This document shows, one piece after another, positions 1 through 64,000 of a stretch of 64,000 nt of DNA. Each line of letters opens with the position of its first letter. Within the stretch, counting starts at the first letter, position 1. This stretch comes from a virus: positions 10,143-74,142 of IMG/VR virus record IMGVR_UViG_3300037475_000122; one strand, 5' to 3'. Both the position numbers and the translations under genes were made by a program. The notes below the pieces were generated by a model. The model was not told the origin of the DNA. It made no database searches and saw only the letters and a program-made list of their open reading frames with translations.

Positions 1-5
1 GCATC

Positions 6-1991
6 ATGGCGAAGTATAACAGCGAAAAGCCGTTCACGCAGGCATCGCTGGACAACGACGGGCTTGGATGGAAGTCGAATTTCACGACGAAGCCGCTGCC
101 GATGTTGGTGAACAAGGTTGCTCCTCGTTTCGTCAAGGCCGAGCAGTCAATCAAGTATCTCGTCAACTCCGCGCTGCCGGACACGACCCCCGGGGCCGCT
201 GAAAAGACCGAAGCCTATCGTCGCGAAATCACGAAGACTTGCCGCGCGTGGGAAGGCTGGACTGACCTCATCGCGGAAATCTCTCAGGAGAACGCTCTCT
301 TCGGTTACACCTCCGTCGCGTGGCTCGACGAGTTCCACTGGAAGCCCAAGCATTTTCGACAGGATGAATTTTTCGTTCCGACCGGCACCAAGCACCTTTC
401 GAGCACGGCCCAAGTCATCACTCTCCGCGAAGTCTTTTTGATTAACGAGTTGTTCGAGTTGATTGAGGACAACGAAGCCGCGTCGGCCGCTGGCTGGAAT
501 GTTCAGAATACGGTCATGGCGATTAACTCCGCGATGCCGCTGAATCGACGCTCGCAGGCTGGCTTCGGAGAATGGGGCCGAATTCAGGAAGACCTGATTC
601 GCGAATCTTCTGTCGGCCTCTCGCTGGAATCCGGCCCGCTCACCGTCACCGTCTGGCACGTCCTCGCGCAGGAAGTCACCGGCAAAGTTTCGCATTACAT
701 CCTCACCGAAAACGCCAACGCCCCGGCGGATGCGTTCGATACAACCTCCGACCACAAGTCGGAAGTTCTTTTCGAGCGTGAAGACCAATTCGACAATATG
801 GCGATGGCGGCGTCATTCTTCTCGTTCGAGCAGGCGAACGGAAAACTCCACGGCTCGAAAGGAATTGGCCGCGAGATTTACTCGATGGCTGCGATGCTCG
901 ACCGCGCCCGCAACGAAGTCGTTGACCGGCTCAACCTCGCGGGCAAGCTCATCATCCAGTGCGGAGAGAAGCAGGTCAAGAAATTTAAGGCGTCCATCGT
1001 CGGCCCCGCGCTACTCATCGGTCAGGAATACAACATCGCCGAGCGGAAAATTGACGGTGCGGTTGAACCGTTCCTCGAACTCGACCAATTTCTCACGGGT
1101 CTCCTCGACCAAATGGCAGGCGCGACGACTCCTAAGTTTTTCGAGGGTGAACGCGTGACGAAAGCTCAGGTTGACCTCTATGCCAGCCGCGAGGAAGAAT
1201 CCAAGGACAACATCATCGGCCGGTTCCTCACCCAGCTGGCTCGCATGATGAAGACCGTGGCGAAACGCCAATGCGACCCGCACACGGCCGACGAGGACGC
1301 GAAGGAAATGCAGAAGCGTTTGCTCGAAATCATGACTCGCGAAGAGTTGAACCTTCTCTCCGACCAGCCCGTCGCGCAGACCATCGCGGACTACACGGGC
1401 GAACAGCGGCAGCGCATCGTCCTCATCGCCCAAGAGGCGCGCGGAAATCCGCTCTACAATCAGCGCGAGATGGAGCGCCGGAAACTCGCTTCGCAAATCG
1501 ACGAGCAGTTCGCGGACGCAGTTCTCTTGCCCGACGAAGACCCGACAGAGTTGGCCGAGCAGACTCGCCTTCAGCAGATGGAACTCCTCATCCTCGCCGG
1601 TCAGGGCTCGCAAGTCCCCATCTCTCCGCGCGACAATCACCTCATCCATCTTCAGACCTTGCTCCCCGCCATGGAGTCAACCGCGCAGACTGCGGCCGAC
1701 CCCGACGCGGAGACCGCGCAACACGGCATCGAGATTATGCACGCGATGCTCGACCACGCGAACCAGCACTTGCAGGCCGCGATTGCCACGGGCACGCCCA
1801 AGGAAGCACTCGCCGAAATCACGCCGCTTCTGACCAAGATGAATTCCGCGCTCGAACAGGCGACGGAGCAATTGAAGCAGCAACAGCAACTCGCCAACGA
1901 GCCTGAACAACTTCCCCCCTCGCCGGAGGCCCTTGCAGCCGCCGGTCAGCAACCTCAGCCAACCCAACCGCCACCAACCCCGGCTCAATGA
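6..1991 (+). CDS. Portal (head-tail connector) protein, probably 5'-truncated by the window
   Basis: 661+ aa, helical, Q/P-rich disordered C-tail; first gene of the portal-small ORF-scaffold-capsid synteny. Confidence 0.75.
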   Translation: MAKYNSEKPFTQASLDNDGLGWKSNFTTKPLPMLVNKVAPRFVKAEQSIKYLVNSALPDTTPGAAEKTEAYRREITKTCRAWEGWTDLIAEISQENALFGYTSVAWLDEFHWKPKHFRQDEFFVPTGTKHLSSTAQVITLREVFLINELFELIEDNEAASAAGWNVQNTVMAINSAMPLNRRSQAGFGEWGRIQEDLIRESSVGLSLESGPLTVTVWHVLAQEVTGKVSHYILTENANAPADAFDTTSDHKSEVLFEREDQFDNMAMAASFFSFEQANGKLHGSKGIGREIYSMAAMLDRARNEVVDRLNLAGKLIIQCGEKQVKKFKASIVGPALLIGQEYNIAERKIDGAVEPFLELDQFLTGLLDQMAGATTPKFFEGERVTKAQVDLYASREEESKDNIIGRFLTQLARMMKTVAKRQCDPHTADEDAKEMQKRLLEIMTREELNLLSDQPVAQTIADYTGEQRQRIVLIAQEARGNPLYNQREMERRKLASQIDEQFADAVLLPDEDPTELAEQTRLQQMELLILAGQGSQVPISPRDNHLIHLQTLLPAMESTAQTAADPDAETAQHGIEIMHAMLDHANQHLQAAIATGTPKEALAEITPLLTKMNSALEQATEQLKQQQQLANEPEQLPPSPEALAAAGQQPQPTQPPPTPAQ

Positions 1992-2311
1992 CCTTTTTCA
2001 AATCGGAACCTCCCGAATTCACCTCGCTTCATCGAAAAGCCCTTCAAGATTTTCTCGAATCTGAAACCGGCCAAATCGCCCTCGCGTGGGTCGCGCACAA
2101 TGCGCCGCAGCTTCTCGACGGAACCGACGTGAACCGCACGCTCGTTGCGTCCGGCGAGGTCAAAGGCTTCAACCGATTTTTGACGGAGCTTATCTCGCTG
2201 ACTTTTGAACAGCCGAAGAAGTCCGAGGCTGCATCCGAAACTTTTCCGGACCTCGACGATGATTCCAAGTGGGATAAGTCCGAGACCGAACGTCCCCGCC
2301 AACCCAAGTAA
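1988..2311 (+). CDS. Small hypothetical protein following the portal
   Basis: 107 aa, ATGA overlap with portal stop; typical podovirus position. Confidence 0.7.
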   Translation: MTFFKSEPPEFTSLHRKALQDFLESETGQIALAWVAHNAPQLLDGTDVNRTLVASGEVKGFNRFLTELISLTFEQPKKSEAASETFPDLDDDSKWDKSETERPRQPK

Positions 2312-2325
2312 AACCAACCCAACCC

Positions 2326-3681
2326 ATGCCTACTGAAACCGCTCCGAAAACCGAATCCACTCCGCCGCCCGACAATCAGGGCCTTCCCGCCGCTGTCCCC
2401 GGCGAGGAGTTGCGCGGCAACACCGCCGAAGAGATTCAGACCACCTCATCGGCGCTCGACGAACTTTTGAAAGCTTCAGGAGCAACTGAAGAGGGCGAAG
2501 GCGACCCGCAGCCGACGGCTGAGGAAATCGCAGCGGAAGAGAAGGCGGCGAAAGAGGCCGAAGAGAAAGCGGCCAAGGAAGCGGCCGAGAAAGCCGAGAA
2601 GGAGAAAGCGGCCCCGGCCCCCGACAAGACCGCCGAGGAAAAGGCGAAGGAAAAGCCCGCCCCGGTGACCGACGAATTCGACAAGGTCGAACTGCCGCCC
2701 TACACGAAGCCCAAATCGGTTGAGGCATTCGCCACGGTGAAGCAAATGGCCCGCGAGCGCGTCGCCAGCCTCGAACGCGAGAAGGCCGAGATTCAGGCCA
2801 AGCTGGAAGCCGCCGAGAAGGCGAAAGCCGAAGCCCCGGCCGGACTCCCCGCCGAGGCCGAGAAGGAGTTGAAAGAACTCCGCGAGTTCCGCGCGAAATT
2901 CGACGTCGAAGCCGACCCGAGTTTCAAAACCTACGACTCTTCCATCAAGGAGAACGAAGGGCTCATCATCGCCAAGATGAAAGCGGCCGGAGTGGACGAA
3001 GAGTCCATTAAGCAGATTCAGGCCATCGGGATTTCGCAGGTGGAATGGGAATCCGTTTTGCCCAAACTGCCGCCGACGCTGAAGCGGTTCATCGAAGGCA
3101 AGCTCTACGAGAACGACAACCTCTCGGAAAAGAAAAAGCTCGCCATCGAGACCGCGAAGAGCAACGCCTCGGAATTCGTCCGCACCCGGCAGGAGGAACT
3201 TTACAAAGGCACCGAAGCCCGGCAGCAAACCACGATGCAGGAGTTCAACGCGCTTTTGCCGAACATGGACTGGCTGAAGAAAGAGACGATTGACCCGAAG
3301 GCCCCGGCGGAAGCCAAGGCGAAAGCCGAAGCGACCAACGCGCTCATCGACAAAGTCAACGCGGATTTGCAGGAAGCCATCAACGACGACTCGCCCCGCA
3401 TGCGCGCGATTCTCATCGGCGGCTTCGCGAAGCTCATGCGCGTTCAAGCGGATTTTGAAGCGACGAAGGCCGCGCACAAGGCCGAAGTCGAGAAGCTGAA
3501 CTCCACAATCAAGGAGAAGGACGAGTTCATCGCCCGCATCAAAAAGTCGTCCACGTCCCGGCTGAGTTCTGCGGCCCCCGGCGTCGGAGAATCCAAGACC
3601 AAAACCAAGGTTGATTTGAACGAGGACGGCGCATCGGCTCTTGACCGCTTGCACCGCGAACTCGTCGCCTCGCAGTCATGA
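2326..3681 (+). CDS. Capsid scaffolding protein
   Basis: 451 aa, E/K/A-rich coiled coil with acidic disordered N-terminus, between portal and capsid. Confidence 0.7.
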   Translation: MPTETAPKTESTPPPDNQGLPAAVPGEELRGNTAEEIQTTSSALDELLKASGATEEGEGDPQPTAEEIAAEEKAAKEAEEKAAKEAAEKAEKEKAAPAPDKTAEEKAKEKPAPVTDEFDKVELPPYTKPKSVEAFATVKQMARERVASLEREKAEIQAKLEAAEKAKAEAPAGLPAEAEKELKELREFRAKFDVEADPSFKTYDSSIKENEGLIIAKMKAAGVDEESIKQIQAIGISQVEWESVLPKLPPTLKRFIEGKLYENDNLSEKKKLAIETAKSNASEFVRTRQEELYKGTEARQQTTMQEFNALLPNMDWLKKETIDPKAPAEAKAKAEATNALIDKVNADLQEAINDDSPRMRAILIGGFAKLMRVQADFEATKAAHKAEVEKLNSTIKEKDEFIARIKKSSTSRLSSAAPGVGESKTKTKVDLNEDGASALDRLHRELVASQS

Positions 3682-4517
3682 GCGACCTTGTCCCGGTCCC
3701 GGCTGACGCGCTCCGGGAGAATAAGCGCGTCCTCATCGCACTCCCGTGGTATCGAGCGGCCAACCCGCTCACCACGGTTTCCCTCCTGAATCTTTTTCAG
3801 AGGGATTGCATGGGCGCGTCGATTTCTTTTGGTGACGCGTTCATCGTCCATGCCCGCAACAAACTCGCGACGAAATTCCTTGGCACGAAGTTTGATTGGA
3901 TGCTGATGATTGACGACGACATGGTATTGCCTTGCGGCAATGCCGCGTGGTTTAACGAATACACCGGCCTCGGCTTGCCGGAGTGGTCCGCCGGTCTCAA
4001 CACCGTTGAACGGCTCGTCAGCCATGGCAAGACGCTCGTGGGCGCGACCTATTTCGGCCGCAACCCCGGACGTCCGCCCGTCTTCGCGGAAGGCGTCTCC
4101 CGGAACGAAGAACTCATCCGCACTGGCCCGCGCAACGAAATCATCCCGACGAAATGGGTCGGCACGGGATGCTTGCTCATCCATCGCTCCGTTTTGGTGG
4201 ACATCGAAAACAAATTCCCACACCTGTCGCGCTCCGAGAACGGAGGGACCGGCCAGTGGTTCACGTCCTCGGAGCATGACCTTCACCGCGCCGTCGAGCA
4301 CGTCATGAATCTGCTCGCGGAACCGACGCCGAACCTTCGCGAGGTGAAAGAAGTTTTGGAGAGTGGCCTTGAGCACTCCCGCGTGCATTCGTCCATGGGC
4401 ATGGGCGAGGACGTTCAGTTTTGTATCCGTGCAACCCAAGCCGGGCACCAGCCTTTCGTGGACCTCGGTCTGTGGGATGGTCACATTGGTCCCGCCTGCT
4501 TCCCCCTGAAAAAATGA
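3678..4517 (+). CDS. GT-A (GT2-like) glycosyltransferase
   Basis: ARNKLA, WMLMIDDDM (DxD), VGTGCLLIHRSV and GEDVQFC motifs. Confidence 0.8.
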   Translation: MSDLVPVPADALRENKRVLIALPWYRAANPLTTVSLLNLFQRDCMGASISFGDAFIVHARNKLATKFLGTKFDWMLMIDDDMVLPCGNAAWFNEYTGLGLPEWSAGLNTVERLVSHGKTLVGATYFGRNPGRPPVFAEGVSRNEELIRTGPRNEIIPTKWVGTGCLLIHRSVLVDIENKFPHLSRSENGGTGQWFTSSEHDLHRAVEHVMNLLAEPTPNLREVKEVLESGLEHSRVHSSMGMGEDVQFCIRATQAGHQPFVDLGLWDGHIGPACFPLKK

Positions 4518-5227
4518 AAAAGCTACTCATTGCAATCCAATTCTGGGAACGAGACAAAGAGCAAGCGATGAAAGTCGCCCGGCTCATCGCGGACCTTCAG
4601 CCCGGCTTCTGCGACCTCGCGGACTTCATGTTCGTCGCGCGCTTCGACTGTGAGCAGGACATGAAGACCATCGAGCACGTCTCACGGAAGTTCAACGTCC
4701 ATCATTTCATCAACTCGCGCTTCCGTGGCGCGGAGTGGCCGCACGGCTGCAACTCACTTTGGTTCGGCACCATGGACTACATTTTTTCCATGACCGAGGC
4801 GAAGCGCATTCCGGACTACAAGGCCGTCCTCACTTGCGAGGCGGACTCCGCGCCCCTCTCGCCCAACTGGATTTCTGAACTCAGTCAGGCGTGGGACAAG
4901 GCGAACGTGAAGGTCCTCGGTGCGATGCAGACCAACCCGGCCCCGCACGTCAACGGCAACGCACTTTTTAGCTGCGACCTCCCGTTTCTGAAGTGGATTG
5001 CCCGGGACATCGCCGGATGCACGCCGCACGCGGGCTGGGATTTCGTTTTGGCAAACGCCTTCAAGAAAAAAGGTTGGGCGGACTGCCCGGCCATGCGGTC
5101 TTGGTGGGGATACCCTACCATGAGCAAGGAAACCTTCGACCAACTCGGCCGCGAGGGGGTCGTGTTTTTCCACGGTTGCAAGGACGATTCCATGGTCCGG
5201 CACGTCCGCGAACGGTTTGTCCCTTGA
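4514..5227 (+). CDS. Putative glycosyltransferase-like protein
   Basis: Start at ATGA overlap 4514 (MKKLLIAIQF); hydrophobic strand followed by CEAD (DxD-like), HVNGNALF, GWD, FFHGCK. Confidence 0.5.
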   Translation: MKKLLIAIQFWERDKEQAMKVARLIADLQPGFCDLADFMFVARFDCEQDMKTIEHVSRKFNVHHFINSRFRGAEWPHGCNSLWFGTMDYIFSMTEAKRIPDYKAVLTCEADSAPLSPNWISELSQAWDKANVKVLGAMQTNPAPHVNGNALFSCDLPFLKWIARDIAGCTPHAGWDFVLANAFKKKGWADCPAMRSWWGYPTMSKETFDQLGREGVVFFHGCKDDSMVRHVRERFVP

Positions 5228-5251
5228 CAATTTCGGCGAGGTGTGAACCTT
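5224..5251 (+). promoter_or_regulatory. Late-class promoter for capsid gene
   Basis: TTGACA-N16-AACCTT. Confidence 0.7.
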
Positions 5252-5395
5252 GTCACAGAGACTAATCCTCCTCCGTCTCGGGAGAAACGGGCCTAAATCG
5301 TTTCGTGGCCGGAAACGTGATAGAAGACCTTAAGAGGTCGAACTCGTTTAACCCGGTTTCAGGATTCACCTGAACCAAAGAAAGATTCCGATTTT

Positions 5396-6667
5396 ATGGC
5401 CGACTGTATTGCAGCTTCCGCTCTCTCCGACATCAGCAAGAAAGACACGTCCCGTCTCGTGGGCACCGTGGCAAAGGCTCTTGCTGCGAATTCCCCCTTC
5501 ATCAACGTTTTCGAGGGCGGCACCTTCCCCTCCGGCGTGTCCGATGAAATCCGCACCTCCGTCCAGATGCAGGCGGCTCCCGGCGACTCCCTCGCCCTGC
5601 CCACCTTCGTTTGCGACACCGATTTGTGCGGCACCCAAGGCTTGCAGGACCTCACCGACTCGATTGATTTCGTGGCCCGCCTCGAATCGAAGCGCGGCAA
5701 GGGTCCCCGGGTCTGCGTGAAGAAAGGCTTCGCGAACTACAAATCCAGCTACCTCGCTGCCGAGGACTCGCTGAAGAAACTGGTGACTCAGTATATCAAT
5801 GCTGACACCCGGGCGCAGGCTTACCTCCGCTCCGCTTCCAAATTCACGGCCCGCACCGGCTACGACTTCAACTCGCTGTTCACTGGTGGTAACCCCACCG
5901 ACATCGGCGTGAAGTTCGCCCCGCTGCTCCCGACCGGCGGAATCTCCTTCAAGGCGCTCCACTTCCTCGCGCGCTACCTGAAAGAGAACCTTTTCGCTGA
6001 CATGTTCGAGGCGGCTGGCGAAGGCATGCCTCACTTCCGGTTCATCGGAAGCTCCGACGTGGTCAACGCTCTCCGCGAAGAGGCTGGCGTCAAGGACGTG
6101 CTGCTCTCCTTCGTCAATGGTTCCTACAAGTTCGGCGAACAGGCTCTCCGGGGCTACTCGTTCGAGACCGCTGGGGCCTATCGTGGCATCAGCTTCGGCA
6201 TCGACCAACGCCCTCTGCGTGCGTCCGGCTTCACGGCCGGTGGTTTGCTGAACCTCATCGACCCGCTCACCATCGTGACGAACGCGTCGAAAAACACCGC
6301 GTATGCGAAAGTCAATCCCGCGTGGTTGACGGCCGACTACGAGGTCGCGTTCCTCTTCGCTCAGCGCAGCTTCCGCCGGTTGGTTCCGGAACGCTACGTC
6401 GGCGAGGGCTCCTTCAAGTTCGCCCCGCAGTTGATGATGGGCGAGTTGAACTGGCACTATGTCGAAGACAACGACTGCAACACTTGGGGCGACTTCGGGT
6501 GGCACAAGTATCAGATTACTCGCGCCTACCAGCCCGAGCGACCTGAGTTCGTCGTTCCGATTCTCGTGAAACGCTGCCCCGGTGACCTCGGCCTCGTCGC
6601 TTGCGACCCTGCCAGCCCGTCCAGCTACACGGGCGCTGACACTTACACCACTGTTGGGGTCTGCTAA
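5396..6667 (+). CDS. Major capsid protein
   Basis: 423 aa, strongly biased codons, own promoter and terminator, follows the scaffold region. Confidence 0.8.
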   Translation: MADCIAASALSDISKKDTSRLVGTVAKALAANSPFINVFEGGTFPSGVSDEIRTSVQMQAAPGDSLALPTFVCDTDLCGTQGLQDLTDSIDFVARLESKRGKGPRVCVKKGFANYKSSYLAAEDSLKKLVTQYINADTRAQAYLRSASKFTARTGYDFNSLFTGGNPTDIGVKFAPLLPTGGISFKALHFLARYLKENLFADMFEAAGEGMPHFRFIGSSDVVNALREEAGVKDVLLSFVNGSYKFGEQALRGYSFETAGAYRGISFGIDQRPLRASGFTAGGLLNLIDPLTIVTNASKNTAYAKVNPAWLTADYEVAFLFAQRSFRRLVPERYVGEGSFKFAPQLMMGELNWHYVEDNDCNTWGDFGWHKYQITRAYQPERPEFVVPILVKRCPGDLGLVACDPASPSSYTGADTYTTVGVC

Positions 6668-6692
6668 GGGTTGGTCGGCCCTGACTTCAGAG

Positions 6693-6730
6693 CCGGGCTT
6701 GGACCGCAAATCCAAGCCCGGTTTTTTCTT
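6693..6730 (+). terminator. Rho-independent terminator
   Basis: CCGGGCTTGGA-ccgcaaa-TCCAAGCCCGG followed by TTTTTTCTT. Confidence 0.9.
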
Positions 6731-6735
6731 AAACC

Positions 6736-6981
6736 ATGAAAGAACAACTGAAAGTTTACTCGGCCGCGCTTCTCGGCTTCGGCGCTCCGGCGACGAATTG
6801 GTTTGTCGAAGTCGCGGAACCACTCTTGAAACTTCTTCTCCTCGTCGGCCAAATCGGTGTCGCCACTGCAACCATTTTTTACATCGTGGCGAAGTGGCGC
6901 AAGGTCCAGAGCGAACGCGCCGACCAACAGAAGCGGAACGACCGGCTCGACCGCATCGACCGCCTCGAAAACGAAGACTGA
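6736..6981 (+). CDS. Putative holin
   Basis: 81 aa, hydrophobic segments and a highly charged C-tail, next to a lipoprotein. Confidence 0.5.
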   Translation: MKEQLKVYSAALLGFGAPATNWFVEVAEPLLKLLLLVGQIGVATATIFYIVAKWRKVQSERADQQKRNDRLDRIDRLENED

Positions 6982-7716
6982 ATGAAACGCTTCCTCGCCA
7001 TCCTCTCCCTTCTCCTCCTCACGGGTTGCAGTTCCCTCATCCCGAAGCCCGTTGAGTTTTTTCAGGACAAGGTCCACAAGATGCCGACTCAAAAGGCGTC
7101 CGAGAAGGAGACGCAGCGGCAGGCCGCGCAGCGAGCAGCGGAAAAGGCCCGGCAAGTGTTGGACGCCGCCCTGATTGAGGATGCATCCACTGCCGTGGTC
7201 AACCCGGCGAAAGAGGTCACTCAGTTGACAGATTCAGTCTCCCGCAGCCTCGGCCCGCCGGTCTCTCCGTCGTCCCTAACCTCCGAGGACTTGTCTCGAA
7301 AGCTCGACAAGGCAATCGCGAAGCTGAATCAGCGCCTCGACGAATTCAAAGCGGACAACGACGAGAACGCCGGGAAGAAAATCGAAGGCTCCGGGGCCTT
7401 CAGTGTCCCTTACTTTTTCTACATCGCGATTATCGGATTCGTCGTCTTCGTAATTTTTCTCGTGCTGAAGACGTTCGTTCATGTGGCGGCTGCGGGCAAC
7501 CCCGCTGTCGGAATGGGTCTTCAGGCCGTCCAACTCGGAGGCCGAGGCGTTGCCGCGCTGGCTAAAGAAGTGATTCACGGCGGCGAAATTTTCAAAGAAA
7601 AAATCGCGGCGGAGATGCCGGAATTCCGCGAGAAGATTGAGGCGCTGTTCTCTTCCGCGCACAAGGAAGCGCAGTCCCCGGATACTCAGGCGGCGGTTAA
7701 GAAACTCCTTTCATAA
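6982..7716 (+). CDS. Lipoprotein, u-spanin-like
   Basis: Lipobox LLLTGC, coiled coil, then TM segment YFFYIAIIGFVVFVIFLVL. Confidence 0.55.
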   Translation: MKRFLAILSLLLLTGCSSLIPKPVEFFQDKVHKMPTQKASEKETQRQAAQRAAEKARQVLDAALIEDASTAVVNPAKEVTQLTDSVSRSLGPPVSPSSLTSEDLSRKLDKAIAKLNQRLDEFKADNDENAGKKIEGSGAFSVPYFFYIAIIGFVVFVIFLVLKTFVHVAAAGNPAVGMGLQAVQLGGRGVAALAKEVIHGGEIFKEKIAAEMPEFREKIEALFSSAHKEAQSPDTQAAVKKLLS

Positions 7717-7717
7717 T

Positions 7718-8860
7718 ATGTCTTGCTCCTCTTGTAACGGTGCGAACCAAGCCGAGTGCGAGCGCAATTGCTGCGCGGGCGGTCGGAACAATGGGTCCAT
7801 TCAGGGCTGCACCCCCTGCCAAACGTGTCCCCCGGCGAGCGCCGATTGCGAATCGCTCCCGAGCGCGTTGGAGAATTTCACCCAGCAGTTTTTCGGCGAG
7901 GTTCAGAAGACCGTGGTCAACGGCGTGGTGACGTGGACGCTGCCCTGCAATCTCGGCGTTGGTCTCCCCGGCAACCCTCGCGCGAATCAGGAGGGTTTGG
8001 CCTGCTACTTCCTCCGGCTCTTCCGTGACGGAATCATCGGACTCACCGGCCCCAAAGGCGACACGGGCGACGCAGGCGCGGACGGCCACAATGCCTACAC
8101 CCAGACGACTACGGCGTTCACCGCGCCCACGGTTGGCACCCCGCTCGTCGAGTTCAACGTCATCCCCGGCCCGCTGCTCTCCGTCGGCCAAACGATTTTC
8201 ATCCCGCGTATCGGCTGGCTGGAAATCACCAACATTTTTCAGAACACGACGGTCTTTGCGTCGCTGCTTCAACTCGTCTCGAATCCCATCGCCACGTCCC
8301 CGCCCGGCGCATTGGTTTTGCCTACGGGTCCACGCGGTCTGCCCATCAAAGGCGACACGGGTCCGCAAGGTGCGAAGGGCGACACGGGCGCAACGGGCGC
8401 AACCGGGGCAACGGGCGCAACGGGCGCAACGGGCGCAACCGGCCCGGCGGGTGCCACGGCTACGAACGCGAACGCGGAAGTCGTCGGAGGCGCGACGGAT
8501 TACACGATGACGGCGGTTTACGCCAAGGTCGATTTCGGCGCGGCGGACCTCGAAGTGACGCTCCCCACGGCGGGAAAATATCTCCTCCTCGTCAACATCT
8601 CCGGCGTGAACAACTCCGGCGCGACGCGCGAGTGGGACTTCAAACTTTTTGACAACACGGCTGCGACTGACGTGCCGAACAGCGAGGTCCCTCGCTCCGT
8701 GGTCGTCAGCACTCTCGCGACTCAGGTGACCCTGATGTCGATTTACAACGCCCCGGTGGACAACACACTGATTCAAGTCTTCGCGGCAACGAGCAACGCA
8801 ACGGCGACTCAAACGCTTTTCTATACGTGGTCAAAAATCATTTACATCAAGCTTCAGTAA
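7718..8860 (+). CDS. Collagen-repeat fibre protein with Cys-rich N-terminus
   Basis: Start MSCSSC at 7718; G-X-Y runs; beta-rich C-terminal domain. Confidence 0.75.
   Translation: MSCSSCNGANQAECERNCCAGGRNNGSIQGCTPCQTCPPASADCESLPSALENFTQQFFGEVQKTVVNGVVTWTLPCNLGVGLPGNPRANQEGLACYFLRLFRDGIIGLTGPKGDTGDAGADGHNAYTQTTTAFTAPTVGTPLVEFNVIPGPLLSVGQTIFIPRIGWLEITNIFQNTTVFASLLQLVSNPIATSPPGALVLPTGPRGLPIKGDTGPQGAKGDTGATGATGATGATGATGATGPAGATATNANAEVVGGATDYTMTAVYAKVDFGAADLEVTLPTAGKYLLLVNISGVNNSGATREWDFKLFDNTAATDVPNSEVPRSVVVSTLATQVTLMSIYNAPVDNTLIQVFAATSNATATQTLFYTWSKIIYIKLQ
8384..8443 (+). repeat. 9-bp tandem repeat encoding (GAT)n collagen
   Basis: ACGGGCGCA units. Confidence 0.9.
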
Positions 8861-9066
8861 GCACCCGGCCTCTAATCAAGGACACTGAGGGTGACTTCTC
8901 CGGGCGTTGTCGAAAGCGCGTCGGAATTCGGGACCTCGACAAGATTCACCGAACCTTGCCGGAGTTCCAGACTGAGAACGATGACGAGGAAGTCTTGCAG
9001 GACGAGGACGGCCTCGCGATTCTCGACGAACAGACGGCCGGATACATTTACGACAACCTTCGATAA
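8827..9066 (+). CDS. Small acidic virion-associated protein (start uncertain)
   Basis: Fills the gap between the two fibre genes; LQDEDGLAILDE motif; no in-frame ATG. Confidence 0.5.
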   Translation: MVKNHLHQASVSTRPLIKDTEGDFSGRCRKRVGIRDLDKIHRTLPEFQTENDDEEVLQDEDGLAILDEQTAGYIYDNLR

Positions 9067-9069
9067 TTT

Positions 9070-10242
9070 ATGGCAAAAGTTTCTGATTACCCGGAAGAGC
9101 TAGGCGCAAACCCCGAGGGGTTTTTGTTCATGGCTGTTCGGCAACCGGACGGCAAGTTCAAGACGAAGAAAATCGCGCCTGACCGCGTGGGCGCGCAAGG
9201 CCCGGTCGGTCCCGGCGGCGCAACTGGCCCCACGGGTGCGACGGGCGGAGTTGGCCCGGCCGGTCCTGCCGGTCCCGCAGGCCCTACCGGCGCGACGGGC
9301 TCTCAGGGTCCCGCAGGCACGAACGGCACCAACGGAACGAACGGCACCAACGGCACCAACGGAACGAACGGCACGAACGCGACGGTCGTCGGCGAGATTC
9401 AAAACTACGACGGCATCGTGTATGAGAATTTCGATGACTACTCCGCTGGCGCAATCGCCACTCTCGACAAGGGCCTCGGCTGGGATGACAACGGCATTTG
9501 CACCGGCGCGACCATCGTGACGAAGACCAAGGCCGGGAATGGGACGTCTCCCACGGAGAAGCGATTGTCCATCGACAACGGGGAGTATATCCGGAAAATG
9601 CCATGGGGCGACGGATGGAATCGCCTGCAAATTTTCATTCAGTTCCGCGTGGGCAGCGTGGCCGCAGCGTTCACGGGCCTCGGGTATCTCGGCATCTGTT
9701 CCGGGCAGACCAACACGGCCGGGACCGCAGCGACGGACAATTTCGTCGGCCTCGTTTTCAACAAGGGGGTCAACGGCTGGACATTTGCAAACGGCACCCG
9801 CGTGGACTACACGGGATTTGCGTCGGGTCAAACTTTCATTACTCGCCGGGGCAACACCGATTCGAGTTGGGGCGGCACCGCCGGGTCCGACGGGCGCAAG
9901 TATTCCGTCACCGAGGGCTACACGTCCATTCTGATGCTGGACCTACAGCGCCCGGTTTTTGCGAACGACGCTTCGTCCGTGAATTACGACGGCTCCGTCC
10001 GCAGCACCGATTTGACTCACGTCGAATTTTCTTCGGCGAAGACGGCCCTTTGGAACTTGCTCCACAATGACGACCTCGTTACCAGCGGTGCGGCGGTTCG
10101 CGTCATCGGAAGCGGCGTGGAAACCCCTCCGTCGGTCGCGTTCGACCAATCGACGGGCAAGCTCGATACACTGAACTTCGTCTGGCCCGTGGCCGGGAAG
10201 CAGTTTGAAATCGCCGCCATCGGCGTCCACAAACTCTATTGA
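9070..10242 (+). CDS. Collagen-repeat fibre protein
   Basis: MAKVSDYP N-terminus, about 20 G-X-Y triplets, beta-rich C-terminal domain. Confidence 0.75.
   Translation: MAKVSDYPEELGANPEGFLFMAVRQPDGKFKTKKIAPDRVGAQGPVGPGGATGPTGATGGVGPAGPAGPAGPTGATGSQGPAGTNGTNGTNGTNGTNGTNGTNATVVGEIQNYDGIVYENFDDYSAGAIATLDKGLGWDDNGICTGATIVTKTKAGNGTSPTEKRLSIDNGEYIRKMPWGDGWNRLQIFIQFRVGSVAAAFTGLGYLGICSGQTNTAGTAATDNFVGLVFNKGVNGWTFANGTRVDYTGFASGQTFITRRGNTDSSWGGTAGSDGRKYSVTEGYTSILMLDLQRPVFANDASSVNYDGSVRSTDLTHVEFSSAKTALWNLLHNDDLVTSGAAVRVIGSGVETPPSVAFDQSTGKLDTLNFVWPVAGKQFEIAAIGVHKLY
9316..9378 (+). repeat. 9-bp tandem repeat encoding (GTN)7
   Basis: GG(C/A)AC(C/G)AAC x7. Confidence 0.9.
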
Positions 10243-10267
10243 CTCGGACCCCCGTTTTTACAACCTT
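10239..10267 (+). promoter_or_regulatory. Late-class leaderless promoter
   Basis: TTGACT-N17-AACCTT-N5-ATG(10273). Confidence 0.75.
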
Positions 10268-10272
10268 ATTCT

Positions 10273-10602
10273 ATGGCTGCATACCCTATCGACCTCGGAC
10301 GGAAGTCCGGCCCCTTCCCCACCGAAGCCGTCAACCCGACGGAAAAGCACTATCCGACGTTGTATCTCGACGACATCGGCAGCGAAATGGATTTGCCGGA
10401 CGACGGGCTGATGACCGTGCGCTTCCACAAGACTTCCGAAACCACGACCGACCGCGAAGGAAAGAAAACGCAGTGCGTGTGCATCGAGGTCCAAGAGATT
10501 GTCAAAGTCAAGGGCGAAGCGCCGAAGGAGGACGAGAAGTCCCCGGGCGAAGTGCTTGACGAACTGCTCGCGGAGAAACAGAAAGAGGGAGAGGATTACT
10601 GA
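10273..10602 (+). CDS. Hypothetical acidic protein
   Basis: 109 aa, own promoter, overlaps the next start. Confidence 0.7.
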   Translation: MAAYPIDLGRKSGPFPTEAVNPTEKHYPTLYLDDIGSEMDLPDDGLMTVRFHKTSETTTDREGKKTQCVCIEVQEIVKVKGEAPKEDEKSPGEVLDELLAEKQKEGEDY

Positions 10603-11549
10603 TGCTCCTCGTTTCCGAAATTTGGGAAGACGCAATGGAGATTTTCGGCCATTGCAACGAGACGAAATTGCTGCGTTGGATTACTGACGCGGTGCAATTC
10701 CTCGCGAACAAGGGCGAGGTGGACCCGCTCATCGGTTACGTTGACCTCTGCGTCTCGGGTCGCTGCGTCACTCTCCCCCGTGAAGTTGAGACCATTCTGA
10801 GTCTCAATATAGACGGCTCTCCCGCGCGCGGGCGGGATGAACTTTTCTCGTTCCACTTGAACGGCCCCGGCGAACGTCGGCAGTCCTGCAACTACACTTG
10901 GGACAACAGCGGCACCTTTTTCACCTATCGGGATTTGCAGTGTCCGGCGCGACTTGTCGCTTTCGTCGAACGCCAAGAGGACGCGGGCGTGATGCTGCGC
11001 GTGTTCGGCTACGACGACCAAAACCGACCCTTGCGGACGAACGCCAACGGGGTCTGGACTGACGGCCTTCTCGTCCCGACGATTTACGGCTACGCGCTCC
11101 CCGCCTCGACGGACCCCTTCGTCTCCCGCATCACGGGAATCGTCAAGGGCCAGTCTGTCGCCAACATCCGCTTGTCCAGCTTCGACAACGCGACTTCCTC
11201 GGGCACCCTCCTCGGCATTTTCGAGCCCGACGAACTGAAGCCGGAATATCGTCGCATCCGGCTCAATCGCGACTGCCCGTGGATTCGCATCTGCTACCGT
11301 CGCCGGACGCTCGACTTGATTTCCCAGAACGACCGCATCCTTCTGCATTCCCGGATTGCGCTGATTCTGGCGATGCAGGCGTTGAAGAAATATCGGGAAA
11401 TCGACCTCGTCGCGGCGACTCAACTCGAAGCGCACGCAGTTCGACTTTTGACGGAGCGAGAGAACGTCCTCACCGCGCCCATCAACAGCCCGATTCAGGT
11501 CGAGGACCACAACAGTATCAAGGTCCACGAGTGTGAGGATGTTGACTAA
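10602..11549 (+). CDS. Head-tail adaptor / tail tubular protein A-like
   Basis: 315 aa, helical termini, directly upstream of the nozzle-like gene. Confidence 0.55.
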   Translation: MLLVSEIWEDAMEIFGHCNETKLLRWITDAVQFLANKGEVDPLIGYVDLCVSGRCVTLPREVETILSLNIDGSPARGRDELFSFHLNGPGERRQSCNYTWDNSGTFFTYRDLQCPARLVAFVERQEDAGVMLRVFGYDDQNRPLRTNANGVWTDGLLVPTIYGYALPASTDPFVSRITGIVKGQSVANIRLSSFDNATSSGTLLGIFEPDELKPEYRRIRLNRDCPWIRICYRRRTLDLISQNDRILLHSRIALILAMQALKKYREIDLVAATQLEAHAVRLLTERENVLTAPINSPIQVEDHNSIKVHECEDVD

Positions 11550-13522
11550 TGTCCAACAAGATTCAAGACGGCGACCTTCTGTTCCCGCTGGGGGTCGATT
11601 CCGGCACAGACCCCACGGGGCTGGCCCCGGGCTTCTACTCGCGCGGGATGAACGTAGTCAATCGCGGCGGCATCATCCAGTGTCGCCCGGGCTATCGCTG
11701 TCTGCTCGTCCTTCCTGAGGGCGAACTTCAGGGATTCGCCACGCTCCGGCCGAAACGCGGCCCCGAGACGTTGGTCTTCGCCGTCGCCGGGAAAATTTAC
11801 ACGAGCCAGTATCCGTTTGACACGGCCACGCAGCTTCAGGGGGTCGAATTTTCTACCACGGCGGAGCAGATTTTTTTCAAGCAGGTCGAGCAAGTCGTCA
11901 CGAACAATCCGGACGGCTCGATTTCGTTCACCAACCCGAAGAACATCCTCATCATTCAGGACGGCGGATTCACTGCCCCGGCCGTCTATGATGGCACGCG
12001 CGCGACGCATCAGCGCGGGCAGGGCTCGATTCCCCTCGGCGGCGTGATGGAATGGGTTGGCGACCGCTTGTGGGTTTCTCGCGGCCCGAACCTCTACGCG
12101 TCCGACATCGGCAACCCGGTCTCGTTCACCGAGTCAACTTACATCGCGGGCTCCCTCGGCTTTTTCACCTTCCCGCAGGACATCACGGCGCTTCACAAAA
12201 CGCTGACGGTGGACTTCGCGCAGTTGCTCGTTTACTCTCGCACGACGACTCAGGTGATTCAGGCTAGCATCCGGGACCGCACGCTCTGGGCGACGACTCC
12301 CAACTTCCAGAAGGAAATTTTCCCCAACATCGGCTGCGTTGCCCCGCGCTCCGTCGTCGCGCATTACGGTCTCCTCTGGTGGTTCTCCGAGCACGGCCTC
12401 GTGTCCCTCGACGCCGCCGCCACGGGATACATCTCGTCTTCGCTGCCCTACCAAGACAGTCAGATGCAGGAGAGCAAGGGCCGCTTGTCGCAGCACCTCA
12501 CCGGCATCGCGTGCGCCAGCTACGAGAACTATTTGCTCGTCAGCGTGCCCTACGCGGACAAGTTCAATCGTCATACGTGGTGCCTTGACAACACGGTCAA
12601 CCCCGGGGAAGCGCAGCGCAAACCGTCGTGGAATAGTTTCTGGACCGGGACGCGCCCCGTGGAGTGGATTGTCGGCGAGTTTGAGGGCGAGACCCGCGCG
12701 CTCTATTTGTCGAAGGACTACGACGGCCAAAATCGTTTGTGGGAAGCGTTCATGCCCGACCGGCTCGACAACAACTGCCCGATTACTTGGTGGGCCGAGT
12801 CTCGCGCCTACCCGTTCAACGCGCCGGGCAAGTTCAAGGATTTTCGATACGCGGACGTGTTCCTCACAGAGCTTTCCGGCACCGTGGACGTCGCGGTTTT
12901 TTGGGCGGGCTCGCATCGCGGAAAATATAAGCGCATCATGACGAAGCGCATTTTCGCGAACACGGCGACCTTTGCGGCCGGGCACACGATTGACGCCGAG
13001 GAAGTCCTCACGTCACTCAAAAAGCAATCTCGATACACGCGCACGCAGGATGCGAAGGCCCTGACGCCTCAGGAGACTTTGTCCTCGTGCGACGTTGAGT
13101 CCGACCGGCTCGACTTCCATGATGAAAGTTTTCAAGTGCTAGTTGTGGGCTCCGGCCCCGGCGCGATTCGCGGAATCGTCGGCTACGCTGACCCGCAGGT
13201 CAACGAGGATGACTCCGGCCGCTGTGAGAAGGACGAGACCGAAGACAATTTTGTGCGCTTCGACGGCGGGGCCTCAACGAAGTCGTCGCTCGAAGCCGCG
13301 CTCGCAGAATTTGCGAACACGATTCCGGTCTTCAAGTCCACGAAAACGGTCTCGCTCACTCAGGACGGATACACGGAAATCGGCGTCGGCACTGGACAGA
13401 GCATCGTGTCCCAACAGGACGCGGACAAGATTGCCACGGCGATGGCGAACCGGCTCGCGTCTGAGGCGCTGAAGCTTGTCTTGCCGGACATCATCAATCT
13501 TGGAGAGACGGCCAACCAATGA
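11549..13522 (+). CDS. Tail nozzle / stabilization protein (P22 gp10 or T7 gp12-like)
   Basis: 657 aa, propeller-like: N..NRGG...RPG, GDRLWV, LYASDI, IGCVAPRSVV. Confidence 0.7.
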   Translation: MSNKIQDGDLLFPLGVDSGTDPTGLAPGFYSRGMNVVNRGGIIQCRPGYRCLLVLPEGELQGFATLRPKRGPETLVFAVAGKIYTSQYPFDTATQLQGVEFSTTAEQIFFKQVEQVVTNNPDGSISFTNPKNILIIQDGGFTAPAVYDGTRATHQRGQGSIPLGGVMEWVGDRLWVSRGPNLYASDIGNPVSFTESTYIAGSLGFFTFPQDITALHKTLTVDFAQLLVYSRTTTQVIQASIRDRTLWATTPNFQKEIFPNIGCVAPRSVVAHYGLLWWFSEHGLVSLDAAATGYISSSLPYQDSQMQESKGRLSQHLTGIACASYENYLLVSVPYADKFNRHTWCLDNTVNPGEAQRKPSWNSFWTGTRPVEWIVGEFEGETRALYLSKDYDGQNRLWEAFMPDRLDNNCPITWWAESRAYPFNAPGKFKDFRYADVFLTELSGTVDVAVFWAGSHRGKYKRIMTKRIFANTATFAAGHTIDAEEVLTSLKKQSRYTRTQDAKALTPQETLSSCDVESDRLDFHDESFQVLVVGSGPGAIRGIVGYADPQVNEDDSGRCEKDETEDNFVRFDGGASTKSSLEAALAEFANTIPVFKSTKTVSLTQDGYTEIGVGTGQSIVSQQDADKIATAMANRLASEALKLVLPDIINLGETANQ

Positions 13523-13926
13523 ACAATTTCGACTCCATCCGGGCCATCACCCGCCGCCATTTTTGGGACGACTACCGCTCGCCTCTCACCTGCGTCGTGA
13601 TTCCGTCCGCCTCGGGCTCCGGCTCCGGGGAGACCATCGACATCGGCATCACGCCGGTCTTTCAGGGGGTCGGCCCGGACCTCACCGCCGTGGCGGCTGG
13701 GGGCTCTATTACGTTATCGTGGTCGCAGACCCCCAAGGCTTACGCTTACGTGATTTATCGCGCAAACGTTGCAGGCGGTCCTTTCACCATCCTCTTGGCC
13801 GGTCTCGTCGCACGTTCCTACGTTGACATTCCGGCGATTTCGGGAACCTATTACTATCGGGTTACAGCTATCGAGCCGGACTTCGGTGAGACCCTTGCCT
13901 CGAATACTGCATCCGCCACTGTTTAA
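13519..13926 (+). CDS. Virion protein with fibronectin type III-like domain
   Basis: ITLSWS..AYAYVIYR..SYVD..TYYYRVTA..GE...SN. Confidence 0.7.
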   Translation: MNNFDSIRAITRRHFWDDYRSPLTCVVIPSASGSGSGETIDIGITPVFQGVGPDLTAVAAGGSITLSWSQTPKAYAYVIYRANVAGGPFTILLAGLVARSYVDIPAISGTYYYRVTAIEPDFGETLASNTASATV

Positions 13927-13931
13927 ACGTC

Positions 13932-14999
13932 ATGGCCAATCTGTTCAAGACCAATCTGAAAATCACGGCGGCTCAGCTTCCGCCCGACTTCTCCGGCACC
14001 CCGGCCGAGTTCCTGCGGGCCATCGTTGAACGGCTGGACATTTTCTCCCCTGTCGGCACCAATTTCTTCGTCGTTGGCGACGTGGAACCCCCTACTAATC
14101 AAGGACCTTGGTTGAAGGACGGCAAGACGTGGTATGTCTTCGACGAGGACGAGGGGAAATACGTCCCGGCCGACATCTCCGATTCGACGCTGACTCTCTT
14201 CACGGTCTCCGACGCTGAGCCCGAGCCCCCGGTTGCCGGGGAGGACGCTCTCATCTGGCTTCGGACCAAAAGCAACCGCGTCCTCGGCTGGTATTTCTGG
14301 GATGGCGAAGAGTGGCGACCCGAGGGCCATACACCCCCGAGCGGCCCCACGGCTGACCGCCCTTCGGACCCCGGCGACCTCGAACAGTTTTTCGACACGA
14401 CCTGCGGGTGCCTGATTCATTGGGAGCGCGGCGCGTGGCGGACGGTCTCCGGCACTCCGGGCGACGTCAAGTTTGTGACGGCTCCGCTTTTGGCGGACGC
14501 CATCGCGTTCAACCCCGGCTGGGAATACCTCGGGGAGAACAGCCAAGATTTTCGCGGCAAGGTCCTCGGCGTGGCGACGAAAGACCCCGGGGCGACTCCG
14601 GCGATTTCGTATTCGACGGCGTCCGGCATCACGGCACGCGCGCAAGGTTCGCTCGCGGGCGCGGAAACGGTCGTCCTCGCGGACCTCGACATTCCGCAGC
14701 ATTCCCACTTGGTTGGCGCGGTGAACGCACTCGGCAACAACCACAACGCAAACTTTTATCGGGTTGACAACAACCAAGCCTTCGTCGCTCCCGGCTCCGG
14801 CCCGCCCAATTACGAGAAGACGACCGGAGCGAATTTCGACTCCGCGTCCGGCGCTCTCCCGGCGGCAACTGACGGCTGCGCGTTGGTGACTTCGACGCAG
14901 CTTGCCAAGGCCATCGCACCGTCGCCTTACACGTCCGATGCCGCCGCGCATCAGAACATGCAGCCCACGGTTTTCCTCTGGGCGCTCCAAAAAGTTTAA
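13932..14999 (+). CDS. Tail fibre / collar-domain protein
   Basis: GAETVVL..IPQHSH and AHQNMQP collar motifs. Confidence 0.7.
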   Translation: MANLFKTNLKITAAQLPPDFSGTPAEFLRAIVERLDIFSPVGTNFFVVGDVEPPTNQGPWLKDGKTWYVFDEDEGKYVPADISDSTLTLFTVSDAEPEPPVAGEDALIWLRTKSNRVLGWYFWDGEEWRPEGHTPPSGPTADRPSDPGDLEQFFDTTCGCLIHWERGAWRTVSGTPGDVKFVTAPLLADAIAFNPGWEYLGENSQDFRGKVLGVATKDPGATPAISYSTASGITARAQGSLAGAETVVLADLDIPQHSHLVGAVNALGNNHNANFYRVDNNQAFVAPGSGPPNYEKTTGANFDSASGALPAATDGCALVTSTQLAKAIAPSPYTSDAAAHQNMQPTVFLWALQKV

Positions 15000-15595
15000 T
15001 GAACCGGCTCCCGTTCATCGTTGTTGACGATTTCGTCGCGGACCCTGTCGCGGCGGCGGCAACTTTGCGCGCAGCGGACTTTGCAGACCGCAAAGGGCCG
15101 GACGGTGAAGTTTACAAACGCGTCGCTCCTCTTCCGCAGGAATTGTTCAAGGCGGAAATTGAAAAGGCCCTCGGGTTTGCCATCCGTCCCAACTACTCGA
15201 TTGCCCGGCTGAACTACGCGGGCGAGAATCCGAACAACGCGGTCCATGCCGACAGCGGCTATGATGAGTTTGCGTGCATCGTCTATCTGACCGAAGACAA
15301 GTTTTGCAGCGGCGGGACGGCGTTCTGGAAGCACAAGATTCTCGGCTTCGACTCGATGCCGGACGAGACTCAGGTCCGCGCCGTAGGAAAAAATCCCGGG
15401 CAGGTGATGAAGCGGCTCAGCGCGGACTGGAACAACATCAGCGCATGGACTCAAACGGCGCTCGCGGAGATGAAGTTCAACCGAGCGATTTTTTTCAAGT
15501 GCAAATCGTTTCATTCGCGGTTCCCGTTCGAGGCGTTCGGGGATAGCCCGGAAAACGGCCGTTTGATTTTCGTCAGCTTTTTCAACCGCGCATGA
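14999..15595 (+). CDS. 2OG-Fe(II) dioxygenase (DUF6445-like)
   Basis: HAD (HxD), IVYL..GGTAFW, FNRAIFF..FHS, distal Arg in RLIFVSF. Confidence 0.75.
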   Translation: MNRLPFIVVDDFVADPVAAAATLRAADFADRKGPDGEVYKRVAPLPQELFKAEIEKALGFAIRPNYSIARLNYAGENPNNAVHADSGYDEFACIVYLTEDKFCSGGTAFWKHKILGFDSMPDETQVRAVGKNPGQVMKRLSADWNNISAWTQTALAEMKFNRAIFFKCKSFHSRFPFEAFGDSPENGRLIFVSFFNRA

Positions 15596-16038
15596 CCTTT
15601 GGAAAACTAACGCCGGAAAATCTGAACCTCGTCCAAGAGATTGGCGAGAAGTTCACCGCGAGCGTCAACTATCCGGGCGGCTTCAAGTATGAGGCTTTCT
15701 CGGCCGTGTGGACCGTGCTTTTGAGTCTTGGCCTCGGCGAGATTTTCTTCGCGCACAACGGCGAAAAGGTTGTGGGTCTGTTCGGCGGGGTTTTCAATCC
15801 GGACCCGTTCAATGGCCTAATGACGGCAGCGGAACAGTTTTGGTATGTGCTCCCCGAGGCGCGCGGGACGAAGGCGTCTTTGCGGCTCTTCGACATGTTC
15901 GAGGAAGAGGCGAAAGCCCGTCGGTGCAGTCGAATTTTGATGTTGCGTCTCGAAGGCGAATTCGCAGACATCTTGTCGCGGCTCTATGAACGCCGAGACT
16001 ACAAAATGGCCGAACAAACTTTCGTAAAGGAAATTTAA
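15592..16038 (+). CDS. GNAT acetyltransferase (internal virion protein A position)
   Basis: WYVLPEARGT acetyl-CoA motif, LYERRDY. Confidence 0.75.
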   Translation: MTFGKLTPENLNLVQEIGEKFTASVNYPGGFKYEAFSAVWTVLLSLGLGEIFFAHNGEKVVGLFGGVFNPDPFNGLMTAAEQFWYVLPEARGTKASLRLFDMFEEEAKARRCSRILMLRLEGEFADILSRLYERRDYKMAEQTFVKEI

Positions 16039-16039
16039 T

Positions 16040-17044
16040 ATGGGTGTCGTAACTGCAATTGCTGCCGGTGCTGTCGCCGCAGGGGCCATCGCCTCGGCCG
16101 TCGTCAAGAAGAACGCCGCCGACAAGGCCGCGAAGATTCAGAAGAAGGCCATCGACCAGCAACAGAAAATTCTTCAGAATAAGCTGGACCCCGACGCGCT
16201 GAACAAGCTCGCGCAGACGGCCGACACCGAGCGCGCGAAGAACCGTATTGCGCTTCAGCAGACGATTGACCCGGAACTCGCACAACTCCGCACCGCTGGG
16301 AAGAAAGCGTTGCTTGAGCAGGCGAGCATCCCCGAAGAGCAGAAGCAGTCTTCGCAGTTGGCGAGTGCGCTGTTCAACGAGACGAAGACCGAAGACCCGC
16401 GCATGGCGGCGTTGAAGGACTCCATCATCAATGCGGCTCAGAACGAAATCAACGCGGGCGCAACTCTGCCCCCGGAATTTCAAGCCGAACTCGTTCGCTC
16501 CGGGCTCAACACGGGCTCTCAGTCCGGCATCGGCATCACGAAGAATTCAATCGGCGGCAGTGTCGCCCGGGCTCTCGGACTCGGCGGAGTTCAACTCCAA
16601 TTCCAGCGCGAGCAGGCCGCGCAGAACCTCGCCGCCACGGGCCAGAGCCTCATCAACGCGCGAACGAACATTCTCTCCTCCGTGTTCCCGAAACTTCGCG
16701 ACTTGGAAAACGAACGCCGGGTCGAGGCCGCACAGAATTTTCAACTTGCCGACCAAGCCCTTCCCGAAAGCGGCTTGTCCGGTCAGGACGTGGTCAACCT
16801 CAAGGTCGCACAGCAGAAGGGCATCGCGAACGCTCTCGGCGCGAAGGCTCAGGTGCGCGCGGGTCAGAAGATTGCGGCCGGTCAGGAAACCGGGGCCATC
16901 ATCGGGGCCAGCACGAGCGCCATTGCGGGCGGACTCGGCGGCGGCTACGGAAACATCATGGGCAGTCTTTTCAGCAAAAAGCCCGGCGTGGACACGGGCG
17001 GCGGGTCCAGCTTGAGCCAAGGTCAATTCCCCGGAGAAGGATAA
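16040..17044 (+). CDS. DNA ejection / internal virion protein
   Basis: G/A-rich hydrophobic termini with Q/A coiled coil, follows the GNAT gene. Confidence 0.65.
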   Translation: MGVVTAIAAGAVAAGAIASAVVKKNAADKAAKIQKKAIDQQQKILQNKLDPDALNKLAQTADTERAKNRIALQQTIDPELAQLRTAGKKALLEQASIPEEQKQSSQLASALFNETKTEDPRMAALKDSIINAAQNEINAGATLPPEFQAELVRSGLNTGSQSGIGITKNSIGGSVARALGLGGVQLQFQREQAAQNLAATGQSLINARTNILSSVFPKLRDLENERRVEAAQNFQLADQALPESGLSGQDVVNLKVAQQKGIANALGAKAQVRAGQKIAAGQETGAIIGASTSAIAGGLGGGYGNIMGSLFSKKPGVDTGGGSSLSQGQFPGEG

Positions 17045-17045
17045 G

Positions 17046-17537
17046 ATGGCGCTTTTTTCCTCAACTGTGCGTCCGTCGCAAACGGCCATCGGCATCGGTG
17101 GTCAGCGCGCAAGCATTTTCCAGTCGGTGTTCCCGAACCTCCGCCAGCCCGACGCGACTGGCATGTTCTCGAACCCGGCGATGATTCCTCACTTGCCCAT
17201 GCCCAACGGTCAGCCCGCGCGTGCGAACTCTCCGGCGACTCCTCCGCCCGAGGTTTTGAATCCGACCATTCACAAGTCGGCGGCGACTCGTGCGGCTGAA
17301 GCTGTCGCGGCGCATCTCGCGGCCTATCCGCCGCCCGTCAAACCGCCCACCGTCATTCCGACTCGGCAGAACACGGCCCCGCGTGAAACGGCCGGGACCC
17401 GAAATACGAACATGGCGAACCAATCTTTGCAGGCCCTCGGATTGCAACCGCTGCCCGGCTCGACTCTGCCGCTAGCGTCTCCGCAGATGCGGAATCCAAC
17501 CGGCCCATCTCTGAACACCCTTTTTCCAACCCGATAA
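17046..17537 (+). CDS. Proline-rich hypothetical protein
   Basis: 163 aa, fills the gap exactly. Confidence 0.6.
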   Translation: MALFSSTVRPSQTAIGIGGQRASIFQSVFPNLRQPDATGMFSNPAMIPHLPMPNGQPARANSPATPPPEVLNPTIHKSAATRAAEAVAAHLAAYPPPVKPPTVIPTRQNTAPRETAGTRNTNMANQSLQALGLQPLPGSTLPLASPQMRNPTGPSLNTLFPTR

Positions 17538-17541
17538 AATT

Positions 17542-19128
17542 ATGCCCGGCATCGCCTCAGACCGTTCTCCCGGAATTCAGATTGGACCCATCGCGTCCAT
17601 CGGAAGCGACATCACTCCGACGCCTGCCGTCGGCGACATGATGGATGCTTTCCGTTCAGGCTTCATCACCGTTGACGACCTGAAGAAACGCGTGAAGCAG
17701 GAGGCGTTGGACACCGACGCCATGAAGACCCAACTTCAGGCCGGGGACATTCAACGCAAGCTCGCGCCCGGCGCGGCGGAGAACGCACTCGCGCAGCAAT
17801 CGCTCACGGCCGACCAAATCCGGGCCGCTCAGGCGGTTCTCCCCGGTGCCACGAAGTTGACTCTCGGCGGACAGACGCTCGCCCAACAGGAGCAGGACCG
17901 TCAGGCCGCGCTCACGAGCGACGACGTCACCATTCATCAGAAGGCCCTTGAGGACGCGACGAAACGACAATACATCGACACGTTCGGCCACGAGCCGCCC
18001 AAGTCGATTGCGATTCCCAACCCCAAGCCGGTGGACCCGTTCGACGTGTGGCTCGAAAAGGAGCACGGTGCGGATTTGCAGAAGCGAATCAACGAATTCG
18101 ACCCCGGCGTCCCGGACCCGAAGGAACTCGAAGCGACCATCACGGAGAAGGTCAACAATTTCAAGAGTGGGTATCCGCTGAATTCCCGCGAGGACAACAT
18201 CGAGCGCGCGAAGTTCGCGAACCAACTCGAAGAGCAGGCGAAGAACGTCCCCAACCCGGACGCCCTCCGCGCTCAGTTCGCCAATCAGGCCGCGCAGGAA
18301 CTCCGCGAGAACCCGGCCATCCGGACTCAATACGAAACCTACAAGCTCGAACAGTCGAACGCGAAAGACAAGGTCGTTCTCGGCACGCCGGAGCATACGG
18401 AAATCATGCGCCAGCGGATTCAGGACGCGCAGGACAAGGCCGCGCTCCGAGCCGCGAAAATCACCGCGCTTCCCAAAGTTTTGGAAGAGCAGGCGACGCT
18501 CCCCGGCAAGCTGGCTCAGAAGGAAGTGGAGAACAAAGGCAAAGCGGCAGGCGATGTCTTGCTGGAACTCCACAAGAGCGAGTCGTTGAAACGTTTCGAG
18601 CCTCAGTTCGAGGCGTTCGAGAAGGTGGACTCCATCCGCAACAGCGGCCGACCGCCCACAAACGCCGACGACATCGCGGTTCTTTACGAGTTCGTCAAGC
18701 TGCTCGACCCCACGTCGGCCGTCCGCGAAGGTGAAGCCAAGCTCGCGCAGTCCACGGTCCCCGGGGTGAAGGCGATGTATAACAAGGTCCTCGGCCTTTT
18801 CACTGACCACAATAAAATCATGGACCCGCAGGCGCGCGAGTCGATGTTTCAGACGATGGACACCCTCCGGGACGGCGCAATCAAAACCGTCGCTCCCGAA
18901 ATCAAGCGCATCTCGAACATCGCCATCGACCGGGGAGTTCCGCTCGACCAAGTTTTTTCCGGACCCTATCAGGCCATCCTCACGAAGAACGGCCGAGGTC
19001 CCGGCGCGGCTCCGGCTGGCAACCTCCCGCCCCCGGGCGGCTCCAAACGGGTCATCCCGTCGGAAGGCCCATATAAGGGCAAGACGTTGGAGTGGGACGG
19101 CGCACGGTGGACTCTTATCGGCCCTTGA
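17542..19128 (+). CDS. DNA ejection / internal virion protein
   Basis: 528 aa helical; D..VLYEFVKLLDPTSAVREGE motif. Confidence 0.6.
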   Translation: MPGIASDRSPGIQIGPIASIGSDITPTPAVGDMMDAFRSGFITVDDLKKRVKQEALDTDAMKTQLQAGDIQRKLAPGAAENALAQQSLTADQIRAAQAVLPGATKLTLGGQTLAQQEQDRQAALTSDDVTIHQKALEDATKRQYIDTFGHEPPKSIAIPNPKPVDPFDVWLEKEHGADLQKRINEFDPGVPDPKELEATITEKVNNFKSGYPLNSREDNIERAKFANQLEEQAKNVPNPDALRAQFANQAAQELRENPAIRTQYETYKLEQSNAKDKVVLGTPEHTEIMRQRIQDAQDKAALRAAKITALPKVLEEQATLPGKLAQKEVENKGKAAGDVLLELHKSESLKRFEPQFEAFEKVDSIRNSGRPPTNADDIAVLYEFVKLLDPTSAVREGEAKLAQSTVPGVKAMYNKVLGLFTDHNKIMDPQARESMFQTMDTLRDGAIKTVAPEIKRISNIAIDRGVPLDQVFSGPYQAILTKNGRGPGAAPAGNLPPPGGSKRVIPSEGPYKGKTLEWDGARWTLIGP

Positions 19129-19153
19129 CGGTTGGACAGGTGAGGGGAACCTT
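19125..19153 (+). promoter_or_regulatory. Late-class leaderless promoter
   Basis: TTGACG-N17-AACCTT-N5-ATG(19159). Confidence 0.75.
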
Positions 19154-19158
19154 CCCCT

Positions 19159-22100
19159 ATGCCCGTTCCGATGACGCCCGTGCCGGTTGATTTCGACCCG
19201 ACGACCACTCCGTTTACACCTGTCCTCGACGCGGCGTTGTCCGGGGCTTCTCCCGTCAATCCGGCTGAGCCGTCCAAAACCCCGGTCCTTGACCAAGCTC
19301 TCACCCCCGCGCCCATTGCGACGCCGACCACTCCGGCGTCCGGCCCCACCGTCGTTGACTTCGACCCCACGACCACGCCGTTTACACCCGCCCCCGAGCC
19401 GAAGAAGGCCGTCATTTTCGACCCGACCAAGCAGGCACACGACAAAGTCTTTTCCGTCGCGGATTTCAAGGCCCTCCCGCTCGACCAACTCGACAACGAG
19501 AAGCAATTTGAGCCGACAGACTTCGGATTCCAACACGAGGACGAACTTAACGCGGACCCCGAAGCGAAAGCGAAGTTGCTTGAGCTTTACAAGCTCCGCA
19601 ATCAGCCGTTCCATCAGACCCGCAAGTTTCTCGCGCAGCCTGCGGGCGACATCGCCAAGCAAACGCTGCTCGCGGGAGTTCATGCGCCCGGCAAACTCAT
19701 CGGCGGCGCGTGGCATGTCGGCGGCGACATCGTCAAGGGACTTTGGAACGCGGCGCTCAACGCCAGCGGGGCCATCGGTGCAACCGGGCTCGCCGGACTT
19801 CAGGCCGTCACGGGTGCGAGTCCGCAGAAGGTCAACGAAACTCTCGGCATGGCGGGAAGCATGGGCAGCGAACTTTTGTCCGGGTTTGAGGCTCAGTCCA
19901 CGTCTGAGGCCGGGCTTGGCCGTCGCAGCTTGCGGGCCGTCGGCGAAGGCGTCGCGGCGCTCGACCCAACGGGCGCGGTCAAGGACATCACCGGGCTGAA
20001 ATCTTTTTCGGAATTGTCCCCGGAAGAATTGAAGGCGCGCTTTGACAGCGACGTGCAGGAAAAACGCGCCGTTCAGGACGCCGTCAAGGGGACCGGCGAA
20101 ATGGTTCGCGCAATCGCGGGCAGCGAAGAGGAATTGAAGCAGGCCGGAATCACCATCGACACCGCCAAGGTTGAGAAGCTGATGCCCGCAACGAGTCTCT
20201 TGAATTTCATCCCCCTCGGCGAAGGTCTCGCAGTGGGCGCGGTCGGAAAAGTCGGCGGGCGGTTCGTCGTCGAGAAGGTCGCGCAGGCAACCACACCGCA
20301 GCAAGCCAGTCTTTTCATCCGGGCGGTCAATCAGGGCGCGGAACTGGCAGGCAAAGCAGCGAAAGCGGGCGGCGAAGCGTTGGAGACGGCCGGGGGCAAG
20401 CTGCGCGAGAACGTTTTCAAACCGCTTCACAACCTCGGCGACGTTTCGGCGGTCCTCGCCGGTTCCGGCGGGCACCTCGGCGTCGGCGCGGGCATCGCTG
20501 CGGTTACGAAACTCACCCCCAAGGCGCTCGAACTTACCGGCCGGGCAGTGCAAAAGGCTGCTCCGTTTGTCGCAACGGGCGCGCGTATCGCTGCGGACTC
20601 GGCTATTGAAGCGGGCAAAGGCTACGCTCACGGTCTGCTCTACACTCTCCCGTTCATGGTTGGCGCGACGCCGACGGAGCAGGAAGGCTTGCTGAATGTC
20701 GCGGGTCTCGCGGGCGCGGTGCGCGGCGGCGTTCGTGCAACCGGACTCACCGGCCAAGTCGTCGGCTTCAAAGCTCAGGAAGCCCTTGCGAAGAAAATTT
20801 TCGAGCACGTCGAGCAGAAAGAACCGCCAGCGGTCCCGGACTACGGCACCGATATTTATCTCGACGCTCAGTCGCGGGTGAATGCGGCGAATCTCCCGAA
20901 GGCTCAGAGCAATCTCCTCGGCTGGGCGAAGCACATGTTCAAAGACTCCGGCGTTGAGTGGCACCCGGTCACCGACGCTCAGATGATTCAGCAGACCGGC
21001 GGGCAGAGTGGGCGCGGGTTTGCGGTCAAGCTGGGTCAGACTATCGCCCCCGACGGCTCGACGAAACCTCTCGTCCGGATTTTTCTGAACGGCGACGTCG
21101 AAGCATTGCCTCACGAAATGCTCCACGCTCTCGGCAACATCGACGCGCCCGGCTATAGCGATTTCGTCAAGACGGTGAACGATTCGCTCACGACCCGCGA
21201 GCGCCAAACGTTCGAGCAGATTTACAACACGGTCCAGAACGGCGGGCTTCCCGAGGCCCAATGGAAAACCCGGCTCTCTCCGGAAAAGGTCAACGAGGAA
21301 GTCGCCGCTGAAATCTTTTCTCGCGTCATCCTCGGTCAGGATTTGTCCGGAGTCAAGCCCACGCTCGCGCGCAAGGCCGCGCTGTTTACGTCGAACCTTC
21401 TCGAAAAAATGGGAATCCCGCTGGGCGACGTGAACGTCATGCAGGCGAAGGATTTTAATCCCAAGGCCGACCGCCCCGGATTTTCAACCCTCGGCGTTCG
21501 TCCGACTGCCGACGCGACCATCATCAGCCAGAACTTCATCAAGGGACTTTTGAACCACCTTGAGAACAACGGCGACCTACTCCCGAATTTTCAACGTCCC
21601 TCGCTCTTGAAAGGCGGCGCTGTGACCGGCGGCACGTCTCTCATCAAGCCTCGCCCCCGCACTCCTGCCCCCACGCCCGGGGCACCCGCTGCTCCGGCCG
21701 CTCCTGCAAATCCTGCAACCCCTGCGGCTCCCGCCACTCCCTCGGCCGGTCCTTCAACTCCTACGACGCCGACGCCGCTCCCCACGGGGCCGACTCCGTC
21801 GCCCAAGCCTCGCAACATCCGCACCACGGAAGCAAAGCAAAACGATTTTGCGGCTCAGCGCGCCGAAGTCACGAACGTTGACAAAGCGACCGACGCGGCA
21901 GCGAAATCGGCCGACGCGAATACGGTCAAGCACGTCGCGGACATCTCCAAAGTTTTGGAGTCCGGCAAAGGCGTTGTCGAACTCGAATATCTGTCGGTCA
22001 AGGACACCGGCAATGCGAACGCTCCGACGACTCGCACTCCCCGGCGCGATGCCCAAGAGGCTGCATACATCGCCGAGGGAATGGGCGCGGCTCCGGCCGA

Positions 22101-25100
22101 CGTCCGGGACCTCGCGCAGAAGGTTACCGTGCCCGTCCGCTGGGAAGTTCAGGGCGGGAAGCCGCAACTTATCGCGATGTCTCTCGACAAGGTCGTCGCC
22201 AACGTCGCGCAGACGGTCAAGGACGTTGTCGCGAGCAAAGTCGAAGGCAAAATCCCCTACGAGATTAAGGACGGCGCGCTGACGGATGCTGCGTGGCATG
22301 ATGTCGTGTCGGACCTTCAGGACTACGCGGAGAATCAGTCGAACGGCTTCCGAGGCGACGGTCAGAAACTCACGCGCCCGACTGAAGACATCGGCGCTTC
22401 CATCCCGGCCGAGAATCCGGCATACAGCCCCCGCATTCTTTCGGAGCAGAAGGCGAATTTTCTGAACTACATTCAGGGCTTGAATCCGCCGCTGACCGCG
22501 CGCGAAGTCAAAGGCGTGACCCCCGGCAACGTGAAGGGCCAAATCATTGCCGAAGTCAACAAGCGGACGCCGGAGAAGCCCGCCGTCATCCGTCCGAAAG
22601 ACATCCAGAAGCAGACATTCAAGAGCGGCCGGGAGATTCGCGAAACGAATCCGCTCCGCAACGAACTCGCGGCGGCTGGCGTGGACCCTCGGAAACTCAT
22701 CGAGGTCACCGAACGCATCGACCCGTCGCTCATCGCGAAAGTTACACCGCGCCCCGACCTGAATTTTAAAGCGCCGGTCACCGACACCATTCGCGGCGGC
22801 TTCCTCCCCGGCGGCAAGGAATTTTTCAAGCACAACACGGTCGATGAAATCGGCGAGGCCGTCTCGAAGGCGTCCCCGGAAGAGTGGCAGAAGCTTTCGA
22901 GCGAGATTGGAAGCCTTACAACGGGCGCGTATCAACTTGGCGTCAACCTCAAGGACGTCGCAGACGTGGCAAAACTTCGCGCGCTCGAAACGAAATTCAC
23001 TGAGGCTTATCAGGCGGCGAAAGGCGAGAAGGATTTCGACGCGATGATGCTGGCGGCGACGAAAAAACAATTCGTCACCGAGGCGCTTGAGACGGCCACG
23101 GGAATGAGCCCGGGCAAACGCGAAACCATCGCGCGCCAACTCGGCCCCGACTGGCAACCGCCTTTTCCTGAAGCCGCCAAGCCCGAGGGTCAGCTTCTCC
23201 CGAAGACTGAATCCGCGCAGAAGCTTTCAACCGAAGGTTTTGATTTCCGCATCTCCGGCCAGCCCGGCGTCCGCGCCGTCACGGTTTTGAAGGACGGCGT
23301 TGCGGTCGGCGAGTTCCAATCGGCACAGCGCGCTCCCGGCACGGCTGAGATTTCAAACGTGCTGTTGAAGAAAGAGGCGCGCGGCACGGGGGCGGCGGAA
23401 GCGGCCTATCGCGAACTCCTCGCGCAGTTGCAGGCCGACGGCGTCACCAAGGTTGAAGGCACCGTTGTCGCTCCGCAACCGCTGGCGATTCGCCGGAAAA
23501 TCTTTGGCGGCTTCGACAAGCTCGAACTGAACGGCGAGCCGGTCAGCATCGACGACGCGCTCCACGCCGCGAACGAAATCGCGACCTCCCGCGCGCGGGA
23601 CATCACGAACATCGAGGCGGTGAACGAAATTCCCGTTGACAAGCAATTTCTCCCCGGCGGCAAGGACGAACTCAACGGGCTCGCGTTCAAGGAATTTTTC
23701 TCGAAGGTCTCGAAGGGCGAGTTCGGCAAGTCGAAAGTTCCGTGGGTCCCGGTCACCAACGTCGAGAAGCAAAAGGATTTTCTCCAAGCCGTGCAAGAGC
23801 ACTCGGGGAACTTCGATGAGCATATCGCGAAGTCGATTCCGACCTACCGGGAGACGCAGCTTCGCAAGGGCACCGCAATCATCGCGCTCGCGGGCGACGG
23901 AGACTTGGCCGTGCTGGACATCGGCGGCAGCGAAGGCTCATGGGACAAGGCGGTCACTCAATTGTCCGGCGGCAAGGTCACGACGGTTACGGTTGACCCG
24001 AATCCGGCGATGTCGGACTTTTTTCACGAGAAGAGCAAGGTCCCCGGCGCTCAGCACGTCACGGCTGCATTTCGCGAGGGCTTCGAGGACGAAGGCAAGC
24101 ACATCCCGGCGTTTGACTCGACGAAGAAATTCGACGTCGTCAACGAGTCGATGACGTTCCAGTTCATCAACCCCGACCGCGCGGGCCAAGTTGCAGAGGT
24201 GAAGCGACTGCTCGCCCCTGACGGCTTGTTCATCACTGACGAGAAGCTGCGCGACCCGAAGTGGGCGGAGAACGAGGCGAAGAAAGACAAGGATTTCAAG
24301 TCGGTCTATTTCTCGGACGAAGAGTTGAAGGCGAAGGATAAAGTCGTCGGCTTCCAACAGGCGAAGCAGGAGACCAAGACCGTGGGCATGATTGACAACA
24401 TGGTCACGCCGGAACAATACGAACAGATTCTCCGGGACCATTTCAAATTTGTCTCTCAGTATTGGGACAGCGGCAACTTCAAAGGCTACGTCGCGTCTGA
24501 CGACCTCTTGAAGCTTCAGAAATTTCTCCGCGAAGTCGGCGACACGTCCTCCGAGTTCAGCACTCAGAAGACTCCGCGCGCCGTTCCGAACGTCCGCGAG
24601 CAGGGCGAGAACTCGCTCCTCACTCAGCAACGGCTCCTAGCGGGCCAACTGCTCCCGAAACAACGCGAGCCGCTGAGCCCGGAAGACGTCCAGCGGAAAG
24701 CCATCAAGTCTCCCGCTGTTCGACTCGACAACGGCCGTGTCATCGAAGGACCGATTCACGCGATGGCGATTGCCAAGGCTCTCGACGAGGCCCCGAACTA
24801 CGAAGGCAAATTCAAGAGCGGATTTACAACCAACGAAGGGGAATTTCTCGACAGCAAAAAGGCTCTCCTCCGTGCCGAGGACATCAAGCAAGTTCAGAAG
24901 GGCAAAGGGCTCGCGCAGTCGTTGGGCTTCCTTGAATCGAAGGAGTTCGAGAAGAACCGAAACTTCCTCCCCGGCTCGACGGGCTGGATTCTCCCCAACC
25001 AGAAATTTGTCCCGCTGGCGCAGTCGTATCACGAACGCTACCTCGCGGACGAGTCCAAGGCGCTCAACAAAAAGTTCGGCACCAAGTTCTCGGCGACGGC

Positions 25101-26577
25101 GGACATCAATGAGCGGTTGAAAGCCTTGAACGACGGCTTCGTCCGCATCCGTGGCGGATTCAACGGCGGCGGGTCGATGAACATCGAGTTGAACGCCAAG
25201 TTTTTCACGGGCAAGACCCGGAAGGCCGTCGAGAATTTCCTTGAGGACCACGCCGACGACATCGACAATCTGAACATTTCCCTTTTGAACGACAAGGGAC
25301 AAATCGTGGACTCGACGAGCGCCAAGGTGTTTGAGTTTGACGGGCCGGAACGGGTGAACGCCCTGCTCGAAGCCGTTGACGGATTGCGCGCCCGGCCCGG
25401 CCGGACTCACGGCGGTCAACTGCTCCCCGGCGGAGACGAGATTTTGCCGGGCCTGAACATCCCCAGCGAAGAACGCGCGCAGCAATTGCGCGTGAAGGCT
25501 CGCGTGGCGAAGTCGAAGGAGAAATTCCCCGAGGCCATCAAGCTTCAGTATGCCAAGGACGACGCGGGCAACTTCGTTCTCGGCGAGGACGGCAAGCCGA
25601 AGCCTCAGACCGTGGAGTATGGCTTCATGAACACGCCGCTCGCGCGCGAGGCCGCAAAGAACCTCAAGGGCGAAGACCGGATTCGTGCAGTCGAGCAGGC
25701 ATTGGGGCGGAAACTCGTCACCGAGGCGAAGGACGCGCTCAAACGACCGGACCTTCAGGCCGGGGCGAAGTGGTATTCGACCGCACGCACGCGGCTCAAA
25801 GGTTTGTTCGGCGAGGACACCAAGTTTTTCACGGAACTTCTCGGGGCCACGAGCGCCCGGACTCCGGTCGAAACGAATTATCGCTTCGCGCTGGACGCTT
25901 ACAACCAATTCAAGCAAGGAAAGTTTGACGACCTCATCCGGAAATATCGGGAAGGCAAATCGAATTGGGACGCAGGCAACATCAAGGATTTTCTGGCCGC
26001 AACCGGAAACCAAAACCCGACGCGCGGGCAGTATCTCGATTGGTGGGTCCAGACAAACGACATCAGCCCCGTGCAATCGAACGGGAAGAAGTTCGGCGCG
26101 AACTCCCGGCAAGTTCTCAAGGTGCTCGACGGCTCATGGGCCGAGGAAATCGGCGGGCCGAAGACCCCCAACTTCGCGGGGAACCTCGCGGGCACCACGT
26201 TCGAGGCAACGATTGACGTTTGGGCCGCGCGTATGTTGCACCGGCTCGCCAACGAGGGCAATACGAAGCCGTGGCGCATTCTGGCCGAGAACGAAACCGG
26301 CGTCGTCGATGAGGACTTCGCAATCGGACAGGCCGCTTATCGTCACGCCGCAAAGGAACTCGGCATGAAGCCGGACGCGCTGCAAGCCGTCTTGTGGTTC
26401 GCCGAAAAAGACTATTGGGAAAAGAAAGGTTGGACACGCGGGGCCGGGGCGGAGAAGTCCGACTTCAACGTGCTGCTCAAAGAGACCGAGCCCGCAAGCG
26501 GCGGCACGATGAAAATGAAGTCGGCACAGAACGACCTTTTTTCCGTCAAATCCTTAGAGATTAAAAAACGCAAATGA
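19159..26577 (+). CDS. Large polyvalent ejection protein (zincin peptidase, GNAT, CmoA-like methyltransferase, glycosylase-like C-terminal domain)
   Basis: 2472 aa; HEMLH..EEVAAE; EARGTGAA; VLDIGGSEG; KWY..TS..N..GPK..NF..TIDVW..QAVLW. Confidence 0.8.
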   Translation: MPVPMTPVPVDFDPTTTPFTPVLDAALSGASPVNPAEPSKTPVLDQALTPAPIATPTTPASGPTVVDFDPTTTPFTPAPEPKKAVIFDPTKQAHDKVFSVADFKALPLDQLDNEKQFEPTDFGFQHEDELNADPEAKAKLLELYKLRNQPFHQTRKFLAQPAGDIAKQTLLAGVHAPGKLIGGAWHVGGDIVKGLWNAALNASGAIGATGLAGLQAVTGASPQKVNETLGMAGSMGSELLSGFEAQSTSEAGLGRRSLRAVGEGVAALDPTGAVKDITGLKSFSELSPEELKARFDSDVQEKRAVQDAVKGTGEMVRAIAGSEEELKQAGITIDTAKVEKLMPATSLLNFIPLGEGLAVGAVGKVGGRFVVEKVAQATTPQQASLFIRAVNQGAELAGKAAKAGGEALETAGGKLRENVFKPLHNLGDVSAVLAGSGGHLGVGAGIAAVTKLTPKALELTGRAVQKAAPFVATGARIAADSAIEAGKGYAHGLLYTLPFMVGATPTEQEGLLNVAGLAGAVRGGVRATGLTGQVVGFKAQEALAKKIFEHVEQKEPPAVPDYGTDIYLDAQSRVNAANLPKAQSNLLGWAKHMFKDSGVEWHPVTDAQMIQQTGGQSGRGFAVKLGQTIAPDGSTKPLVRIFLNGDVEALPHEMLHALGNIDAPGYSDFVKTVNDSLTTRERQTFEQIYNTVQNGGLPEAQWKTRLSPEKVNEEVAAEIFSRVILGQDLSGVKPTLARKAALFTSNLLEKMGIPLGDVNVMQAKDFNPKADRPGFSTLGVRPTADATIISQNFIKGLLNHLENNGDLLPNFQRPSLLKGGAVTGGTSLIKPRPRTPAPTPGAPAAPAAPANPATPAAPATPSAGPSTPTTPTPLPTGPTPSPKPRNIRTTEAKQNDFAAQRAEVTNVDKATDAAAKSADANTVKHVADISKVLESGKGVVELEYLSVKDTGNANAPTTRTPRRDAQEAAYIAEGMGAAPADVRDLAQKVTVPVRWEVQGGKPQLIAMSLDKVVANVAQTVKDVVASKVEGKIPYEIKDGALTDAAWHDVVSDLQDYAENQSNGFRGDGQKLTRPTEDIGASIPAENPAYSPRILSEQKANFLNYIQGLNPPLTAREVKGVTPGNVKGQIIAEVNKRTPEKPAVIRPKDIQKQTFKSGREIRETNPLRNELAAAGVDPRKLIEVTERIDPSLIAKVTPRPDLNFKAPVTDTIRGGFLPGGKEFFKHNTVDEIGEAVSKASPEEWQKLSSEIGSLTTGAYQLGVNLKDVADVAKLRALETKFTEAYQAAKGEKDFDAMMLAATKKQFVTEALETATGMSPGKRETIARQLGPDWQPPFPEAAKPEGQLLPKTESAQKLSTEGFDFRISGQPGVRAVTVLKDGVAVGEFQSAQRAPGTAEISNVLLKKEARGTGAAEAAYRELLAQLQADGVTKVEGTVVAPQPLAIRRKIFGGFDKLELNGEPVSIDDALHAANEIATSRARDITNIEAVNEIPVDKQFLPGGKDELNGLAFKEFFSKVSKGEFGKSKVPWVPVTNVEKQKDFLQAVQEHSGNFDEHIAKSIPTYRETQLRKGTAIIALAGDGDLAVLDIGGSEGSWDKAVTQLSGGKVTTVTVDPNPAMSDFFHEKSKVPGAQHVTAAFREGFEDEGKHIPAFDSTKKFDVVNESMTFQFINPDRAGQVAEVKRLLAPDGLFITDEKLRDPKWAENEAKKDKDFKSVYFSDEELKAKDKVVGFQQAKQETKTVGMIDNMVTPEQYEQILRDHFKFVSQYWDSGNFKGYVASDDLLKLQKFLREVGDTSSEFSTQKTPRAVPNVREQGENSLLTQQRLLAGQLLPKQREPLSPEDVQRKAIKSPAVRLDNGRVIEGPIHAMAIAKALDEAPNYEGKFKSGFTTNEGEFLDSKKALLRAEDIKQVQKGKGLAQSLGFLESKEFEKNRNFLPGSTGWILPNQKFVPLAQSYHERYLADESKALNKKFGTKFSATADINERLKALNDGFVRIRGGFNGGGSMNIELNAKFFTGKTRKAVENFLEDHADDIDNLNISLLNDKGQIVDSTSAKVFEFDGPERVNALLEAVDGLRARPGRTHGGQLLPGGDEILPGLNIPSEERAQQLRVKARVAKSKEKFPEAIKLQYAKDDAGNFVLGEDGKPKPQTVEYGFMNTPLAREAAKNLKGEDRIRAVEQALGRKLVTEAKDALKRPDLQAGAKWYSTARTRLKGLFGEDTKFFTELLGATSARTPVETNYRFALDAYNQFKQGKFDDLIRKYREGKSNWDAGNIKDFLAATGNQNPTRGQYLDWWVQTNDISPVQSNGKKFGANSRQVLKVLDGSWAEEIGGPKTPNFAGNLAGTTFEATIDVWAARMLHRLANEGNTKPWRILAENETGVVDEDFAIGQAAYRHAAKELGMKPDALQAVLWFAEKDYWEKKGWTRGAGAEKSDFNVLLKETEPASGGTMKMKSAQNDLFSVKSLEIKKRK

Positions 26578-26720
26578 ACGCAGACTTCACACCAATCGAA
26601 TTCGAGGACCTGAAGCTGACCCCCGAGGAGGCAAAACTCATCGACGTCGGCGCTAAGGTTTTCATGCAGACCGAGGACCCCCGGGACAACGAACGATTCC
26701 TTGACGCACCCAAGCCCTAA
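26574..26720 (+). CDS. 48-aa acidic protein (not in ORF track)
   Basis: ATGA overlap with the giant gene stop; MNADFTPIEFEDLKL... Confidence 0.6.
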   Translation: MNADFTPIEFEDLKLTPEEAKLIDVGAKVFMQTEDPRDNERFLDAPKP

Positions 26721-26729
26721 GCCAACCTT
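26701..26729 (+). promoter_or_regulatory. Late-class leaderless promoter
   Basis: TTGACG-N17-AACCTT-N5-ATG(26735). Confidence 0.75.
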
Positions 26730-26734
26730 CTACC

Positions 26735-27301
26735 ATGCCCATCAATCTTCAGGATAGCCTTCCCCAGCCGCCCGCAGCCGCAGCCCCCGCCGATGACGAA
26801 GGGGGCGGGATTCCGGACGAGGTTTTGCAAATCCCCGCGTTCGCCGGTCTCCTCCGTGGCACTCCCCCGGCCGTTTGGGCGGAGAACGGAGTCAAGAGCC
26901 CCGAGGGGGACATCATCGTGAAGAACCAGAAGCCGCTGGCAGAGGCGGGTTTCGGCTTCTACAACTCCCCGGACAAGAAAACGAACGTCGTCTTCAACTC
27001 TCAGTTCACCAGCCTGCCCGAAATCGAGGCGATGGACAAGGCCGGGAAGCTGCGCGACTTTGCAACCCCGATTGACGACCTCCGGGCCGCGTTTGCCGGT
27101 TCTGAAGCCCCGCCGGAGGGTGCAGCCGCCCCGCCCGCTCCCGGAGGCCCCGCCCAAGTCGCCCCCGTGCCGCCTAATGCGTCGCTGGACAAAAAGCTTG
27201 CCACCGCCCGCATTTCCAACGCTCAGCCCGGAAGCCCCACTTCCGGCCCCGTGCCCGGCCAAGGGCGCATCCTGAACTCCATCATGAAGCCAACCGTGTG
27301 A
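26735..27301 (+). CDS. Hypothetical late protein
   Basis: 188 aa, own promoter. Confidence 0.7.
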   Translation: MPINLQDSLPQPPAAAAPADDEGGGIPDEVLQIPAFAGLLRGTPPAVWAENGVKSPEGDIIVKNQKPLAEAGFGFYNSPDKKTNVVFNSQFTSLPEIEAMDKAGKLRDFATPIDDLRAAFAGSEAPPEGAAAPPAPGGPAQVAPVPPNASLDKKLATARISNAQPGSPTSGPVPGQGRILNSIMKPTV

Positions 27302-27977
27302 GCGGTAGGCCGACCTTCTCCGCCCAATTGTCCGAGCACCAAGCACGGCACCCGAAGCACGGGTGAAACTGCAAGTTCAGGCTCAATTCCTCCGCCCGGT
27401 TCATCAACCATTCGTCCGTCATCGGCTCCGCGTGCTGCCGGAGCTTGTCCATCGGGACCCGGACGTGCTGCCATCCCTTTTCAACCTTGACCATCGTGTA
27501 AACAGTGGTGTTTCCCCGGTTGGGCTGGTTGTAGCCTTTCGCGAAGCGCGTGCCGAAGAAGTCCGCGCCGTTTTTGCAGGACGAGACCACGGCTCCGGCC
27601 GGGAGGGTGACTTTGACCCGCTTGCCCTTCTCGTCCTTGGCGAATCCGCCGTTGGCCTTCAGGAAGAAGGAATGCGGGGCGAGGAGGCGGAATTCCCGGC
27701 CCCGTTCGACATTGTGCGGCCCCGGGGTGAAGATGTCGCGGTGCTCCGCTCCGCGCAGCCCTTCGTAAATCCGGGGGACGAGGGCCTTGCGGGCGCGCTC
27801 GACAATCTCCGGCGTGGGGAGGAGGTATTCCTCCGAGAATCCAATCGCGCAGGCCGCGCGGGTCGTGCCGAGTTCGATTCGATGAAGCTGTCCGTCGGCC
27901 TCGTCGAAGTAAACGCCATACCAATCAGAATCGTCGTAGCCGTTGCACTCCCACCAGCAAATTCTGTATTTATTCAT
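27282..27977 (-). CDS. Hypothetical protein
   Basis: 231 aa, own leaderless promoter. Confidence 0.7.
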   Translation of the reverse strand: MNKYRICWWECNGYDDSDWYGVYFDEADGQLHRIELGTTRAACAIGFSEEYLLPTPEIVERARKALVPRIYEGLRGAEHRDIFTPGPHNVERGREFRLLAPHSFFLKANGGFAKDEKGKRVKVTLPAGAVVSSCKNGADFFGTRFAKGYNQPNRGNTTVYTMVKVEKGWQHVRVPMDKLRQHAEPMTDEWLMNRAEELSLNLQFHPCFGCRAWCSDNWAEKVGLPLTRLAS

Positions 27978-28687
27978 GCCGTGACAATATCATAGGGCAG
28001 GCGGTTTGTCAAGTCCTTGACGTAATCTTCGACGCGGCTCAATGCCTCGGCCCAATCGTAAACGTAGTGGTCCCCGTCGTGGCGGTCCTTCCCGTCGTGG
28101 TCGAGGTCCTTCGGGGGCCAGACGCCGATGCAATCCGGCGACGGGTCGCCCACGGTGATTTCAATGTGATGCGCCCGGGCCAGCCGTTGCGCTTTGGCAC
28201 GGTAGTTAGGACCGGAAGGCTGCAAGACCGGAGGAGGGACCGGCAGCGGGGCAGGAACGAAACCCGGGACCGGAACGACATGCCACGCACCGCGCACTTT
28301 GGCGCGACGACGGGGAGCTTTTTTCAGAGGCACCGGGGTCTTCGTCCAGTTGTCATTAAACATCCGGCCGGAGACGGTGACATAATGGTGGGAGACGTTG
28401 AAAACGACGGCCCCAGCCTTCAGCAAGTGCGAATTCTCGGCGGTCCAGCGGGCGAGGGAGCGGCGCGGACCTCTATAGCCCGTGTCCACTTCAAAGAAAC
28501 GGAAGCCGAGCAATTCCCCGGCTTTACGGAGTTCTGAGGGATAGACGCCTTTGACTGTTTTTCGCCCGGTGACATGCCGGAGCGTTGCCATTATGTGAGA
28601 CGTCGGAAGGCCGGTGATGGTAGCGAGTGCGCCGGGGCCGCACCAAAGAACTGTTTTCAGGTCGTGCTTAATCGGGTGCAATTTCAT
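27974..28687 (-). CDS. Hypothetical protein, possible papain-like (C39-type) fold
   Basis: WCGPGAL...HYVTV...D Cys-His-Asp pattern. Confidence 0.5.
   Translation of the reverse strand: MKLHPIKHDLKTVLWCGPGALATITGLPTSHIMATLRHVTGRKTVKGVYPSELRKAGELLGFRFFEVDTGYRGPRRSLARWTAENSHLLKAGAVVFNVSHHYVTVSGRMFNDNWTKTPVPLKKAPRRRAKVRGAWHVVPVPGFVPAPLPVPPPVLQPSGPNYRAKAQRLARAHHIEITVGDPSPDCIGVWPPKDLDHDGKDRHDGDHYVYDWAEALSRVEDYVKDLTNRLPYDIVTA
27984..28012 (-). promoter_or_regulatory. Early-class leaderless promoter
   Basis: TTGACA-N17-TATTGT-N6-ATG with extended TG. Confidence 0.75.
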
Positions 28688-28693
28688 GCCCCT

Positions 28694-28721
28694 ACTATCG
28701 CACAGAATCAGTCCTTGTCAA
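28694..28721 (-). promoter_or_regulatory. Early-class leaderless promoter
   Basis: TTGACA-N16-GATAGT-N6-ATG with extended TG. Confidence 0.75.
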
Positions 28722-28836
28722 ATTCTTTTTTCGCGGCCCGGCGCTCCGCCTTCGACTGGACACGCTTGCCAAAAGGTCGCAGGTGTTTTGCCCACTCCTT
28801 CGGCTTGACGAGCGTGTCTTTTCGCTTGTGGCTCAT
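28708..28836 (-). CDS. Small basic protein
   Basis: MSHKRKD..., 42 aa, overlaps the upstream stop. Confidence 0.5.
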   Translation of the reverse strand: MSHKRKDTLVKPKEWAKHLRPFGKRVQSKAERRAAKKEFDKD

Positions 28837-29264
28837 ATCCGGATTCCGTAGTGGTTCGCCTCTTCCCGGAAGGGGGTTGATTTTTGAGCCACGATTTTTC
28901 GTCCGTGCGTCAAGGTGACTTCGCCGTCGTGCCGGTCTTCTTTCCACGTCTTCGCCCACGGGCCTCGGAAGGTCAGGACCCATGACGTCCCCTGACTGCG
29001 GACCTTGTGATAGGTATCGCGGCCGGTCCAAATCGGCTTCAGGCTGGGGCGATACCGGGTGCGTCCGCCGTGGCGGATGTCCTCATCGAGCAAGCCCGTC
29101 AACAGCCACGAAAAGCAGTTGAACGCGTGCGAGTGGTAGGCGCTCCGGGTCCCGTTCGAGAATCGCAGCAAGGCGACGCTGAAAACGGATTTCCATTCGA
29201 TGAGCCAGAACGCGGTGACGTTGGACTCGGGTCCGCCGTCTTTGGATTTTGAGAATAATTTCAT
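28833..29264 (-). CDS. Cupin-like protein
   Basis: HSHAF..E..YHKV..SWVLTFRGP. Confidence 0.6.
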   Translation of the reverse strand: MKLFSKSKDGGPESNVTAFWLIEWKSVFSVALLRFSNGTRSAYHSHAFNCFSWLLTGLLDEDIRHGGRTRYRPSLKPIWTGRDTYHKVRSQGTSWVLTFRGPWAKTWKEDRHDGEVTLTHGRKIVAQKSTPFREEANHYGIRI

Positions 29265-29282
29265 GAGGGTTGGGGTTGAAGA

Positions 29283-30659
29283 TTACACCGGGGCGAAGGG
29301 CGCGGGCATGTCGTAGGGCTCGCACAAGCCGACGTTGGCAAACTTCAGTTGAATGTCATACGTCGCGGTCTTGCCGAACTTCGGATGCACGAGGAAAAAG
29401 GTTTGCGTGGGGTCCACGGGGGAGAAACCACCGGCCAGCCCGTAGCCGTCGAGCCCGGGGAAGCCGCCGTTGACGATGAACGAGCCGCGCGCGTGCGGGA
29501 GCACAATCGAGCGGTGAAGGTGCCCGACGAGGAAGTAGTGCGGCGAAGCTTCCATGGCTTTTCCGAAAAGCTGCGCGGTGCTCGACACCATCCGGCCGAC
29601 GGCATGGTTCGGAATCCCGAGGGCCTTGTCCCCGCCCTTCAGGTGGTCACCGTGCGACAGATGGAACTTGAATCCCTGAACGTCGAACAGCGCGAACGGC
29701 TGGCGGTCGAGGTGCCATTGAACTTGCGGGATTCCTTGCGTCAGCGCCTCAATGTAGGCGTAAAGGAAATGGTCGAGGTTGCTGTATCGGTTCTCCGTTG
29801 GCATCTTGTGTTGGTGGGACCATCGGGGGTGATTCCCAACGCAGCAGTAAACGCGAATCTTCGGGACGAGCGCGGAGAGGTTGCGGAGAAATTGCGCGAT
29901 GGCGTGCCCGGCTCCGTAAAACTGTTGGAACAACGTCGAGTGTTGCCCGGCCTCAACGCCGTGATTCAGCGCGCCGTGAATCATATCGCCGCCGAGGCAA
30001 ACGACGAACTCGTCGAGCGGCGTGGTCGTGTGGTCGGTCGAGATGGACCGCACCGCGTTCTCGTAGTATTTCAGACGGGCGAGGAACGTTCGGAAATCGT
30101 ATCCGCCGTAGCCGAGGGTTTGGTCACCGTCGATTTTCTGGCCGACGTGCGTATCAGTGAGCATGATGAGCCCAGACTGCGCGCGGTTGCCGGGCCGGGG
30201 CTGGTTGGACGGCACGAACGGGACCGGCTGATAGCTCAGCGGGGCGAGGTCCTTTGCCAGCCCGACAAGCTGCTCGACCACGCTACCGTCACGAAGGGCG
30301 CGGTCATACTTCGCCTCAAGTTGTTTGTATTGGCGCTTCCAATACTCGCTGCTCGTCGCCTCGCGGTCCTGCTCGAACGTGGACGGCTCCACGGGAGGAC
30401 GCGGAGGGCCAGAAGGACCTTGAGGGCCGCGAACTCCGCCGGGACCGGGAAGTCCGGGACCTCCGGGGCAACCGGGCGCACCCATCGGCCCGGGGGGACC
30501 GGGAATCGAAGCTATAAAGCGCGCCTCTGCGGCAAGACGACGCCGAATTCCGCTCACTGCGGCCCGACTCTTTCCAGTGCGTAAGGCCACGTCAACATTT
30601 CGGATGCTCAGGTCTTTGACCAAGTCAAGTTGGTCGGGGGTCCAAGTCTTGTGCTTCAT
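29283..30659 (-). CDS. Calcineurin-like metallophosphoesterase with N-terminal HTH and collagen insert
   Basis: DTH, GGD, GNH, HGDH, GHLH motifs. Confidence 0.85.
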   Translation of the reverse strand: MKHKTWTPDQLDLVKDLSIRNVDVALRTGKSRAAVSGIRRRLAAEARFIASIPGPPGPMGAPGCPGGPGLPGPGGVRGPQGPSGPPRPPVEPSTFEQDREATSSEYWKRQYKQLEAKYDRALRDGSVVEQLVGLAKDLAPLSYQPVPFVPSNQPRPGNRAQSGLIMLTDTHVGQKIDGDQTLGYGGYDFRTFLARLKYYENAVRSISTDHTTTPLDEFVVCLGGDMIHGALNHGVEAGQHSTLFQQFYGAGHAIAQFLRNLSALVPKIRVYCCVGNHPRWSHQHKMPTENRYSNLDHFLYAYIEALTQGIPQVQWHLDRQPFALFDVQGFKFHLSHGDHLKGGDKALGIPNHAVGRMVSSTAQLFGKAMEASPHYFLVGHLHRSIVLPHARGSFIVNGGFPGLDGYGLAGGFSPVDPTQTFFLVHPKFGKTATYDIQLKFANVGLCEPYDMPAPFAPV

Positions 30660-31216
30660 TTCTTTTTGCGAGTTTTAGGCGGCTGTTCGGTTTGTGTCGA
30701 GGAAGGGTCGATGGAAATTTGCTCTTTGGCTTCGCGTTTAAACGCAGCGTCGTAATCGTCGAATGCGGCCTTCGGAGTCGCGCCCCGGCCGATGAGCCCG
30801 CATCCATGCACGCTGATGTCGCCCGTGTAGGCGATGAACGAGCCATCCCCGAGGCACGCAATCTGCGGCTTCATGAAATAGGACGGCTTCGAGACGACTT
30901 GCGCGCCCTCGGTTTGCGCCTTCAGGAATTCGTATTGCTGCTCGTAGTTTTTCTGAAGCGTCGCAAGGACTTTGCTCTCAGCGTCGATGCTCCATCGGGA
31001 ATCCTCATCGAGAATTCTGTCCAGCCGCGCGCAAGTCTTGATGAGCGTCGTCGTAACGGCAACGGCCGCTTCGCCTTCGAGCCGGGCAGGCGTGGAGACG
31101 GAATCGTTTGCAGGCCGGAAAAAAGTGTCGAGCGTGGCGAGGGCCGAAAGCAGGTCTCGAATCTGTTGACTCGTCACGACCCCGGGCGAGGGCAAGTTGA
31201 ATTGTGGTGCGCTCAT
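30656..31216 (-). CDS. Hypothetical protein
   Basis: 186 aa, 4-bp overlaps on both sides. Confidence 0.7.
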   Translation of the reverse strand: MSAPQFNLPSPGVVTSQQIRDLLSALATLDTFFRPANDSVSTPARLEGEAAVAVTTTLIKTCARLDRILDEDSRWSIDAESKVLATLQKNYEQQYEFLKAQTEGAQVVSKPSYFMKPQIACLGDGSFIAYTGDISVHGCGLIGRGATPKAAFDDYDAAFKREAKEQISIDPSSTQTEQPPKTRKKK

Positions 31217-31734
31217 TTAAAGGTCTGTTTTGCCCAATTCAGGAGGTGAACCGCATCGACCGCATTGTCGTCCAAAATCTTATTCCTTAAGGTATCCTTT
31301 ACGCCGTCTTTGTCAAGTATGTATCTCGGGTCCATCGTTAAAGCCCGGGCCATTTTGTCTTTGTCGGCGCTCCCGCTGCCCGTGGCAAACGCTTTCAGCT
31401 TGCCAGTAGAAAGACAGTCGATGTTTACACCCTGTTGACACCAAATCGCCGCGCGCCACGTCGCCCAGAGGTGCGCTTGCATCCGGGATTTGACGAACTC
31501 GACATCCTCAAAAACAATCCAGTCGATATTGGGGAACGAGGAGCGGAATTGCTTGATGAAAATCAACAGGCGCACGAAACGCGGGTCCTGTCGCCGGTCC
31601 ATTCGCTTTTCGATGGCTTCGACAATCTGCGCGCGGCTGGCGAGACTCCACGTCCCTGCGTCGTCGTTGGGGAGCATCGCATGATGCATCGCCCAGCCGG
31701 TTTTTGTCCCGAGGTCGAGCGCCAGAATGTTCAT
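31213..31734 (-). CDS. RuvC-like Holliday junction resolvase
   Basis: ILALDLGTKTGWA, FE, K.FATGSG.ADK, DNAVDA. Confidence 0.85.
   Translation of the reverse strand: MNILALDLGTKTGWAMHHAMLPNDDAGTWSLASRAQIVEAIEKRMDRRQDPRFVRLLIFIKQFRSSFPNIDWIVFEDVEFVKSRMQAHLWATWRAAIWCQQGVNIDCLSTGKLKAFATGSGSADKDKMARALTMDPRYILDKDGVKDTLRNKILDDNAVDAVHLLNWAKQTFK
31289..31316 (-). promoter_or_regulatory. Possible internal promoter
   Basis: TTGACA-N16-TACCTT inside the RuvC gene. Confidence 0.45.
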
Positions 31735-32432
31735 TGAGTCTTGCGAATGCCCCGGCGTTCGAGCCGAGTCTTCAGCGCAGCCAGAATCCCCGCGTGAATC
31801 TGCCGGACGCGTTCGCGGCTCAGCTTCGGAGTCAGAATTTTTCCAATCTCCGCGAGGTTAAAGCCTTCGACGTAATGCAGACGGATGATTTCGCGGTCCC
31901 GGGGCGAGAGCGTTTCCTCGCACGCGGCCAGTTCACCCTTCAGGAAGCCGTCATGGTCGTTCTGCTCGACCGTGGATTGCTCAACGAGTTGGTCCGGGAC
32001 TCGATTGCCCGCGCGGTGCTCACCGTCGAACGGGACGCCGGGAATCCATTTGTCGATGGGAATCTCGATGGGCGGCTCGCCATGCTTGAAGTCCACGGGC
32101 GAGCGGGCGCGCCAGCAACGGGCGATTGCCGCGCGGACGTAGGGAATCAGGAAAGCACGGAATGGGAAGCCGAGTTCAGGATTGAAACGGCCGATGGCAA
32201 TCATCAGCGCCTCATTTGCCGCGCTCGTCGTCTCATCGACTGGCAACCGTCCGCCGGAGAACCGCTGGCCTAGCTTCAGCGTGTAGAGCAGATGGCGAGT
32301 GATGAAAGTTTCCCGCGCGGCGTCATCGTTCGCGAGCATTTTGCGCGCGAGGCTGAGTTCTTCTTCCGCCGTCAGAGGCGGGAAGCGCAAGTCTTCCTCG
32401 ACCTTGTAGTATCGTCCTTCGTTTTCGCTCAT
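31731..32432 (-). CDS. Phage sigma-70-family factor
   Basis: Start MSENEG at 32432; LTAEEE region 1.2, region 2, and region 4 HTH LSPRDREII..LAEIG..SRERVRQI. Confidence 0.85.
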   Translation of the reverse strand: MSENEGRYYKVEEDLRFPPLTAEEELSLARKMLANDDAARETFITRHLLYTLKLGQRFSGGRLPVDETTSAANEALMIAIGRFNPELGFPFRAFLIPYVRAAIARCWRARSPVDFKHGEPPIEIPIDKWIPGVPFDGEHRAGNRVPDQLVEQSTVEQNDHDGFLKGELAACEETLSPRDREIIRLHYVEGFNLAEIGKILTPKLSRERVRQIHAGILAALKTRLERRGIRKTQ

Positions 32433-34657
32433 TTTTGGAATTGGGAATTTTCCGTTTGGGGGACCGGAGGGGCGGTCGGCTTCAGAAAACGGTCTTCGCA
32501 TTCGATTGTGAACACGCGGCCGTTGTCGCCTTCCGCAAGAGTCATTTTGAACATCCCTTTTTCGTGGAGTTGGAGCAGGGTCCGGGGGATGAAGTCCGGC
32601 TTGTAGCCGCGCAGCACCTCGGCGAATCCGGGCGAGGACAGCATCGAAATCTTCAAGTCGGTCGCAGAGCCGACCCACGCCTTTGCGCCCCGGGCAACGT
32701 CGGTGAAGTATTCGCCGAGCCACTTGCAAAGGATTTCGGAGAAGGCCGACACCGCGCTCGAAAGATTCGACGTGCGCTGAAGTGTCGTGTCGCAGTAAGG
32801 GGTCACACCGAACCGAGGGTCCGCGCCGTCGAGACAATGCGCGGGAGTCTGCCAGTCGAGAAGCCAGCGCGCGAACGCCGGGAGTTCCCGCTTCAGCATC
32901 TCTCTCATTTCCGTCTGTCCGAGAAATTTGATAGTGCGCGTCGCAGCGCGGAACAGCATGAGCTTTTCCAAGATGCTGCCGTCAAGATTAGGAATCTGGT
33001 CAATAGAAACAGGGTCATCATTGCAGGTAATCACGATGCGGCCTTGCCATGGAACCATGACGGCCTTGCGGAACTTCTCGTTGGCCCGATGCTCCCGGGA
33101 GGCAATGGCCCGCTTCACGCCTTCACTGAAAAGCCGTTTCATGGTCGCATTCGACGCCATGCTTCCGTCATCAATGACCCAGAGCCCGGCGTCAAAAAGT
33201 TCGGAGTTGAAATTGTCGGTCTGCGTCAGGTAGGCGTTGGCCTCAGCGCATCCGCCGACAAGCCCGCCGATGATTCCGCGATTGAGGAAGGTCTTGCCGA
33301 CGTTCACCGGCCCGGCGATGATGACGCCATGTCCGCTGTGCGGGTCGCGGAGGTGACATGACCGATAGAAGTATTGCAACCACGCGAGGAATCGTTCAAG
33401 CGGCGTCCTGTCCGGCGTGAAAAACTGCTCAAGGAACATTGAGACGAACGGGAAATCCCCGGACGCGCCCCAAGTGCCGCCGGTCAACTTCGGCTTCACC
33501 GCTTCGATGCGGTGCGTGTTCAAAATCATCTTGCCGTTGTGATTGAAAACGCCGTGGGGGTAAAACGCGCACGACGCGGCCCCGGCGACATACTGATGAA
33601 GGTCGATGAACGCGAGGGCCTTTTCGACCATCGAAACGCCTTCCTTGGGTTTCTTATCCGAGAGCCCGTGATTGACGACAAGCTGCCGCCGGAGCGTCGT
33701 CGGCTCCATGCAGCGCACCGAGTTGTCAGGCGCGGGCATGAAGTAGGCGCGGCCGTCGAAATAGATGTCTTTGACCGCCTTGCCGAGGTGCTCGTCCTCA
33801 GACCGCTCGACGAACTCCGCGCCGATGAGGTCGGCCCACGGGTAAAACGGTTTCGGAGCGTGCGCGGAGAAAGTGTAAAGCCCGGTCTCGCGAACGATGG
33901 CGGACTTGGGGGACGCTGAGCCGTCAACCCAGAACGTCGGCCCCTGCGCGCCGACAACGAACTCCCCGGGCCACTCGTGAAAGCGGGGAAATTTCTTCCG
34001 CATCTCCTCGGCGACGCGGTCCATCGACACGGCGACCTTGCCGAGTTCCTTGGACGTCCAATCGAATTTTTCGGAGATGCGAAGAACGAATCCGCGAAGC
34101 TGCGCCATGGGGACGAGCACCTTAGACAACTGAGTCCAGCGGCATCCGTTCGTGAAGTATTTTTCGGGAGTGATGAGTGCCGGTTTGTCGAGCCCGGGGA
34201 GACGGTCCACGGGGATTAGCGCCGAAATCTCCTTCAGCACATTGATTGCGAACCGGCGGGACGGGAAGCGCAGCGGCTCCTCAAAAAGCCAGATGAGACG
34301 GCCGTTCCCGGAGAGCGTTTGCTCAAACCAATTCGGTTTGATGTCGCCCATGATTTTCATCGCGGCGTAAACGTCCTCAAGGGTCGTCTTGGCGTCGTAA
34401 TCGACCGCCAGCCCGTGCATGAAAATCGGAGGGTTGGACGCCTCGTCGTTGTTCGTCCCGCCGTGTAAACGCAGATTGGCTTGGACCCCCTCGAAAAGGG
34501 AATAGACGTGGAAGACCGTTTCCGGGTTGTTAATCCATGCGTCGCGAGCCGCCTTGTCTGTCCGGCACTCCTCGGGCACTAACTCGAACTCCGTGAACTC
34601 CCACGGCTTCACGTCCGAGAAGATTTCGACGGAAGAAAGGTTGCGAAGGTAAAACAT
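32429..34657 (-). CDS. Primase-helicase
   Basis: N-terminal DYD / SGNGR primase-like motifs; Walker A GPVNVGKT; WVIDD; ITCN. Alternative TTG start at 34672. Confidence 0.8.
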   Translation of the reverse strand: MFYLRNLSSVEIFSDVKPWEFTEFELVPEECRTDKAARDAWINNPETVFHVYSLFEGVQANLRLHGGTNNDEASNPPIFMHGLAVDYDAKTTLEDVYAAMKIMGDIKPNWFEQTLSGNGRLIWLFEEPLRFPSRRFAINVLKEISALIPVDRLPGLDKPALITPEKYFTNGCRWTQLSKVLVPMAQLRGFVLRISEKFDWTSKELGKVAVSMDRVAEEMRKKFPRFHEWPGEFVVGAQGPTFWVDGSASPKSAIVRETGLYTFSAHAPKPFYPWADLIGAEFVERSEDEHLGKAVKDIYFDGRAYFMPAPDNSVRCMEPTTLRRQLVVNHGLSDKKPKEGVSMVEKALAFIDLHQYVAGAASCAFYPHGVFNHNGKMILNTHRIEAVKPKLTGGTWGASGDFPFVSMFLEQFFTPDRTPLERFLAWLQYFYRSCHLRDPHSGHGVIIAGPVNVGKTFLNRGIIGGLVGGCAEANAYLTQTDNFNSELFDAGLWVIDDGSMASNATMKRLFSEGVKRAIASREHRANEKFRKAVMVPWQGRIVITCNDDPVSIDQIPNLDGSILEKLMLFRAATRTIKFLGQTEMREMLKRELPAFARWLLDWQTPAHCLDGADPRFGVTPYCDTTLQRTSNLSSAVSAFSEILCKWLGEYFTDVARGAKAWVGSATDLKISMLSSPGFAEVLRGYKPDFIPRTLLQLHEKGMFKMTLAEGDNGRVFTIECEDRFLKPTAPPVPQTENSQFQK

Positions 34658-34670
34658 GGGTTGCTTCAAC

Positions 34671-34700
34671 AAGGTTCCACAAAGCAGGGTGCTTTGTCAA
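34671..34700 (-). promoter_or_regulatory. AACCTT-class promoter for primase-sigma operon
   Basis: TTGACA-N18-AACCTT. Confidence 0.55.
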
Positions 34701-34706
34701 GTCCCC

Positions 34707-36722
34707 TCATTTTTTGTAGTGGGGGATGACCTCAAGCTCGCAGTCAATCGGCAGGCCCGGCATCCACGAAACCGGGCGGCGCATGATGTCCCGGACTTGG
34801 TCCGTGGTGATGAGGGGGTCTTCGACCTCAATGACGGCTTCGTCGTGGACGGTCCAGAGGACGTTGATTCCGGGGGTCTCGTCGAGCGCCACGCAGCACT
34901 GCCCAAATATATCGCGCGCTGTAGCTTGCACGAGATTTTCAGTCAACAGACCGCCATAGAAGTTTTTCCGGACGATGCCGTTGCGCTTTTGGTCGAACGC
35001 GAGGGCCGTGAAGCATGTCTTCGTGACCCATTTGCCCGGGCGGTCGGGGTCTGCAACGGCCTTGCGCTCGCGCATGACCTCGGGGTAGCGGAGCACCCGG
35101 CCGGAGGGCAACTCCATCTCGAAAGTTTTTCCGACGGAGTCCCGGAAGGCGGCATCGAGCGTCGCCCAGATTCCATCCGGCCCGGCGATGAGCGGATTCT
35201 GCTCCCGATACTCTTTCACGATGCGGCGCGAGGTCATCCCGTAGCCGGAAATCATGATGGGCTTCCCGGCCATGTCTTTGCAGATTTCGCCTTCCTCGTT
35301 GCGCGCTTCGACGAACTCGGGGTCGTCAACGGTGATGTCGAGCCCGGCCATCGTCATGGCGACGTTGATGAACTTGCGCCAGCCACACCCGAAGCCCAGC
35401 CCGAGGACGCGCGCCTTTGCCAGCGCGTAGAGTTCGGCGTCCTCCTTCTTCATGTCTTCGCCCTTCCATCCCATCGTCGCGATGGCGTGCGCCTGATACG
35501 GCGAGACACCGCGCGACATGAGGTCGAGCATGATTTGGTCCTTCACGAACCACGCCAGAACGCGCGGCTCAATCTGCGACAAGTCGGGGGCCATCATCCG
35601 GCAACCTTTGCGCGGGACAAGCAGGCGTCGGACGTCGAGACTGTCGGCCACGTAGGCGGGAAGAGGTGTGGGCACTTTGGCAGAAACCGTTTTGGCAATC
35701 TCCTTCAGCCGGGGCGCGTCGGTGATGAGGTGCTGCCCGGCGTCGAAGTAGAGCGGCACCTTTCGCATGTTCTGCATGTTGAAGCCGCCAGAGCCAGCCC
35801 AGCGGCCCGTATGCGCGCCGAAATAGAGCAGGTCGTATGGGAAAATGTTGTCGGAGTGCAGGCGGGACTTCAGCGTCTCCAACGTCGTGATTTGTTTGTT
35901 GATGACGCGATAGTCAGTGTATGCCTTGACCCACTCGTATTTCTGATACTGCTCCGCCCACTCGTCGTAAGCCTCATCGCCGTCCTTCGACTTCACGGGC
36001 GGGGCCGGGATTCCGTATTTCCGGCACTCCTCGGCGATTGCTTTCGGCGACGTCGGCTTGCGCCCGGAGGCGACCCACGGGAGGATTGAGTCCGCGAGGA
36101 TGAGGGCCTTCTGCGCGGAGATTAGCTGGCGGTCTAACTCCTCAAGATTCATCGCGCACCCGCGCATGCACTGGCGCACAGTCATGTCAGAGAGTTTTCG
36201 TTCAAGCTCCGGCCAGAGGTGTCCGAACTTCGCGAAAAACTGCCAGCATCGGATAACGTCCACGCGCCCGGCTTCCATCACCTTTTCCGAGACGCCTTCC
36301 GCAACCATCTGGTCCCACGTTTTCCCGTCGGCGTCCTGACGATAGGATTTATCGACCTTGAGCCCGAGCAAGTATTCCGTCGCCCGTTCGAGGTCGCGGC
36401 GCATCGCCAGAAACGTGGTCAGGTTGGCCGTGCAGTGCCACGCCTTGAAATCAATCGGAGGTGCCCAGCCTCGGCGCACCATCTCGGCATGCACGCGGCG
36501 GTCGAAGCCCGCGTTGTGCGACAGAAGCACGTTGCCGCCTTGCAGCGCGTCCCAATTGAATTGATTACGCGGGCCGGACCAAACATCTGTGCCATCGGTC
36601 ACCGAAATCAAGTAAGGGTCGAAGCGCGGATGCCGCACGTAGGTTTCCGCACCAAGGTCCTTGATGCTATACTCCCCCTTGATGTAAAACGTCTCGAAGT
36701 CGATGCCGATGATTCTGCTCAT
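34707..36722 (-). CDS. polA: DNA polymerase, family A, with 3'-5' exonuclease
   Basis: DFET, HNAGFD, HTGRW, DLSQIEPR, K...LG.GFG, VHDE. Confidence 0.9.
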   Translation of the reverse strand: MSRIIGIDFETFYIKGEYSIKDLGAETYVRHPRFDPYLISVTDGTDVWSGPRNQFNWDALQGGNVLLSHNAGFDRRVHAEMVRRGWAPPIDFKAWHCTANLTTFLAMRRDLERATEYLLGLKVDKSYRQDADGKTWDQMVAEGVSEKVMEAGRVDVIRCWQFFAKFGHLWPELERKLSDMTVRQCMRGCAMNLEELDRQLISAQKALILADSILPWVASGRKPTSPKAIAEECRKYGIPAPPVKSKDGDEAYDEWAEQYQKYEWVKAYTDYRVINKQITTLETLKSRLHSDNIFPYDLLYFGAHTGRWAGSGGFNMQNMRKVPLYFDAGQHLITDAPRLKEIAKTVSAKVPTPLPAYVADSLDVRRLLVPRKGCRMMAPDLSQIEPRVLAWFVKDQIMLDLMSRGVSPYQAHAIATMGWKGEDMKKEDAELYALAKARVLGLGFGCGWRKFINVAMTMAGLDITVDDPEFVEARNEEGEICKDMAGKPIMISGYGMTSRRIVKEYREQNPLIAGPDGIWATLDAAFRDSVGKTFEMELPSGRVLRYPEVMRERKAVADPDRPGKWVTKTCFTALAFDQKRNGIVRKNFYGGLLTENLVQATARDIFGQCCVALDETPGINVLWTVHDEAVIEVEDPLITTDQVRDIMRRPVSWMPGLPIDCELEVIPHYKK

Positions 36723-37000
36723 GGGTCCTTTAGATAACAGTGCAACACAAAAGCCCCGTTGTCAAGGAGCAGCGTCCCGAGGAAACTCCGCGAAGGGTCA
36801 TATTCCATCGCAACGCCGGTCTCGAATTTCTCGATGACGTAGTCGCGCCGGGGCCACTTGTCGTCGAAAATTATCTCCGCCCAGACGAAAGGGATGCCCC
36901 GCTGAAGTTGAGCCGACAGAAGGTGTGAGCCCTGCGGCAAGTTGATGATGTCCCGCCCGGCCATCGGCTGAATCGGGAATTTGTGGATGATGGTTTTCAT
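36719..37000 (-). CDS. Small conserved phage protein
   Basis: 93 aa; IHKFPI..LSAQLQ..WA..TG..FLGT..FVLH. Confidence 0.65.
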   Translation of the reverse strand: MKTIIHKFPIQPMAGRDIINLPQGSHLLSAQLQRGIPFVWAEIIFDDKWPRRDYVIEKFETGVAMEYDPSRSFLGTLLLDNGAFVLHCYLKDP

Positions 37001-37341
37001 GCCCAGAAATCGGGAGGAGGAGTTTTGAATGTGATTTTGGCTTTTGCGACGTGAATCTTGCCTTGGAAAAAGTGTTTGACCCAGATGTCGTCGCGGTCAG
37101 CGCCCCAGCCGCGAAGGAGAAACACGTAGGCCGGGAATTGCTTCGACAGCATTTTCATGTCGTCTTCGTGGGCATACCATGAGCACTCCTCGTCGAACGG
37201 GTTGAAGCCGTCGAGGTCCGACGAGGAGTTCATCAGCACGCTAACAAAATCCGGTTCTGGCTCGCCTAGGACCTCGCGGAGCGGGTCATTCAGCGGCTTG
37301 TGAAGAATCGGTTCGAGTTTGTAGCGCGTGGAATAGCTCAT
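36997..37341 (-). CDS. Hypothetical protein
   Basis: Start MSYST at 37341. Confidence 0.65.
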   Translation of the reverse strand: MSYSTRYKLEPILHKPLNDPLREVLGEPEPDFVSVLMNSSSDLDGFNPFDEECSWYAHEDDMKMLSKQFPAYVFLLRGWGADRDDIWVKHFFQGKIHVAKAKITFKTPPPDFWA

Positions 37342-37688
37342 GCCTTGAGGGTGACGCCGATAGACGGATGACGGCGAACTTTGAGTTGAATGATTTTGCA
37401 CGCGGCGACTTCCAGCATCGTGCGGAGCTTGACTTGCGCCCGGCCCGTCGTGAACGAGGAAATCTCTTGGTCTGGCGCGGTGTATTCGTCCACGGAGACG
37501 CCGTAGGCGTTCGCGAGATTCCGAATTGTGGCGTCGATGTTCGCTTCGATGTCGTCGATGAACTGCTCCGAGACGCGGGTGAATTTTCCGCCGCGCTTCT
37601 CCTTCGAGACTTGCAGGGCGAACGCCTTCACGGCGCTTCGGTTGAGGAGGAACAGGCGGGGGGCTGCGGGTTGTGTGTCTTCAGTCAT
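37338..37688 (-). CDS. Histone-fold-like protein
   Basis: LLNRSAVKAFA..FTRVSEQFIDDIEA..HPSIGVTL. Confidence 0.55.
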   Translation of the reverse strand: MTEDTQPAAPRLFLLNRSAVKAFALQVSKEKRGGKFTRVSEQFIDDIEANIDATIRNLANAYGVSVDEYTAPDQEISSFTTGRAQVKLRTMLEVAACKIIQLKVRRHPSIGVTLKA

Positions 37689-37694
37689 GGTTTT

Positions 37695-37994
37695 TCAGTT
37701 TTGGTTTTCGAGAGTGTCCCACGGCGCGAGCGGCACCGACGTCCACGCGTCCGGCTTGCAGGAGGACGGCGAGCCCTCGCAATAGAATTCCCAGATGAGC
37801 CCGGCGACGAACCGGCCTAGGCAAACCCGCGTCGGGTGCCCGGCGCGCGGCTTGAAGGCCAGCAGAATCGGCTTCGTCGTCTGTGCGTCGCTGTGCCATT
37901 GAGGCAGCAAGGCGATTGTCTCCGCGTTCATCCACTCGACCGACTGGACGACTTGGGGAACTTCTTTGATTGGATTTTTGGCAGTTGGTTTCAT
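37695..37994 (-). CDS. Hypothetical protein
   Basis: Start MKPTAK at 37994. Confidence 0.55.
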   Translation of the reverse strand: MKPTAKNPIKEVPQVVQSVEWMNAETIALLPQWHSDAQTTKPILLAFKPRAGHPTRVCLGRFVAGLIWEFYCEGSPSSCKPDAWTSVPLAPWDTLENQN

Positions 37995-38260
37995 TCGAGT
38001 TGTTTTTTCAGAGTTGTGATGCAATGCTCCCGGGCGAGCGCGAGCGGCTGAGAGTCCCCGGCGGCTTCGAGACGAGAGGCCCGGGCGATGACTATCATGC
38101 AGTCCACGATTGCGGCGCAATTCGCGGTGTGCCGCTTGTCGTGCCGGGTGCAGGGGCCGCACATCTCGCGGACCATGTCGGGCGGGACTAACACGCCATC
38201 CCGAGAGGCCAGCGGCGCTCCGCACTTGCACCACTTATTGTAAACGTCGCCCTCAATCAC
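37991..38260 (-). CDS. Small Cys-containing protein
   Basis: GTGA overlap start; CKC..CGPC. Confidence 0.5.
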   Translation of the reverse strand: MIEGDVYNKWCKCGAPLASRDGVLVPPDMVREMCGPCTRHDKRHTANCAAIVDCMIVIARASRLEAAGDSQPLALAREHCITTLKKQLE

Positions 38261-38877
38261 TCTCCGTCCTCCGGGATTTCGGCCGCTGGCAGGTCCGACT
38301 TCATCGGGCCGTGCCCGGGGCCGGGGCAAATCGGCTGGCCGACGTCGAGCCATTTTTGGGTCAGGCGCACGAGGAATCCGCACGTCTCGCATTCACACTT
38401 CCGCATGCGCGTCGTCTGCGGCTTCGGGTCCTTCGGGCACGGGAGAATTTTCGAGTGCGGGAACGGCCCGAGGGCTTCGGAGATTCCCTTGAATCGGACG
38501 ATGAGGTCTTCGCCCGCGCTCGTCGAAGTCATCTTGCCTTCGAGCCCGAGTTTCTTTGCCACCTTGGCAAATTGCGGGCCATGCTTGGCGTCGGGACCGG
38601 CGGCGACGTGGCAGACTTCATGCACGAGGGTTGCCAGCACTCCCATCGGCGCGACGACGTCGTCGAGCAGCGGCGAGATGAAAAGCTGCGGCTTGCCATC
38701 GGCGGCAGTCGAGCCGAACCAGCACTGACCGATGACCAACTTTTTCGGACTCAGCGCGCCCTTCGACGGCCAGCCGACACTGACGCGAATTTCCGGGATG
38801 GTGAATCCGTGCCCAAGGAAAATCGGTCGGAGGTTTTGAACGGCGGCGTCGAGCCACGCTTCACGATTCAGAGCCAT
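38257..38877 (-). CDS. SprT-like zinc metalloprotease
   Basis: LVHEVCH..HG..F with C-terminal CxCxxC..CP. Confidence 0.75.
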   Translation of the reverse strand: MALNREAWLDAAVQNLRPIFLGHGFTIPEIRVSVGWPSKGALSPKKLVIGQCWFGSTAADGKPQLFISPLLDDVVAPMGVLATLVHEVCHVAAGPDAKHGPQFAKVAKKLGLEGKMTSTSAGEDLIVRFKGISEALGPFPHSKILPCPKDPKPQTTRMRKCECETCGFLVRLTQKWLDVGQPICPGPGHGPMKSDLPAAEIPEDGE

Positions 38878-39404
38878 ACACCCTCCGCGATGAGTTGGGC
38901 GCGCTGCTCGTTCACGATTTTGATAGCGTGTGTCAGGTCCCGGGCAACCGGGTAAAATCGCCAAACGCCGGTCGGGGCCTGCTTGTGGGGGTAGCTATCG
39001 CGGACCCATGTCAGGATAGGTTCCGGCGCGGAAGAATTTCCGGAATAGTCCACGACCTCGGATTTCAGGGTGTTGCCGTTCCGGTCCATTTCGACGACGA
39101 AGCGCCGATAGTTGTTGGGGAGGTCGTATCGGTTGTCCACAATCCACTCTTGGACGTGCCAATCGCTTTCGGCGGCATCGCGCGCGGCGGCGAACGTGGA
39201 GAAAACTCCAACGACGTGGCAGTCGGAATACTCGCCTTGCTGAGCCGTGTAAAGAGTCAACGGGGCACTCTCGGCTTCGGCGATGGCGGCGACGGCCATA
39301 TCGCGCACGGTTTTGGGGTCGATGGGTCCGCCCAGATTCAACCCCTCCGGCCCGCCCGTCATGTCGAGCAGGGCCTTGCAAGCTGCTAGTAAGTTTTTAT
39401 TCAT
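38868..39404 (-). CDS. Hypothetical protein
   Basis: 178 aa, own promoter. Confidence 0.65.
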   Translation of the reverse strand: MNKNLLAACKALLDMTGGPEGLNLGGPIDPKTVRDMAVAAIAEAESAPLTLYTAQQGEYSDCHVVGVFSTFAAARDAAESDWHVQEWIVDNRYDLPNNYRRFVVEMDRNGNTLKSEVVDYSGNSSAPEPILTWVRDSYPHKQAPTGVWRFYPVARDLTHAIKIVNEQRAQLIAEGVWL

Positions 39405-39409
39405 GAGTC

Positions 39410-39437
39410 ACTGTGCCACACTTTCGCTCGTTGTCAA
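39410..39437 (-). promoter_or_regulatory. Early-class leaderless promoter
   Basis: TTGACA-N16-CACAGT-N5-ATG with extended TG. Confidence 0.6.
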
Positions 39438-39440
39438 ATT

Positions 39441-39478
39441 AAAAGAAAACCGGCCCGCGCGTCCCTTCGCGAGCCGGT
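39441..39478 (-). terminator. Rho-independent terminator after SSB
   Basis: ACCGGCTCGCG...CGCGGGCCGGT followed by TTTCTTTT. Confidence 0.7.
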
Positions 39479-39494
39479 GCGGTGCGACCGAATT

Positions 39495-40388
39495 CTAGTC
39501 GCCCGAGGAGAGGACGCGCTGCACGAACTCGATGAACGCGGGCGTGTTGCGAGCGCCGGGGGTGAGCACGGGGACGTGCGCGCTGTTGCCGCCGTCGAAC
39601 GGCTTCAGCTTCGTGGTCAGATTCCACGAGAAGGACGGGTAACCGCCCGCCTTGAGGTGACCCTGCTTGCGGGCCGTGTAGATGATTTTCGCCCCGCCCG
39701 TGTAGGCGGTTTTCTTCATCGACCAGAGGGCCAGCGAGTAGTATTTTCCCTCGCACTCATGGGAAAAAACGAGGTGGTCTTCGTCCTGAACGTGTTCGGG
39801 CTTCTGCACGAGGAAAAGGCCCGTGGCAAGCCGCTGATACAGCTTGAGTCCGCGCGATTTCGCTTCGGCATAGTCGAGCGTGCCGCCAGCGGCGACAACC
39901 TCGGCTTCCGATTTGAACACCTTGGCGGGTTCGCCGAACTTCACGTCCTCGACGTATTTTTTCTTCCGAAACCCGATGACGGTGAGGTTGAGGGGCTTCG
40001 TCCCGGCAACGCTCTTCAGCGGGTTCGCCGGAACATGAACCACGAGGGACTGGTTCAGGGTGATTTCGCCGGGGTTGAAGACCTTGGACAAGTCTCCGAT
40101 TCCCTGCACGATGTTCAGCGCGGGGAGGATGATGTCCTCGAAGCTGATGTCTTCGTCGTCGTAGCCGCCTGCGGTGCTACGCGCGACCTCGCCGGGAGGC
40201 GGGACCACGGCAACGGCCGTTGACGGTGCGGCAGCGGGGGCCGAGGGAATCGCCGCAACGGGGGTTGCGTCAATGACCGTCGGGGCCGGTGCGTTTGCCG
40301 CCGGAGTGGCGGTGTTCTGGCTCACGACTTCGACGTCCACGGCGGGAGTCGGGGTTGCGGTGCCAAAACTGATGCGGTTGCTACTCAT
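39495..40388 (-). CDS. Putative ssDNA-binding protein
   Basis: DIILPALNIVQ motif; between exonuclease and polymerase; strongly biased codons. Confidence 0.55.
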   Translation of the reverse strand: MSSNRISFGTATPTPAVDVEVVSQNTATPAANAPAPTVIDATPVAAIPSAPAAAPSTAVAVVPPPGEVARSTAGGYDDEDISFEDIILPALNIVQGIGDLSKVFNPGEITLNQSLVVHVPANPLKSVAGTKPLNLTVIGFRKKKYVEDVKFGEPAKVFKSEAEVVAAGGTLDYAEAKSRGLKLYQRLATGLFLVQKPEHVQDEDHLVFSHECEGKYYSLALWSMKKTAYTGGAKIIYTARKQGHLKAGGYPSFSWNLTTKLKPFDGGNSAHVPVLTPGARNTPAFIEFVQRVLSSGD

Positions 40389-40423
40389 TTTTTCTTCTTT
40401 CTGTTTTTGGTTTTTGGTGTTGC

Positions 40424-41617
40424 TCAGGAGTCAGCGGTTTTGCTGTCATCCTGTTTCCGGGCCTGTCGGAGGAACGAATAAGGCGTCCCCTCTTCGACCG
40501 CACCCAATGCGAGAGCGGCCAGCCCGAAATCTTTTTCAATCGCGGTCTTCTGTCCGCGCGGTGCTTCAGTGGCGATGAGCTTTTCCAGCTTGCCGATGTC
40601 CACCTTGTAAAGCAAGTCAACTTTGTCCCGGTTGGCCTCGGACAGATAGCTCTTGGCGAGGTCCCCGAGGGCGCGGGCGTTCACGACGGAGCGTTTCGAC
40701 TGCGTCACGAGCGTGTAACCGTCCGGGATGAATTCCGGATGTTCGATTGTCTTCGCGGTCGCTTGCCGCTTGTAAGCCTCGGCCCACGTCTTGACGATGT
40801 CGGCCAGAGCGATGCCCAACTTGACTTGCGCTGGGTCGGAGACGAGGGACGGCGTAATCTCCGCCGGGACTTCGAGCGGCGCGTATTTCCGGCCGACGGC
40901 GATGACCTTAGCGGCGACCGCCGGGCAGCGGGCAATGTGAGCGCAGAACCGGCAGGACGAGGAGTTCGCCGACGCCATGGAAAAATCGTCCTTGGCGAGC
41001 GTGGCGGCTTCGGCCCGGCGGACAATGGTCGTTATCCGGGTTATCATCCAATTGAACTCGTCACGTTTAAACGTGTGCTCCGAGACGAAGTCCGCATGCG
41101 GCATGATGAAGCCAACTTTGATTTCCTGCAACTTCGGAAAACGCTTTAGGATTCCGAGCGCGTAGGAAATGCCCTGAACGTTGTTCACAGCTTCCTCGAC
41201 CGCGTTGTTCCCGAACTTCCAGTCGAGAATTTCGGCGCGCAGTTCGTCGGCGCTGACGAGCCCAAAGTCGAGATAGCCCGCTGTCGTCCCTTTGAATCTG
41301 GTTCCGTCGGGCGCGGTGACAAACTCGTCGTCGATGGGCAAGTATTGCTCCTTGAGGACCGTGCATCCGGGGTTGGCCTTGATGCGTTCCTCGCACAGCA
41401 TGATGCAATCCGTCACCGCCATTGCACGGTAGTCCGGGAGGTCCAAATCGTCAATCCCTGAATCGACCGCGTCGTGCTGCTTCGTGCCGGTGATTGCCAT
41501 CTCATGCACGTCGCCGTCGCGCTGCGCGAACTTCGGGCAGGCTTCGCGACACTGCAACGAGGAGGGCGAGTAAGGGTGATGGACCCGCGTTTCGGATGTT
41601 GGTTTTTCGTCGTTCAT
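40424..41617 (-). CDS. Cas4-like PD-(D/E)XK exonuclease (DUF2800-like)
   Basis: H..YSPSS..C..GT..H, GYLD, DWKFG, CRFC..CP. Confidence 0.8.
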   Translation of the reverse strand: MNDEKPTSETRVHHPYSPSSLQCREACPKFAQRDGDVHEMAITGTKQHDAVDSGIDDLDLPDYRAMAVTDCIMLCEERIKANPGCTVLKEQYLPIDDEFVTAPDGTRFKGTTAGYLDFGLVSADELRAEILDWKFGNNAVEEAVNNVQGISYALGILKRFPKLQEIKVGFIMPHADFVSEHTFKRDEFNWMITRITTIVRRAEAATLAKDDFSMASANSSSCRFCAHIARCPAVAAKVIAVGRKYAPLEVPAEITPSLVSDPAQVKLGIALADIVKTWAEAYKRQATAKTIEHPEFIPDGYTLVTQSKRSVVNARALGDLAKSYLSEANRDKVDLLYKVDIGKLEKLIATEAPRGQKTAIEKDFGLAALALGAVEEGTPYSFLRQARKQDDSKTADS

Positions 41618-41841
41618 TTGAGTGAAGAGTCTCGGCCGACAATTTGTTCCCAGACGTGGGCCAACCACGAAAGAATCGCGGAGACCCGGGTGAAGTAGAA
41701 CGGCCCCCAGACCGGGTGAAATCCTAGAATCTTGTGCGAGACCACGCGCCAAGCCGTCGAGCGTTGCGTGTCGCAATTCCAGTTGTCACACCGTTCGAGA
41801 GTGAACAAGAGCAAGTTGGTTCGGTGATAGTTTGAGTTCAT
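41614..41841 (-). CDS. Hypothetical protein
   Basis: 75 aa, coupled overlaps. Confidence 0.5.
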   Translation of the reverse strand: MNSNYHRTNLLLFTLERCDNWNCDTQRSTAWRVVSHKILGFHPVWGPFYFTRVSAILSWLAHVWEQIVGRDSSLK

Positions 41842-42041
41842 TCGCGTATCAAATCATTAGTTGGCGTCGGCGGGACGGGCGATAGTAGCCGGGCGTAATG
41901 CCAGTGTGTATGCGCGCTCCAATGTCTCCCGGGCGGATGGAAAGTCGGATGCCACGAGTGGCCGGGACCTTTACAGTAAACGTCCCCCTCCTGAATTTCC
42001 TCGCCCTCAACTAAGAGGCGATGGCCGGGCGGAGGAATCAT
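41838..42041 (-). CDS. Hypothetical protein
   Basis: 67 aa, coupled overlaps. Confidence 0.55.
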   Translation of the reverse strand: MIPPPGHRLLVEGEEIQEGDVYCKGPGHSWHPTFHPPGRHWSAHTHWHYARLLSPVPPTPTNDLIRE

Positions 42042-42271
42042 GCCGGGACAATGCAGCGGATGCAGGTGTTGTTCCGGTCGCGGCCGAAGAGGAATCCCCG
42101 GCGGACGGATTCAGCCGTATTGCCAACGGCAATGACGACTTGGACGGGTCCGGGGCGACTCTCGCGTTTCTCCCAGCCGCCGACATTGCCTTTGTTGGCA
42201 ACCGGGACGGAGGAGTAAGTTTGGAAGGCGATTTTGAAGGGCTGGTTGTTTTTGTGTTTTCGGATTTTCAT
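42038..42271 (-). CDS. Hypothetical protein
   Basis: MKIRKH start after an A-rich leader. Confidence 0.5.
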   Translation of the reverse strand: MKIRKHKNNQPFKIAFQTYSSVPVANKGNVGGWEKRESRPGPVQVVIAVGNTAESVRRGFLFGRDRNNTCIRCIVPA

Positions 42272-42300
42272 TTTTTGGTTTTTAATAACTGATAACAAAT

Positions 42301-42396
42301 TGGAAATCTGGATTGACCCTCGGCTCGTTCCATGTCCGACTTCCCGGATAGGCGCTCCCAAGTGGCGCTGGTCCCGTTTTGCACCCGGCCCAGATT
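42301..42396 (-). ncRNA. Candidate structured, tRNA-like RNA
   Basis: 96 nt; 5' AATCTGG pairs with 3' CCAGATT-T-CCA; internal hairpins; no canonical T-loop. Confidence 0.35.
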
Positions 42397-42463
42397 ATAC
42401 GGCAAAGTTGTAGCCGTGTTCGTGCGTCCGGCAAACGACGCCCTCGGGAGTTACCCGAAGAAG

Positions 42464-42610
42464 TCATTTCGGTTTGTAACCGTGGTCGATGGCATTCAGC
42501 AAACGCTGTTGCGCTTTCGCCTTGTCCTTCGTGGTGCATTTTGCGTGCGTCCCGTTCGGGGTCTTGACGCTGTAGCACCCGGATTTTTTCTTTGTCACTT
42601 TCGCTGGCAT
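42464..42610 (-). CDS. 48-aa basic protein (not in ORF track)
   Basis: MPAKVTKKKSGCYSVKTPNG...RLLNAIDHGYKPK. Confidence 0.6.
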   Translation of the reverse strand: MPAKVTKKKSGCYSVKTPNGTHAKCTTKDKAKAQQRLLNAIDHGYKPK

Positions 42611-42617
42611 AGTCGTC

Positions 42618-44102
42618 TTATATCACGTTCGCATCTGACCCCGTATCTGTCAAGGGTAAATTTCCAAGAGGGCAAATGTCGCCATCGTTTAATAAGTCGT
42701 AACGGTCAAGCTTGCCCTCAAGTGCATCCCGCATAGGCTCTTCGATTGTTCCGGCGCACAAAATGATGTCGTATTGCACGGGCGATTTTCCACCAGAGCG
42801 CGGCAGGCGTCCGAAAATTTGTCGGGTCTCCCGGGCAGAATTTCCGAGGTTTACTTCACCGCTCCGAGGAAAATTGCCGTGTCGGTCGTGAAGACTAATC
42901 GCCACTCCCCCGGCCGCAGCCGACGCCACAATCACGCGCTCGCTGTCCGCGCCAAACGCTTCGATGTTCATCCGGCGCTCCTTCTCCGGCTGCGCGCCGA
43001 TAATCATGCAGGACGTCCCGAGGCGTCTGCAAAGTTCCTTGACGCTGGCCCGGTAGTTCAGGAACACCGCCACACTCCGCCCGGCCGCAATCAAATCTTT
43101 CGTGCGCTGCTCGAACACCGGCAGCTTCAGCATCTCCAACTCCTGCTTAGCGCGGAGGAGATTTTCAAGCGCCGTATCGCCGCCCTTCTCGCGGTCCTCG
43201 TGAATGATGGCGATGAGGTCCGCCATCTCGCGATAGAGCGCGTCCATCCGGGCCGGGTCAGTGATGTTGTAAAGCTGCGCGCGGATGGTGCATTTCGGAA
43301 ACTTGTCCCCGAGGTCCGCAATCCTCACGCGTGCGCCCCGGGAGGGGAACAGGTCCGCGTGAAGCTGCGACATTATCTTTTTGCCTTCCTCTTTCGACGC
43401 CACGTAATGAAAGCCACGGAAAGGGAGTTTCTTGCAGCCCCGAGACATTGCCCAAGGATAAAAACCACGAGGGCCGATAAGCTCATGGAGACCAAGAACG
43501 AAACCCAGAGCGCGCATCCCGAGAGGTGAATCGCAACCAGTAGCCGAGAGCATAAGAGTCGGAATTTTTTGGCGCTTCGCTGCAATGAGCATATCAGCTT
43601 GCAACGAGTCGAGTCCTCCGCAACGGTGAACCTCATCGACGACGAGGAGTTTGATTCCGGGGTGCCAATTAAATCTGCCATACTTGTGCTCTCGTTTTAA
43701 AACTTTGACGCAGTGAATGCCGCCGTGATGGTGCGGACAATAGAACGGCTTGGCCGGGTCAATCTCGCACTGGCATTGCGTGCATTGCAAAAACGTCGGC
43801 ATGACCTTCGGCGGCGGGTTGTCCCACTGCCCGAACGGCGTGTTGCCCAGCCGAATCAGGTCGAGCGACTGAACGTCCGGGTCGATTCCGAGGTGCTTTG
43901 CCATCCACTGCCAGTCAGAGACGGAGACCGCCGGGACGACGCACAGCGTAGGCACGCCAAGCTCCCGGATAACGGCGCACGCGTGGGCAGTCTTCCCGAC
44001 ACCCATGTCCGAGGCATCAAACGACGCGCCATGCAGACGGAGAGCCTTAAGGTGGGCTTCAACGGCCGGGGGCTGGTGGTCTAATAATCCAGTTACGTTC
44101 AC
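42618..44102 (-). CDS. SF2 (SNF2-like) helicase
   Basis: DMGVGKT, DEVH, SAT, Q..GR..R. Confidence 0.85.
   Translation of the reverse strand: MNVTGLLDHQPPAVEAHLKALRLHGASFDASDMGVGKTAHACAVIRELGVPTLCVVPAVSVSDWQWMAKHLGIDPDVQSLDLIRLGNTPFGQWDNPPPKVMPTFLQCTQCQCEIDPAKPFYCPHHHGGIHCVKVLKREHKYGRFNWHPGIKLLVVDEVHRCGGLDSLQADMLIAAKRQKIPTLMLSATGCDSPLGMRALGFVLGLHELIGPRGFYPWAMSRGCKKLPFRGFHYVASKEEGKKIMSQLHADLFPSRGARVRIADLGDKFPKCTIRAQLYNITDPARMDALYREMADLIAIIHEDREKGGDTALENLLRAKQELEMLKLPVFEQRTKDLIAAGRSVAVFLNYRASVKELCRRLGTSCMIIGAQPEKERRMNIEAFGADSERVIVASAAAGGVAISLHDRHGNFPRSGEVNLGNSARETRQIFGRLPRSGGKSPVQYDIILCAGTIEEPMRDALEGKLDRYDLLNDGDICPLGNLPLTDTGSDANVI
42625..42653 (-). promoter_or_regulatory. Possible promoter
   Basis: TTGACA-N17-GAACGT with extended TG. 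Confidence 0.45.
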
Positions 44103-44418
44103 TTTGCCAATCGACTTCGAGAAAAGATTTATCGAACTTCGGCGGATAGATGCACTGCTCGCGGGCCTGCTTCAGCTTCCGACGTTTCCACTTGAGCCGC
44201 TGCTTCCGGGTCCAGAGCCGATACGACCGGGGCTCCGAGTAAAAAATCATGAACGAGGCGTCATACGGGGCCTCGACCCAGAGCGGATTGGGCGTGACTC
44301 CGGCGTCAAGCTTCGCGTTTGCACTCGGGGCAGTAAGGGCGGTCGTCAGGTCCTCCGCCTTCAACAAGCCCGCAACCGCAATACGTGCAATAGGAAATCC
44401 CCTCGGCAGTCTCAGCAT
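44059..44418 (-). CDS. Hypothetical protein
   Basis: MLRLPRG start, basic C-terminus. Confidence 0.5.
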   Translation of the reverse strand: MLRLPRGFPIARIAVAGLLKAEDLTTALTAPSANAKLDAGVTPNPLWVEAPYDASFMIFYSEPRSYRLWTRKQRLKWKRRKLKQAREQCIYPPKFDKSFLEVDWQSERNWIIRPPAPGR

Positions 44419-44654
44419 TTTGGTCCGGGGATAGCGCAAGCTTCGCGAGCCGCGCCAACGCGCTCTTGCAAATGTTTAAGGGTGACATAAGGAGAATGAA
44501 AAGACGGATGGTCTTGGTGAACTCTCAGCCCGTCGAGCATGACGGACAAAAATTTGTCGATGCGTTTGTCGCTCTCGACTTTCACGCGCGCCAGTGCCAA
44601 CGCCTCGGCATTTTTCAGCGCGTTGAATTCTTCTTCGGTCAGGATGATTTGCAT
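44412..44654 (-). CDS. Hypothetical protein
   Basis: MQIILTEEEF start. Confidence 0.55.
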   Translation of the reverse strand: MQIILTEEEFNALKNAEALALARVKVESDKRIDKFLSVMLDGLRVHQDHPSFHSPYVTLKHLQERVGAAREACAIPGPKC

Positions 44655-44655
44655 T

Positions 44656-44850
44656 TTATTCGATGGAAACGTGGTCCGGATATTGTTCGGCGACGGTCTT
44701 GCAGTCCTTCGAGAACGCGCCGACGTAAATCGGTTTGCGCTCGACGATAACCAGCGCGTGCCCGCGCGCGACGGACTCAAGGCATTCCGGCTTCGGCTTG
44801 TCGTATCCGCACTCGGCCAGCCGTTCGAGAAGTCGTCCCAAGGTTACCAT
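44656..44850 (-). CDS. Hypothetical protein
   Basis: MVTLGRL start. Confidence 0.5.
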   Translation of the reverse strand: MVTLGRLLERLAECGYDKPKPECLESVARGHALVIVERKPIYVGAFSKDCKTVAEQYPDHVSIE

Positions 44851-45404
44851 ACGATTTTGTAACAGCGAATTGAGTCTTCGAGTTTTGCTTCCTGACACTT
44901 CACACGATAGCCGAATCTCGGTTCGACATACCACCAGACCCCGTTCGCGTCGCACAATAGACCGAGCGCGTGGTGCCCGGCAAATCCGAGCCGCCCATCG
45001 AAGGAGTTTTCTTCGACCTCCGCGTAGCAGACAAAGACGGCGATGGGCAGTTCCTTGCTAACGTTCTCGACCGCCCAACGATGGCAGAGCACCCGCCACT
45101 CCCACGCCATGTCGTCGCAGTCCCACGCCTCAGCGAGATACGTGCGGTGAAGCTTGGGCCGAACCGCGAGGTCCATCTCGTGAAGTTGAAGGTGCGACGG
45201 AAAAAAGTAAATGTTGTCCGTCGGCCGGTCAGGCGCGTGATTGGGCGCGCCGGTCGAATAGTAGGCGTCGAACGCGGTGAACAGCGCCACGCTAACCGCA
45301 CGCTGCGAGACAAACTTCACCCGGGGGTCCGGCAGTTGCACGCGAGTGACGCACCCGCAGAGGGCGAGAAGCAGAGCGAGAATCAGGGCGGGGATTGGTT
45401 TCAT
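44844..45404 (-). CDS. Lipoprotein with transglutaminase/papain-like Cys protease domain
   Basis: Lipobox ALCGC; WDCDDMA, HA, YVEP. Confidence 0.6.
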   Translation of the reverse strand: MKPIPALILALLLALCGCVTRVQLPDPRVKFVSQRAVSVALFTAFDAYYSTGAPNHAPDRPTDNIYFFPSHLQLHEMDLAVRPKLHRTYLAEAWDCDDMAWEWRVLCHRWAVENVSKELPIAVFVCYAEVEENSFDGRLGFAGHHALGLLCDANGVWWYVEPRFGYRVKCQEAKLEDSIRCYKIVW

Positions 45405-45703
45405 GGCAAGACTTCAACCTCGGCTTCAATCAAACCCGTCCGCAGGTCTGACAGTTTGGTGAACGCCGCCGGGCTGAGGTCAATCCGGTCGGCATGCTTG
45501 GGCGATGTCCGGTCGTTTACACGCACGACCACGGAGCGCCCCCCGGCCGTGACCCGCAACCGGGTTCCGAATTTGTAACGGTTCGAGGCGCAGGTCAGCG
45601 CCGAGGTGTCATAAGGTTGCCCGGAAGCGGTCGGTTGTCCAGTCGAACCATACCACGAGCAGACCACGACCAACGCGGCGCTAATGAAGGCGGAGTATTT
45701 CAT
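45401..45703 (-). CDS. RlpA-like double-psi beta-barrel lytic transglycosylase
   Basis: SWYG..TASG..Y..LTCA..FGT.LRVT..SVVVRVNDR..IDLS.AAF. Confidence 0.85.
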   Translation of the reverse strand: MKYSAFISAALVVVCSWYGSTGQPTASGQPYDTSALTCASNRYKFGTRLRVTAGGRSVVVRVNDRTSPKHADRIDLSPAAFTKLSDLRTGLIEAEVEVLP

Positions 45704-45987
45704 CGGCCGTGAATTGGGTTGCGACAGTCTCCCGCGTGAAACGGGACGAGCGGCGCGCAGGAGACTCCGCTTCGGCGTTCGTAGTATTCACACTTCCCCA
45801 ACGCGAAGCGAACAAAAACGCTGTCGTAGTTAGGGATGGCTTCAGGTAAAACCTTTTCCGACATCGGGACCGGAGCAGGCGCTTCGAGAGCAACCGGCCG
45901 GGGCAAGATGCGGTCCACGGCGACGACGGCCGCGATGCAAAAGCACATGACGCCGACGATTTTAAGGGCAATTTTCAAGGATTTCAC
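45700..45987 (-). CDS. Membrane-anchored hypothetical protein
   Basis: N-terminal TM helix. Confidence 0.55.
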   Translation of the reverse strand: MKSLKIALKIVGVMCFCIAAVVAVDRILPRPVALEAPAPVPMSEKVLPEAIPNYDSVFVRFALGKCEYYERRSGVSCAPLVPFHAGDCRNPIHGR

Positions 45988-46483
45988 GGATTTCTTTCAA
46001 GTTTGCGATTTTGAGACGATACCAATTCAGCCAGAGCCGGTCTGACCCGCTGCCGATGTAGGGAATGGCATGCGATTTGAATTCTTTGATTTCCCCGGAG
46101 AGCCGGGCGCGCAGGAGATAGAACCAGCGAGGCTCGCATAGCACGGAGTATTTGTCCGCCCAGCACAGCAACGAGGGGTCCTCCTTGTGCAGCTTCGCGT
46201 ATTCCCGGGAATGGTAGAGCGTCAGGTCATGGAAGGCGCGCGAATAAGAACTGCGGTCGAGGTATTTTCCGGCGAGGTCCGCGCCGAACTCCGGGTGTTC
46301 CCGGCCTTCAACTCCGTCGATGTTCGGCTTGCCCCAATAGCCGAGGTCATGCACGAAAATGCAAAACCACTCGCGCCACGTCGGCCAGACGCAGAACAGC
46401 CGACGCCACGCCAGCCCCACGGTCAGAGGGTGCCAGAGGAATTGATGCACGCCGAAGAGAATTGACTTGGTTCCGATTTTCAT
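45962..46483 (-). CDS. HD-domain-like phosphohydrolase
   Basis: H..H, VHDLGY, EH, YHSR, WADK. Confidence 0.55.
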   Translation of the reverse strand: MKIGTKSILFGVHQFLWHPLTVGLAWRRLFCVWPTWREWFCIFVHDLGYWGKPNIDGVEGREHPEFGADLAGKYLDRSSYSRAFHDLTLYHSREYAKLHKEDPSLLCWADKYSVLCEPRWFYLLRARLSGEIKEFKSHAIPYIGSGSDRLWLNWYRLKIANLKEIREILENCP

Positions 46484-47001
46484 GGTTCGCAAGAGAGACC
46501 GCACGCCGGGACGTCCTGCTCTTCAATCGTGAGCGCGGGCATGGTTGAGTTGTGGAGAAAAAATTTCGCCATCGGCACAATCCAAGCCAGATTGGGCAGC
46601 GGCTCGTATTCCCCGACGCGGTCCACGCGCAGGAGATTGACGACTTCCTCGGAGGTGGTCTTCAGCGCGAGGAATTTGTCCCACTCCATCTGTCCGGTAA
46701 ACATCGCGACCTTGCCGCCGGGAATCTTCATGTCGGCGAAATAAATCCAACTTTCCGCGTTGGTCTCCGTGCCGGTCTCCTCCTTGAACTCGCGCACCAT
46801 GGCCTCGTGTTCCGTCTCTTCAAACGTTTTCACGTCGAAGTTCATCTCGCATCCAATCTTGCCGCCGATGCCGTTGAGCTTTCCCTTCTGCCAATCCGGT
46901 TTTGTTTTCCGGATGAGGGCGACGTAAAAGACGCCGGGAGTCCGAGGATATTCCGCGAATGCGAATCCGACAACGTAGTTCATGGTGGGGACGAGGTTCA
47001 C
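46480..47001 (-). CDS. NUDIX hydrolase
   Basis: GGK...E..AMVREFKEETG. Confidence 0.85.
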   Translation of the reverse strand: MNLVPTMNYVVGFAFAEYPRTPGVFYVALIRKTKPDWQKGKLNGIGGKIGCEMNFDVKTFEETEHEAMVREFKEETGTETNAESWIYFADMKIPGGKVAMFTGQMEWDKFLALKTTSEEVVNLLRVDRVGEYEPLPNLAWIVPMAKFFLHNSTMPALTIEEQDVPACGLSCEP

Positions 47002-47531
47002 GGCTGAGGGTCGAGCAGAAGTTCCGACGCATACAACGACGGCGTGATGCCGATGCTGTTCTGGACTGCCCAGCGCGTCACGTTGCGGTGAAACTGGCGA
47101 AGGTCTCCATCGTTGCGGATATAATCCGTCGCATACGATGCGTCGTAAGTGACCGTCGGGTCTTCCGGAATTCCAGTCCGGTCAATCCAAACGATATGGT
47201 CGAACAGGCATCGAGACTTCGCGGCGAGAAGTTCGACTTTGTCGCGCACCCCGGTAATCACGCGGCCCTCGGGGGTCGCATGAAAGGCGCGCTGCATCAG
47301 CAGAAGCGGATTGTCGGCGCGGAATTGGTCGCAGGCCGCTTTCCAAAGCTCCCGGTTCTCGTGCCGGTGTTCCCACGCAAGCTGCGGATGAGTCTTCAGC
47401 AACTCCGCCATGAGCGGAAGAGCCGCCCAGCTTGTGCTTCCGGCGTAACGCACGCCAAGGTGATTGTCCATGAAACGCGCAGCCTCGTCCTTCCCGGAGC
47501 GGCCCCAGCCTACTATCAGTATTTTTTTCAT
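46998..47531 (-). CDS. dNMP kinase-like P-loop protein
   Basis: GWGRSGKDE, ITGVR..E, I.NDG. Confidence 0.7.
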   Translation of the reverse strand: MKKILIVGWGRSGKDEAARFMDNHLGVRYAGSTSWAALPLMAELLKTHPQLAWEHRHENRELWKAACDQFRADNPLLLMQRAFHATPEGRVITGVRDKVELLAAKSRCLFDHIVWIDRTGIPEDPTVTYDASYATDYIRNDGDLRQFHRNVTRWAVQNSIGITPSLYASELLLDPQP

Positions 47532-47857
47532 TGCACAAAAAAGATGTCGATTCGTTGATTGTCCTTCGTGATGAGCCAGCGGACGTCCTTAAGGTCCCGA
47601 TTTTCTCCACGACAGGCCCGGCCCCGCTGCGCGCCGAACGTCGCCAGAATTTCCTCCCAGATAAAACTTCGCGGGAGACAATTCGTGTTGTTGCGCGGCA
47701 TAACTAGAAGGTCCAAATCTTTTCGAGACCCGGCCTTGTGTAGCACGCTGCCGCCGATGCTCACATGATACCCCAGAGGGGTCAGCCGTTTTTCCAGCAG
47801 GCGGGCGGCGTCCATACCCTGCCCGAGGTTCCAAGGTTCATTCGCCTTCGCGTTCAT
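47528..47857 (-). CDS. Minimal Pol-beta-type nucleotidyltransferase
   Basis: GGSV..KDLDL..IDIF. Confidence 0.6.
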   Translation of the reverse strand: MNAKANEPWNLGQGMDAARLLEKRLTPLGYHVSIGGSVLHKAGSRKDLDLLVMPRNNTNCLPRSFIWEEILATFGAQRGRACRGENRDLKDVRWLITKDNQRIDIFFVQ

Positions 47858-48054
47858 GAAAAAAGCTCTTGGATGAAGTCGGGGCGGTTCGGTCGGCGCG
47901 TCCTCGGGGGCGGCGGTCCAGCTTTCGGGACGTGCGGCACCCAAATGTGCCCCGGGGGCAAGATGGTTGTCGTCGCCGGTTGCATGCTGGACGAGCCGTG
48001 GGCGTCGTTGATGAGCGCGTTGAACGCGTCGCGATGGTCGAGCAGGTCGGACAT
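47854..48054 (-). CDS. Hypothetical protein
   Basis: MSDLLD start. Confidence 0.4.
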   Translation of the reverse strand: MSDLLDHRDAFNALINDAHGSSSMQPATTTILPPGHIWVPHVPKAGPPPPRTRRPNRPDFIQELFS

Positions 48055-48058
48055 AGCT

Positions 48059-48565
48059 TTAGGAGGTTGGGCCGGTGACCTTGTTGTCACTGTTCGGCTG
48101 AATCACGGGGCCGGGGGTCACCGCGTCAACGCGCGCTTTCGCGGCGTCCAACTCAGCAACAACCGCGTCCGCCTGACCCTCGCCGCAGTGGCCGGGCGCA
48201 CAGCACGCCGGAGTCAAAACGTCGTCGCAGTTCGTGACGATGACGCGGCCCTTGAAGTTTTTCAGGGTGTTCTGAACAGCTTCGGAGAACGTGCCGCCGG
48301 GCTGAGCGTTGCGAACGAGTTGGAGAGTCTGGACCCGAGTCCAAGGCCAGACGGTGATGCGCTCCGACGTCAGGAGAGCCACGCGGCGAGCGGAGAAAAC
48401 TCCGGTCTTCGCATAGGTGTTTTTACCTATGGTGAAGCCGTCGTTGCGTTTGAGGGTGTGAAACCGTTGCCAGCGACGCGGGAGCGCGCGGGGTTTTTTG
48501 GTTGCGGATGTTTCGGTGCTCATGGGTTGTATTAGGTAGGCGGCGAGTGGAAGGAACGGGTCCAT
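48059..48565 (-). CDS. Hypothetical protein
   Basis: 168 aa; start may be 48523. Confidence 0.55.
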   Translation of the reverse strand: MDPFLPLAAYLIQPMSTETSATKKPRALPRRWQRFHTLKRNDGFTIGKNTYAKTGVFSARRVALLTSERITVWPWTRVQTLQLVRNAQPGGTFSEAVQNTLKNFKGRVIVTNCDDVLTPACCAPGHCGEGQADAVVAELDAAKARVDAVTPGPVIQPNSDNKVTGPTS

Positions 48566-49020
48566 CAGGCGAGTTTTTTGGTTGCGTGCAGGCGGCGCGC
48601 TTCGATTTCGGCGTTCGTCTGCTTCAATGCGTGGATGTTCGCGTCCTGATAAGCTTGCAGGCTCTTCCGGAACTGCGAATCGGGGGACAGGGCGCGGAGC
48701 TTGTAACCGGCCCCGGCGGCGCGGCTGGCAAACTGCTTGCGACGACGGCCGAGTTGAACCAACGTGAGCCCGGCCAGCCGTTCGGCCAGCTTCACAGCGG
48801 GCAAGCGGCGGACCTCGGGGGTCGGCATGACGACGATGTCGGCGCGGGTGCGCTTCAGGTAGCGGCGACCGCGAGCCCCGAGGCGTTCGTCAGGGTCACA
48901 GAGCAACGCCGCCGAGGAGGCGAGGTCGATTGTGGAGACAGGACGCCGGGGAAATGACGGGCGTTCAGCCCGGCGGATGGAACGATAGATTTTGGCTTCG
49001 CGTTTGTTTCTGGCACTCAT
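48565..49020 (-). CDS. Arg-rich basic protein
   Basis: 151 aa, own promoter and A-rich leader. Confidence 0.65.
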   Translation of the reverse strand: MSARNKREAKIYRSIRRAERPSFPRRPVSTIDLASSAALLCDPDERLGARGRRYLKRTRADIVVMPTPEVRRLPAVKLAERLAGLTLVQLGRRRKQFASRAAGAGYKLRALSPDSQFRKSLQAYQDANIHALKQTNAEIEARRLHATKKLA

Positions 49021-49059
49021 GGTATTCAGTTTTTGGTTTTTTAGTTAATCAGTCCACGC

Positions 49060-49087
49060 ACTATCGCACGGATTCAGGACTTGTCAA
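49060..49087 (-). promoter_or_regulatory. Early-class promoter (leadered)
   Basis: TTGACA-N16-GATAGT with extended TG. Confidence 0.7.
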
Positions 49088-49766
49088 GTGCGGATTTCGG
49101 ACTTTCGTCGTTCTCAACCGTGACCTTGAAACACTTTTTCGAGGCTTCGTGATAGATGACGATTCCCTCGGGCTTCATGAAGCCGGGGGCGGCGAAGCTG
49201 CCATGGGCGACGAGCATTTCCAGCGAGCGGAATTGATTGCAGTCTTTGAAGTTTCCGCGCCAGAGCGTCGGGACGACATGACAGCAGGCCGGGCCGGGAA
49301 TTCCAGTCTGCAAGTTCACAACACCCGGCGTTGAGGCGTCCGGAGGAACGGCGTTGAAGGTCGCAAAATCGCCCCAGCGGCCGACGTTGAAAAGCGAAAA
49401 GCGTTTCTCTTCGAGACCGTAGCGGCGCTGAATGCCCGCGCCCCACCACTCGCCGAAGTGACGACCAACGCCAAGCTTCACGAGTTCGGAGCGGTTCGCC
49501 TTGACCCACGCGGCAAATCCGGCGTTGTCGCCTTTGCCAAGAGTCAGCCAGCGATTGCGCGAACCGGCCATGACAATCAAGCCATCGCCGCCGCGAGACG
49601 GAACCGACGCGTCGTGGTCCACATTGCTGGGGTGCGACCAATCCCCGCTTTCGGAGATGAGGATTTGCGCGTTCGTGCCGTCGATTTTTTCCGTGATGAC
49701 GACCTCGCGATTGAGGCGCGCCATTTTCGGAAACTCGATGAAATCGAGGGGGCCTTGTTCGTTCAC
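49074..49766 (-). CDS. RNA ligase (Rnl2-like adenylation domain)
   Basis: TEKIDGTN, SR, FGEW.G.GIQ, F.LF, EGIV. Confidence 0.85.
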   Translation of the reverse strand: MNEQGPLDFIEFPKMARLNREVVITEKIDGTNAQILISESGDWSHPSNVDHDASVPSRGGDGLIVMAGSRNRWLTLGKGDNAGFAAWVKANRSELVKLGVGRHFGEWWGAGIQRRYGLEEKRFSLFNVGRWGDFATFNAVPPDASTPGVVNLQTGIPGPACCHVVPTLWRGNFKDCNQFRSLEMLVAHGSFAAPGFMKPEGIVIYHEASKKCFKVTVENDESPKSALDKS

Positions 49767-50386
49767 TTGACCACCTCCTTTGCAGCCGGGGCCGGAGGAC
49801 GAGTCACCGGGGCCGTCGGCATCTTCACCACGGGGACCGCGTCAGGAATGACGGGCCGGGTGCGAAGCGTGATGGCGTGCGCGTCGTGGCCGAGGACTTC
49901 CTTGATGATGCGCGGAAGTTCAGTGACCGCAAGCTGCGGTTGGATGACGTTGGAAAAGGGAATCGCGGTCGAGCCCATTTTGACCCGTGGAATCAGCACA
50001 ATTCCGATGTTGCCCGCGCCACGGTTGAACGTCAGCATGATTTTGCAGGGCGTGCTACAGAAAAACACATGCCCCACGTTGCGGCTTGTGCGCGGCTCCT
50101 CGTTGGTGTCGTTCGGGTCGAACAACTGGCGCAGCGTGCGGCCGTCGTCGAGGTCGATGTATCCGGGGTCCTCGGCCGGGTCGCGCTGCTCGACGATTGA
50201 GCCGGTGCGGACGATTTTGGTGGGGTCGGCCTTCGGATGCCGCTTCGCGATGGCGTTCGCGAGCGCGCGATATTCAGCAGGGCCGTTGCCGACACACGGG
50301 ACTTCGACAGAGTCCGGGCCGAAGCCGGGGACCTCGTAGAAGCCGACGATAAAAACGTTGGGGACTGGTTCGGGGGTGTTACTCAT
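49763..50386 (-). CDS. Hypothetical protein
   Basis: MSNTPEP start. Confidence 0.6.
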   Translation of the reverse strand: MSNTPEPVPNVFIVGFYEVPGFGPDSVEVPCVGNGPAEYRALANAIAKRHPKADPTKIVRTGSIVEQRDPAEDPGYIDLDDGRTLRQLFDPNDTNEEPRTSRNVGHVFFCSTPCKIMLTFNRGAGNIGIVLIPRVKMGSTAIPFSNVIQPQLAVTELPRIIKEVLGHDAHAITLRTRPVIPDAVPVVKMPTAPVTRPPAPAAKEVVK

Positions 50387-50895
50387 TTTTCGGGTGTGGG
50401 TTTTTTGGGAGTGATGACGATGCACTTGTCCTCGCCACGTTGGCGGAGACGATACGGCGTAAGACTTTTGTGGACGGCGTCCCGGGCGACTGCGATGCGG
50501 CGCTCCTGTTCTTTCAACTGGTTTATTTCGATGATGCGGGCGCGATTCTCGGCGGTGTCCTCGCGGAGTTCACAAGCGGGAATCTTCCGGCGGCTTCCGT
50601 TATACTTCACCCAGAGTTCACGAGAAGCGACCTCCCCCCGGTAAGTGACCTTTGCCGGGTCATCGTCGCAGTAACTCAACACCTCGCACTCGTGGACCCC
50701 ATTGTAGTCAACATAGAGCGCCGGATGCCGGTCGAAATCTGCGTCGCGTTTAAACGTCTCGTCAACGGCCTTCTTTGCATGGGCCAGAGAAGACCGGGCA
50801 GTCAGACGACTTTGGCCGATGGTGACTTCCCACGTATTGTCGCGCTCCCAATACTCAATTTTTGCGCCCCGGTATTCGACAGCAATTTCGCTCAT
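50383..50895 (-). CDS. Hypothetical protein
   Basis: 170 aa, coupled overlaps. Confidence 0.65.
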   Translation of the reverse strand: MSEIAVEYRGAKIEYWERDNTWEVTIGQSRLTARSSLAHAKKAVDETFKRDADFDRHPALYVDYNGVHECEVLSYCDDDPAKVTYRGEVASRELWVKYNGSRRKIPACELREDTAENRARIIEINQLKEQERRIAVARDAVHKSLTPYRLRQRGEDKCIVITPKKPTPEK

Positions 50896-51095
50896 TTTTT
50901 CTTCGGGTAAAGGCTGGTCCTGATGGTGACCTTCTGCAAAGCGGGGTGAAGGAGTCGCAGTGCGGCGACCCCCTCGCCCCCGAGGGTTGGCAGGAGAAGG
51001 ACGGCGCTATTTTTTGGCGAGACGCGAGCCGGAATTCCGGACTTGCGTAGGTCGCACGCGATAGCGCCGAGAAATGTTTTGGAGACGAACGGCAT
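50892..51095 (-). CDS. Hypothetical protein
   Basis: MPFVSK start directly after promoter. Confidence 0.55.
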   Translation of the reverse strand: MPFVSKTFLGAIACDLRKSGIPARVSPKNSAVLLLPTLGGEGVAALRLLHPALQKVTIRTSLYPKKK

Positions 51096-51313
51096 TATTT
51101 TACGGTCCCACACAGCGGCGGGGATGTCAAGGGTTTTTCGAGTTCAGAGCGCACAAGGTTTATGTATTTGTCGAGGTCGCGGATGTAAGTCAACATGCTT
51201 TCCAGTTGCGCCCGGTCATCCCAGAGCAAGGTCCATGCCTGAATCCGGACGACCTTCGCCCCCTGCGACTTCAAGGCGGCGACAAGCTTAACGGTGAAAC
51301 ATTCATTCACCAC
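51095..51313 (-). CDS. Hypothetical protein
   Basis: About 72 aa, GTG start. Confidence 0.5.
   Translation of the reverse strand: MVNECFTVKLVAALKSQGAKVVRIQAWTLLWDDRAQLESMLTYIRDLDKYINLVRSELEKPLTSPPLCGTVK
51102..51130 (-). promoter_or_regulatory. Early-class leaderless promoter
   Basis: TTGACA-N17-GACCGT-N6-ATG with extended TG. Confidence 0.6.
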
Positions 51314-51482
51314 GGATGACCTCCCGGTAGAAGCTGACCGCGAGGAAGCACAGGACGGGGCAGAGGAGGGCCAGCAATGCGGCCGTTCCGTATCCGTCGG
51401 GCAGTGCTGCGGCGAGCAGGCAGAACATCATGTAAAGGCCCGCGCAGGCCATCTTTTCGGACTCGGGTCGAATTCTTTTCAT
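51303..51482 (-). CDS. Small membrane protein
   Basis: MKRIRP start, two hydrophobic segments. Confidence 0.55.
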   Translation of the reverse strand: MKRIRPESEKMACAGLYMMFCLLAAALPDGYGTAALLALLCPVLCFLAVSFYREVIRGE

Positions 51483-51487
51483 GGTGC

Positions 51488-51515
51488 AAGGTATCACAGT
51501 TTCGGCGGTTGTCAA
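51488..51515 (-). promoter_or_regulatory. Leaderless promoter
   Basis: TTGACA-N16-TACCTT-N5-ATG with extended TG. Confidence 0.7.
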
Positions 51516-51784
51516 GCGATGTAGCAAACGGCCTCGTAGGTTCCGGAGTCCATCCGATAGACGTTCAGAGTCAATCCGCGTTTCGCCATCCGGCCCGCGA
51601 TGACCTTGCCCTTGTATTCCGAGAGCAATCCAGCCCGGCGGACGGTCTGCCCGTAATTCACGCCGCCGAAGGTGAACGGATAGAAAAAGTCTTCCGGGTC
51701 GGCCAGCACGGAGCGGGTCTCGACGAGGTAAGCCCGCACGGCATCGAGTGCTTCGGAGAGGGTCTTGAAGAAGTTTTCTTTCAT
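51512..51784 (-). CDS. Early hypothetical protein
   Basis: 90 aa; FKTLSEAL..YRMDSG.YE..CY. Confidence 0.7.
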   Translation of the reverse strand: MKENFFKTLSEALDAVRAYLVETRSVLADPEDFFYPFTFGGVNYGQTVRRAGLLSEYKGKVIAGRMAKRGLTLNVYRMDSGTYEAVCYIA

Positions 51785-51790
51785 GCCGAA

Positions 51791-51819
51791 ACTATCGCAC
51801 AGCGCGGGGCGGTTGTCAA
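51791..51819 (-). promoter_or_regulatory. Early-class leaderless promoter
   Basis: TTGACA-N17-GATAGT-N6-ATG. Confidence 0.8.
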
Positions 51820-52037
51820 ATTATTTCGGTCTCTCGAACGAATCTTTTGTGCGCCCCGGGATTCTCCGTCGGCTGCACGAGGTAGCCGTGCGGGTGCTCC
51901 CGATTTCTCCACGGGCAGGCCGGGTCTTGCGAATCTTCGACCTCAACGACCTTGCATTTGACCGTCTGCCCCTGCGGGCGAGTCCACCACGCGCGGACGG
52001 AGACGACCTCCCCTAGGGTGTAGCGCGGCGGGTTCAT
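51816..52037 (-). CDS. Early hypothetical protein
   Basis: MNPPRY start. Confidence 0.55.
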   Translation of the reverse strand: MNPPRYTLGEVVSVRAWWTRPQGQTVKCKVVEVEDSQDPACPWRNREHPHGYLVQPTENPGAHKRFVRETEII

Positions 52038-52336
52038 TTGACGTTCAGGTGGTCGGCGCATCCGATGATGTCCCCAAAGGAGAAGGACGGCGGATTGCCA
52101 ATGGCCGGGGCGTCCTCGCGCTGCGGCCGAATTCCGGTCTCGGCCTCATGGACCCGGGCGACGGCGTTTAGCGGATTCACTGTGCGCGGCGGCAGTTGTG
52201 GCGGCAGTTCGCGCGCCAGCCGGAGGGCTTCCCCCTCGGGGATGCGGTCCCAAGTGTCCTTGCCGTCCACCGTGTAAACGGCGTGCCAGAGGGTGTCGTA
52301 AGAAGTTTTTCGGATTGTGTGATACTTTGTTTTCAT
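52034..52336 (-). CDS. Early hypothetical protein
   Basis: 100 aa, coupled. Confidence 0.6.
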   Translation of the reverse strand: MKTKYHTIRKTSYDTLWHAVYTVDGKDTWDRIPEGEALRLARELPPQLPPRTVNPLNAVARVHEAETGIRPQREDAPAIGNPPSFSFGDIIGCADHLNVK

Positions 52337-52521
52337 GAGATGATGTTCACCGCGAGTCTGTTGAAAAGTTCTTTGTGGGCGGCAGCTTCCCGGACGTTAG
52401 AAAACTTCTTCCGGATGTAAAGGTCGATTCCGATTGTGACGCTGCCCCGGTCGAGTTTCTTCGACTCGCCCCACCACGAGGGCCGGAACTTGCCCGCGCG
52501 GGAATGGTGAAAGAGGTTCAT
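52333..52521 (-). CDS. Early hypothetical protein
   Basis: MNLFHH start, coupled. Confidence 0.5.
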   Translation of the reverse strand: MNLFHHSRAGKFRPSWWGESKKLDRGSVTIGIDLYIRKKFSNVREAAAHKELFNRLAVNIIS

Positions 52522-52799
52522 TTTAGGTTCACGAGGCCGTGTATGATGCCGAGAGTTTCCCGGCGGGTGTATTCGTTCATCGTGGAGAGGAACAGTGACG
52601 CGACCTTCTCCGCGTCCTCGCATCGAAAATACATGTAGGCCAGCCCGTCCACTGCGGCCTTCCGCATTGCCTCGGGTTTCGCCCAGAACCGGCGGTCACC
52701 CATGAACTCGCGCATGCGGTTCAGTTCCTCAAGGAACTCCGTTTCCGTGAACGGCCCGGCGGTCTCCCGCCCCGGTGTGTTGAGGGTTGCGGCGTTCAT
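52518..52799 (-). CDS. Early hypothetical protein
   Basis: MNAATL start, coupled. Confidence 0.55.
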   Translation of the reverse strand: MNAATLNTPGRETAGPFTETEFLEELNRMREFMGDRRFWAKPEAMRKAAVDGLAYMYFRCEDAEKVASLFLSTMNEYTRRETLGIIHGLVNLK

Positions 52800-53218
52800 C
52801 GGAGATAAGCGGCACCGAACGAGGTGACCGCGTTGTTCCACCAGTTTTCCCAAGTGCCGATGCGGATGTTGCCCCGGGCGTGCTTCGCGGCCTTGTTCAT
52901 CCCCTCGGCCTTCAGGATGTCGCCGTTGCTCATGTCGATGAACAGGCAGACCGAAACGTGAGTGCGGCCGATTTCGCGCCCGTCCTGAAGTCCGGCTTCC
53001 GTGACGTGCAACAGCTTGGCCTTTTTCGGGCCGGTGCTCACTTCGAGGACGCGCCAGTTGACGGGGCAGTTAGGATAATCCTCGTGGCCCTCGGCGTTGA
53101 TGAGAGCGGAGTATCGGGAGGCGAAGTCGAACAACTCGACCTCGGAGACCGGCCCCCGGGAGCGCGCCTCGTTCATCGCGGCGACCCAATTTGAAACTTG
53201 TTCAGGAGTGTTTTTCAT
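52796..53218 (-). CDS. Conserved early phage protein
   Basis: SV..FID..NGDILKA....AAKHARGNI..GAAYLR. Confidence 0.7.
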   Translation of the reverse strand: MKNTPEQVSNWVAAMNEARSRGPVSEVELFDFASRYSALINAEGHEDYPNCPVNWRVLEVSTGPKKAKLLHVTEAGLQDGREIGRTHVSVCLFIDMSNGDILKAEGMNKAAKHARGNIRIGTWENWWNNAVTSFGAAYLR

Positions 53219-53224
53219 GTCGAT

Positions 53225-53253
53225 ACATTAGCGCACCTCGGCACCTTTGTCAA
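53225..53253 (-). promoter_or_regulatory. Early-class leaderless promoter
   Basis: TTGACA-N17-TAATGT-N6-ATG. Confidence 0.8.
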
Positions 53254-53261
53254 ATTTTATT

Positions 53262-54080
53262 TTAGAGAACCGCCACGATTTCGCAGCGGCGGCAGCAGGC
53301 CGCGTGCTGGTTGCAGAGGCACAGAAGGAGGTCTTCCGCGCTCTTCGCCCCGGCGACGTAGTCCGTGCGCTTCACAGAGTAGCCGGTCATCGGGTGCCCA
53401 ATGACGGAGAACTCGGCGACGACGTAGGACTTCGGGAAAAACTCAACCCAAAACTGCGGGTTGTGGACCCGGGCCGCGCAGAAGTCGGGGTGAGCCGCTG
53501 CGGCTTCGCGGATGGTGCGGAAGCTGCGGACAACGACGTTGAACCGGGCCAGCACGTCATCGGCTTCGTTGTTGGCCGCTGCGGTCTTGTTCATCTCCAA
53601 CTTGTGCAGGGCCGTCTTGCACTCGCTCAGAAGCCGCCCGTGCGTGATTTCGGATTGAATCGCGAAGTTGGTCCACGCGTCGGAACGGTCGGGGCTGTTG
53701 TCCGCGTAACGCAGGCGGAGGTCAAGGCGCTCGAAGTCGAACAGCTTGGCGCGAATCTTGCGGGCCTCGGAGATGCGGGCGCAGCGGGCGAAATAGACTT
53801 CCAGCTTGTCGGCCCCTACGGCAACGGCGGCTTCCTTCAGGAGGGCCGGGGTGAGTTTCTGGGAGACCTTGCCAGAGCCGGAGCATTGAAAGCAGGTCGT
53901 GCCATAGGCTTGGCAGTAAGAATACTGGCCGCAGCCCCCGCAGCGTCCGCAGGTCTGTTCGAGGCCGATTCCGATGAGCCGCTGTTGAACCTTCTTAACC
54001 GCGTGCGCCTCGCTCAGGGCGGCATTGACGCGGAGCAGCGTGCGAAACTCCGGGAGGAGAGTAAGTTCTTTTTTGTTCAT
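53262..54080 (-). CDS. Early protein with DnaJ-type CxxCxGxG zinc finger
   Basis: CGRCGGCG..CFQCSGSG; start at 54080 set by the promoter. Confidence 0.65.
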   Translation of the reverse strand: MNKKELTLLPEFRTLLRVNAALSEAHAVKKVQQRLIGIGLEQTCGRCGGCGQYSYCQAYGTTCFQCSGSGKVSQKLTPALLKEAAVAVGADKLEVYFARCARISEARKIRAKLFDFERLDLRLRYADNSPDRSDAWTNFAIQSEITHGRLLSECKTALHKLEMNKTAAANNEADDVLARFNVVVRSFRTIREAAAAHPDFCAARVHNPQFWVEFFPKSYVVAEFSVIGHPMTGYSVKRTDYVAGAKSAEDLLLCLCNQHAACCRRCEIVAVL

Positions 54081-54086
54081 GCCGAC

Positions 54087-54115
54087 ATTATCGCACAGCG
54101 CGCGGCAGTTGTCAA
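54087..54115 (-). promoter_or_regulatory. Early-class leaderless promoter
   Basis: TTGACA-N17-GATAAT-N6-ATG. Confidence 0.8.
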
Positions 54116-54390
54116 GCGGGAATGATTTCCCATTTTGTGAACGGGCCGGGGCAGGTGAAGCCCTCAAGCTTCGGGCCGGTTTTCTGCGAGACGAACAGGC
54201 ATTGAAAGCCGTTCAGCTTAAGCCAGCGGTGCGCCGCTTCGGCGTCCGGGAAGCGTTTGGCCTCGGCCTTGTGCGTCACCGCGAACGAGTGGTCAAAAGT
54301 CTTGTGGCGGGTCTGCCCGTAGCGGTAAATCGGGGGCGCGTCGGTGTCGATAGCGCGCCGAAGGGTGAGCCGGACAACACACGCGCTCAT
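54112..54390 (-). CDS. Early hypothetical protein
   Basis: MSACVV start, coupled. Confidence 0.55.
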   Translation of the reverse strand: MSACVVRLTLRRAIDTDAPPIYRYGQTRHKTFDHSFAVTHKAEAKRFPDAEAAHRWLKLNGFQCLFVSQKTGPKLEGFTCPGPFTKWEIIPA

Positions 54391-54656
54391 CGGGTCAGTG
54401 CCCTTTCCAGCACGCATCCGACAGCGGCATCGAGTCCGCCCTCGGCCGCATAGAATGACGCGGTGAACCGGCCCGGGACGCCACGAAAAGCGCGCCAAGG
54501 GTTGATTTCGGTTCGGGTGTTGCGGAACCGGGAGACCGTGCCCGCTTCGAGCGCGCCGACTTTGACACAATACACGGCTTCCGAGGAGCACGGGCGGCTA
54601 ACCAGCACGAGTTGGACGTCGGCCAGCACGGGGGATTTGAGAGCGGGTGTTTTCAT
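54387..54656 (-). CDS. Early hypothetical protein
   Basis: MKTPAL start after promoter. Confidence 0.6.
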   Translation of the reverse strand: MKTPALKSPVLADVQLVLVSRPCSSEAVYCVKVGALEAGTVSRFRNTRTEINPWRAFRGVPGRFTASFYAAEGGLDAAVGCVLERALTR

Positions 54657-54662
54657 GGCGAC

Positions 54663-54691
54663 AAGATAGCCCATCATGGGCCGGTTGTCAA
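54663..54691 (-). promoter_or_regulatory. Early-class leaderless promoter
   Basis: TTGACA-N17-TATCTT-N6-ATG. Confidence 0.8.
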
Positions 54692-54694
54692 GTT

Positions 54695-55183
54695 TTAGTT
54701 GTTGTCGTGTTCGCCAAATCCGCACAAGCGGCGTTCGGCCTGATGCAGTTCGTCGCGGACGGATTTGACGGCGGCGCGAGCGGCGGCGATTTCCTCGGCG
54801 CTGTAGTTGGTCCGGCAGTAGGCGGAGGTGGGCGGTTCGGCCAGCTTCGTAAGGGTCTTGCCGTCGATGTCGCCGAGGTTGACCGTCTGCGTTTCGTAAA
54901 CGCAGCCCTTGTCGTGCCCGACGCACGTCCGGAACTCGGCGCGGAACCAATAGCGTTCGGCGCGGATGATGACCTGAAGCTGCCCGTTGACGGGGCAGGA
55001 GTCCGGCAGGTTCAGCGCGTCGAGCGCCTTTTGCAGCTTGGCGGTTTTGCCGCCGGTTTGAAGGAGGACCGACTGCCCGAGGAACGGGGCGAGGGCGGCG
55101 ATGATACGCGGGCCGTATTCGAGGGCGGCGGCGTTGGCGAGGTTGCGGGCTTCGACTTTGGCTTGGAGACGTGTGTTATTCAT
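54695..55183 (-). CDS. Early hypothetical protein
   Basis: 162 aa. Confidence 0.7.
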   Translation of the reverse strand: MNNTRLQAKVEARNLANAAALEYGPRIIAALAPFLGQSVLLQTGGKTAKLQKALDALNLPDSCPVNGQLQVIIRAERYWFRAEFRTCVGHDKGCVYETQTVNLGDIDGKTLTKLAEPPTSAYCRTNYSAEEIAAARAAVKSVRDELHQAERRLCGFGEHDNN

Positions 55184-55189
55184 GCCGAT

Positions 55190-55218
55190 ACAATATCACG
55201 GGACCTTGCGGTTGTCAA
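55190..55218 (-). promoter_or_regulatory. Early-class leaderless promoter
   Basis: TTGACA-N17-TATTGT-N6-ATG. Confidence 0.8.
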
Positions 55219-55219
55219 A

Positions 55220-55597
55220 TTATTTCAGCAAAAAAGTTTCGAGCCATGCGCGGGCGGCTTCCGGCATCTCCGGCCCGTTCGTCGCGCCGCAAACAGTTGT
55301 CGTGCCAACCAGCGGGCCGGAAACATCGGCCGGGAATTCCCGGACCTTCCGGCCGTTCACATAGCCGTTCCAGTTGCCCCACTGATTCTGCTTCACCGTC
55401 GGCTTGTAGCGGTTGGGGTCCTCCGTCACCCGGGCCAGTTCTTCAACCAGCCGGTCGAGTGCGGCCGGGCTGGGGTCGAGCAGGATTGCGCGGCCTTCTC
55501 CGTCGTGGCCCATGCGGTCATCGAGCACTAGCGCAATCGCGCGGCGGCGAAAGGCGGGGCCGTCCATCTCATGAAAAGGAGTTGCTAGAGCGTTCAT
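55220..55597 (-). CDS. Early hypothetical protein
   Basis: MNALAT start; NQWGNWNGY. Confidence 0.6.
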   Translation of the reverse strand: MNALATPFHEMDGPAFRRRAIALVLDDRMGHDGEGRAILLDPSPAALDRLVEELARVTEDPNRYKPTVKQNQWGNWNGYVNGRKVREFPADVSGPLVGTTTVCGATNGPEMPEAARAWLETFLLK

Positions 55598-55983
55598 GCC
55601 GTGGTGATTTTGGATTTGTCGAGCGTGGCGTGATTGTCGGAGTTGAGATTTGTCCAGCACGTTTTAACCAGCCCGTCGCGCGGGGTCTCGATGGCGATTG
55701 CCAGCACGAGGGACCGCTCTTTGGGGTCGTTGGGGACCGGGCGGCGCACAACGATTTTCAAGACGTGGTTCAGGTGGTTCGTCTCCACTTCGACGAGTTG
55801 CCAGCCCTCGGCCAGCTTGAACGTCCGCGCATAGTCGGCAGTCTTCAAGACGCCGTAGTGGTCGCGCACGGCTTCGAGCATCGCGTGCCGGGTCCATCGC
55901 AGCGCGAGGTTGTAGCCCTTCACGAGGTTGACGATAGGTTCGGGGATTCCGACGGCGGCGTTGAAAAGCTTGGTGTTGTTCAT
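55594..55983 (-). CDS. Early phage protein, possible BECR/RelE-like RNase fold
   Basis: WTRHA..KIVVR..LVLAI..VKTCWTN..D.H.TLD. Confidence 0.5.
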   Translation of the reverse strand: MNNTKLFNAAVGIPEPIVNLVKGYNLALRWTRHAMLEAVRDHYGVLKTADYARTFKLAEGWQLVEVETNHLNHVLKIVVRRPVPNDPKERSLVLAIAIETPRDGLVKTCWTNLNSDNHATLDKSKITTA

Positions 55984-55989
55984 GGTCGT

Positions 55990-56017
55990 ATTATAGCACG
56001 GGCACCGCGTTTGTCAA
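55990..56017 (-). promoter_or_regulatory. Early-class leaderless promoter (perfect consensus)
   Basis: TTGACA-N16-TATAAT-N6-ATG with extended TG. Confidence 0.85.
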
Positions 56018-56364
56018 TACGTGGCCGTCGTTGTGGGTTGCTTGCGGCCGGACCACGTCTCATAGTGGATGTCGGTCACCTTGTCAAGTCCATCGTCGCA
56101 GGTGTAATCTGACACAATGACGCCGGGCTCGTTGCCGAGCACGAGGTAAAGGTTCAGCCGTTTGCCTTCCGGGGACCGGACCCCGAGGGCGGCTTCGTCA
56201 CACGCAATCAAGTTTTCAATGAAGGTGTCGAGGTTGCCGTCAAATTTGAAGGTCTCCTCGCCGTTGTTACCGCACAGCAGAACGAAGCCAGCGGCGGTCA
56301 AGGTGTTCAGGAGGCTCAGGGTTTCCGGCTTCCAGTCGTTGATAATTCGGGGGGTGTTATTCAT
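56014..56364 (-). CDS. Early hypothetical protein
   Basis: MNNTPR start after promoter. Confidence 0.7.
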   Translation of the reverse strand: MNNTPRIINDWKPETLSLLNTLTAAGFVLLCGNNGEETFKFDGNLDTFIENLIACDEAALGVRSPEGKRLNLYLVLGNEPGVIVSDYTCDDGLDKVTDIHYETWSGRKQPTTTATY

Positions 56365-56370
56365 GGCAAG

Positions 56371-56399
56371 AGTATCGCACAGCGGGCGCACGTTGTCAA
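56371..56399 (-). promoter_or_regulatory. Early-class leaderless promoter
   Basis: TTGACA-N17-GATACT-N6-ATG. Confidence 0.8.
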
Positions 56400-56405
56400 A
56401 TTATT

Positions 56406-56726
56406 TCACCAAGTAATTTCGGCCGACATCGTCGCGGAGCAGTGGGCAAAGGCCCAATTAGGGCGCTCCTCAACAAGTTTCATGCCAATCTCCGCGCACA
56501 GCGCCGCGAGGTCCACGGCGTCATGATAAAAAGCTTGGCGATAGACGCCGCCGCTCACCGTGCGAATTTTGAACGTCTTTTTGTCCTTGCAGTATCGCAG
56601 CGGCGGGGACCACTCTTTGCTGGTGACCGTGCCGCACTCGTAAGTTGTCGGCGTGCTCTGCCCCGGCCATCGGCCCGGCTTCGACGGATACTTGACCGGC
56701 GCTTTGCAGTAGGGGCAGGCGTTCAA
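56406..56726 (-). CDS. Small zinc-ribbon protein
   Basis: TTG start overlapping upstream stop; CPYC..YECG..C. Confidence 0.5.
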   Translation of the reverse strand: MNACPYCKAPVKYPSKPGRWPGQSTPTTYECGTVTSKEWSPPLRYCKDKKTFKIRTVSGGVYRQAFYHDAVDLAALCAEIGMKLVEERPNWAFAHCSATMSAEITW

Positions 56727-56968
56727 AACACGTCCTCCCGGTCGCCGCCGTATTCGATGCCCCGGTCGATGCCCGGGCGGCAGTTCCCACCGATTGCCGG
56801 GCGGTCGGCGAATTCGTATCCCAACTCGCGGGCCTGCACCTTGAGGTCGCGCTCCCAGAGGCGGGAGACCGGCGAGTTCGGCGGGTTCTTCAGGAGGAAG
56901 AGCAGGCACTTTTCGGTGTGGTCGAGGAGGGAGTCGCGCTCCGCACGGGTCATCTTGATTTTGCTCAT
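56723..56968 (-). CDS. Early hypothetical protein
   Basis: MSKIKM start after promoter. Confidence 0.6.
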   Translation of the reverse strand: MSKIKMTRAERDSLLDHTEKCLLFLLKNPPNSPVSRLWERDLKVQARELGYEFADRPAIGGNCRPGIDRGIEYGGDREDVF

Positions 56969-56974
56969 GGTGTG

Positions 56975-57003
56975 ATTGTCGCACATGTCGCGCGCGTTGT
57001 CAA
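56975..57003 (-). promoter_or_regulatory. Early-class leaderless promoter
   Basis: TTGACA-N17-GACAAT-N6-ATG. Confidence 0.8.
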
Positions 57004-57004
57004 G

Positions 57005-57301
57005 TTATTTCGCGGCCTCGTGAATCGCCCCGTGCTCCCCGAAGGAGAACCGCCGCAACTCCGGGTTGTTGGGCCATGTCGGGGTCGAGTAGCAGGACCG
57101 GCCTTTGCAAAGGTTGCCGTCCCGGGTGACATAGAAGCGGGTATGGGCGAGCCAGTCCGCGTCGTCCTTGAACTGGACAGGCTGGGAAATGACCCAATAG
57201 GGCCGGTGCTCGCCCGTGTAGCGGTGAACGAATTGGCGGAAAGCCTGTTGCTGAGCGGCCGGGGAGAGTTCCAGACCGTTTACCATCGAGGGCGTTTTCA
57301 T
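57005..57301 (-). CDS. Early hypothetical protein
   Basis: MKTPSM start; FVHRYTGEH.P.W..QF.DD..WL. Confidence 0.65.
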   Translation of the reverse strand: MKTPSMVNGLELSPAAQQQAFRQFVHRYTGEHRPYWVISQPVQFKDDADWLAHTRFYVTRDGNLCKGRSCYSTPTWPNNPELRRFSFGEHGAIHEAAK

Positions 57302-57307
57302 GCCCCC

Positions 57308-57335
57308 AAGATACATCAGCGCCGTGTAAACGCAA
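57308..57335 (-). promoter_or_regulatory. Leaderless promoter with variant -35
   Basis: TTGCGT-N16-TATCTT-N6-ATG. Confidence 0.55.
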
Positions 57336-57648
57336 GGAGAGGATTTGCGTTCATGATGACCGGGGATTCCCCGGGGGCGACAGGGCCAGCATCGCGACGC
57401 ATGAGGAGATTTCCCAACTCGCACCCGAGGGTGATTGCGTCGTTCTGCCGGTGTTGCAGGACCTCCGCCGGGGCGTTCGAGTCCAAGGCAAGCTGCCACG
57501 CCGACTGATAATTTGCAGACGCGATGGCGATTTCCGGGACGTGAGCAAGGCGGGCAGACATCGAGACGAGGCGCGCGTGCATGACGCAGTGACGCGGATT
57601 CATCCACGTTGGCCCGCCCATCAAATGCCACAAGCCGTCGGCAGTCAT
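57316..57648 (-). CDS. Hypothetical protein
   Basis: 110 aa, coupled. Confidence 0.5.
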   Translation of the reverse strand: MTADGLWHLMGGPTWMNPRHCVMHARLVSMSARLAHVPEIAIASANYQSAWQLALDSNAPAEVLQHRQNDAITLGCELGNLLMRRDAGPVAPGESPVIMNANPLLAFTRR

Positions 57649-57839
57649 TTGGGCTTCGGTGAACTAATTTCTCGCGCCAGCCCTTCGAGGATTGCCGCGA
57701 GTTGGCCGGGCGGAGTCTGCGGCGTTATTACTTCGCTCGTGCAAACGTAGCGCGTGCCCCCGAGGTCGAAGGTGACCTTGAGAGCTTTAAACGTCGTGTC
57801 GCGTTGTCCGTTGGGAGATTCTTTGAGTTCGATTTTCAT
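57645..57839 (-). CDS. Hypothetical protein
   Basis: 64 aa, coupled. Confidence 0.55.
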   Translation of the reverse strand: MKIELKESPNGQRDTTFKALKVTFDLGGTRYVCTSEVITPQTPPGQLAAILEGLAREISSPKPK

Positions 57840-58036
57840 TTGATGATGAGCGCGTCAATGACTTCTTCGTCGCCGAACGCCTCGCGGTCCATGATGAAGC
57901 CGTCGGGGGATTGGACGATTGGCGTGAGTTGCGCGACTGCCGGGCGAAGCACGAGGCTTGTTTGATGCACGAGCACGGGCGCGTCGTCGGCCAGCGTTGA
58001 GAGCCGCACGAGTTTTCTGAGTTGGCCCATGTTCAT
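57836..58036 (-). CDS. Hypothetical protein
   Basis: MNMGQL start. Confidence 0.55.
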   Translation of the reverse strand: MNMGQLRKLVRLSTLADDAPVLVHQTSLVLRPAVAQLTPIVQSPDGFIMDREAFGDEEVIDALIIK

Positions 58037-58233
58037 GAGATGCGAAGGTGCGGAACGTTGTCGTGACACTCGAAAAATCCAGTCGCCTCGGAAAAGAATC
58101 GGCCGTGCTCCAACTCCACACGGCGCGCTTCCATGTAGTCTGACGGGTCGAGGCCGTCCTCTACCACCACGGGGAAGTCGCCATGTTGTTTGATGGCGCG
58201 TTGAAGTTCAACAATGAGTTCTGAAGCTATCAT
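58033..58233 (-). CDS. Hypothetical protein
   Basis: MIASEL..L...I..HGD.PV. Confidence 0.6.
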   Translation of the reverse strand: MIASELIVELQRAIKQHGDFPVVVEDGLDPSDYMEARRVELEHGRFFSEATGFFECHDNVPHLRIS

Positions 58234-58667
58234 GGGTTGCAGTAGCCGCAGCAGGATTGCCCGTCCTCCTTGTTGCAAATCTCGCATTGCTGAGGATTGC
58301 GAGTGTCCGGGTAATACGTGGCGAGCCATTCCGGATTGATGCGCCGAAAAACATTGGCCTGCACGTCATACTCGAAAACGTTTGCTTCCAGCCCGTGCCG
58401 GTCGAAAAATGGTTTGACGAGTTGAGCGAGCACGTTGTTCGGCCCGAGCGCGCCCTTGGTGAAAATGCACAGCGCGCATTCCGCCCCGGCCATGATGTCA
58501 TAGACGAAATCCGTTTCGCCGCCCCACTTCGACCACGCCTGTTCGAGGTAGCTGTCCCGGTATCCTCCGCCTACGCGAGGCACAAACACCCGGCGTCGTT
58601 GTTCCGGCGGGAACGGGGACGGCTTGACGTCGCCGCGTTGGCTGGCAATCTCGGCGTGGTTGTTCAT
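58230..58667 (-). CDS. Hypothetical protein
   Basis: MNNHAE start; Cys-rich C-terminus. Confidence 0.55.
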   Translation of the reverse strand: MNNHAEIASQRGDVKPSPFPPEQRRRVFVPRVGGGYRDSYLEQAWSKWGGETDFVYDIMAGAECALCIFTKGALGPNNVLAQLVKPFFDRHGLEANVFEYDVQANVFRRINPEWLATYYPDTRNPQQCEICNKEDGQSCCGYCNP

Positions 58668-60514
58668 GAGCGGCGGGAGTTCGAGGACAGGAGCACGCGG
58701 GCGAAGTATCGGGCCGACAATTTGAAAGCCCCGCCGCTCGAATGCTCGTAAGTGACCGAGCCATCGGGGAAGACTTCGAGAACGGTGCGGACGATATTTT
58801 TGCCGTCGCCCGAGGTCCACCTATCGCCGACTTTGGCAACGTAATCGTAGGTCGCAGTCTTCCACGCGGGGTGAATCCTCGGCGTCGTTTCGCGGAACGT
58901 GAACGAGTTGTTCACCCCACTGCGGAACATGATTGCACTTGGGCCGACGCGCTTCGCCCACTCCCGGCAGGCGCGGTTCCGATAATAGCGGCAGGTGTTG
59001 CCCGGTCGCTTCAACGGCTGGCGAGTATAGACCACAATCGCGTCACTCACTTGCGTGATTGTGCGGCGTGTCCCGTCCATGCTCACCCACGAGTCACCAA
59101 TCGCGAAGCCGCAATCCGGTTCGCCGGGCAGACGTGCGGCCAGCACGAGCGGGCTTTTGTATTGTGGCTCCTCTTGAATGTCGGCATTGGCCGGAGGCGT
59201 GGGCAGATTTTGCGCCGAGAAAAGTGCGAGCCGTTCCGCGTCCTTCATGTCCTGAACCTTTTGCAGGTCGTCGGAGGCACGCTTCCGCCCGGCCTGATAG
59301 CCCTTGCCCCAATCGCCGCACAGCCGCTCATAGTGACCCTTCCATTCCATCGCCTCGTGATTGCCCGCCTTGGCACCCTCGGCATATCCTTCGGCGTGGG
59401 CGGCCTTCATGTCCTGAGCCTTTAGCAGGTCGTTCGCGTAGCGCCCGGCCTTCACTCCGTCGGCAAAACTCACCGGAGCTTGCACTTGTCGGCCCTTCTC
59501 GTATCCTTCGGCGTGGGCCTTATGATACTCCGACTTCAGTCGGGCATCAAACTTGTCCACCTTGCCGCAAGCGTTGGTGAGCGCGGATTTCAGAACTTCG
59601 ATTTCCCGATTCAGGCGATTGACGATGGTGCGATGCCCGGCGCTCGCGTCGTCGCGGCCCTGTTGGTAGTCACTGCCGAACGTGCGCTCGTTGTTCGCCT
59701 TCTCAAGCTTGGCGAGATTTTCATTCGCCGCGAGCAAGTCTTTCGTGCGCTGCTCGACCTTGACTTTCAAATGGGTGATTTCGAGGTTCTCTTGCTTTCG
59801 GATGAGGTCGAGGTCTTGCCGGAGGTTGGCCGAAATGGTCCTCTCGTCGCGGACCTCCTGTTGCAGGCGGATGACTTGTTCGAGGTAATGCTTGCCCTCG
59901 CGCAGAGCTTTGGTCAAGTCTTCCGATACGGGGCCAAATCGGAACTTGTAGAGGTCGCGGTCAGTCTTCACCTCCGACAGTTCCGCATTCAGCGCGTCGA
60001 GTTGGGCCTTCAGCTTGGGGTCAGGAACAATGCCCACTTGCACGCGCAGTGCGGCGACTTCCTTTTCCAGCACCTTGACAGACGACTCGGCGCGGTCGCG
60101 GTCAGACTTCAGCTTGTTCTCCTCGGCGACGGTGAGGCCGGAAGGAGGGACCGATGCCTTGCCGTTCCGATAGCCTTCGGCGTAAAGCTTGTCGGCGTCA
60201 CTCAGCGTGACAAGTTTCCCATGGCCGGGCAGTCCGCGAGTGATGAGGCCGAAAACAGCAGACGCGACTTCCTCGGGCTGCGTGTAAACGAGGGGCGGAT
60301 TCTGGACGCCGAAAACGTGTTCGCCTGTTCCCACGAGCCAGCCGTTTTGCACGGCCGAGACGTTCAGGTATTTCTGAGGCTCAACGGGCGACATGGTCTT
60401 TTGAATTTCGGATGCGGTCTGGCGGTTGTCTGCGGGTTGGTCGGGCATAATCAGTTTTTGATAGGGTGAATGTTTGGCGAGGGTTGCAATAATTTTTTCG
60501 ACGAGATTCCACAT
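58664..60514 (-). CDS. Coiled-coil protein with GYxxG repeats
   Basis: 616 aa. Confidence 0.7.
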   Translation of the reverse strand: MWNLVEKIIATLAKHSPYQKLIMPDQPADNRQTASEIQKTMSPVEPQKYLNVSAVQNGWLVGTGEHVFGVQNPPLVYTQPEEVASAVFGLITRGLPGHGKLVTLSDADKLYAEGYRNGKASVPPSGLTVAEENKLKSDRDRAESSVKVLEKEVAALRVQVGIVPDPKLKAQLDALNAELSEVKTDRDLYKFRFGPVSEDLTKALREGKHYLEQVIRLQQEVRDERTISANLRQDLDLIRKQENLEITHLKVKVEQRTKDLLAANENLAKLEKANNERTFGSDYQQGRDDASAGHRTIVNRLNREIEVLKSALTNACGKVDKFDARLKSEYHKAHAEGYEKGRQVQAPVSFADGVKAGRYANDLLKAQDMKAAHAEGYAEGAKAGNHEAMEWKGHYERLCGDWGKGYQAGRKRASDDLQKVQDMKDAERLALFSAQNLPTPPANADIQEEPQYKSPLVLAARLPGEPDCGFAIGDSWVSMDGTRRTITQVSDAIVVYTRQPLKRPGNTCRYYRNRACREWAKRVGPSAIMFRSGVNNSFTFRETTPRIHPAWKTATYDYVAKVGDRWTSGDGKNIVRTVLEVFPDGSVTYEHSSGGAFKLSARYFARVLLSSNSRRS

Positions 60515-60515
60515 G

Positions 60516-60818
60516 TCACGAGTTCTCGCGGTCGAGGCACGCGGGAAAAACAGGGACGGGCAGCGAGGCTAGCGGCGGGTCAATGATGGCGATGCACTCG
60601 CGAATCGTCGAGGGCGGCGTGCCCCCGTAGCGTTTCACAAGCTTGTTGCCGCGCTTCTCGAATCCCTTTTCCTCATCCGTGCCGGGCGGGAATTGCACAT
60701 GCTGCATGCGCTCACGAAAAGTCTTGGGGTCGCTGCGGTCTGCGTCGCCTTTGCCCGCGCCGCCGTGATTCAGCCCGAGGTCTCGGGTTGGCATTTTGTT
60801 TCGTCGTCCGAGTGGCAT
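60516..60818 (-). CDS. Hypothetical protein
   Basis: GAGKGD..R motif; start at 60818 or 60794. Confidence 0.5.
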   Translation of the reverse strand: MPLGRRNKMPTRDLGLNHGGAGKGDADRSDPKTFRERMQHVQFPPGTDEEKGFEKRGNKLVKRYGGTPPSTIRECIAIIDPPLASLPVPVFPACLDRENS

Positions 60819-60819
60819 A

Positions 60820-61203
60820 TCAATGGGTGAGTTCGGTTGCAGTGTTGCTCTTCGTGGTCCCGAGGGCGCGGCCGTGCGGTCCATCAGTGAAGCAGAGCTT
60901 GAAGTTGGCCGCAAGCAACGCGGTGTCAATGCGCGCCTGTCGGAGTTCATCGTGCAGCCCGGCGATTGTCGAGCCTGCGGTTTCCAACGACTCGCGCAGA
61001 AACTTGACGTCGCTGCCCACCTCGGCGAAGCGGTGACCATGGCGGGTGATTTCAAACTCACACTCGCGCGCCCGGTTGGAGACTTTTTGAATGTCGTCCA
61101 CGATTGCCTCGCGCCGGGCCGCGACGTAGTCAACGAGTTTTTTGATTCCAAAAATGGCGAGCATCGCAGCCGCGCCAAGGAAGAATGTTTCGCAGTTTGT
61201 CAT
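60820..61203 (-). CDS. Membrane-anchored coiled-coil protein
   Basis: N-terminal TM helix. Confidence 0.55.
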   Translation of the reverse strand: MTNCETFFLGAAAMLAIFGIKKLVDYVAARREAIVDDIQKVSNRARECEFEITRHGHRFAEVGSDVKFLRESLETAGSTIAGLHDELRQARIDTALLAANFKLCFTDGPHGRALGTTKSNTATELTH

Positions 61204-61257
61204 GGTCAGTGTTTGGTCATAGGGTTAAATCACAATCGCACATGTGCCCGGTGTTTG

Positions 61258-61497
61258 TCAAGCCCCACCGAGCGGCAGCTTGTATTGAGGGATGAGCGGC
61301 GCGCCCGGCTTGTTCGACAGCGGCACGAGTTCGCTTTCGTATTGGGCCTCGCGTCGTGCGTTCAGCTTCGCATAGCTGGCCTGAATCGCAGTGTTGAAGT
61401 TGTGGCACGCCTCATCAAAACTCCCGTTGCTCCCGGGGCTGAGAACGTTTGCTGAGTAGTGCGGATTGACTTCGTGGTGGTTCGGTTGGTTCGTCAT
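61258..61497 (-). CDS. Hypothetical protein
   Basis: 79 aa, AC-rich leader. Confidence 0.55.
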   Translation of the reverse strand: MTNQPNHHEVNPHYSANVLSPGSNGSFDEACHNFNTAIQASYAKLNARREAQYESELVPLSNKPGAPLIPQYKLPLGGA

Positions 61498-61509
61498 GGT
61501 TTGTGGTGG

Positions 61510-62061
61510 TTATTCCGTGGGCTTGTTGACTTCGTTCTCCGGGCCGGGCGCGCCGGGCTGGCCTTCGACGCCGGGCAGACCGACAGGCGGATTCTGTGCA
61601 TCGGTGCCAACAGCGGCGGATGCAGCAGCGCGCGCGGCGGCTTCGGCTTCCTTGATGTGGGCTTGTGCGCTCTCGTAAAACATGTGGACGCCTTTGCAGA
61701 TGATGTCGGCGATGTTCTCGTCGATGGCGAGTGCAACGTTCAGTCCGTTTGCGTCGCAGATGAGCCACGTCCCGGTCTCGGCCTTCGCTTTGTTGGGCGT
61801 GGCCTTGAGTAGGACACCGTCAGGAAAAGGCTGCAAGACGAGTTCGGCAGGCTTGGGCCGGTCTTCGATGATTTCGCCCTTCTCGTTCGTTTTGACTTTG
61901 ATGGGCCGGTGATTGTGCGCTTCAGATACAGCCGCGCGTAGTTGTGCCGCCAAAGGGTCCTCTCCTCCTCCGATAACGGGCAGACCGCGAAGGGCGGCAC
62001 CGATTGGAGAGTTGGCGGGCGGGAATTGGATGAGGTCACCACCGTCATTTTGATTGGGCAT
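61510..62061 (-). CDS. Hypothetical protein
   Basis: 183 aa. Confidence 0.65.
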   Translation of the reverse strand: MPNQNDGGDLIQFPPANSPIGAALRGLPVIGGGEDPLAAQLRAAVSEAHNHRPIKVKTNEKGEIIEDRPKPAELVLQPFPDGVLLKATPNKAKAETGTWLICDANGLNVALAIDENIADIICKGVHMFYESAQAHIKEAEAAARAAASAAVGTDAQNPPVGLPGVEGQPGAPGPENEVNKPTE

Positions 62062-62074
62062 GGGTTGTGTTGGG

Positions 62075-62422
62075 TTAGTTGTTGGGGATTCGTTTCGGTG
62101 CAGTGCGGTTGTAAATCTCCGCCTGCTCTGCGAGGGATTCGCAAAAGTCTTTCATGGGCTTGAATGCCTCGGCCTGCTCTTCAGGTGTCATCTTGGCGAG
62201 CCGCTTCGACCTCGGGTTCGGGATTGGTTGGCCGTCGTGCCGTGGCTCGAATAGGCCGCTCATCTCGCTCTGTAGGTCCATGAGATGACGACGCAGCGTT
62301 TCAAGTCGGGTGCCCGTGCGATGCTTCAGGACTAGCGTCTGATGCTTTTCGAGAAGCACGAGGAAGTCTTGCGCGGCGAAATACAATTCGACCGCATCCG
62401 GGTTGTCAGTGGGTTGACTCAT
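62075..62422 (-). CDS. Hypothetical protein
   Basis: 115 aa. Confidence 0.6.
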   Translation of the reverse strand: MSQPTDNPDAVELYFAAQDFLVLLEKHQTLVLKHRTGTRLETLRRHLMDLQSEMSGLFEPRHDGQPIPNPRSKRLAKMTPEEQAEAFKPMKDFCESLAEQAEIYNRTAPKRIPNN

Positions 62423-63084
62423 TTGGTGCTCTGTTCGGGGTCGAGGTCGAGAACGAGTTTGCAGCGCACGATGAGCTTGGACAGTTGGAACTGTGCCGCG
62501 CGGAATGCGGCGGACGTAAGTTCCAATTCAGGCGCGACGTGCTTTGCCTGTTCGTGCGAAGGCATGTCAAGTTCAGTCAGGGTCTTCACGAGATTCAACT
62601 CGTTCATCAGATTCAGGCAATGGGCTTCGAGATGGATGAGCGCCTTGCGCCGCTTCTGGTCCCGGCGTGATGTGAGCTTTTCAGAGCCGAGGCCGCAATG
62701 CCCCACAATGAAGTCGAGCCGCCGCGATGCCTCAACGTCGATATTCAATCCGGCGCGCTCACTCTCCGCCTTCAGCTTTGCATAGAGCTTTTGCAACCGC
62801 TCCTTGCCGTATTTATTCTCAGTCTCTTGGTTGTCCAGTTCGAGGAAGACTTGAGCCGGGCAATTGGGCACTGGCTTGGACTTCACGAACGGCAGGAAGT
62901 AACGCAACAGTGCGTCGTATGCCTGAGCGGCTTGGCGTCGTGACTCGGTGAACGGGCCGAAGTGATTCTGTCGCCCATTGAGCAAGAGGACGGCGAGATA
63001 GCCGCGCTGTTTCTCATTGCGAGAGACGCCTCGGAAGGGCGTTTTGAAGTCTTCCCAATCTAAAGGCAAAGATTTATTGTCCAT
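62419..63084 (-). CDS. AP2-domain DNA-binding protein
   Basis: FRGVS..Y.A....GRQ.H.G.F...AA.AYD. Confidence 0.65.
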   Translation of the reverse strand: MDNKSLPLDWEDFKTPFRGVSRNEKQRGYLAVLLLNGRQNHFGPFTESRRQAAQAYDALLRYFLPFVKSKPVPNCPAQVFLELDNQETENKYGKERLQKLYAKLKAESERAGLNIDVEASRRLDFIVGHCGLGSEKLTSRRDQKRRKALIHLEAHCLNLMNELNLVKTLTELDMPSHEQAKHVAPELELTSAAFRAAQFQLSKLIVRCKLVLDLDPEQSTK

Positions 63085-63089
63085 GCTAC

Positions 63090-63118
63090 AAGGTTATACA
63101 TCTGTGCAAATATGTCAA
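63090..63118 (-). promoter_or_regulatory. AACCTT-class leaderless promoter
   Basis: TTGACA-N17-AACCTT-N5-ATG(63084). Confidence 0.7.
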
Positions 63119-63220
63119 GGGCTGGCGGAGTGACGCTGAGTCAGGTATATAAATACTTTTTGGTGTGTTGAGGGTGCGGCGTTGAGCCGCTGAGGCTTAG
63201 AGGCGATGAGGCATAAAGTC

Positions 63221-63355
63221 ATAGAATAGAATCACACGTCGCCAAAGTTTTTTCTTGGTGGAGAGATGTCTTCTATTATTACTTCTTTAAAAAGTATTAG
63301 TAATATCTGTTATATACCGGAGAAAAACTTTTTCGGAGGTGTGATTCTATTCTAT
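63221..63355. repeat. AT-rich imperfect palindrome, about 135 bp
   Basis: Perfect 17-bp arms ATAGAATAGAATCACAC (63221-63237) and GTGTGATTCTATTCTAT (63339-63355). Confidence 0.85.
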
Positions 63356-63407
63356 TTATTTGTGCTGGGATTGCGCTGGCGCGCAGCCCACTTTTCTCAA
63401 GCGGATG

Positions 63408-63436
63408 TTGACGGCGTGCGCCTACGCGCCAACCTT
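63408..63436 (+). promoter_or_regulatory. Late-class leaderless promoter
   Basis: TTGACG-N17-AACCTT-N5-ATG(63442). Confidence 0.75.
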
Positions 63437-63441
63437 TTCTC

Positions 63442-63588
63442 ATGCCCAAAAAGAAAAACCCAGCTCATGAGGCTGAGGACAAGTTGTTCGCCAATGCGCG
63501 ACCGGAGACGAAAGCACTGATGAAGGAACATCGCAAGTTGAAACGCGCGCAGCAACGCGCACAGTATTGGAAGGAGCGCGGCGAATGA
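63442..63588 (+). CDS. 48-aa basic protein (not in ORF track)
   Basis: MPKKKNPAHE..., ATGA-coupled to the next gene. Confidence 0.6.
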   Translation: MPKKKNPAHEAEDKLFANARPETKALMKEHRKLKRAQQRAQYWKERGE

Positions 63589-64000
63589 GCAAACTCGTTG
63601 ACAAGACACAGCATGACGTGGTCAAAATCTTTTTGCACTTCGTTGCATCTGTTGGAGATGTTGAGCGCACCGCGTTAGCGTGCGACCTTGACCCGGAGAT
63701 TGTGCGCCAGCTTGCGCTGTCGGAAGGTTGGGCCGAGAAGATTAAGCTTCTGTCGTTGACATCGAAGAGCAGCGGCTTGCAGGCTGGCGAGTTCGAGCGC
63801 ATGCAGAACCGCGCGATGGCGTGGGTTCAAGGTCATCGACTGCGACAAGTGCTGGACCGCGTAATCTGTAAACTTCATGAGATGCCGGACGTGGAATTGC
63901 TCGATGAGATTACCACGAGAGACAAGGAAGGCAACAGCCGCATGAGTGCGCGCCTGTTCACTGACCTTGCCAAGTCATTGGAGACGGTGAACGGATTGTG
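63585..64000 (+). CDS. Probable terminase small subunit (3'-truncated)
   Basis: MSKLVDK...; N-terminal HTH-like segment ending EGW, helical; begins the late operon. Confidence 0.5.
   Translation, partial: MSKLVDKTQHDVVKIFLHFVASVGDVERTALACDLDPEIVRQLALSEGWAEKIKLLSLTSKSSGLQAGEFERMQNRAMAWVQGHRLRQVLDRVICKLHEMPDVELLDEITTRDKEGNSRMSARLFTDLAKSLETVNGL

Follow-up and report, generated by a model that had tools for sequence, protein, structure and literature searches.

How does a phage that encodes its own sigma factor time the expression of its late genes, and which promoter elements would such a factor read? These questions are raised by IMGVR_UViG_3300037475_000122, an uncultivated phage whose DNA has been detected only in soil metagenome runs and whose family comprises at least 124 contigs in IMG/VR. 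The window, that is, the whole stretch of DNA analyzed, spans 64,000 nucleotides and corresponds to bases 10143-74142 of the 74,142-bp record; positions given below are those of the window unless marked as genome coordinates. The plus arm is devoted to packaging and virion functions and carries the large terminase (genome 7013-9127, outside the window), tail fibres, and a conserved 423-aa virion-arm protein (5396-6667, +), the putative capsid, which has no Pfam or PHROG match and an AlphaFold model with a pLDDT of 33. The minus arm proceeds from small early genes to replication genes; among its products are PolA, a primase, exonucleases, a helicase, and RuvC. On this arm, the stop codon of a primase/helicase-like gene (DUF5906; 32429..34657, -) overlaps, as ATGA, the start of a gene for a 233-aa sigma factor (31731..32432, -). 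The earlier note proposed that this sigma keeps the host -35 element and exchanges the -10 box for AACCTT to switch on late genes; the label "host -35" presupposes that primary-sigma promoters are universal. The phage is probably a further example of a known way in which phages time late gene expression.

An exact motif scan of the window placed every AACCTT site where the earlier note had reported it. Within the window, TTGAC-N18-AACCTT matches exactly five times against 0.02 expected, a count reached in none of 100 shuffles. The five sites, at 10239, 19125, 26701, and 63408 on the plus strand and 63118 on the minus strand, each place an ATG exactly 5 nt past the box, confirming both the 17-nt spacing that had been claimed (counted as TTGACN-N17) and the start-codon distance. 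Across all 74,142 bp, exact sites with N17 or N18 number eight against 0.1 expected, or 11 when near variants before genes are counted, among them GACCTT (genome 9090) and AACTTT (genome 9926). By itself, AACCTT shows only mild enrichment (40 versus 25.3 expected); thus, the signal resides in the TTGAC/AACCTT dyad. These 11 sites, hereafter class 2, all share the orientation of the downstream gene. ACCTT is invariant in nine of them, C directly precedes TTGAC in eight, and no consistent TG stands ahead of the box. The sixth base after the box is A in 10 sites and G in one; it is the A of an ATG in seven, a spacing that implies leaderless mRNAs, and the purine is kept at the four sites without an ATG there. 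AACCTT also retains A and T at a distance of four bases, comparable to the TAnnnT that any sigma-70-family protein could use. Collectively, these regularities support the view that the TTGAC-AACCTT motif behaves as a promoter.

Individually, the class-2 sites are placed as follows. In the divergent intergenic region, a site at 63408..63444 (+) heads the plus (packaging/virion) arm with a predicted leaderless ATG at 63442. Another at 63082..63118 (-) heads the minus arm with a predicted leaderless ATG at 63084, where a 221-aa gene (62419-63084) and a ~5-kb operon of genes without assigned function begin. Farther along the plus arm, TTGACA-N16-AACCTT at 5224..5251 (+) has a predicted start at the A at 5257, which would leave a leader of ~139 nt to the putative capsid gene; the TGA within its TTGAC is the stop codon of the upstream ORF, and the relative L004 has an orthologous AACCTT site. 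At this site, N17 follows TTGAC, no ATG lies 5 nt past the box, and the next gene begins at 5396. TTGACT-N17-AACCTT-N5-ATG at 10239..10275 (+), whose TTGAC likewise contains the TGA stop of an upstream tail-fibre-like gene, would provide a leaderless start for a 109-aa gene (10273-10602). Two TTGACG-N17-AACCTT-N5-ATG sites, at 19125..19161 (+) and 26701..26737 (+), would do the same for a 2472-aa giant protein (19159-26577) and for the 188-aa product of the last plus-arm gene (26735-27301). Finally, TTGACA-N18-AACCTT at 34671..34700 (-), with one extra spacer base (N19 after TTGAC) and a predicted start at the A at 34665, lies before the primase ATG at 34657, which is 13 nt past the box. The site proposed upstream of the primase-sigma operon is therefore present, and it has an orthologous counterpart in the relative G002. 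As for the assignment of the class to late genes, the concentration on the packaging/virion arm agrees with it, and the minus-strand sites, one heading an operon and one preceding primase-sigma, do not; "late only" is, to judge from these positions, too strict.

The two-sigma reading owes its credibility to the contrast with a canonical extended -10 class on the early arm, hereafter class 1, which the earlier note overlooked, as it did the leaderless mRNAs implied by the ATG spacing. About 15 sites of the form TTGACA-N17-TGnTAnnnT-N6-ATG lie almost entirely on the early/replication arm. Ten predicted leaderless promoters of the form aaataaTTGACAA-N~11-TGTGnGATAnT-N6-ATG occupy 51093..57003 (-), with TTGAC starting at 51130, 51515, 51819, 53253, 54115, 54691, 55218, 56017, 56399, and 57003. 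A further one, TTGACA-N16-CACAGT-N6-ATG with TGg before the box, lies at 39402..39437 (-), and two with TTGAC at 28012 and 28721 (27975..28721, -) precede the last two minus-arm genes. The pattern TTGAC-N17-19-nAnnnT-N5-7-ATG matches 22 sites, and its stricter canonical form 13 against 0.05 expected. An independent consensus scan returned 14 canonical sites between 44001 and 64000, where 4.4 would be expected; every one is on the minus strand, 8 score at least 10/12, and 7 of these 8 have TG. Between 1 and 20000 it returned only four against 2.7 expected. The strand split is pronounced, class 2 comprising nine plus and two minus sites and class 1 two plus and 13 minus (Fisher p = 0.0009). Class 1 combines TGn with a variable nAnnnT, its boxes including TATTGT, GATAGT, CACAGT, TAATGT, TACCGT, GACCGT, and TACCTT and none of the 15 beginning with A, whereas class 2 has the invariant ACCTT. 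Three class-1 sites nevertheless carry ACC at the same positions and the site at 51515 is a TACCTT hybrid that reads TGaTACCTT, so that the two classes touch. The fixed 5-7 nt from -10 box to start codon, without a Shine-Dalgarno site, constitutes a leaderless arrangement at the sequence level. A Shine-Dalgarno site is visible upstream of none of 88 ORFs; operon-internal genes also lack one and have A/C-rich spacers in its place.

The 233-aa protein is a member of the sigma-70 family. Matches above the respective cut-offs were obtained for Pfam Sigma70_r2 (PF04542; 28.5 bits against 24, residues 44-110), Sigma70_r4 (PF04545; 46.9 bits against 24.1, residues 174-221), and r1_2 (23.5 against 22), as well as for TIGR02937 (69 against 42.9). 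Region 3 (PF04539), which cellular homologs carry, has no match in the phage sigma. AlphaFold accordingly yields helices at 22-110 (regions 1.2 and 2) and 155-226 (region 4), separated by a disordered linker at 111-154, most of which has a pLDDT under 50 and lacks a helical domain. That region 4.2 is RpoD-like and region 2.3-2.4 altered is borne out by phmmer alignment to RpoS: region 4.2 reads 'lsrervrqih' against 'ltrervrqiq', keeping RERVRQ, and region 2 reads 'gfpfraflipyvraaiarc' against 'gfrfstyatwwirqtiera'. Alignment with RpoS and RpoH gives the substitutions Y430F, W433P, W434Y, Q437A, and T440A. A primary (group 1) sigma of the RpoD/SigA kind was rejected on the -10 residues F, P, Y, A, and A and on RpoD model scores of 44 against 572. 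Among solved structures and NCBIfam models, region 2 is matched best by RpoH and RpoS; membership in either equivalog was likewise rejected, the scores of 60.6 against 323.1 (RpoH) and 67.1 against 378.7 (RpoS) being far under the NCBIfam cut-offs. The phage sigma shares only ~27% identity with any cellular sigma. By tblastn against 50,697 phage records, no characterised phage sigma homolog was found, only weak matches of 22-34% identity, either to unannotated contigs of uncultured gut phages or to RpoH/RpoS of bacteria in the collection. The closest homologs are 51-86% identical and share the same FLxPYxRAAxAxCWR helix.

Comparison of 16 complete genomes, comprising the phage studied here and 15 relatives, places this factor in a family context. 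Each genome encodes exactly one full-length sigma homolog (16/16), and identity among relatives is 26-43% where BLAST aligns, against 65-83% for the putative capsid. The earlier note held the change of the WW dyad, Q437, and T440 responsible for AACCTT recognition, an explanation that the relatives show to be insufficient. Loss of these residues is common to all sigmas of these phages and to RpoH, and Pro at W433 also occurs in G002, G003, and G004, where the boxes are CATCTT, GGACCTT, and GACCTT. Because relatives with the same substitutions use other boxes, the named residues alone cannot specify AACCTT. In the motif scan proposed for this genome and its relatives, the AACCTT dyad is strongly enriched here, and here only, and other late boxes occur in relatives. 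These are GGACCTT in G003 (12 versus 0.0 expected, invariant in 12 sites), CATCTT or AATCTT in G002, L006, and L007, ACTTCT in G004 and G010, and, in a far clade, CACTGTTTA without a -35 (G014, 7 versus 0.7 expected; G012, 6 versus 0.7). The lineage-specific late boxes occupy orthologous positions, and canonical host-type sites are enriched in most genomes examined. Near-clade sigmas keep R584 (6/6) and mostly E585 and R588 as well (5/6), and their late boxes are TTGAC-linked; far-clade sigmas have lost E585/R588 in nine of 10, and no TTGAC-linked late boxes occur there. Use of the -35 thus appears to track region 4.2 across the relatives, the near/far contrast amounting to a single phylogenetic split.

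Taken together, these patterns make the phage sigma the probable reader of AACCTT, and it is likely that the phage runs a two-stage transcription programme on the host core RNA polymerase. In the first stage, the host primary sigma would read the ~15 canonical TTGACA-N17-(TGn)TAnnnT promoters, whose start codon lies 6 nt past the -10, and read-through from them would also yield the primase-sigma operon. In the second, the phage sigma would displace the host sigma from the core polymerase. Its region 4.2, with RERVRQ as in RpoD and RpoS, would still dock on TTGAC, while region 2, devoid of the Trp dyad, Q437, and T440, would read ACCTT, preceded by A in the phage studied here; without region 3, the factor would be unable to recognize an extended -10 TG. 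Transcription would begin at the purine 6 nt past the box and hence, in seven of the 11 sites, at the A of the ATG, giving mRNAs with neither leader nor Shine-Dalgarno site. Class-2 promoters would drive the terminase, portal, virion genes, giant protein, and tRNA array, and the one before primase-sigma would provide positive feedback. The assignment of the two sigmas to their promoter classes is inferred, as are the timing, the start sites, and the feedback.

In AACCTT, A and T are spaced as at -11 and -7, an exact TTGAC stands at the canonical distance, and class-1 boxes include TACCGT, GACCGT, and TACCTT, features that would also suit a host primary sigma reading both classes. The AACCTT sites would then be weaker, TG-less host promoters, perhaps assisted by an activator from the phage or by modification of the host sigma, leaving the phage sigma to some other purpose or to a different, unseen promoter set. 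However, a factor that tolerates TATTGT, GATAGT, CACAGT, and TAATGT leaves unexplained the near-invariance of ACCTT here (9/11) and of GGACCTT at the 12 sites of G003. Furthermore, A never occupies the first position of the 15 class-1 boxes, the box shifts between relatives while canonical promoters persist, and no third motif class is seen for the phage sigma to serve. We regard this explanation as unlikely.

A still less probable scenario invokes a host alternative sigma of the RpoH/RpoS kind as the reader of AACCTT, with the phage sigma a captured copy and the promoter borrowed from a stress regulon. The -35 of sigma-32 is CTTGAA, which the C before TTGAC in most class-2 sites (8/11) recalls, and region 2 best matches RpoH and RpoS. 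Yet the ~27% identity to cellular sigmas, the scores far under the equivalog cut-offs, and the variation of the box among phages of one family all speak against borrowing, as does the sole bacterial bin containing a relative of the phage, where the dyad occurs once against once in the control, without enrichment. We give very little credence to the idea that the motif is not a promoter at all and acts instead as an RNA-level translation or processing signal or as a sequence to which a DNA-binding regulator or the packaging machinery attaches. A translational element could account for the rigid 5-nt distance to the ATG, and several sites do lie inside operons directly after an upstream stop codon. 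Such roles are difficult to reconcile with a second invariant element, TTGAC at 17-18 nt, in sigma-70-type promoter geometry, with the purine kept at +6 at four sites without an ATG, and with the same ATG geometry at class-1 sites, which have a textbook promoter. AACCTT, moreover, looks like the 16S rRNA 3' end itself and not like its complement.

The preferred reading, a phage sigma assigned to the AACCTT class, can be set beside known systems. In phage 7-11 and related phages (phiEco32), early genes use host-type promoters, and a phage sigma-70-family protein redirects the host core polymerase to middle and late promoters with the core motif TGATGT (PMC4331800). One sigma-specific promoter lies upstream of the sigma gene itself, so that the host holoenzyme produces the factor initially and the factor's own holoenzyme does so later (PMC4331800). 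The present phage similarly appears to pair an encoded sigma with a distinct consensus before late genes, as judged from sequence only; it differs in its host-like TTGAC with AACCTT, in the lack of a sequence match between the sigmas, in its predicted leaderless transcripts, and in that no anti-sigma gene was identified here. In SPO1 (gp28 with gp33/34) and T4 (gp55), later genes are switched on in a temporal cascade in which a phage sigma takes the place of the host sigma on the core polymerase; gp28 alters both -35 and -10, whereas gp55 recognizes a -10-like TATAAATA only and requires gp33 and the sliding clamp. The phage studied here would instead keep the host -35 and alter the -10 only, and the T4 design is nearer to the far-clade relatives with CACTGTTTA and no -35.

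Loss of the Trp dyad and Q437/T440, together with a stringent, nearly invariant promoter consensus, is shared with group 3/4 sigmas (RpoH, FliA, ECF), RpoH having FAVHWIKAEIH at this place. The sigma2-linker-sigma4 architecture of the AlphaFold model recalls ECF factors, which are not known to carry region 1.2; the phage sigma departs from them in its region 1.2 match (23.5 against 22) and in a -35 of TTGAC rather than of the AAC type. Against every equivalog model, moreover, it scores far under the cut-off. Leaderless promoters of Actinobacteria and Deinococcus hold the -10 at a fixed short distance, start at the A of the ATG, and lack a Shine-Dalgarno site. Those of leaderless mRNAs in mycobacteria have been described (PMC4633059). 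Unlike in these bacteria, leaderless geometry extends here over both a host-type and a phage-specific class.

More tentatively, and as a possibility that we would not call probable, the sigma/promoter pairs of the soil phage family may form a natural, mutually orthogonal series. A sigma that is a core gene would diverge far faster than the virion proteins, the -10 box would change alongside at orthologous promoters (AACCTT, GGACCTT, CATCTT, ACTTCT, CACTGTTTA), and the need for a -35 would change in one clade. If true, the family would offer a readable recognition code for a sigma2 domain able to melt DNA with no Trp wedge. Should the pairing hold, the late genes of a large uncultivated family could be marked from sequence alone. 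Compact sigma/promoter pairs, sharing the -35 with the host and differing in the -10 by one or two bases, could then serve as orthogonal expression parts and help resolve how region 2 reads a -10 without W433, Q437, and T440. Fully leaderless, Shine-Dalgarno-free expression, if real, would suggest a host lineage that initiates translation in an unusual way, and the strict promoter-to-ATG geometry together with the absent Shine-Dalgarno would be a usable fingerprint in the search for that host. The sole host lead is a candidate-phyla Peribacteraceae bin.

The record as a whole (74,142 bp, 59.7% GC, rated complete by CheckV; genome coordinates equal window coordinates plus 10142) is resolved by codon-bias ORF selection into two arms that diverge from a single intergenic region at window 63085-63441. 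The plus arm (+) extends past the end of the record, resumes at genome base 1, and reaches window 27301, carrying the large terminase (genome 7013-9127), collagen-like tail-fibre proteins, a 2472-aa giant protein, and a strongly conserved 423-aa protein (window 5396-6667). The earlier note had named the latter a capsid, a label that is putative, with AlphaFold on the protein and 18 homologs returning a pLDDT of 33. The minus arm, from window 63084 down to 27282 (-), opens with many small genes and proceeds to a helicase, two exonucleases, PolA, primase, a sigma factor, and a RuvC-like resolvase. Searching 50,697 phage records with 20 kb by megablast and with the putative capsid by tblastn returned no cultured relative; phage DNA was detected solely in soil metagenome runs, and no RNA run was found to contain window 5000-11000. 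Directly 3′ of the 423-aa gene, a strong hairpin followed by a T-run (GCCGGGCTTGGA...TCCAAGCCCGGTTTTTT, window 6693-6731, +) has the form of an intrinsic terminator, predicted to lie behind a highly expressed gene.

The recurrent AACCTT element reported from the sequence was borne out by counting. The dyad TTGAC-N18-AACCTT has five exact matches in the window versus 0.02 expected, all five with an ATG exactly 5 nt past the box, and the reported sites at window 5224 and 34700, whose spacers are respectively shorter and longer by one base, are likewise present. Across the genome, exact sites with N17 or N18 number eight against 0.1 expected. Together with variants, these class 2 sites total 11, including an exact site at genome 943, a GACCTT variant at 9090, and an AACTTT variant at 9926, each preceding a gene, and a site at genome 5251 that heads a stretch of ~890 nt without an ORF (genome 5251-6142, locus L159, outside the window) containing tRNA-Met (5470-5544) and tRNA-Lys (6056-6128). 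Every site is oriented as its downstream gene (11/11). When the sites are aligned on the box, the sixth base past it is A in 10 of 11 and G in the other, including four sites with no ATG there, and the alignment shows a fixed predicted transcription start 6 nt past the box. At seven sites this predicted start coincides with the A of the ATG, which implies mRNAs that would be leaderless. At four sites (genome 5251, 15366, 20381, and 29267, the last three being window 5224, 10239, and 19125), the TGA within TTGAC is also the stop codon of the upstream ORF, so that promoter geometry sets the gap from stop to next start. Relaxed scanning also returned window 13823 (AACCTA), 31316 (-), and 45641 (-), which are intragenic with no start downstream and were treated as chance. 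An IMG/VR-wide scan for TTGAC-N18-AACCTT-N5-ATG matched more than 112 contigs, one match apiece, which equals chance expectation, and nothing relevant on AACCTT in the role of a -10 box emerged from a literature search.

The promoter inventory of the earlier note stood as far as the AACCTT class is concerned and missed a second, host-type class. A survey of the sequence ahead of each of the 88 ORFs, together with a scan for TTGAC-N17-19-nAnnnT-N5-7-ATG, gave 22 sites, 15 of which form a separate class 1: aaataaTTGACAA, ~11 nt, TGTGnGATAnT, 6 nt, ATG. By its sequence, class 1 is a textbook primary-sigma promoter with an extended -10, the A of the ATG being the predicted start; AAn is the second codon at 12 of the 15 starts. 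Thirteen of these sites lie on the minus arm, ten of them clustered at window 51093-57003 ahead of small genes, with further sites at 27975-28721 (-) and 39402-39437 (-), and as a group they define a predicted leaderless early class. The remaining two belong to the part of the plus arm that lies beyond the window, ahead of a small ORF and a serine recombinase, respectively. The recombinase gene (Pfam Resolvase, E = 5e-23; genome 4340-5060, L159) sits within the late arm, outside the window, with what appears to be its own host-type leaderless promoter.

The two classes partition between the arms, with class 2 at nine plus and two minus and class 1 at two plus and 13 minus (Fisher p = 0.0009). 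An independent consensus scan of window 44001-64000 gave 14 canonical sites, every one of them minus-strand, versus 4.4 ± 1.8 expected; eight scored at least 10/12, seven of these with TG. The same scan of window 1-20000 found four versus 2.7 expected, none above 9/12. The virion arm is essentially without host-type promoters, and the AACCTT sites are the sole recurrent promoter-like signal on that arm. Shine-Dalgarno sequences are not visible upstream of any of the 88 ORFs; internal genes instead follow spacers rich in A and C, for instance AAAACCAACCCAACCC, and an identical string, TAAAACCAACCCAACCC-ATG, occurs twice (examples lie upstream of window 2326 and at genome 3310). These upstream sequences suggest that translation initiation in the host may be independent of Shine-Dalgarno sites.

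The phage sigma (233 aa, window 31731-32432, -; its start overlaps the primase stop as ATGA) is, as originally proposed, a sigma-70-family protein: Sigma70_r4, r2, and r1_2 exceed their Pfam cut-offs and TIGR02937 scores 69 versus 42.9 bits. Equivalog scores fall far under their cut-offs (RpoH 60.6 vs 323, RpoS 67 vs 379, RpoD 44 vs 572), and Pfam returned no region 3 match. In an AlphaFold model (mean pLDDT 74), helices span residues 22-110 and 155-226, and a low-confidence linker connects them. A phmmer alignment to RpoS and RpoH upheld both the retention of RERVRQ in region 4.2 and the alteration of region 2.3-2.4, which comprises Y430F, W433P, W434Y, Q437A, and T440A in E. coli sigma-70 numbering. 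What does not survive is the attribution of AACCTT to these residues alone: the whole phage sigma family has lost the Trp dyad, Q437, and T440, which cannot by themselves specify the box. Through RERVRQ the protein should still read TTGAC, and, region 3 being absent, no route is known by which it could recognize the class 1 TG extension. These predicted features fit class 2, with its TTGAC, lack of a consistent TG, and different -10. Region 2 of sigma factors flips out the bases at -11 and -7, and AACCTT places A and T there in either register, whether the box spans -12 to -7 or, should transcription begin at the A of the ATG, -11 to -6.

Identity of the phage sigma to any cellular sigma is ~27%. 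Only weak matches emerged from tblastn against the 50,697 phage records, peptide-pattern searches in IMG/VR gave no match, and a metagenome scan recovered only a fragment of the same phage and one 1.4-kb contig. Fourteen database proteins (P0001-P0014) are 48-86% identical, and across the 13 aligned (51-86%) the helix FLxPYxRAAxAxCWR is nearly invariant; these 13 should, by prediction, share the AACCTT box.

More distant comparisons came through the 423-aa protein, which has 124 related IMG/VR stretches at 65-83% identity, many on contigs of 68-75 kb; 80 loci were kept, and 15 complete or nearly complete relatives were assembled. In this phage and each of these 15 relatives (16 genomes), an iterative profile search found a single full-length sigma homolog, so there is no sigma-less relative in which to look for the motif. 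Where BLAST aligns them, the relatives' sigmas are 26-43% identical, and the sigma evolves much faster than the 423-aa protein. Promoter-like elements with differing boxes occur in the relatives at orthologous positions ahead of four genes: the portal-side gene, the 109-aa gene, the 188-aa gene, and primase. Judged against shuffles, the AACCTT dyad so enriched in this phage (8/0.1 observed/expected) occurs zero or one time in the other 15 genomes; among 50 further family records it has single matches in three, one of these at the orthologous position ahead of the 423-aa gene. The relative G003 instead carries TTGAC-N17-GGACCTT (12/0.0). From site lists only, the boxes are CATCTT or AATCTT in G002, L006, and L007, and ACTTCT in G004 and G010. 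The far clade of ten genomes has CACTGTTTA-like boxes without a TTGAC partner (7/0.7 in G014, 6/0.7 in G012). TTGAC-N17/18-nAYYTT is enriched solely in the six near-clade genomes (4-14 sites vs ~1 expected), whose sigmas keep R584 in 6/6 and E585 and R588 also in 5/6, whereas E585/R588 are lost in 9/10 far-clade sigmas, a contrast that amounts to one phylogenetic split. Canonical promoters are enriched in most genomes irrespective of sigma sequence. A constant host-type class alongside a phage-type class that drifts with the phage sigma is what a cognate pair would predict.

We favor a putative cascade, in which the host holoenzyme would fire the class 1 promoters of the early arm, primase and sigma would be made by read-through plus a class-1-like promoter upstream of PolA, and the phage sigma would then take over core polymerase and direct it to class 2 promoters on the packaging and virion arm and the tRNA array. 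The same sigma would also fire the terminal minus-arm operon and its own primase-sigma operon; G002 has an orthologous class-2-type site ahead of primase. Phage 7-11 and related phages were inferred to have the same sigma-gene arrangement (PMC4331800). We infer every functional step of this cascade from sequence. The host primary sigma might instead read both classes, which we consider unlikely. The main points in its favor are that AACCTT conforms to nAnnnT and that the site at window 51515 (TGaTACCTT) mixes the two classes; the main point against it is that the ACCTT of this phage and the GGACCTT of G003 do not vary, in contrast to the loose host-type boxes. That a host alternative sigma reads class 2 is distinctly less probable, and it is very improbable that the AACCTT motif is not a promoter; a Shine-Dalgarno-like translational signal and a regulator operator were both considered and rejected. 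The reverse assignment, with the phage sigma reading the canonical class and the host reading AACCTT, was also rejected, as the canonical class has a TG extension that needs region 3, conforms to the universal primary-sigma consensus, and is retained by relatives with differing sigmas.

Late-gene activation by a phage-encoded sigma factor is textbook biology. What is new is the AACCTT promoter consensus, a very divergent sigma with region 1.2 present and region 3 absent, the predicted leaderless geometry of both promoter classes, and an apparent family-wide series of lineage-specific boxes.

The only bacterial-genome match of the putative capsid, at 73% identity, is L160, the contig JABFSS010000103.1 of a metagenome-assembled Candidatus Peribacteraceae genome (G075). 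This 1.5 Mb bin holds 32 TTGAC-N18/19-AnnnT-N6-ATG sites versus 0 in a reversed control, many on AT-rich contigs; it could point to a host, or it could reflect phage contigs that were mis-binned.

In the relatives, k-mer enrichment ahead of ATG across the genome and 7-mer counts with Markov correction were too noisy for late boxes and returned mostly palindromes. GTTTAAA and TTTAAAC occur 20-38 times versus 3.5-9 expected in G009, G011, G014, G018, G020, and G021, and those of G021 fall within 16 copies of the palindrome GTTTAAAC, most of which are intragenic. CTAACAC occurs 25 times versus 4.8 expected in G014, scattered within genes on both strands and not promoter-like. In G010, a 12-nt tandem repeat (TGAGAGAAACTA, seven copies, 30807-30890) directly follows a TTGAC...TG promoter-like site.

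Follow-up and report, generated by a model that had tools for sequence, protein, structure and literature searches.

Giant polyvalent proteins of phages and plasmids carry a zincin-like MPTase domain that was predicted to autoprocess the chain. The study that described them names neither a cleavage site nor a linker motif, and the word 'linker' is absent from it (Iyer et al. 2017, PMC5512222). In the literature searched, we found no described site motif for polyvalent or ejection proteins.

MARTX toxins of Vibrio combine a carrier, an in-cis protease and an array of effectors that are released by cuts in the linkers, and their effector repertoires are shuffled between strains. The protease of these secreted bacterial toxins is a cysteine protease that is activated by inositol hexakisphosphate and cuts after Leu; we know of no lineage-specific site code in MARTX. 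In the picornavirus 3C and ASFV pp220/pS273R systems, a virus-encoded protease reads one short consensus per junction and co-evolution of the two is expected; these polyproteins give rise to replication or core structural proteins in a fixed order. In CdiA and Rhs toxins, a VENN or DPxGL motif demarcates a single swappable C-terminal domain; these systems have an immunity gene, and their joints show homology at the DNA level.

We analyzed a giant ORF, P0001, in a window of 64,000 nucleotides (positions 10,143 to 74,142 of the IMG/VR virus record IMGVR_UViG_3300037475_000122). Like the polyvalent proteins, P0001 appears to join several unrelated enzymatic or effector domains (GNAT, methyltransferase and DUF7178) to a zincin-like MPTase core, and ART-PolyVal and InPase are found in its homologues; this domain content agrees with the placement in that class that an earlier sequence-only reading had suggested. 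Unlike the described polyvalent proteins, the P0001 family has a defined, lineage-varying tripeptide at each junction and a constant carrier architecture. P0001 resembles MARTX in its plan of carrier, in-cis protease (here predicted) and array, and differs from it as a putative phage virion protein. It is set apart from the picornavirus and ASFV polyproteins by its free module order, accessory-effector-like modules and origin in a tailed dsDNA phage, and from CdiA and Rhs by many internal junctions, the lack of immunity genes and DNA identity that is limited to the motif.

A carrier and six cargo modules in one open reading frame

We observed that the late/structural block on the + strand ends with P0001. 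Upstream of it lie collagen-like tail-fibre genes and a minor coat protein, and the terminase is positioned before the window start. Most ORFs of the 74-kb genome are without a family assignment, and no prohead protease was recognised in this genome at the usual place between portal and capsid. The features of P0001 are as follows, in window coordinates.

19125..19153, + strand: promoter-like TTGAC-N18-AACCTT, read from the sequence, upstream of and adjoining the ATG at 19159
19159..26577, + strand: giant ORF P0001, 2472 aa
19159..20814, + strand: N-terminal carrier part, aa 1-552, with a Pro/Thr-rich start, then Gly/Ala-rich long helices
20815..21417, + strand: zincin-like domain, aa 553-753 (alignment A5, AlphaFold pLDDT 80-94)
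21112-21126, + strand: HEMLH helix, after three strands
21223-21225, + strand: invariant Tyr689 in the next helix (alignment A5)
21298-21312, + strand: invariant Glu714 and near-invariant Glu718 in the third helix (alignment A5)
21424..21825, + strand: disordered Pro/Ala/Thr-rich linker, aa 756-889 (pLDDT <50, model residues 607-740)
21829..22800, + strand: best-conserved carrier domain, aa 891-1214 (alignments A1 and A3, pLDDT 85-96)
22801..23193, + strand: module 1 with site 1, helical bundle, aa 1215-1345 (helices aa 1221-1328)
23194..23646, + strand: module 2 with site 2, GNAT acetyltransferase fold, aa 1346-1496 (Pfam PF00583; 2vez_A Z 10.8)
23647..24648, + strand: module 3 with site 3, CmoA-like class I methyltransferase fold, aa 1497-1830 (Pfam PF08241, phrog_4752)
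24649..24963, + strand: module 4 with site 4, small domain, aa 1831-1935 (module family 4)
24964..25419, + strand: module 5 with site 5, confident alpha/beta domain with a TGWxLP motif, aa 1936-2087
25420..26577, + strand: module 6 with site 6, DUF7178 and the stop codon, aa 2088-2472 (Pfam PF23802)

The Pro/Thr-rich start of the carrier holds VDFDPTTTPFTP twice. AlphaFold modelled carrier residues 150-255 and 393-479 with low confidence and residues 470-552 as helices, and fold comparison of the helices in aa 1-552 gave weak matches to membrane-protein helices. The best-conserved carrier domain contains a WYL/Sm-like barrel (PafBC 6sj9_B Z 10.7, BrxR 7qfz_A Z 9.5), and its C-terminal end, ..APVTDTIRGG, adjoins site 1.

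Among the cargo, module 1 gave a weak MazG-like match (Z 6.1) and belongs to module family 1 (46 members, median 126 aa). Module 3 is predicted to be a Rossmann methyltransferase fold nearest to the CmoA/cmo5U34 enzymes (Foldseek CmoA 4iwn_A, E 2.4e-6; 8k5l_A Z 11.2), and phrog_4752, which it matches, is a tRNA methyltransferase; over this domain and module 4, the alignments were only 1-3 rows deep. Module family 4 comprises 37 members (median 120 aa), and module family 2, to which module 5 belongs, has 41. An Atlas search was without a match for module 5 and returned only DUF7178 itself for module 6. The Pfam match of module 6 to DUF7178 (aa 2197-2415) is above the gathering score, at 47.1 bits versus a cutoff of 27, and the Tm1821 8-oxoG glycosylase 3n0u_A is a weak structural match (Z 9.4, rmsd 4.1, 181 aligned). 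Module family 0, represented here by module 6, comprises 54 members, and nearly all arrays that include it carry it in the final or penultimate place; DUF7178 also occurs as stand-alone phage proteins. The GNAT, methyltransferase and glycosylase-like domains that had been named from the sequence were thus recovered by Pfam, as a CmoA-like fold and as DUF7178 with its weak glycosylase match, respectively. Cargo in homologues comprised ART-PolyVal, InPase, GNAT, SLT, DUF3293 and L5_gp82, of which the first four are types typical of polyvalent proteins.

P0001 had 66 homologues at first pass. A profile of the zincin domain found 467 clusters at 50% identity, nearly all with the domain at aa 450-750 of proteins of 1.3-3.6 kaa. 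No cultured relative of P0001 was detected by megablast and tblastn among the 50,697 phage records of INPHARED, in which the sole match was the stand-alone tRNA methyltransferase of Maribacter phage Panino, to module 3.

The junction tripeptide within and between lineages

All six [FL]LP motifs of the sequence-only reading were found, its coordinates for sites 2-6 counting one preceding residue. They are given below with an additional LLP that it had not listed.

22801-22809, + strand: site 1, FLP at aa 1215, overlapping a pLDDT <50 stretch (model 1067-1071)
23194-23202, + strand: site 2, LLP at aa 1346, inside a low-pLDDT stretch in the N-terminal model and bordering it in the second model
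23647-23655, + strand: site 3, FLP at aa 1497, inside a pLDDT <50 stretch (model 136-172)
24649-24657, + strand: site 4, LLP at aa 1831, inside a pLDDT <50 stretch (model 461-513)
24964-24972, + strand: site 5, FLP at aa 1936, at the end of a pLDDT <50 stretch (model 571-599), with pLDDT ~95 from model residue 600
25420-25428, + strand: site 6, LLP at aa 2088, inside a pLDDT <50 stretch (model 741-756)
21577..21585, + strand: extra LLP at aa 807, at the start of the disordered Pro/Thr linker

Since no aligned homologue conserves the LLP at aa 807, we do not count it among the true sites; it is probably due to chance. An example of a stretch spanning a junction site is VDKQFLPGGKDE.

P0001 contains seven [FL]LP tripeptides, compared to 1.68 expected from its composition (Poisson P = 0.0017), and 25 of 20000 shuffled versions reach this number. 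For aa 1201-2472, six were observed versus 0.67 expected (P = 7e-5). The other ORFs of the 74-kb genome, virion ORFs included, showed [FL]LP at background level only. When we counted the copies of one [FY]xP tripeptide per protein, 104 of 178 long family members had at least 4 (Poisson p < 1e-3). The excess is moderate from the window alone and overwhelming once homologues are added.

Three independent tests agree that the tripeptide marks module borders. We observed that 30% of internal BLAST HSP ends lie at most 3 aa from FLP, compared to 3% of random points, and that 51% lie at most 10 aa away, compared to 9% of random points. Cutting the homologues at the tripeptide alone resulted in 390 modules, which group into 24 families of more than one member, each narrow in its length range. 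Two AlphaFold models place all six sites within, or on the margin of, linkers of low confidence that separate confident domains, and four of the six are inside stretches with pLDDT <50. Each junction has a single copy of the tripeptide, which is nearly absent elsewhere, and one consensus per domain junction in flexible linkers is what self-processing viral polyproteins have. The order of modules is permuted between homologues (e.g. 1-3-8-4-2-0, 8-1-3-4-.-2-19-9-0 and 1-8-3-4-0, with families numbered as above). Both the location of the motifs at domain borders and the exchange of modules at these points had been anticipated; the pLDDT dips and homology breakpoints confirm the former, and comparison of cargo order among homologues shows modules exchanged and permuted exactly there.

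The identity of the tripeptide varies with lineage. The first site is alignable (..TDxIRGG-FLP), and its tripeptide predicts which one is repeated further downstream in that protein, so that a table of first-site versus downstream tripeptides has a diagonal of FLP, FMP, FQP, FSV, FKP, FSP and FQA lineages. The FKP (P0009) and FSP (P0028) proteins are nested within the FLP clade, and one GNAT module has the lead-in KFLPRTDAG, KFQPKTDSG, KFMPLTDAG or VFKPSTEKG depending on the lineage. In an unbiased count, the top-enriched tripeptide was F[MLQSA]P or YMP in about half of 106 new representatives, and motif position 1 is F, L or Y only across the data. Read from these sequences, the junction tripeptide evolves in concert within each protein, which the sequence-only reading had missed, and the sites co-vary with virus lineage as in self-processing viral polyproteins. 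This concerted evolution is the strongest argument for a recogniser, and suggests that there is one, specific to each lineage.

A zincin-like domain in the carrier

We found both the HEMLH motif at 21112 (aa 652) and the downstream EEVAAE (aa 713-718) that had been noted before. H652, H656, Y689 and E714 are invariant among the 34 domains of alignment A5. The AlphaFold model has strands at model residues 450-455, 472-480 and 486-495, the HExxH helix at 501-512 and the Glu714/718 helix at 559-575. The two His, the Tyr and the Glu would thereby lie on three successive helices that follow a three-stranded sheet, the zincin core as in Iyer et al., with their geometry deduced from sequence order and helices only. 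These data suggest that aa 553-753 have zincin topology and form a protease-like domain with weak fold matches. Of the earlier assignment as an HExxH zincin, the topology and the invariant H, H, Y and E stand, whereas the Glu of HExxH is replaced by Asp in about one-third of homologues.

Comparison of the domain by VIA-align matched it to PPEP-3 (9g0j_A, Z 6.4, 149 aligned), PPEP-2 (6fpc_A, Z 6.3) and lethal factor (1yqy_A, Z 6.3; 4fxq_A, Z 5.9); the PPEP-3, PPEP-2 and lethal factor matches at Z 6.3-6.4, which is middling, span ~150 of its 200 residues. In PPEP-3, the equivalent residues are H153/H157, the oxyanion Y190 and the ligand E197, and PPEPs read the P3' Pro by an aromatic side chain (PMC12828418). 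The zincin-like domain has the same order of His-His, Tyr and Glu, with the Tyr 33 residues past the second His in both, and shares with PPEPs and lethal factor (M34) an edge strand before the HExxH helix and, in its proposed substrate, a Pro-containing motif. Unlike P0001, PPEPs are secreted enzymes of small size whose cut falls between two prolines, and the P0001 family differs from M34 in its weak fold similarity, the lack of a match to the M34 sequence profile and the Asp variants. No Pfam peptidase family matched P0001 even at E values up to 1, which also distinguishes its zincin domain from those of the polyvalent proteins. Profiles of alignments A3 and A5 found no peptidase among PDB sequences, with low-complexity or chance matches only. 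Foldseek with the N-terminal model, a multidomain chain of 1200 residues, gave nothing significant in the PDB or in BFVD, where the weak top rows were uncharacterised or polyvalent phage proteins.

The Asp replaces the catalytic Glu as HDAGH in about one-third of the FLP-bearing homologues, and these retain 5-9 FLP sites. Either the Asp serves as base in this clade, or another protease reads its sites. When the zincin domain (A5) was modelled in complex with 36 aa of linker from around site 3, the prediction scored 0.01 and gave no answer. An exploratory search for zincin-domain columns that vary with the central residue of the tripeptide brought up residues 684-688 beside Tyr689 and an A666E change in the single FKP protein, both as phylogenetically confounded leads only.

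Proposed self-processing and its alternatives

We propose, with a probability of about 0.58, that P0001 is a self-processing polyvalent virion-module polyprotein that would be cut by its own zincin. In this model, a conserved N-terminal carrier of ~1200 aa, with Pro/Thr-rich and Gly/Ala-rich segments, the zincin-like domain and the WYL-like conserved domain, is followed by independently folding cargo: a helical bundle, GNAT, the CmoA-like methyltransferase, two domains without a named function and DUF7178. Each junction is a disordered linker with the tripeptide [FL]-L-P. The zincin domain of the carrier would recognise this tripeptide and free the modules, either within the capsid or once the protein has been delivered to the cell. 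The likeliest scissile bond would lie directly before the aromatic residue, with F/L/Y at P1', the lineage-specific residue at P2' and Pro at P3'. We infer this exact bond, as well as packaging and injection; delivery into the host with the DNA is suggested by the position of P0001 at the end of the late structural block and by an SLT domain at the N-terminus of one distant homologue.

The tripeptides could instead be cleavage sites of a different protease, a separate phage protein or a host protease, which we consider rather unlikely. The complete FLP arrays of the HDxxH clade would fit such an enzyme, and a divergent protease could be hidden among the many ORFs that are without a family. However, the repeated tripeptide switches, some of them between close relatives, would require a co-evolving partner and thus make a conserved host protease improbable; the capsid and other virion ORFs lack the motif, unlike the targets of a prohead protease, and the zincin-like domain, with its invariant H, H, Y and E, is the sole protease-like part found in every full-length member. 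A partner that co-evolves and is not catalytic would account for the concerted change as well: the tripeptide might remain uncut, as a linear motif bound by one shared partner (the portal or the inside of the capsid, a chaperone or a host factor) or as a hinge for threading through the tail. We infer proteolysis of the linkers, and phage N4 vRNAP, in which the MPTase domain is present, is packaged unprocessed (PMC5512222). Nevertheless, one motif per junction and hardly any elsewhere resembles the sites of a polyprotein more than a docking motif, a tripeptide is short for a binding motif that acts on its own, and this reading would give no function to the invariant H, H, Y and E of the neighbouring domain. 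We regard an uncut motif as unlikely too.

Modules do exchange at the motif points, and the motif might chiefly be a recombination joint, providing DNA microhomology for the swapping of cargo cassettes; the sequence-only reading had raised such a joint alongside, or in place of, a cleavage site. The shared DNA words it reported are real: CTCCCCGGCGGCAAGGA occurs at 22804 and 23650 and CAACTGCTCCC at 24646 and 25417, neither with a further copy in the window, and the two pairs of sites have 11-17 nt in common. However, identity at these pairs spans 9-17 nt and ends with the motif codons, between unrelated flanks (P ~0.017 for the LPGGK pair, whose flanks have no identity), unlike the DNA-level homology of a VENN-like joint. 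Nine nucleotides are insufficient for homologous recombination, and the words are about what identical peptides and codon bias would produce. In addition, identical module families bear tripeptides that differ by lineage while the sites within one protein agree; recombination alone would scramble the tripeptides and not homogenise them, which points to selection on the peptide, not the DNA. We therefore abandon the DNA-level joint as very improbable. A common tripeptide may cluster by chance in a long protein, and this reading would be compatible with the moderate excess in the window (P ~0.002), but it is refuted by the family data, since more than 100 members replicate the excess and it coincides with breakpoints and pLDDT dips; its probability is close to nil.

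Self-processing by the carrier zincin, the reading we prefer, may have a further consequence. F, L and Y are destabilising residues in the bacterial N-end rule, and a cut before the aromatic residue would leave each released effector with F, L or Y at its start. The injected enzymes could then be built-in 'hit-and-run' effectors, short-lived and cleared by ClpS/ClpAP, with the carrier zincin and its sites forming a private, fast-evolving code ([FY]-x-P, with x reset repeatedly). We regard this combined scenario as speculative and doubtful.

Relative to Iyer et al. (2017), who had already proposed the self-processing class itself, what is new is a concrete candidate site that can be read from sequence and evolves in concert; the self-cutting prediction was hard to test because the site had never been named. 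Some ten natural variants on similar scaffolds (FLP, FMP, FQP, FSP, FKP, FSV, FLT, FQA, FAP and YMP) turn the self-cleavage hypothesis into a simple question of peptide cleavage and cross-specificity. The tripeptide also provides a rule for splitting hundreds of giant metagenomic phage proteins into cargo modules, many of which have no assigned function. The family could yield a set of orthogonal sequence-specific proteases, and the polyprotein logic of RNA viruses may also serve tailed dsDNA phages that deliver mixed effector sets.

Gene, family and carrier

P0001 (2472 aa) is encoded by the ORF at 19159-26577 (+), the gene that ends the plus-strand late block of its IMG/VR virus record (74,142 bp, rated complete, of which the window covers bases 10143-74142). 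On the 5' side of the gene are a minor coat protein, collagen-like tail-fibre genes and, before the window begins, the terminase; on its 3' side the opposite strand encodes a helicase, DNA polymerase, a sigma-like factor and exonucleases. Most neighbouring genes received no family assignment, and we recognised no prohead protease between portal and capsid in this genome.

7637-10242, late block, upstream of the P0001 gene: two ORFs with collagen-like tail-fibre matches
19125-19153, +: promoter-like TTGAC-N18-AACCTT, its box 5 nt before the ATG of the P0001 gene
19186-19392: VDFDPTTTPFTP twice (aa 10-22, 66-78) in the Pro/Thr-rich N-terminus
21880-22800 (aa ~908-1214): best-conserved carrier domain, containing a WYL/Sm-like barrel
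aa 652: HEMLH
aa 713-718: EEVAAE
aa 807: LLP

The Pro/Thr-rich part is followed by long Gly/Ala-rich helices (aa ~470-552) weakly resembling membrane-protein helices, and the N-terminal region is possibly one for packaging or membrane insertion. The barrel matched PafBC (6sj9_B, Z 10.7), BrxR (7qfz_A, Z 9.5), CapW and DriD, proteins that use this fold for ligand sensing or nucleic-acid binding.

A word-indexed search returned 66 homologues of 1.4-4 kaa, mostly from contigs of ~70 kb, and IMG/VR contributed 36 loci. The zincin-like domain profile gathered 467 clusters at 50% identity, almost all of giant proteins that have the domain at aa 450-750. The INPHARED copy searched contained no cultured relatives of the carrier. 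Most close homologues have 5-11 xFLPx motifs at a median spacing of 151 aa, the first always RGGFLP at aa 1100-1200; flanks beyond the tripeptide carry little information, with G, K, E, S and P abundant. Pairs of sites in tandem, spaced by 14 aa (FLPGxETDxAxRxG[FL]LPD), were seen in P0008, P0015, P0016, P0017, P0021, P0029, P0031 and P0035, and in many arrays directly precede module family 5 (~259 aa), P0016 being one exception.

The tripeptide marks module borders

Every motif named in a sequence-only reading was found where that reading had placed it; the LLP at aa 807 was absent from its list. P0001 contains seven [FL]LP against 1.68 expected from composition (P = 0.0017), a count reached in 25 of 20000 shuffles. 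Six fall within aa 1201-2472, where 0.67 are expected (P = 7e-5), and in the remaining ORFs of the genome the tripeptide is merely at background level.

Three independent lines, breakpoints, module families and AlphaFold2 models, identify the tripeptide as a marker of module borders. Of the internal HSP ends in an all-against-all BLAST, 30% lay within 3 aa of FLP and 51% within 10 aa, compared to 3% and 9% of random points; breakpoints in P0001 clustered at 1215-18, 1340-50, 1497-1509, 1809-49, 1938-41 and 2086-2100. Cutting 82 proteins solely at their own tripeptide yielded 390 modules, which sorted into 24 multi-member families, each spanning a narrow range of lengths (126, 151, 120, 203, 259, 322, 386 aa). 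Module order is freely permuted among arrays (1-3-8-4-2-0 in P0001, 8-1-3-4-.-2-19-9-0 in P0003, 1-8-3-4-0 in P0004, 4-5-1-3-3-2-14-0 in locus L017); where DUF7178 (family 0) is present, it nearly always takes the final or penultimate position. P0001 was modelled as aa 150-1349 (mean pLDDT 68) and aa 1340-2472 (mean pLDDT 73).

[FL]LP sites of P0001 in the two models, and matches of the modules they open
Site 1, aa 1215: first model 1066-68, overlapping a pLDDT <50 stretch (1067-71); helical bundle, weak MazG-like match (Z 6.1)
Site 2, aa 1346: second model 7-9, at the edge of a pLDDT <50 stretch (1-6), and inside such a stretch in the first model; GNAT (PF00583; Z 10.8)
Site 3, aa 1497: second model 158-160, within pLDDT <50 stretch 136-172; nearest CmoA/cmo5U34 methyltransferases (Foldseek E 2.4e-6; Z 11.2)
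Site 4, aa 1831: second model 492-494, within 461-513
Site 5, aa 1936: second model 597-599, within 571-599
Site 6, aa 2088: second model 749-751, within 741-756; DUF7178, tentative fold match to the Tm1821 8-oxoguanine glycosylase (Z 9.4)

Sites 3-6 fall within low-confidence stretches that separate confident domains. Since merely 23% of the second model has pLDDT <50, placing five of five sites there has a chance of ~6e-4. Because the sites lie in or at the edge of such linkers, the refuting case set out in the sequence-only reading, with the motifs lying within folded domains, does not apply. We put the probability that the tripeptide is a selected module-border signal at about 0.98.

The sequence-only reading had also seen a possible recombination joint in DNA words shared between sites. 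These words reflect identical peptides plus codon bias and their flanks are unrelated, so a joint at the DNA level is unsupported. Despite this, modules are clearly exchanged at the linkers: the swapping in homologues that the sequence-only reading anticipated is seen in the breakpoints at FLP and the permuted orders. Its GNAT and methyltransferase calls held; its glycosylase-like last domain proved to be DUF7178, also a stand-alone phage protein, whose Tm1821 match agrees but is tentative because it is single and helical. Further modules in relatives (ART-PolyVal, InPase, SLT, DUF3293, L5_gp82-like) are the repertoire of polyvalent proteins.

Concerted change of the tripeptide

The first site follows a conserved ..APVTDxIRGG and can therefore be aligned family-wide. 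Its tripeptide varies by lineage (FLP, LLP, FKP, FSP, FMP, YMP, FQP, FQA, FSV, FSA, FLT), and whichever stands there is repeated further along that protein. Beyond the first site, FLP lineages average 4.6 FLP and zero FMP or FQP, FMP lineages 3.2 FMP versus 0.1 FLP, and FQP lineages 3.0 FQP; the single FKP, FSP and FQA proteins (n = 1 each) have another 4, 6 and 6 copies. In a tree of the conserved domain FKP and FSP branch from within the FLP clade, so these switches were recent and complete. Lineages also differ in what stands before the same GNAT module: KFLPRTDAG, KFQPKTDSG, KFMPLTDAG or VFKPSTEKG.

We replicated this without bias in 106 further representatives by ranking all 8000 tripeptides for enrichment in the C-terminal part. 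In roughly half of them the top-ranked tripeptide was F[MLQSA]P or YMP, FMP being commonest, and 104 of 178 long members had one [FY]xP in four copies or more at p < 1e-3. Recombination alone would give scrambled tags, not homogenised ones. Agreement of sites within a protein and their difference between lineages are the pattern expected from a single lineage-specific recogniser. The concerted change had been overlooked in the sequence-only reading.

Zincin-like domain and proposed processing

The tripeptide is probably a proteolytic site, and we lean slightly towards the zincin-like domain cutting it in cis. All full-length homologues retain ..FLN....LpH[ED]xxH, with E..AE.F ~60 aa after H[ED]xxH. 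Across 34 aligned domains H652, H656, Y689, E714 and G752 never vary, and A717 and E718 almost never do. The predicted fold (pLDDT 80-94) comprises helices, a three-stranded sheet, and the HExxH, Tyr and Glu-pair helices, the arrangement of the zincin core in Iyer 2017 (PMC5512222). Model topology and invariant residues support a zincin-like domain at HEMLH, where the sequence-only reading had proposed a zincin protease. Pfam, PDB sequence profiles and Foldseek gave no peptidase call. In exhaustive structural comparison, aa 553-753 matched PPEP-3, PPEP-2, anthrax lethal factor and the Certhrax lethal-factor-like domain (Z 5.9-6.4, 140-159 residues aligned). These matches to the model are weak but consistent, and the protease-like domain appears structurally nearest to family M34, a proximity that does not demonstrate membership. 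The ligands of PPEP-3 are H153, H157 and, on the next helix, E197, and its oxyanion residue Y190 lies 33 residues past the second His (PMC12828418), the same spacing as in P0001. The residue beside this Tyr shapes the S2' pocket of PPEP-3, and a Trp of PPEP-1 reads the P3' proline (PMC12828418).

By analogy with PPEPs, the putative cut would fall before the aromatic residue, giving F/L/Y at P1', a lineage-specific P2' and Pro at P3'. Family-wide, the junction tripeptide begins (position 1) with F, L or Y only. F, L and Y are destabilising residues of the bacterial N-end rule; if the cut precedes position 1, freed modules would bear N-degrons.

In about one third of the FLP-bearing members the motif is HDAGH, Asp replacing the catalytic Glu, and full arrays are retained; either Asp is sufficient or another enzyme cuts. 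A large clade with HDAGH (P0012, P0016-18, P0020-24, P0029, P0032-33, P0036, P0038, P0046-47; loci L007-L011, L013-L018) keeps 5-9 FLP sites, and the tree shows more than one change between E and D. The single FKP-type protein, P0009, carries E627D and A666E (aa 627 and 666 equivalents) at positions conserved in FLP relatives; a charge match to the middle-position Lys is possible, a lead from n = 1.

By the definition of Iyer 2017 (PMC5512222), P0001 belongs among the polyvalent proteins that carry a zincin-like MPTase; that paper proposed autoprocessing and left the site unnamed, and our literature searches found no description of the junction motif. In function P0001 comes closest to MARTX toxins and to viral polyproteins. 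Such polyvalent proteins were already known; the novelty lies in a junction code that is readable and private to each lineage. With it, the hypothesis of processing becomes open to direct test, and hundreds of giant phage proteins can be split into their modules.
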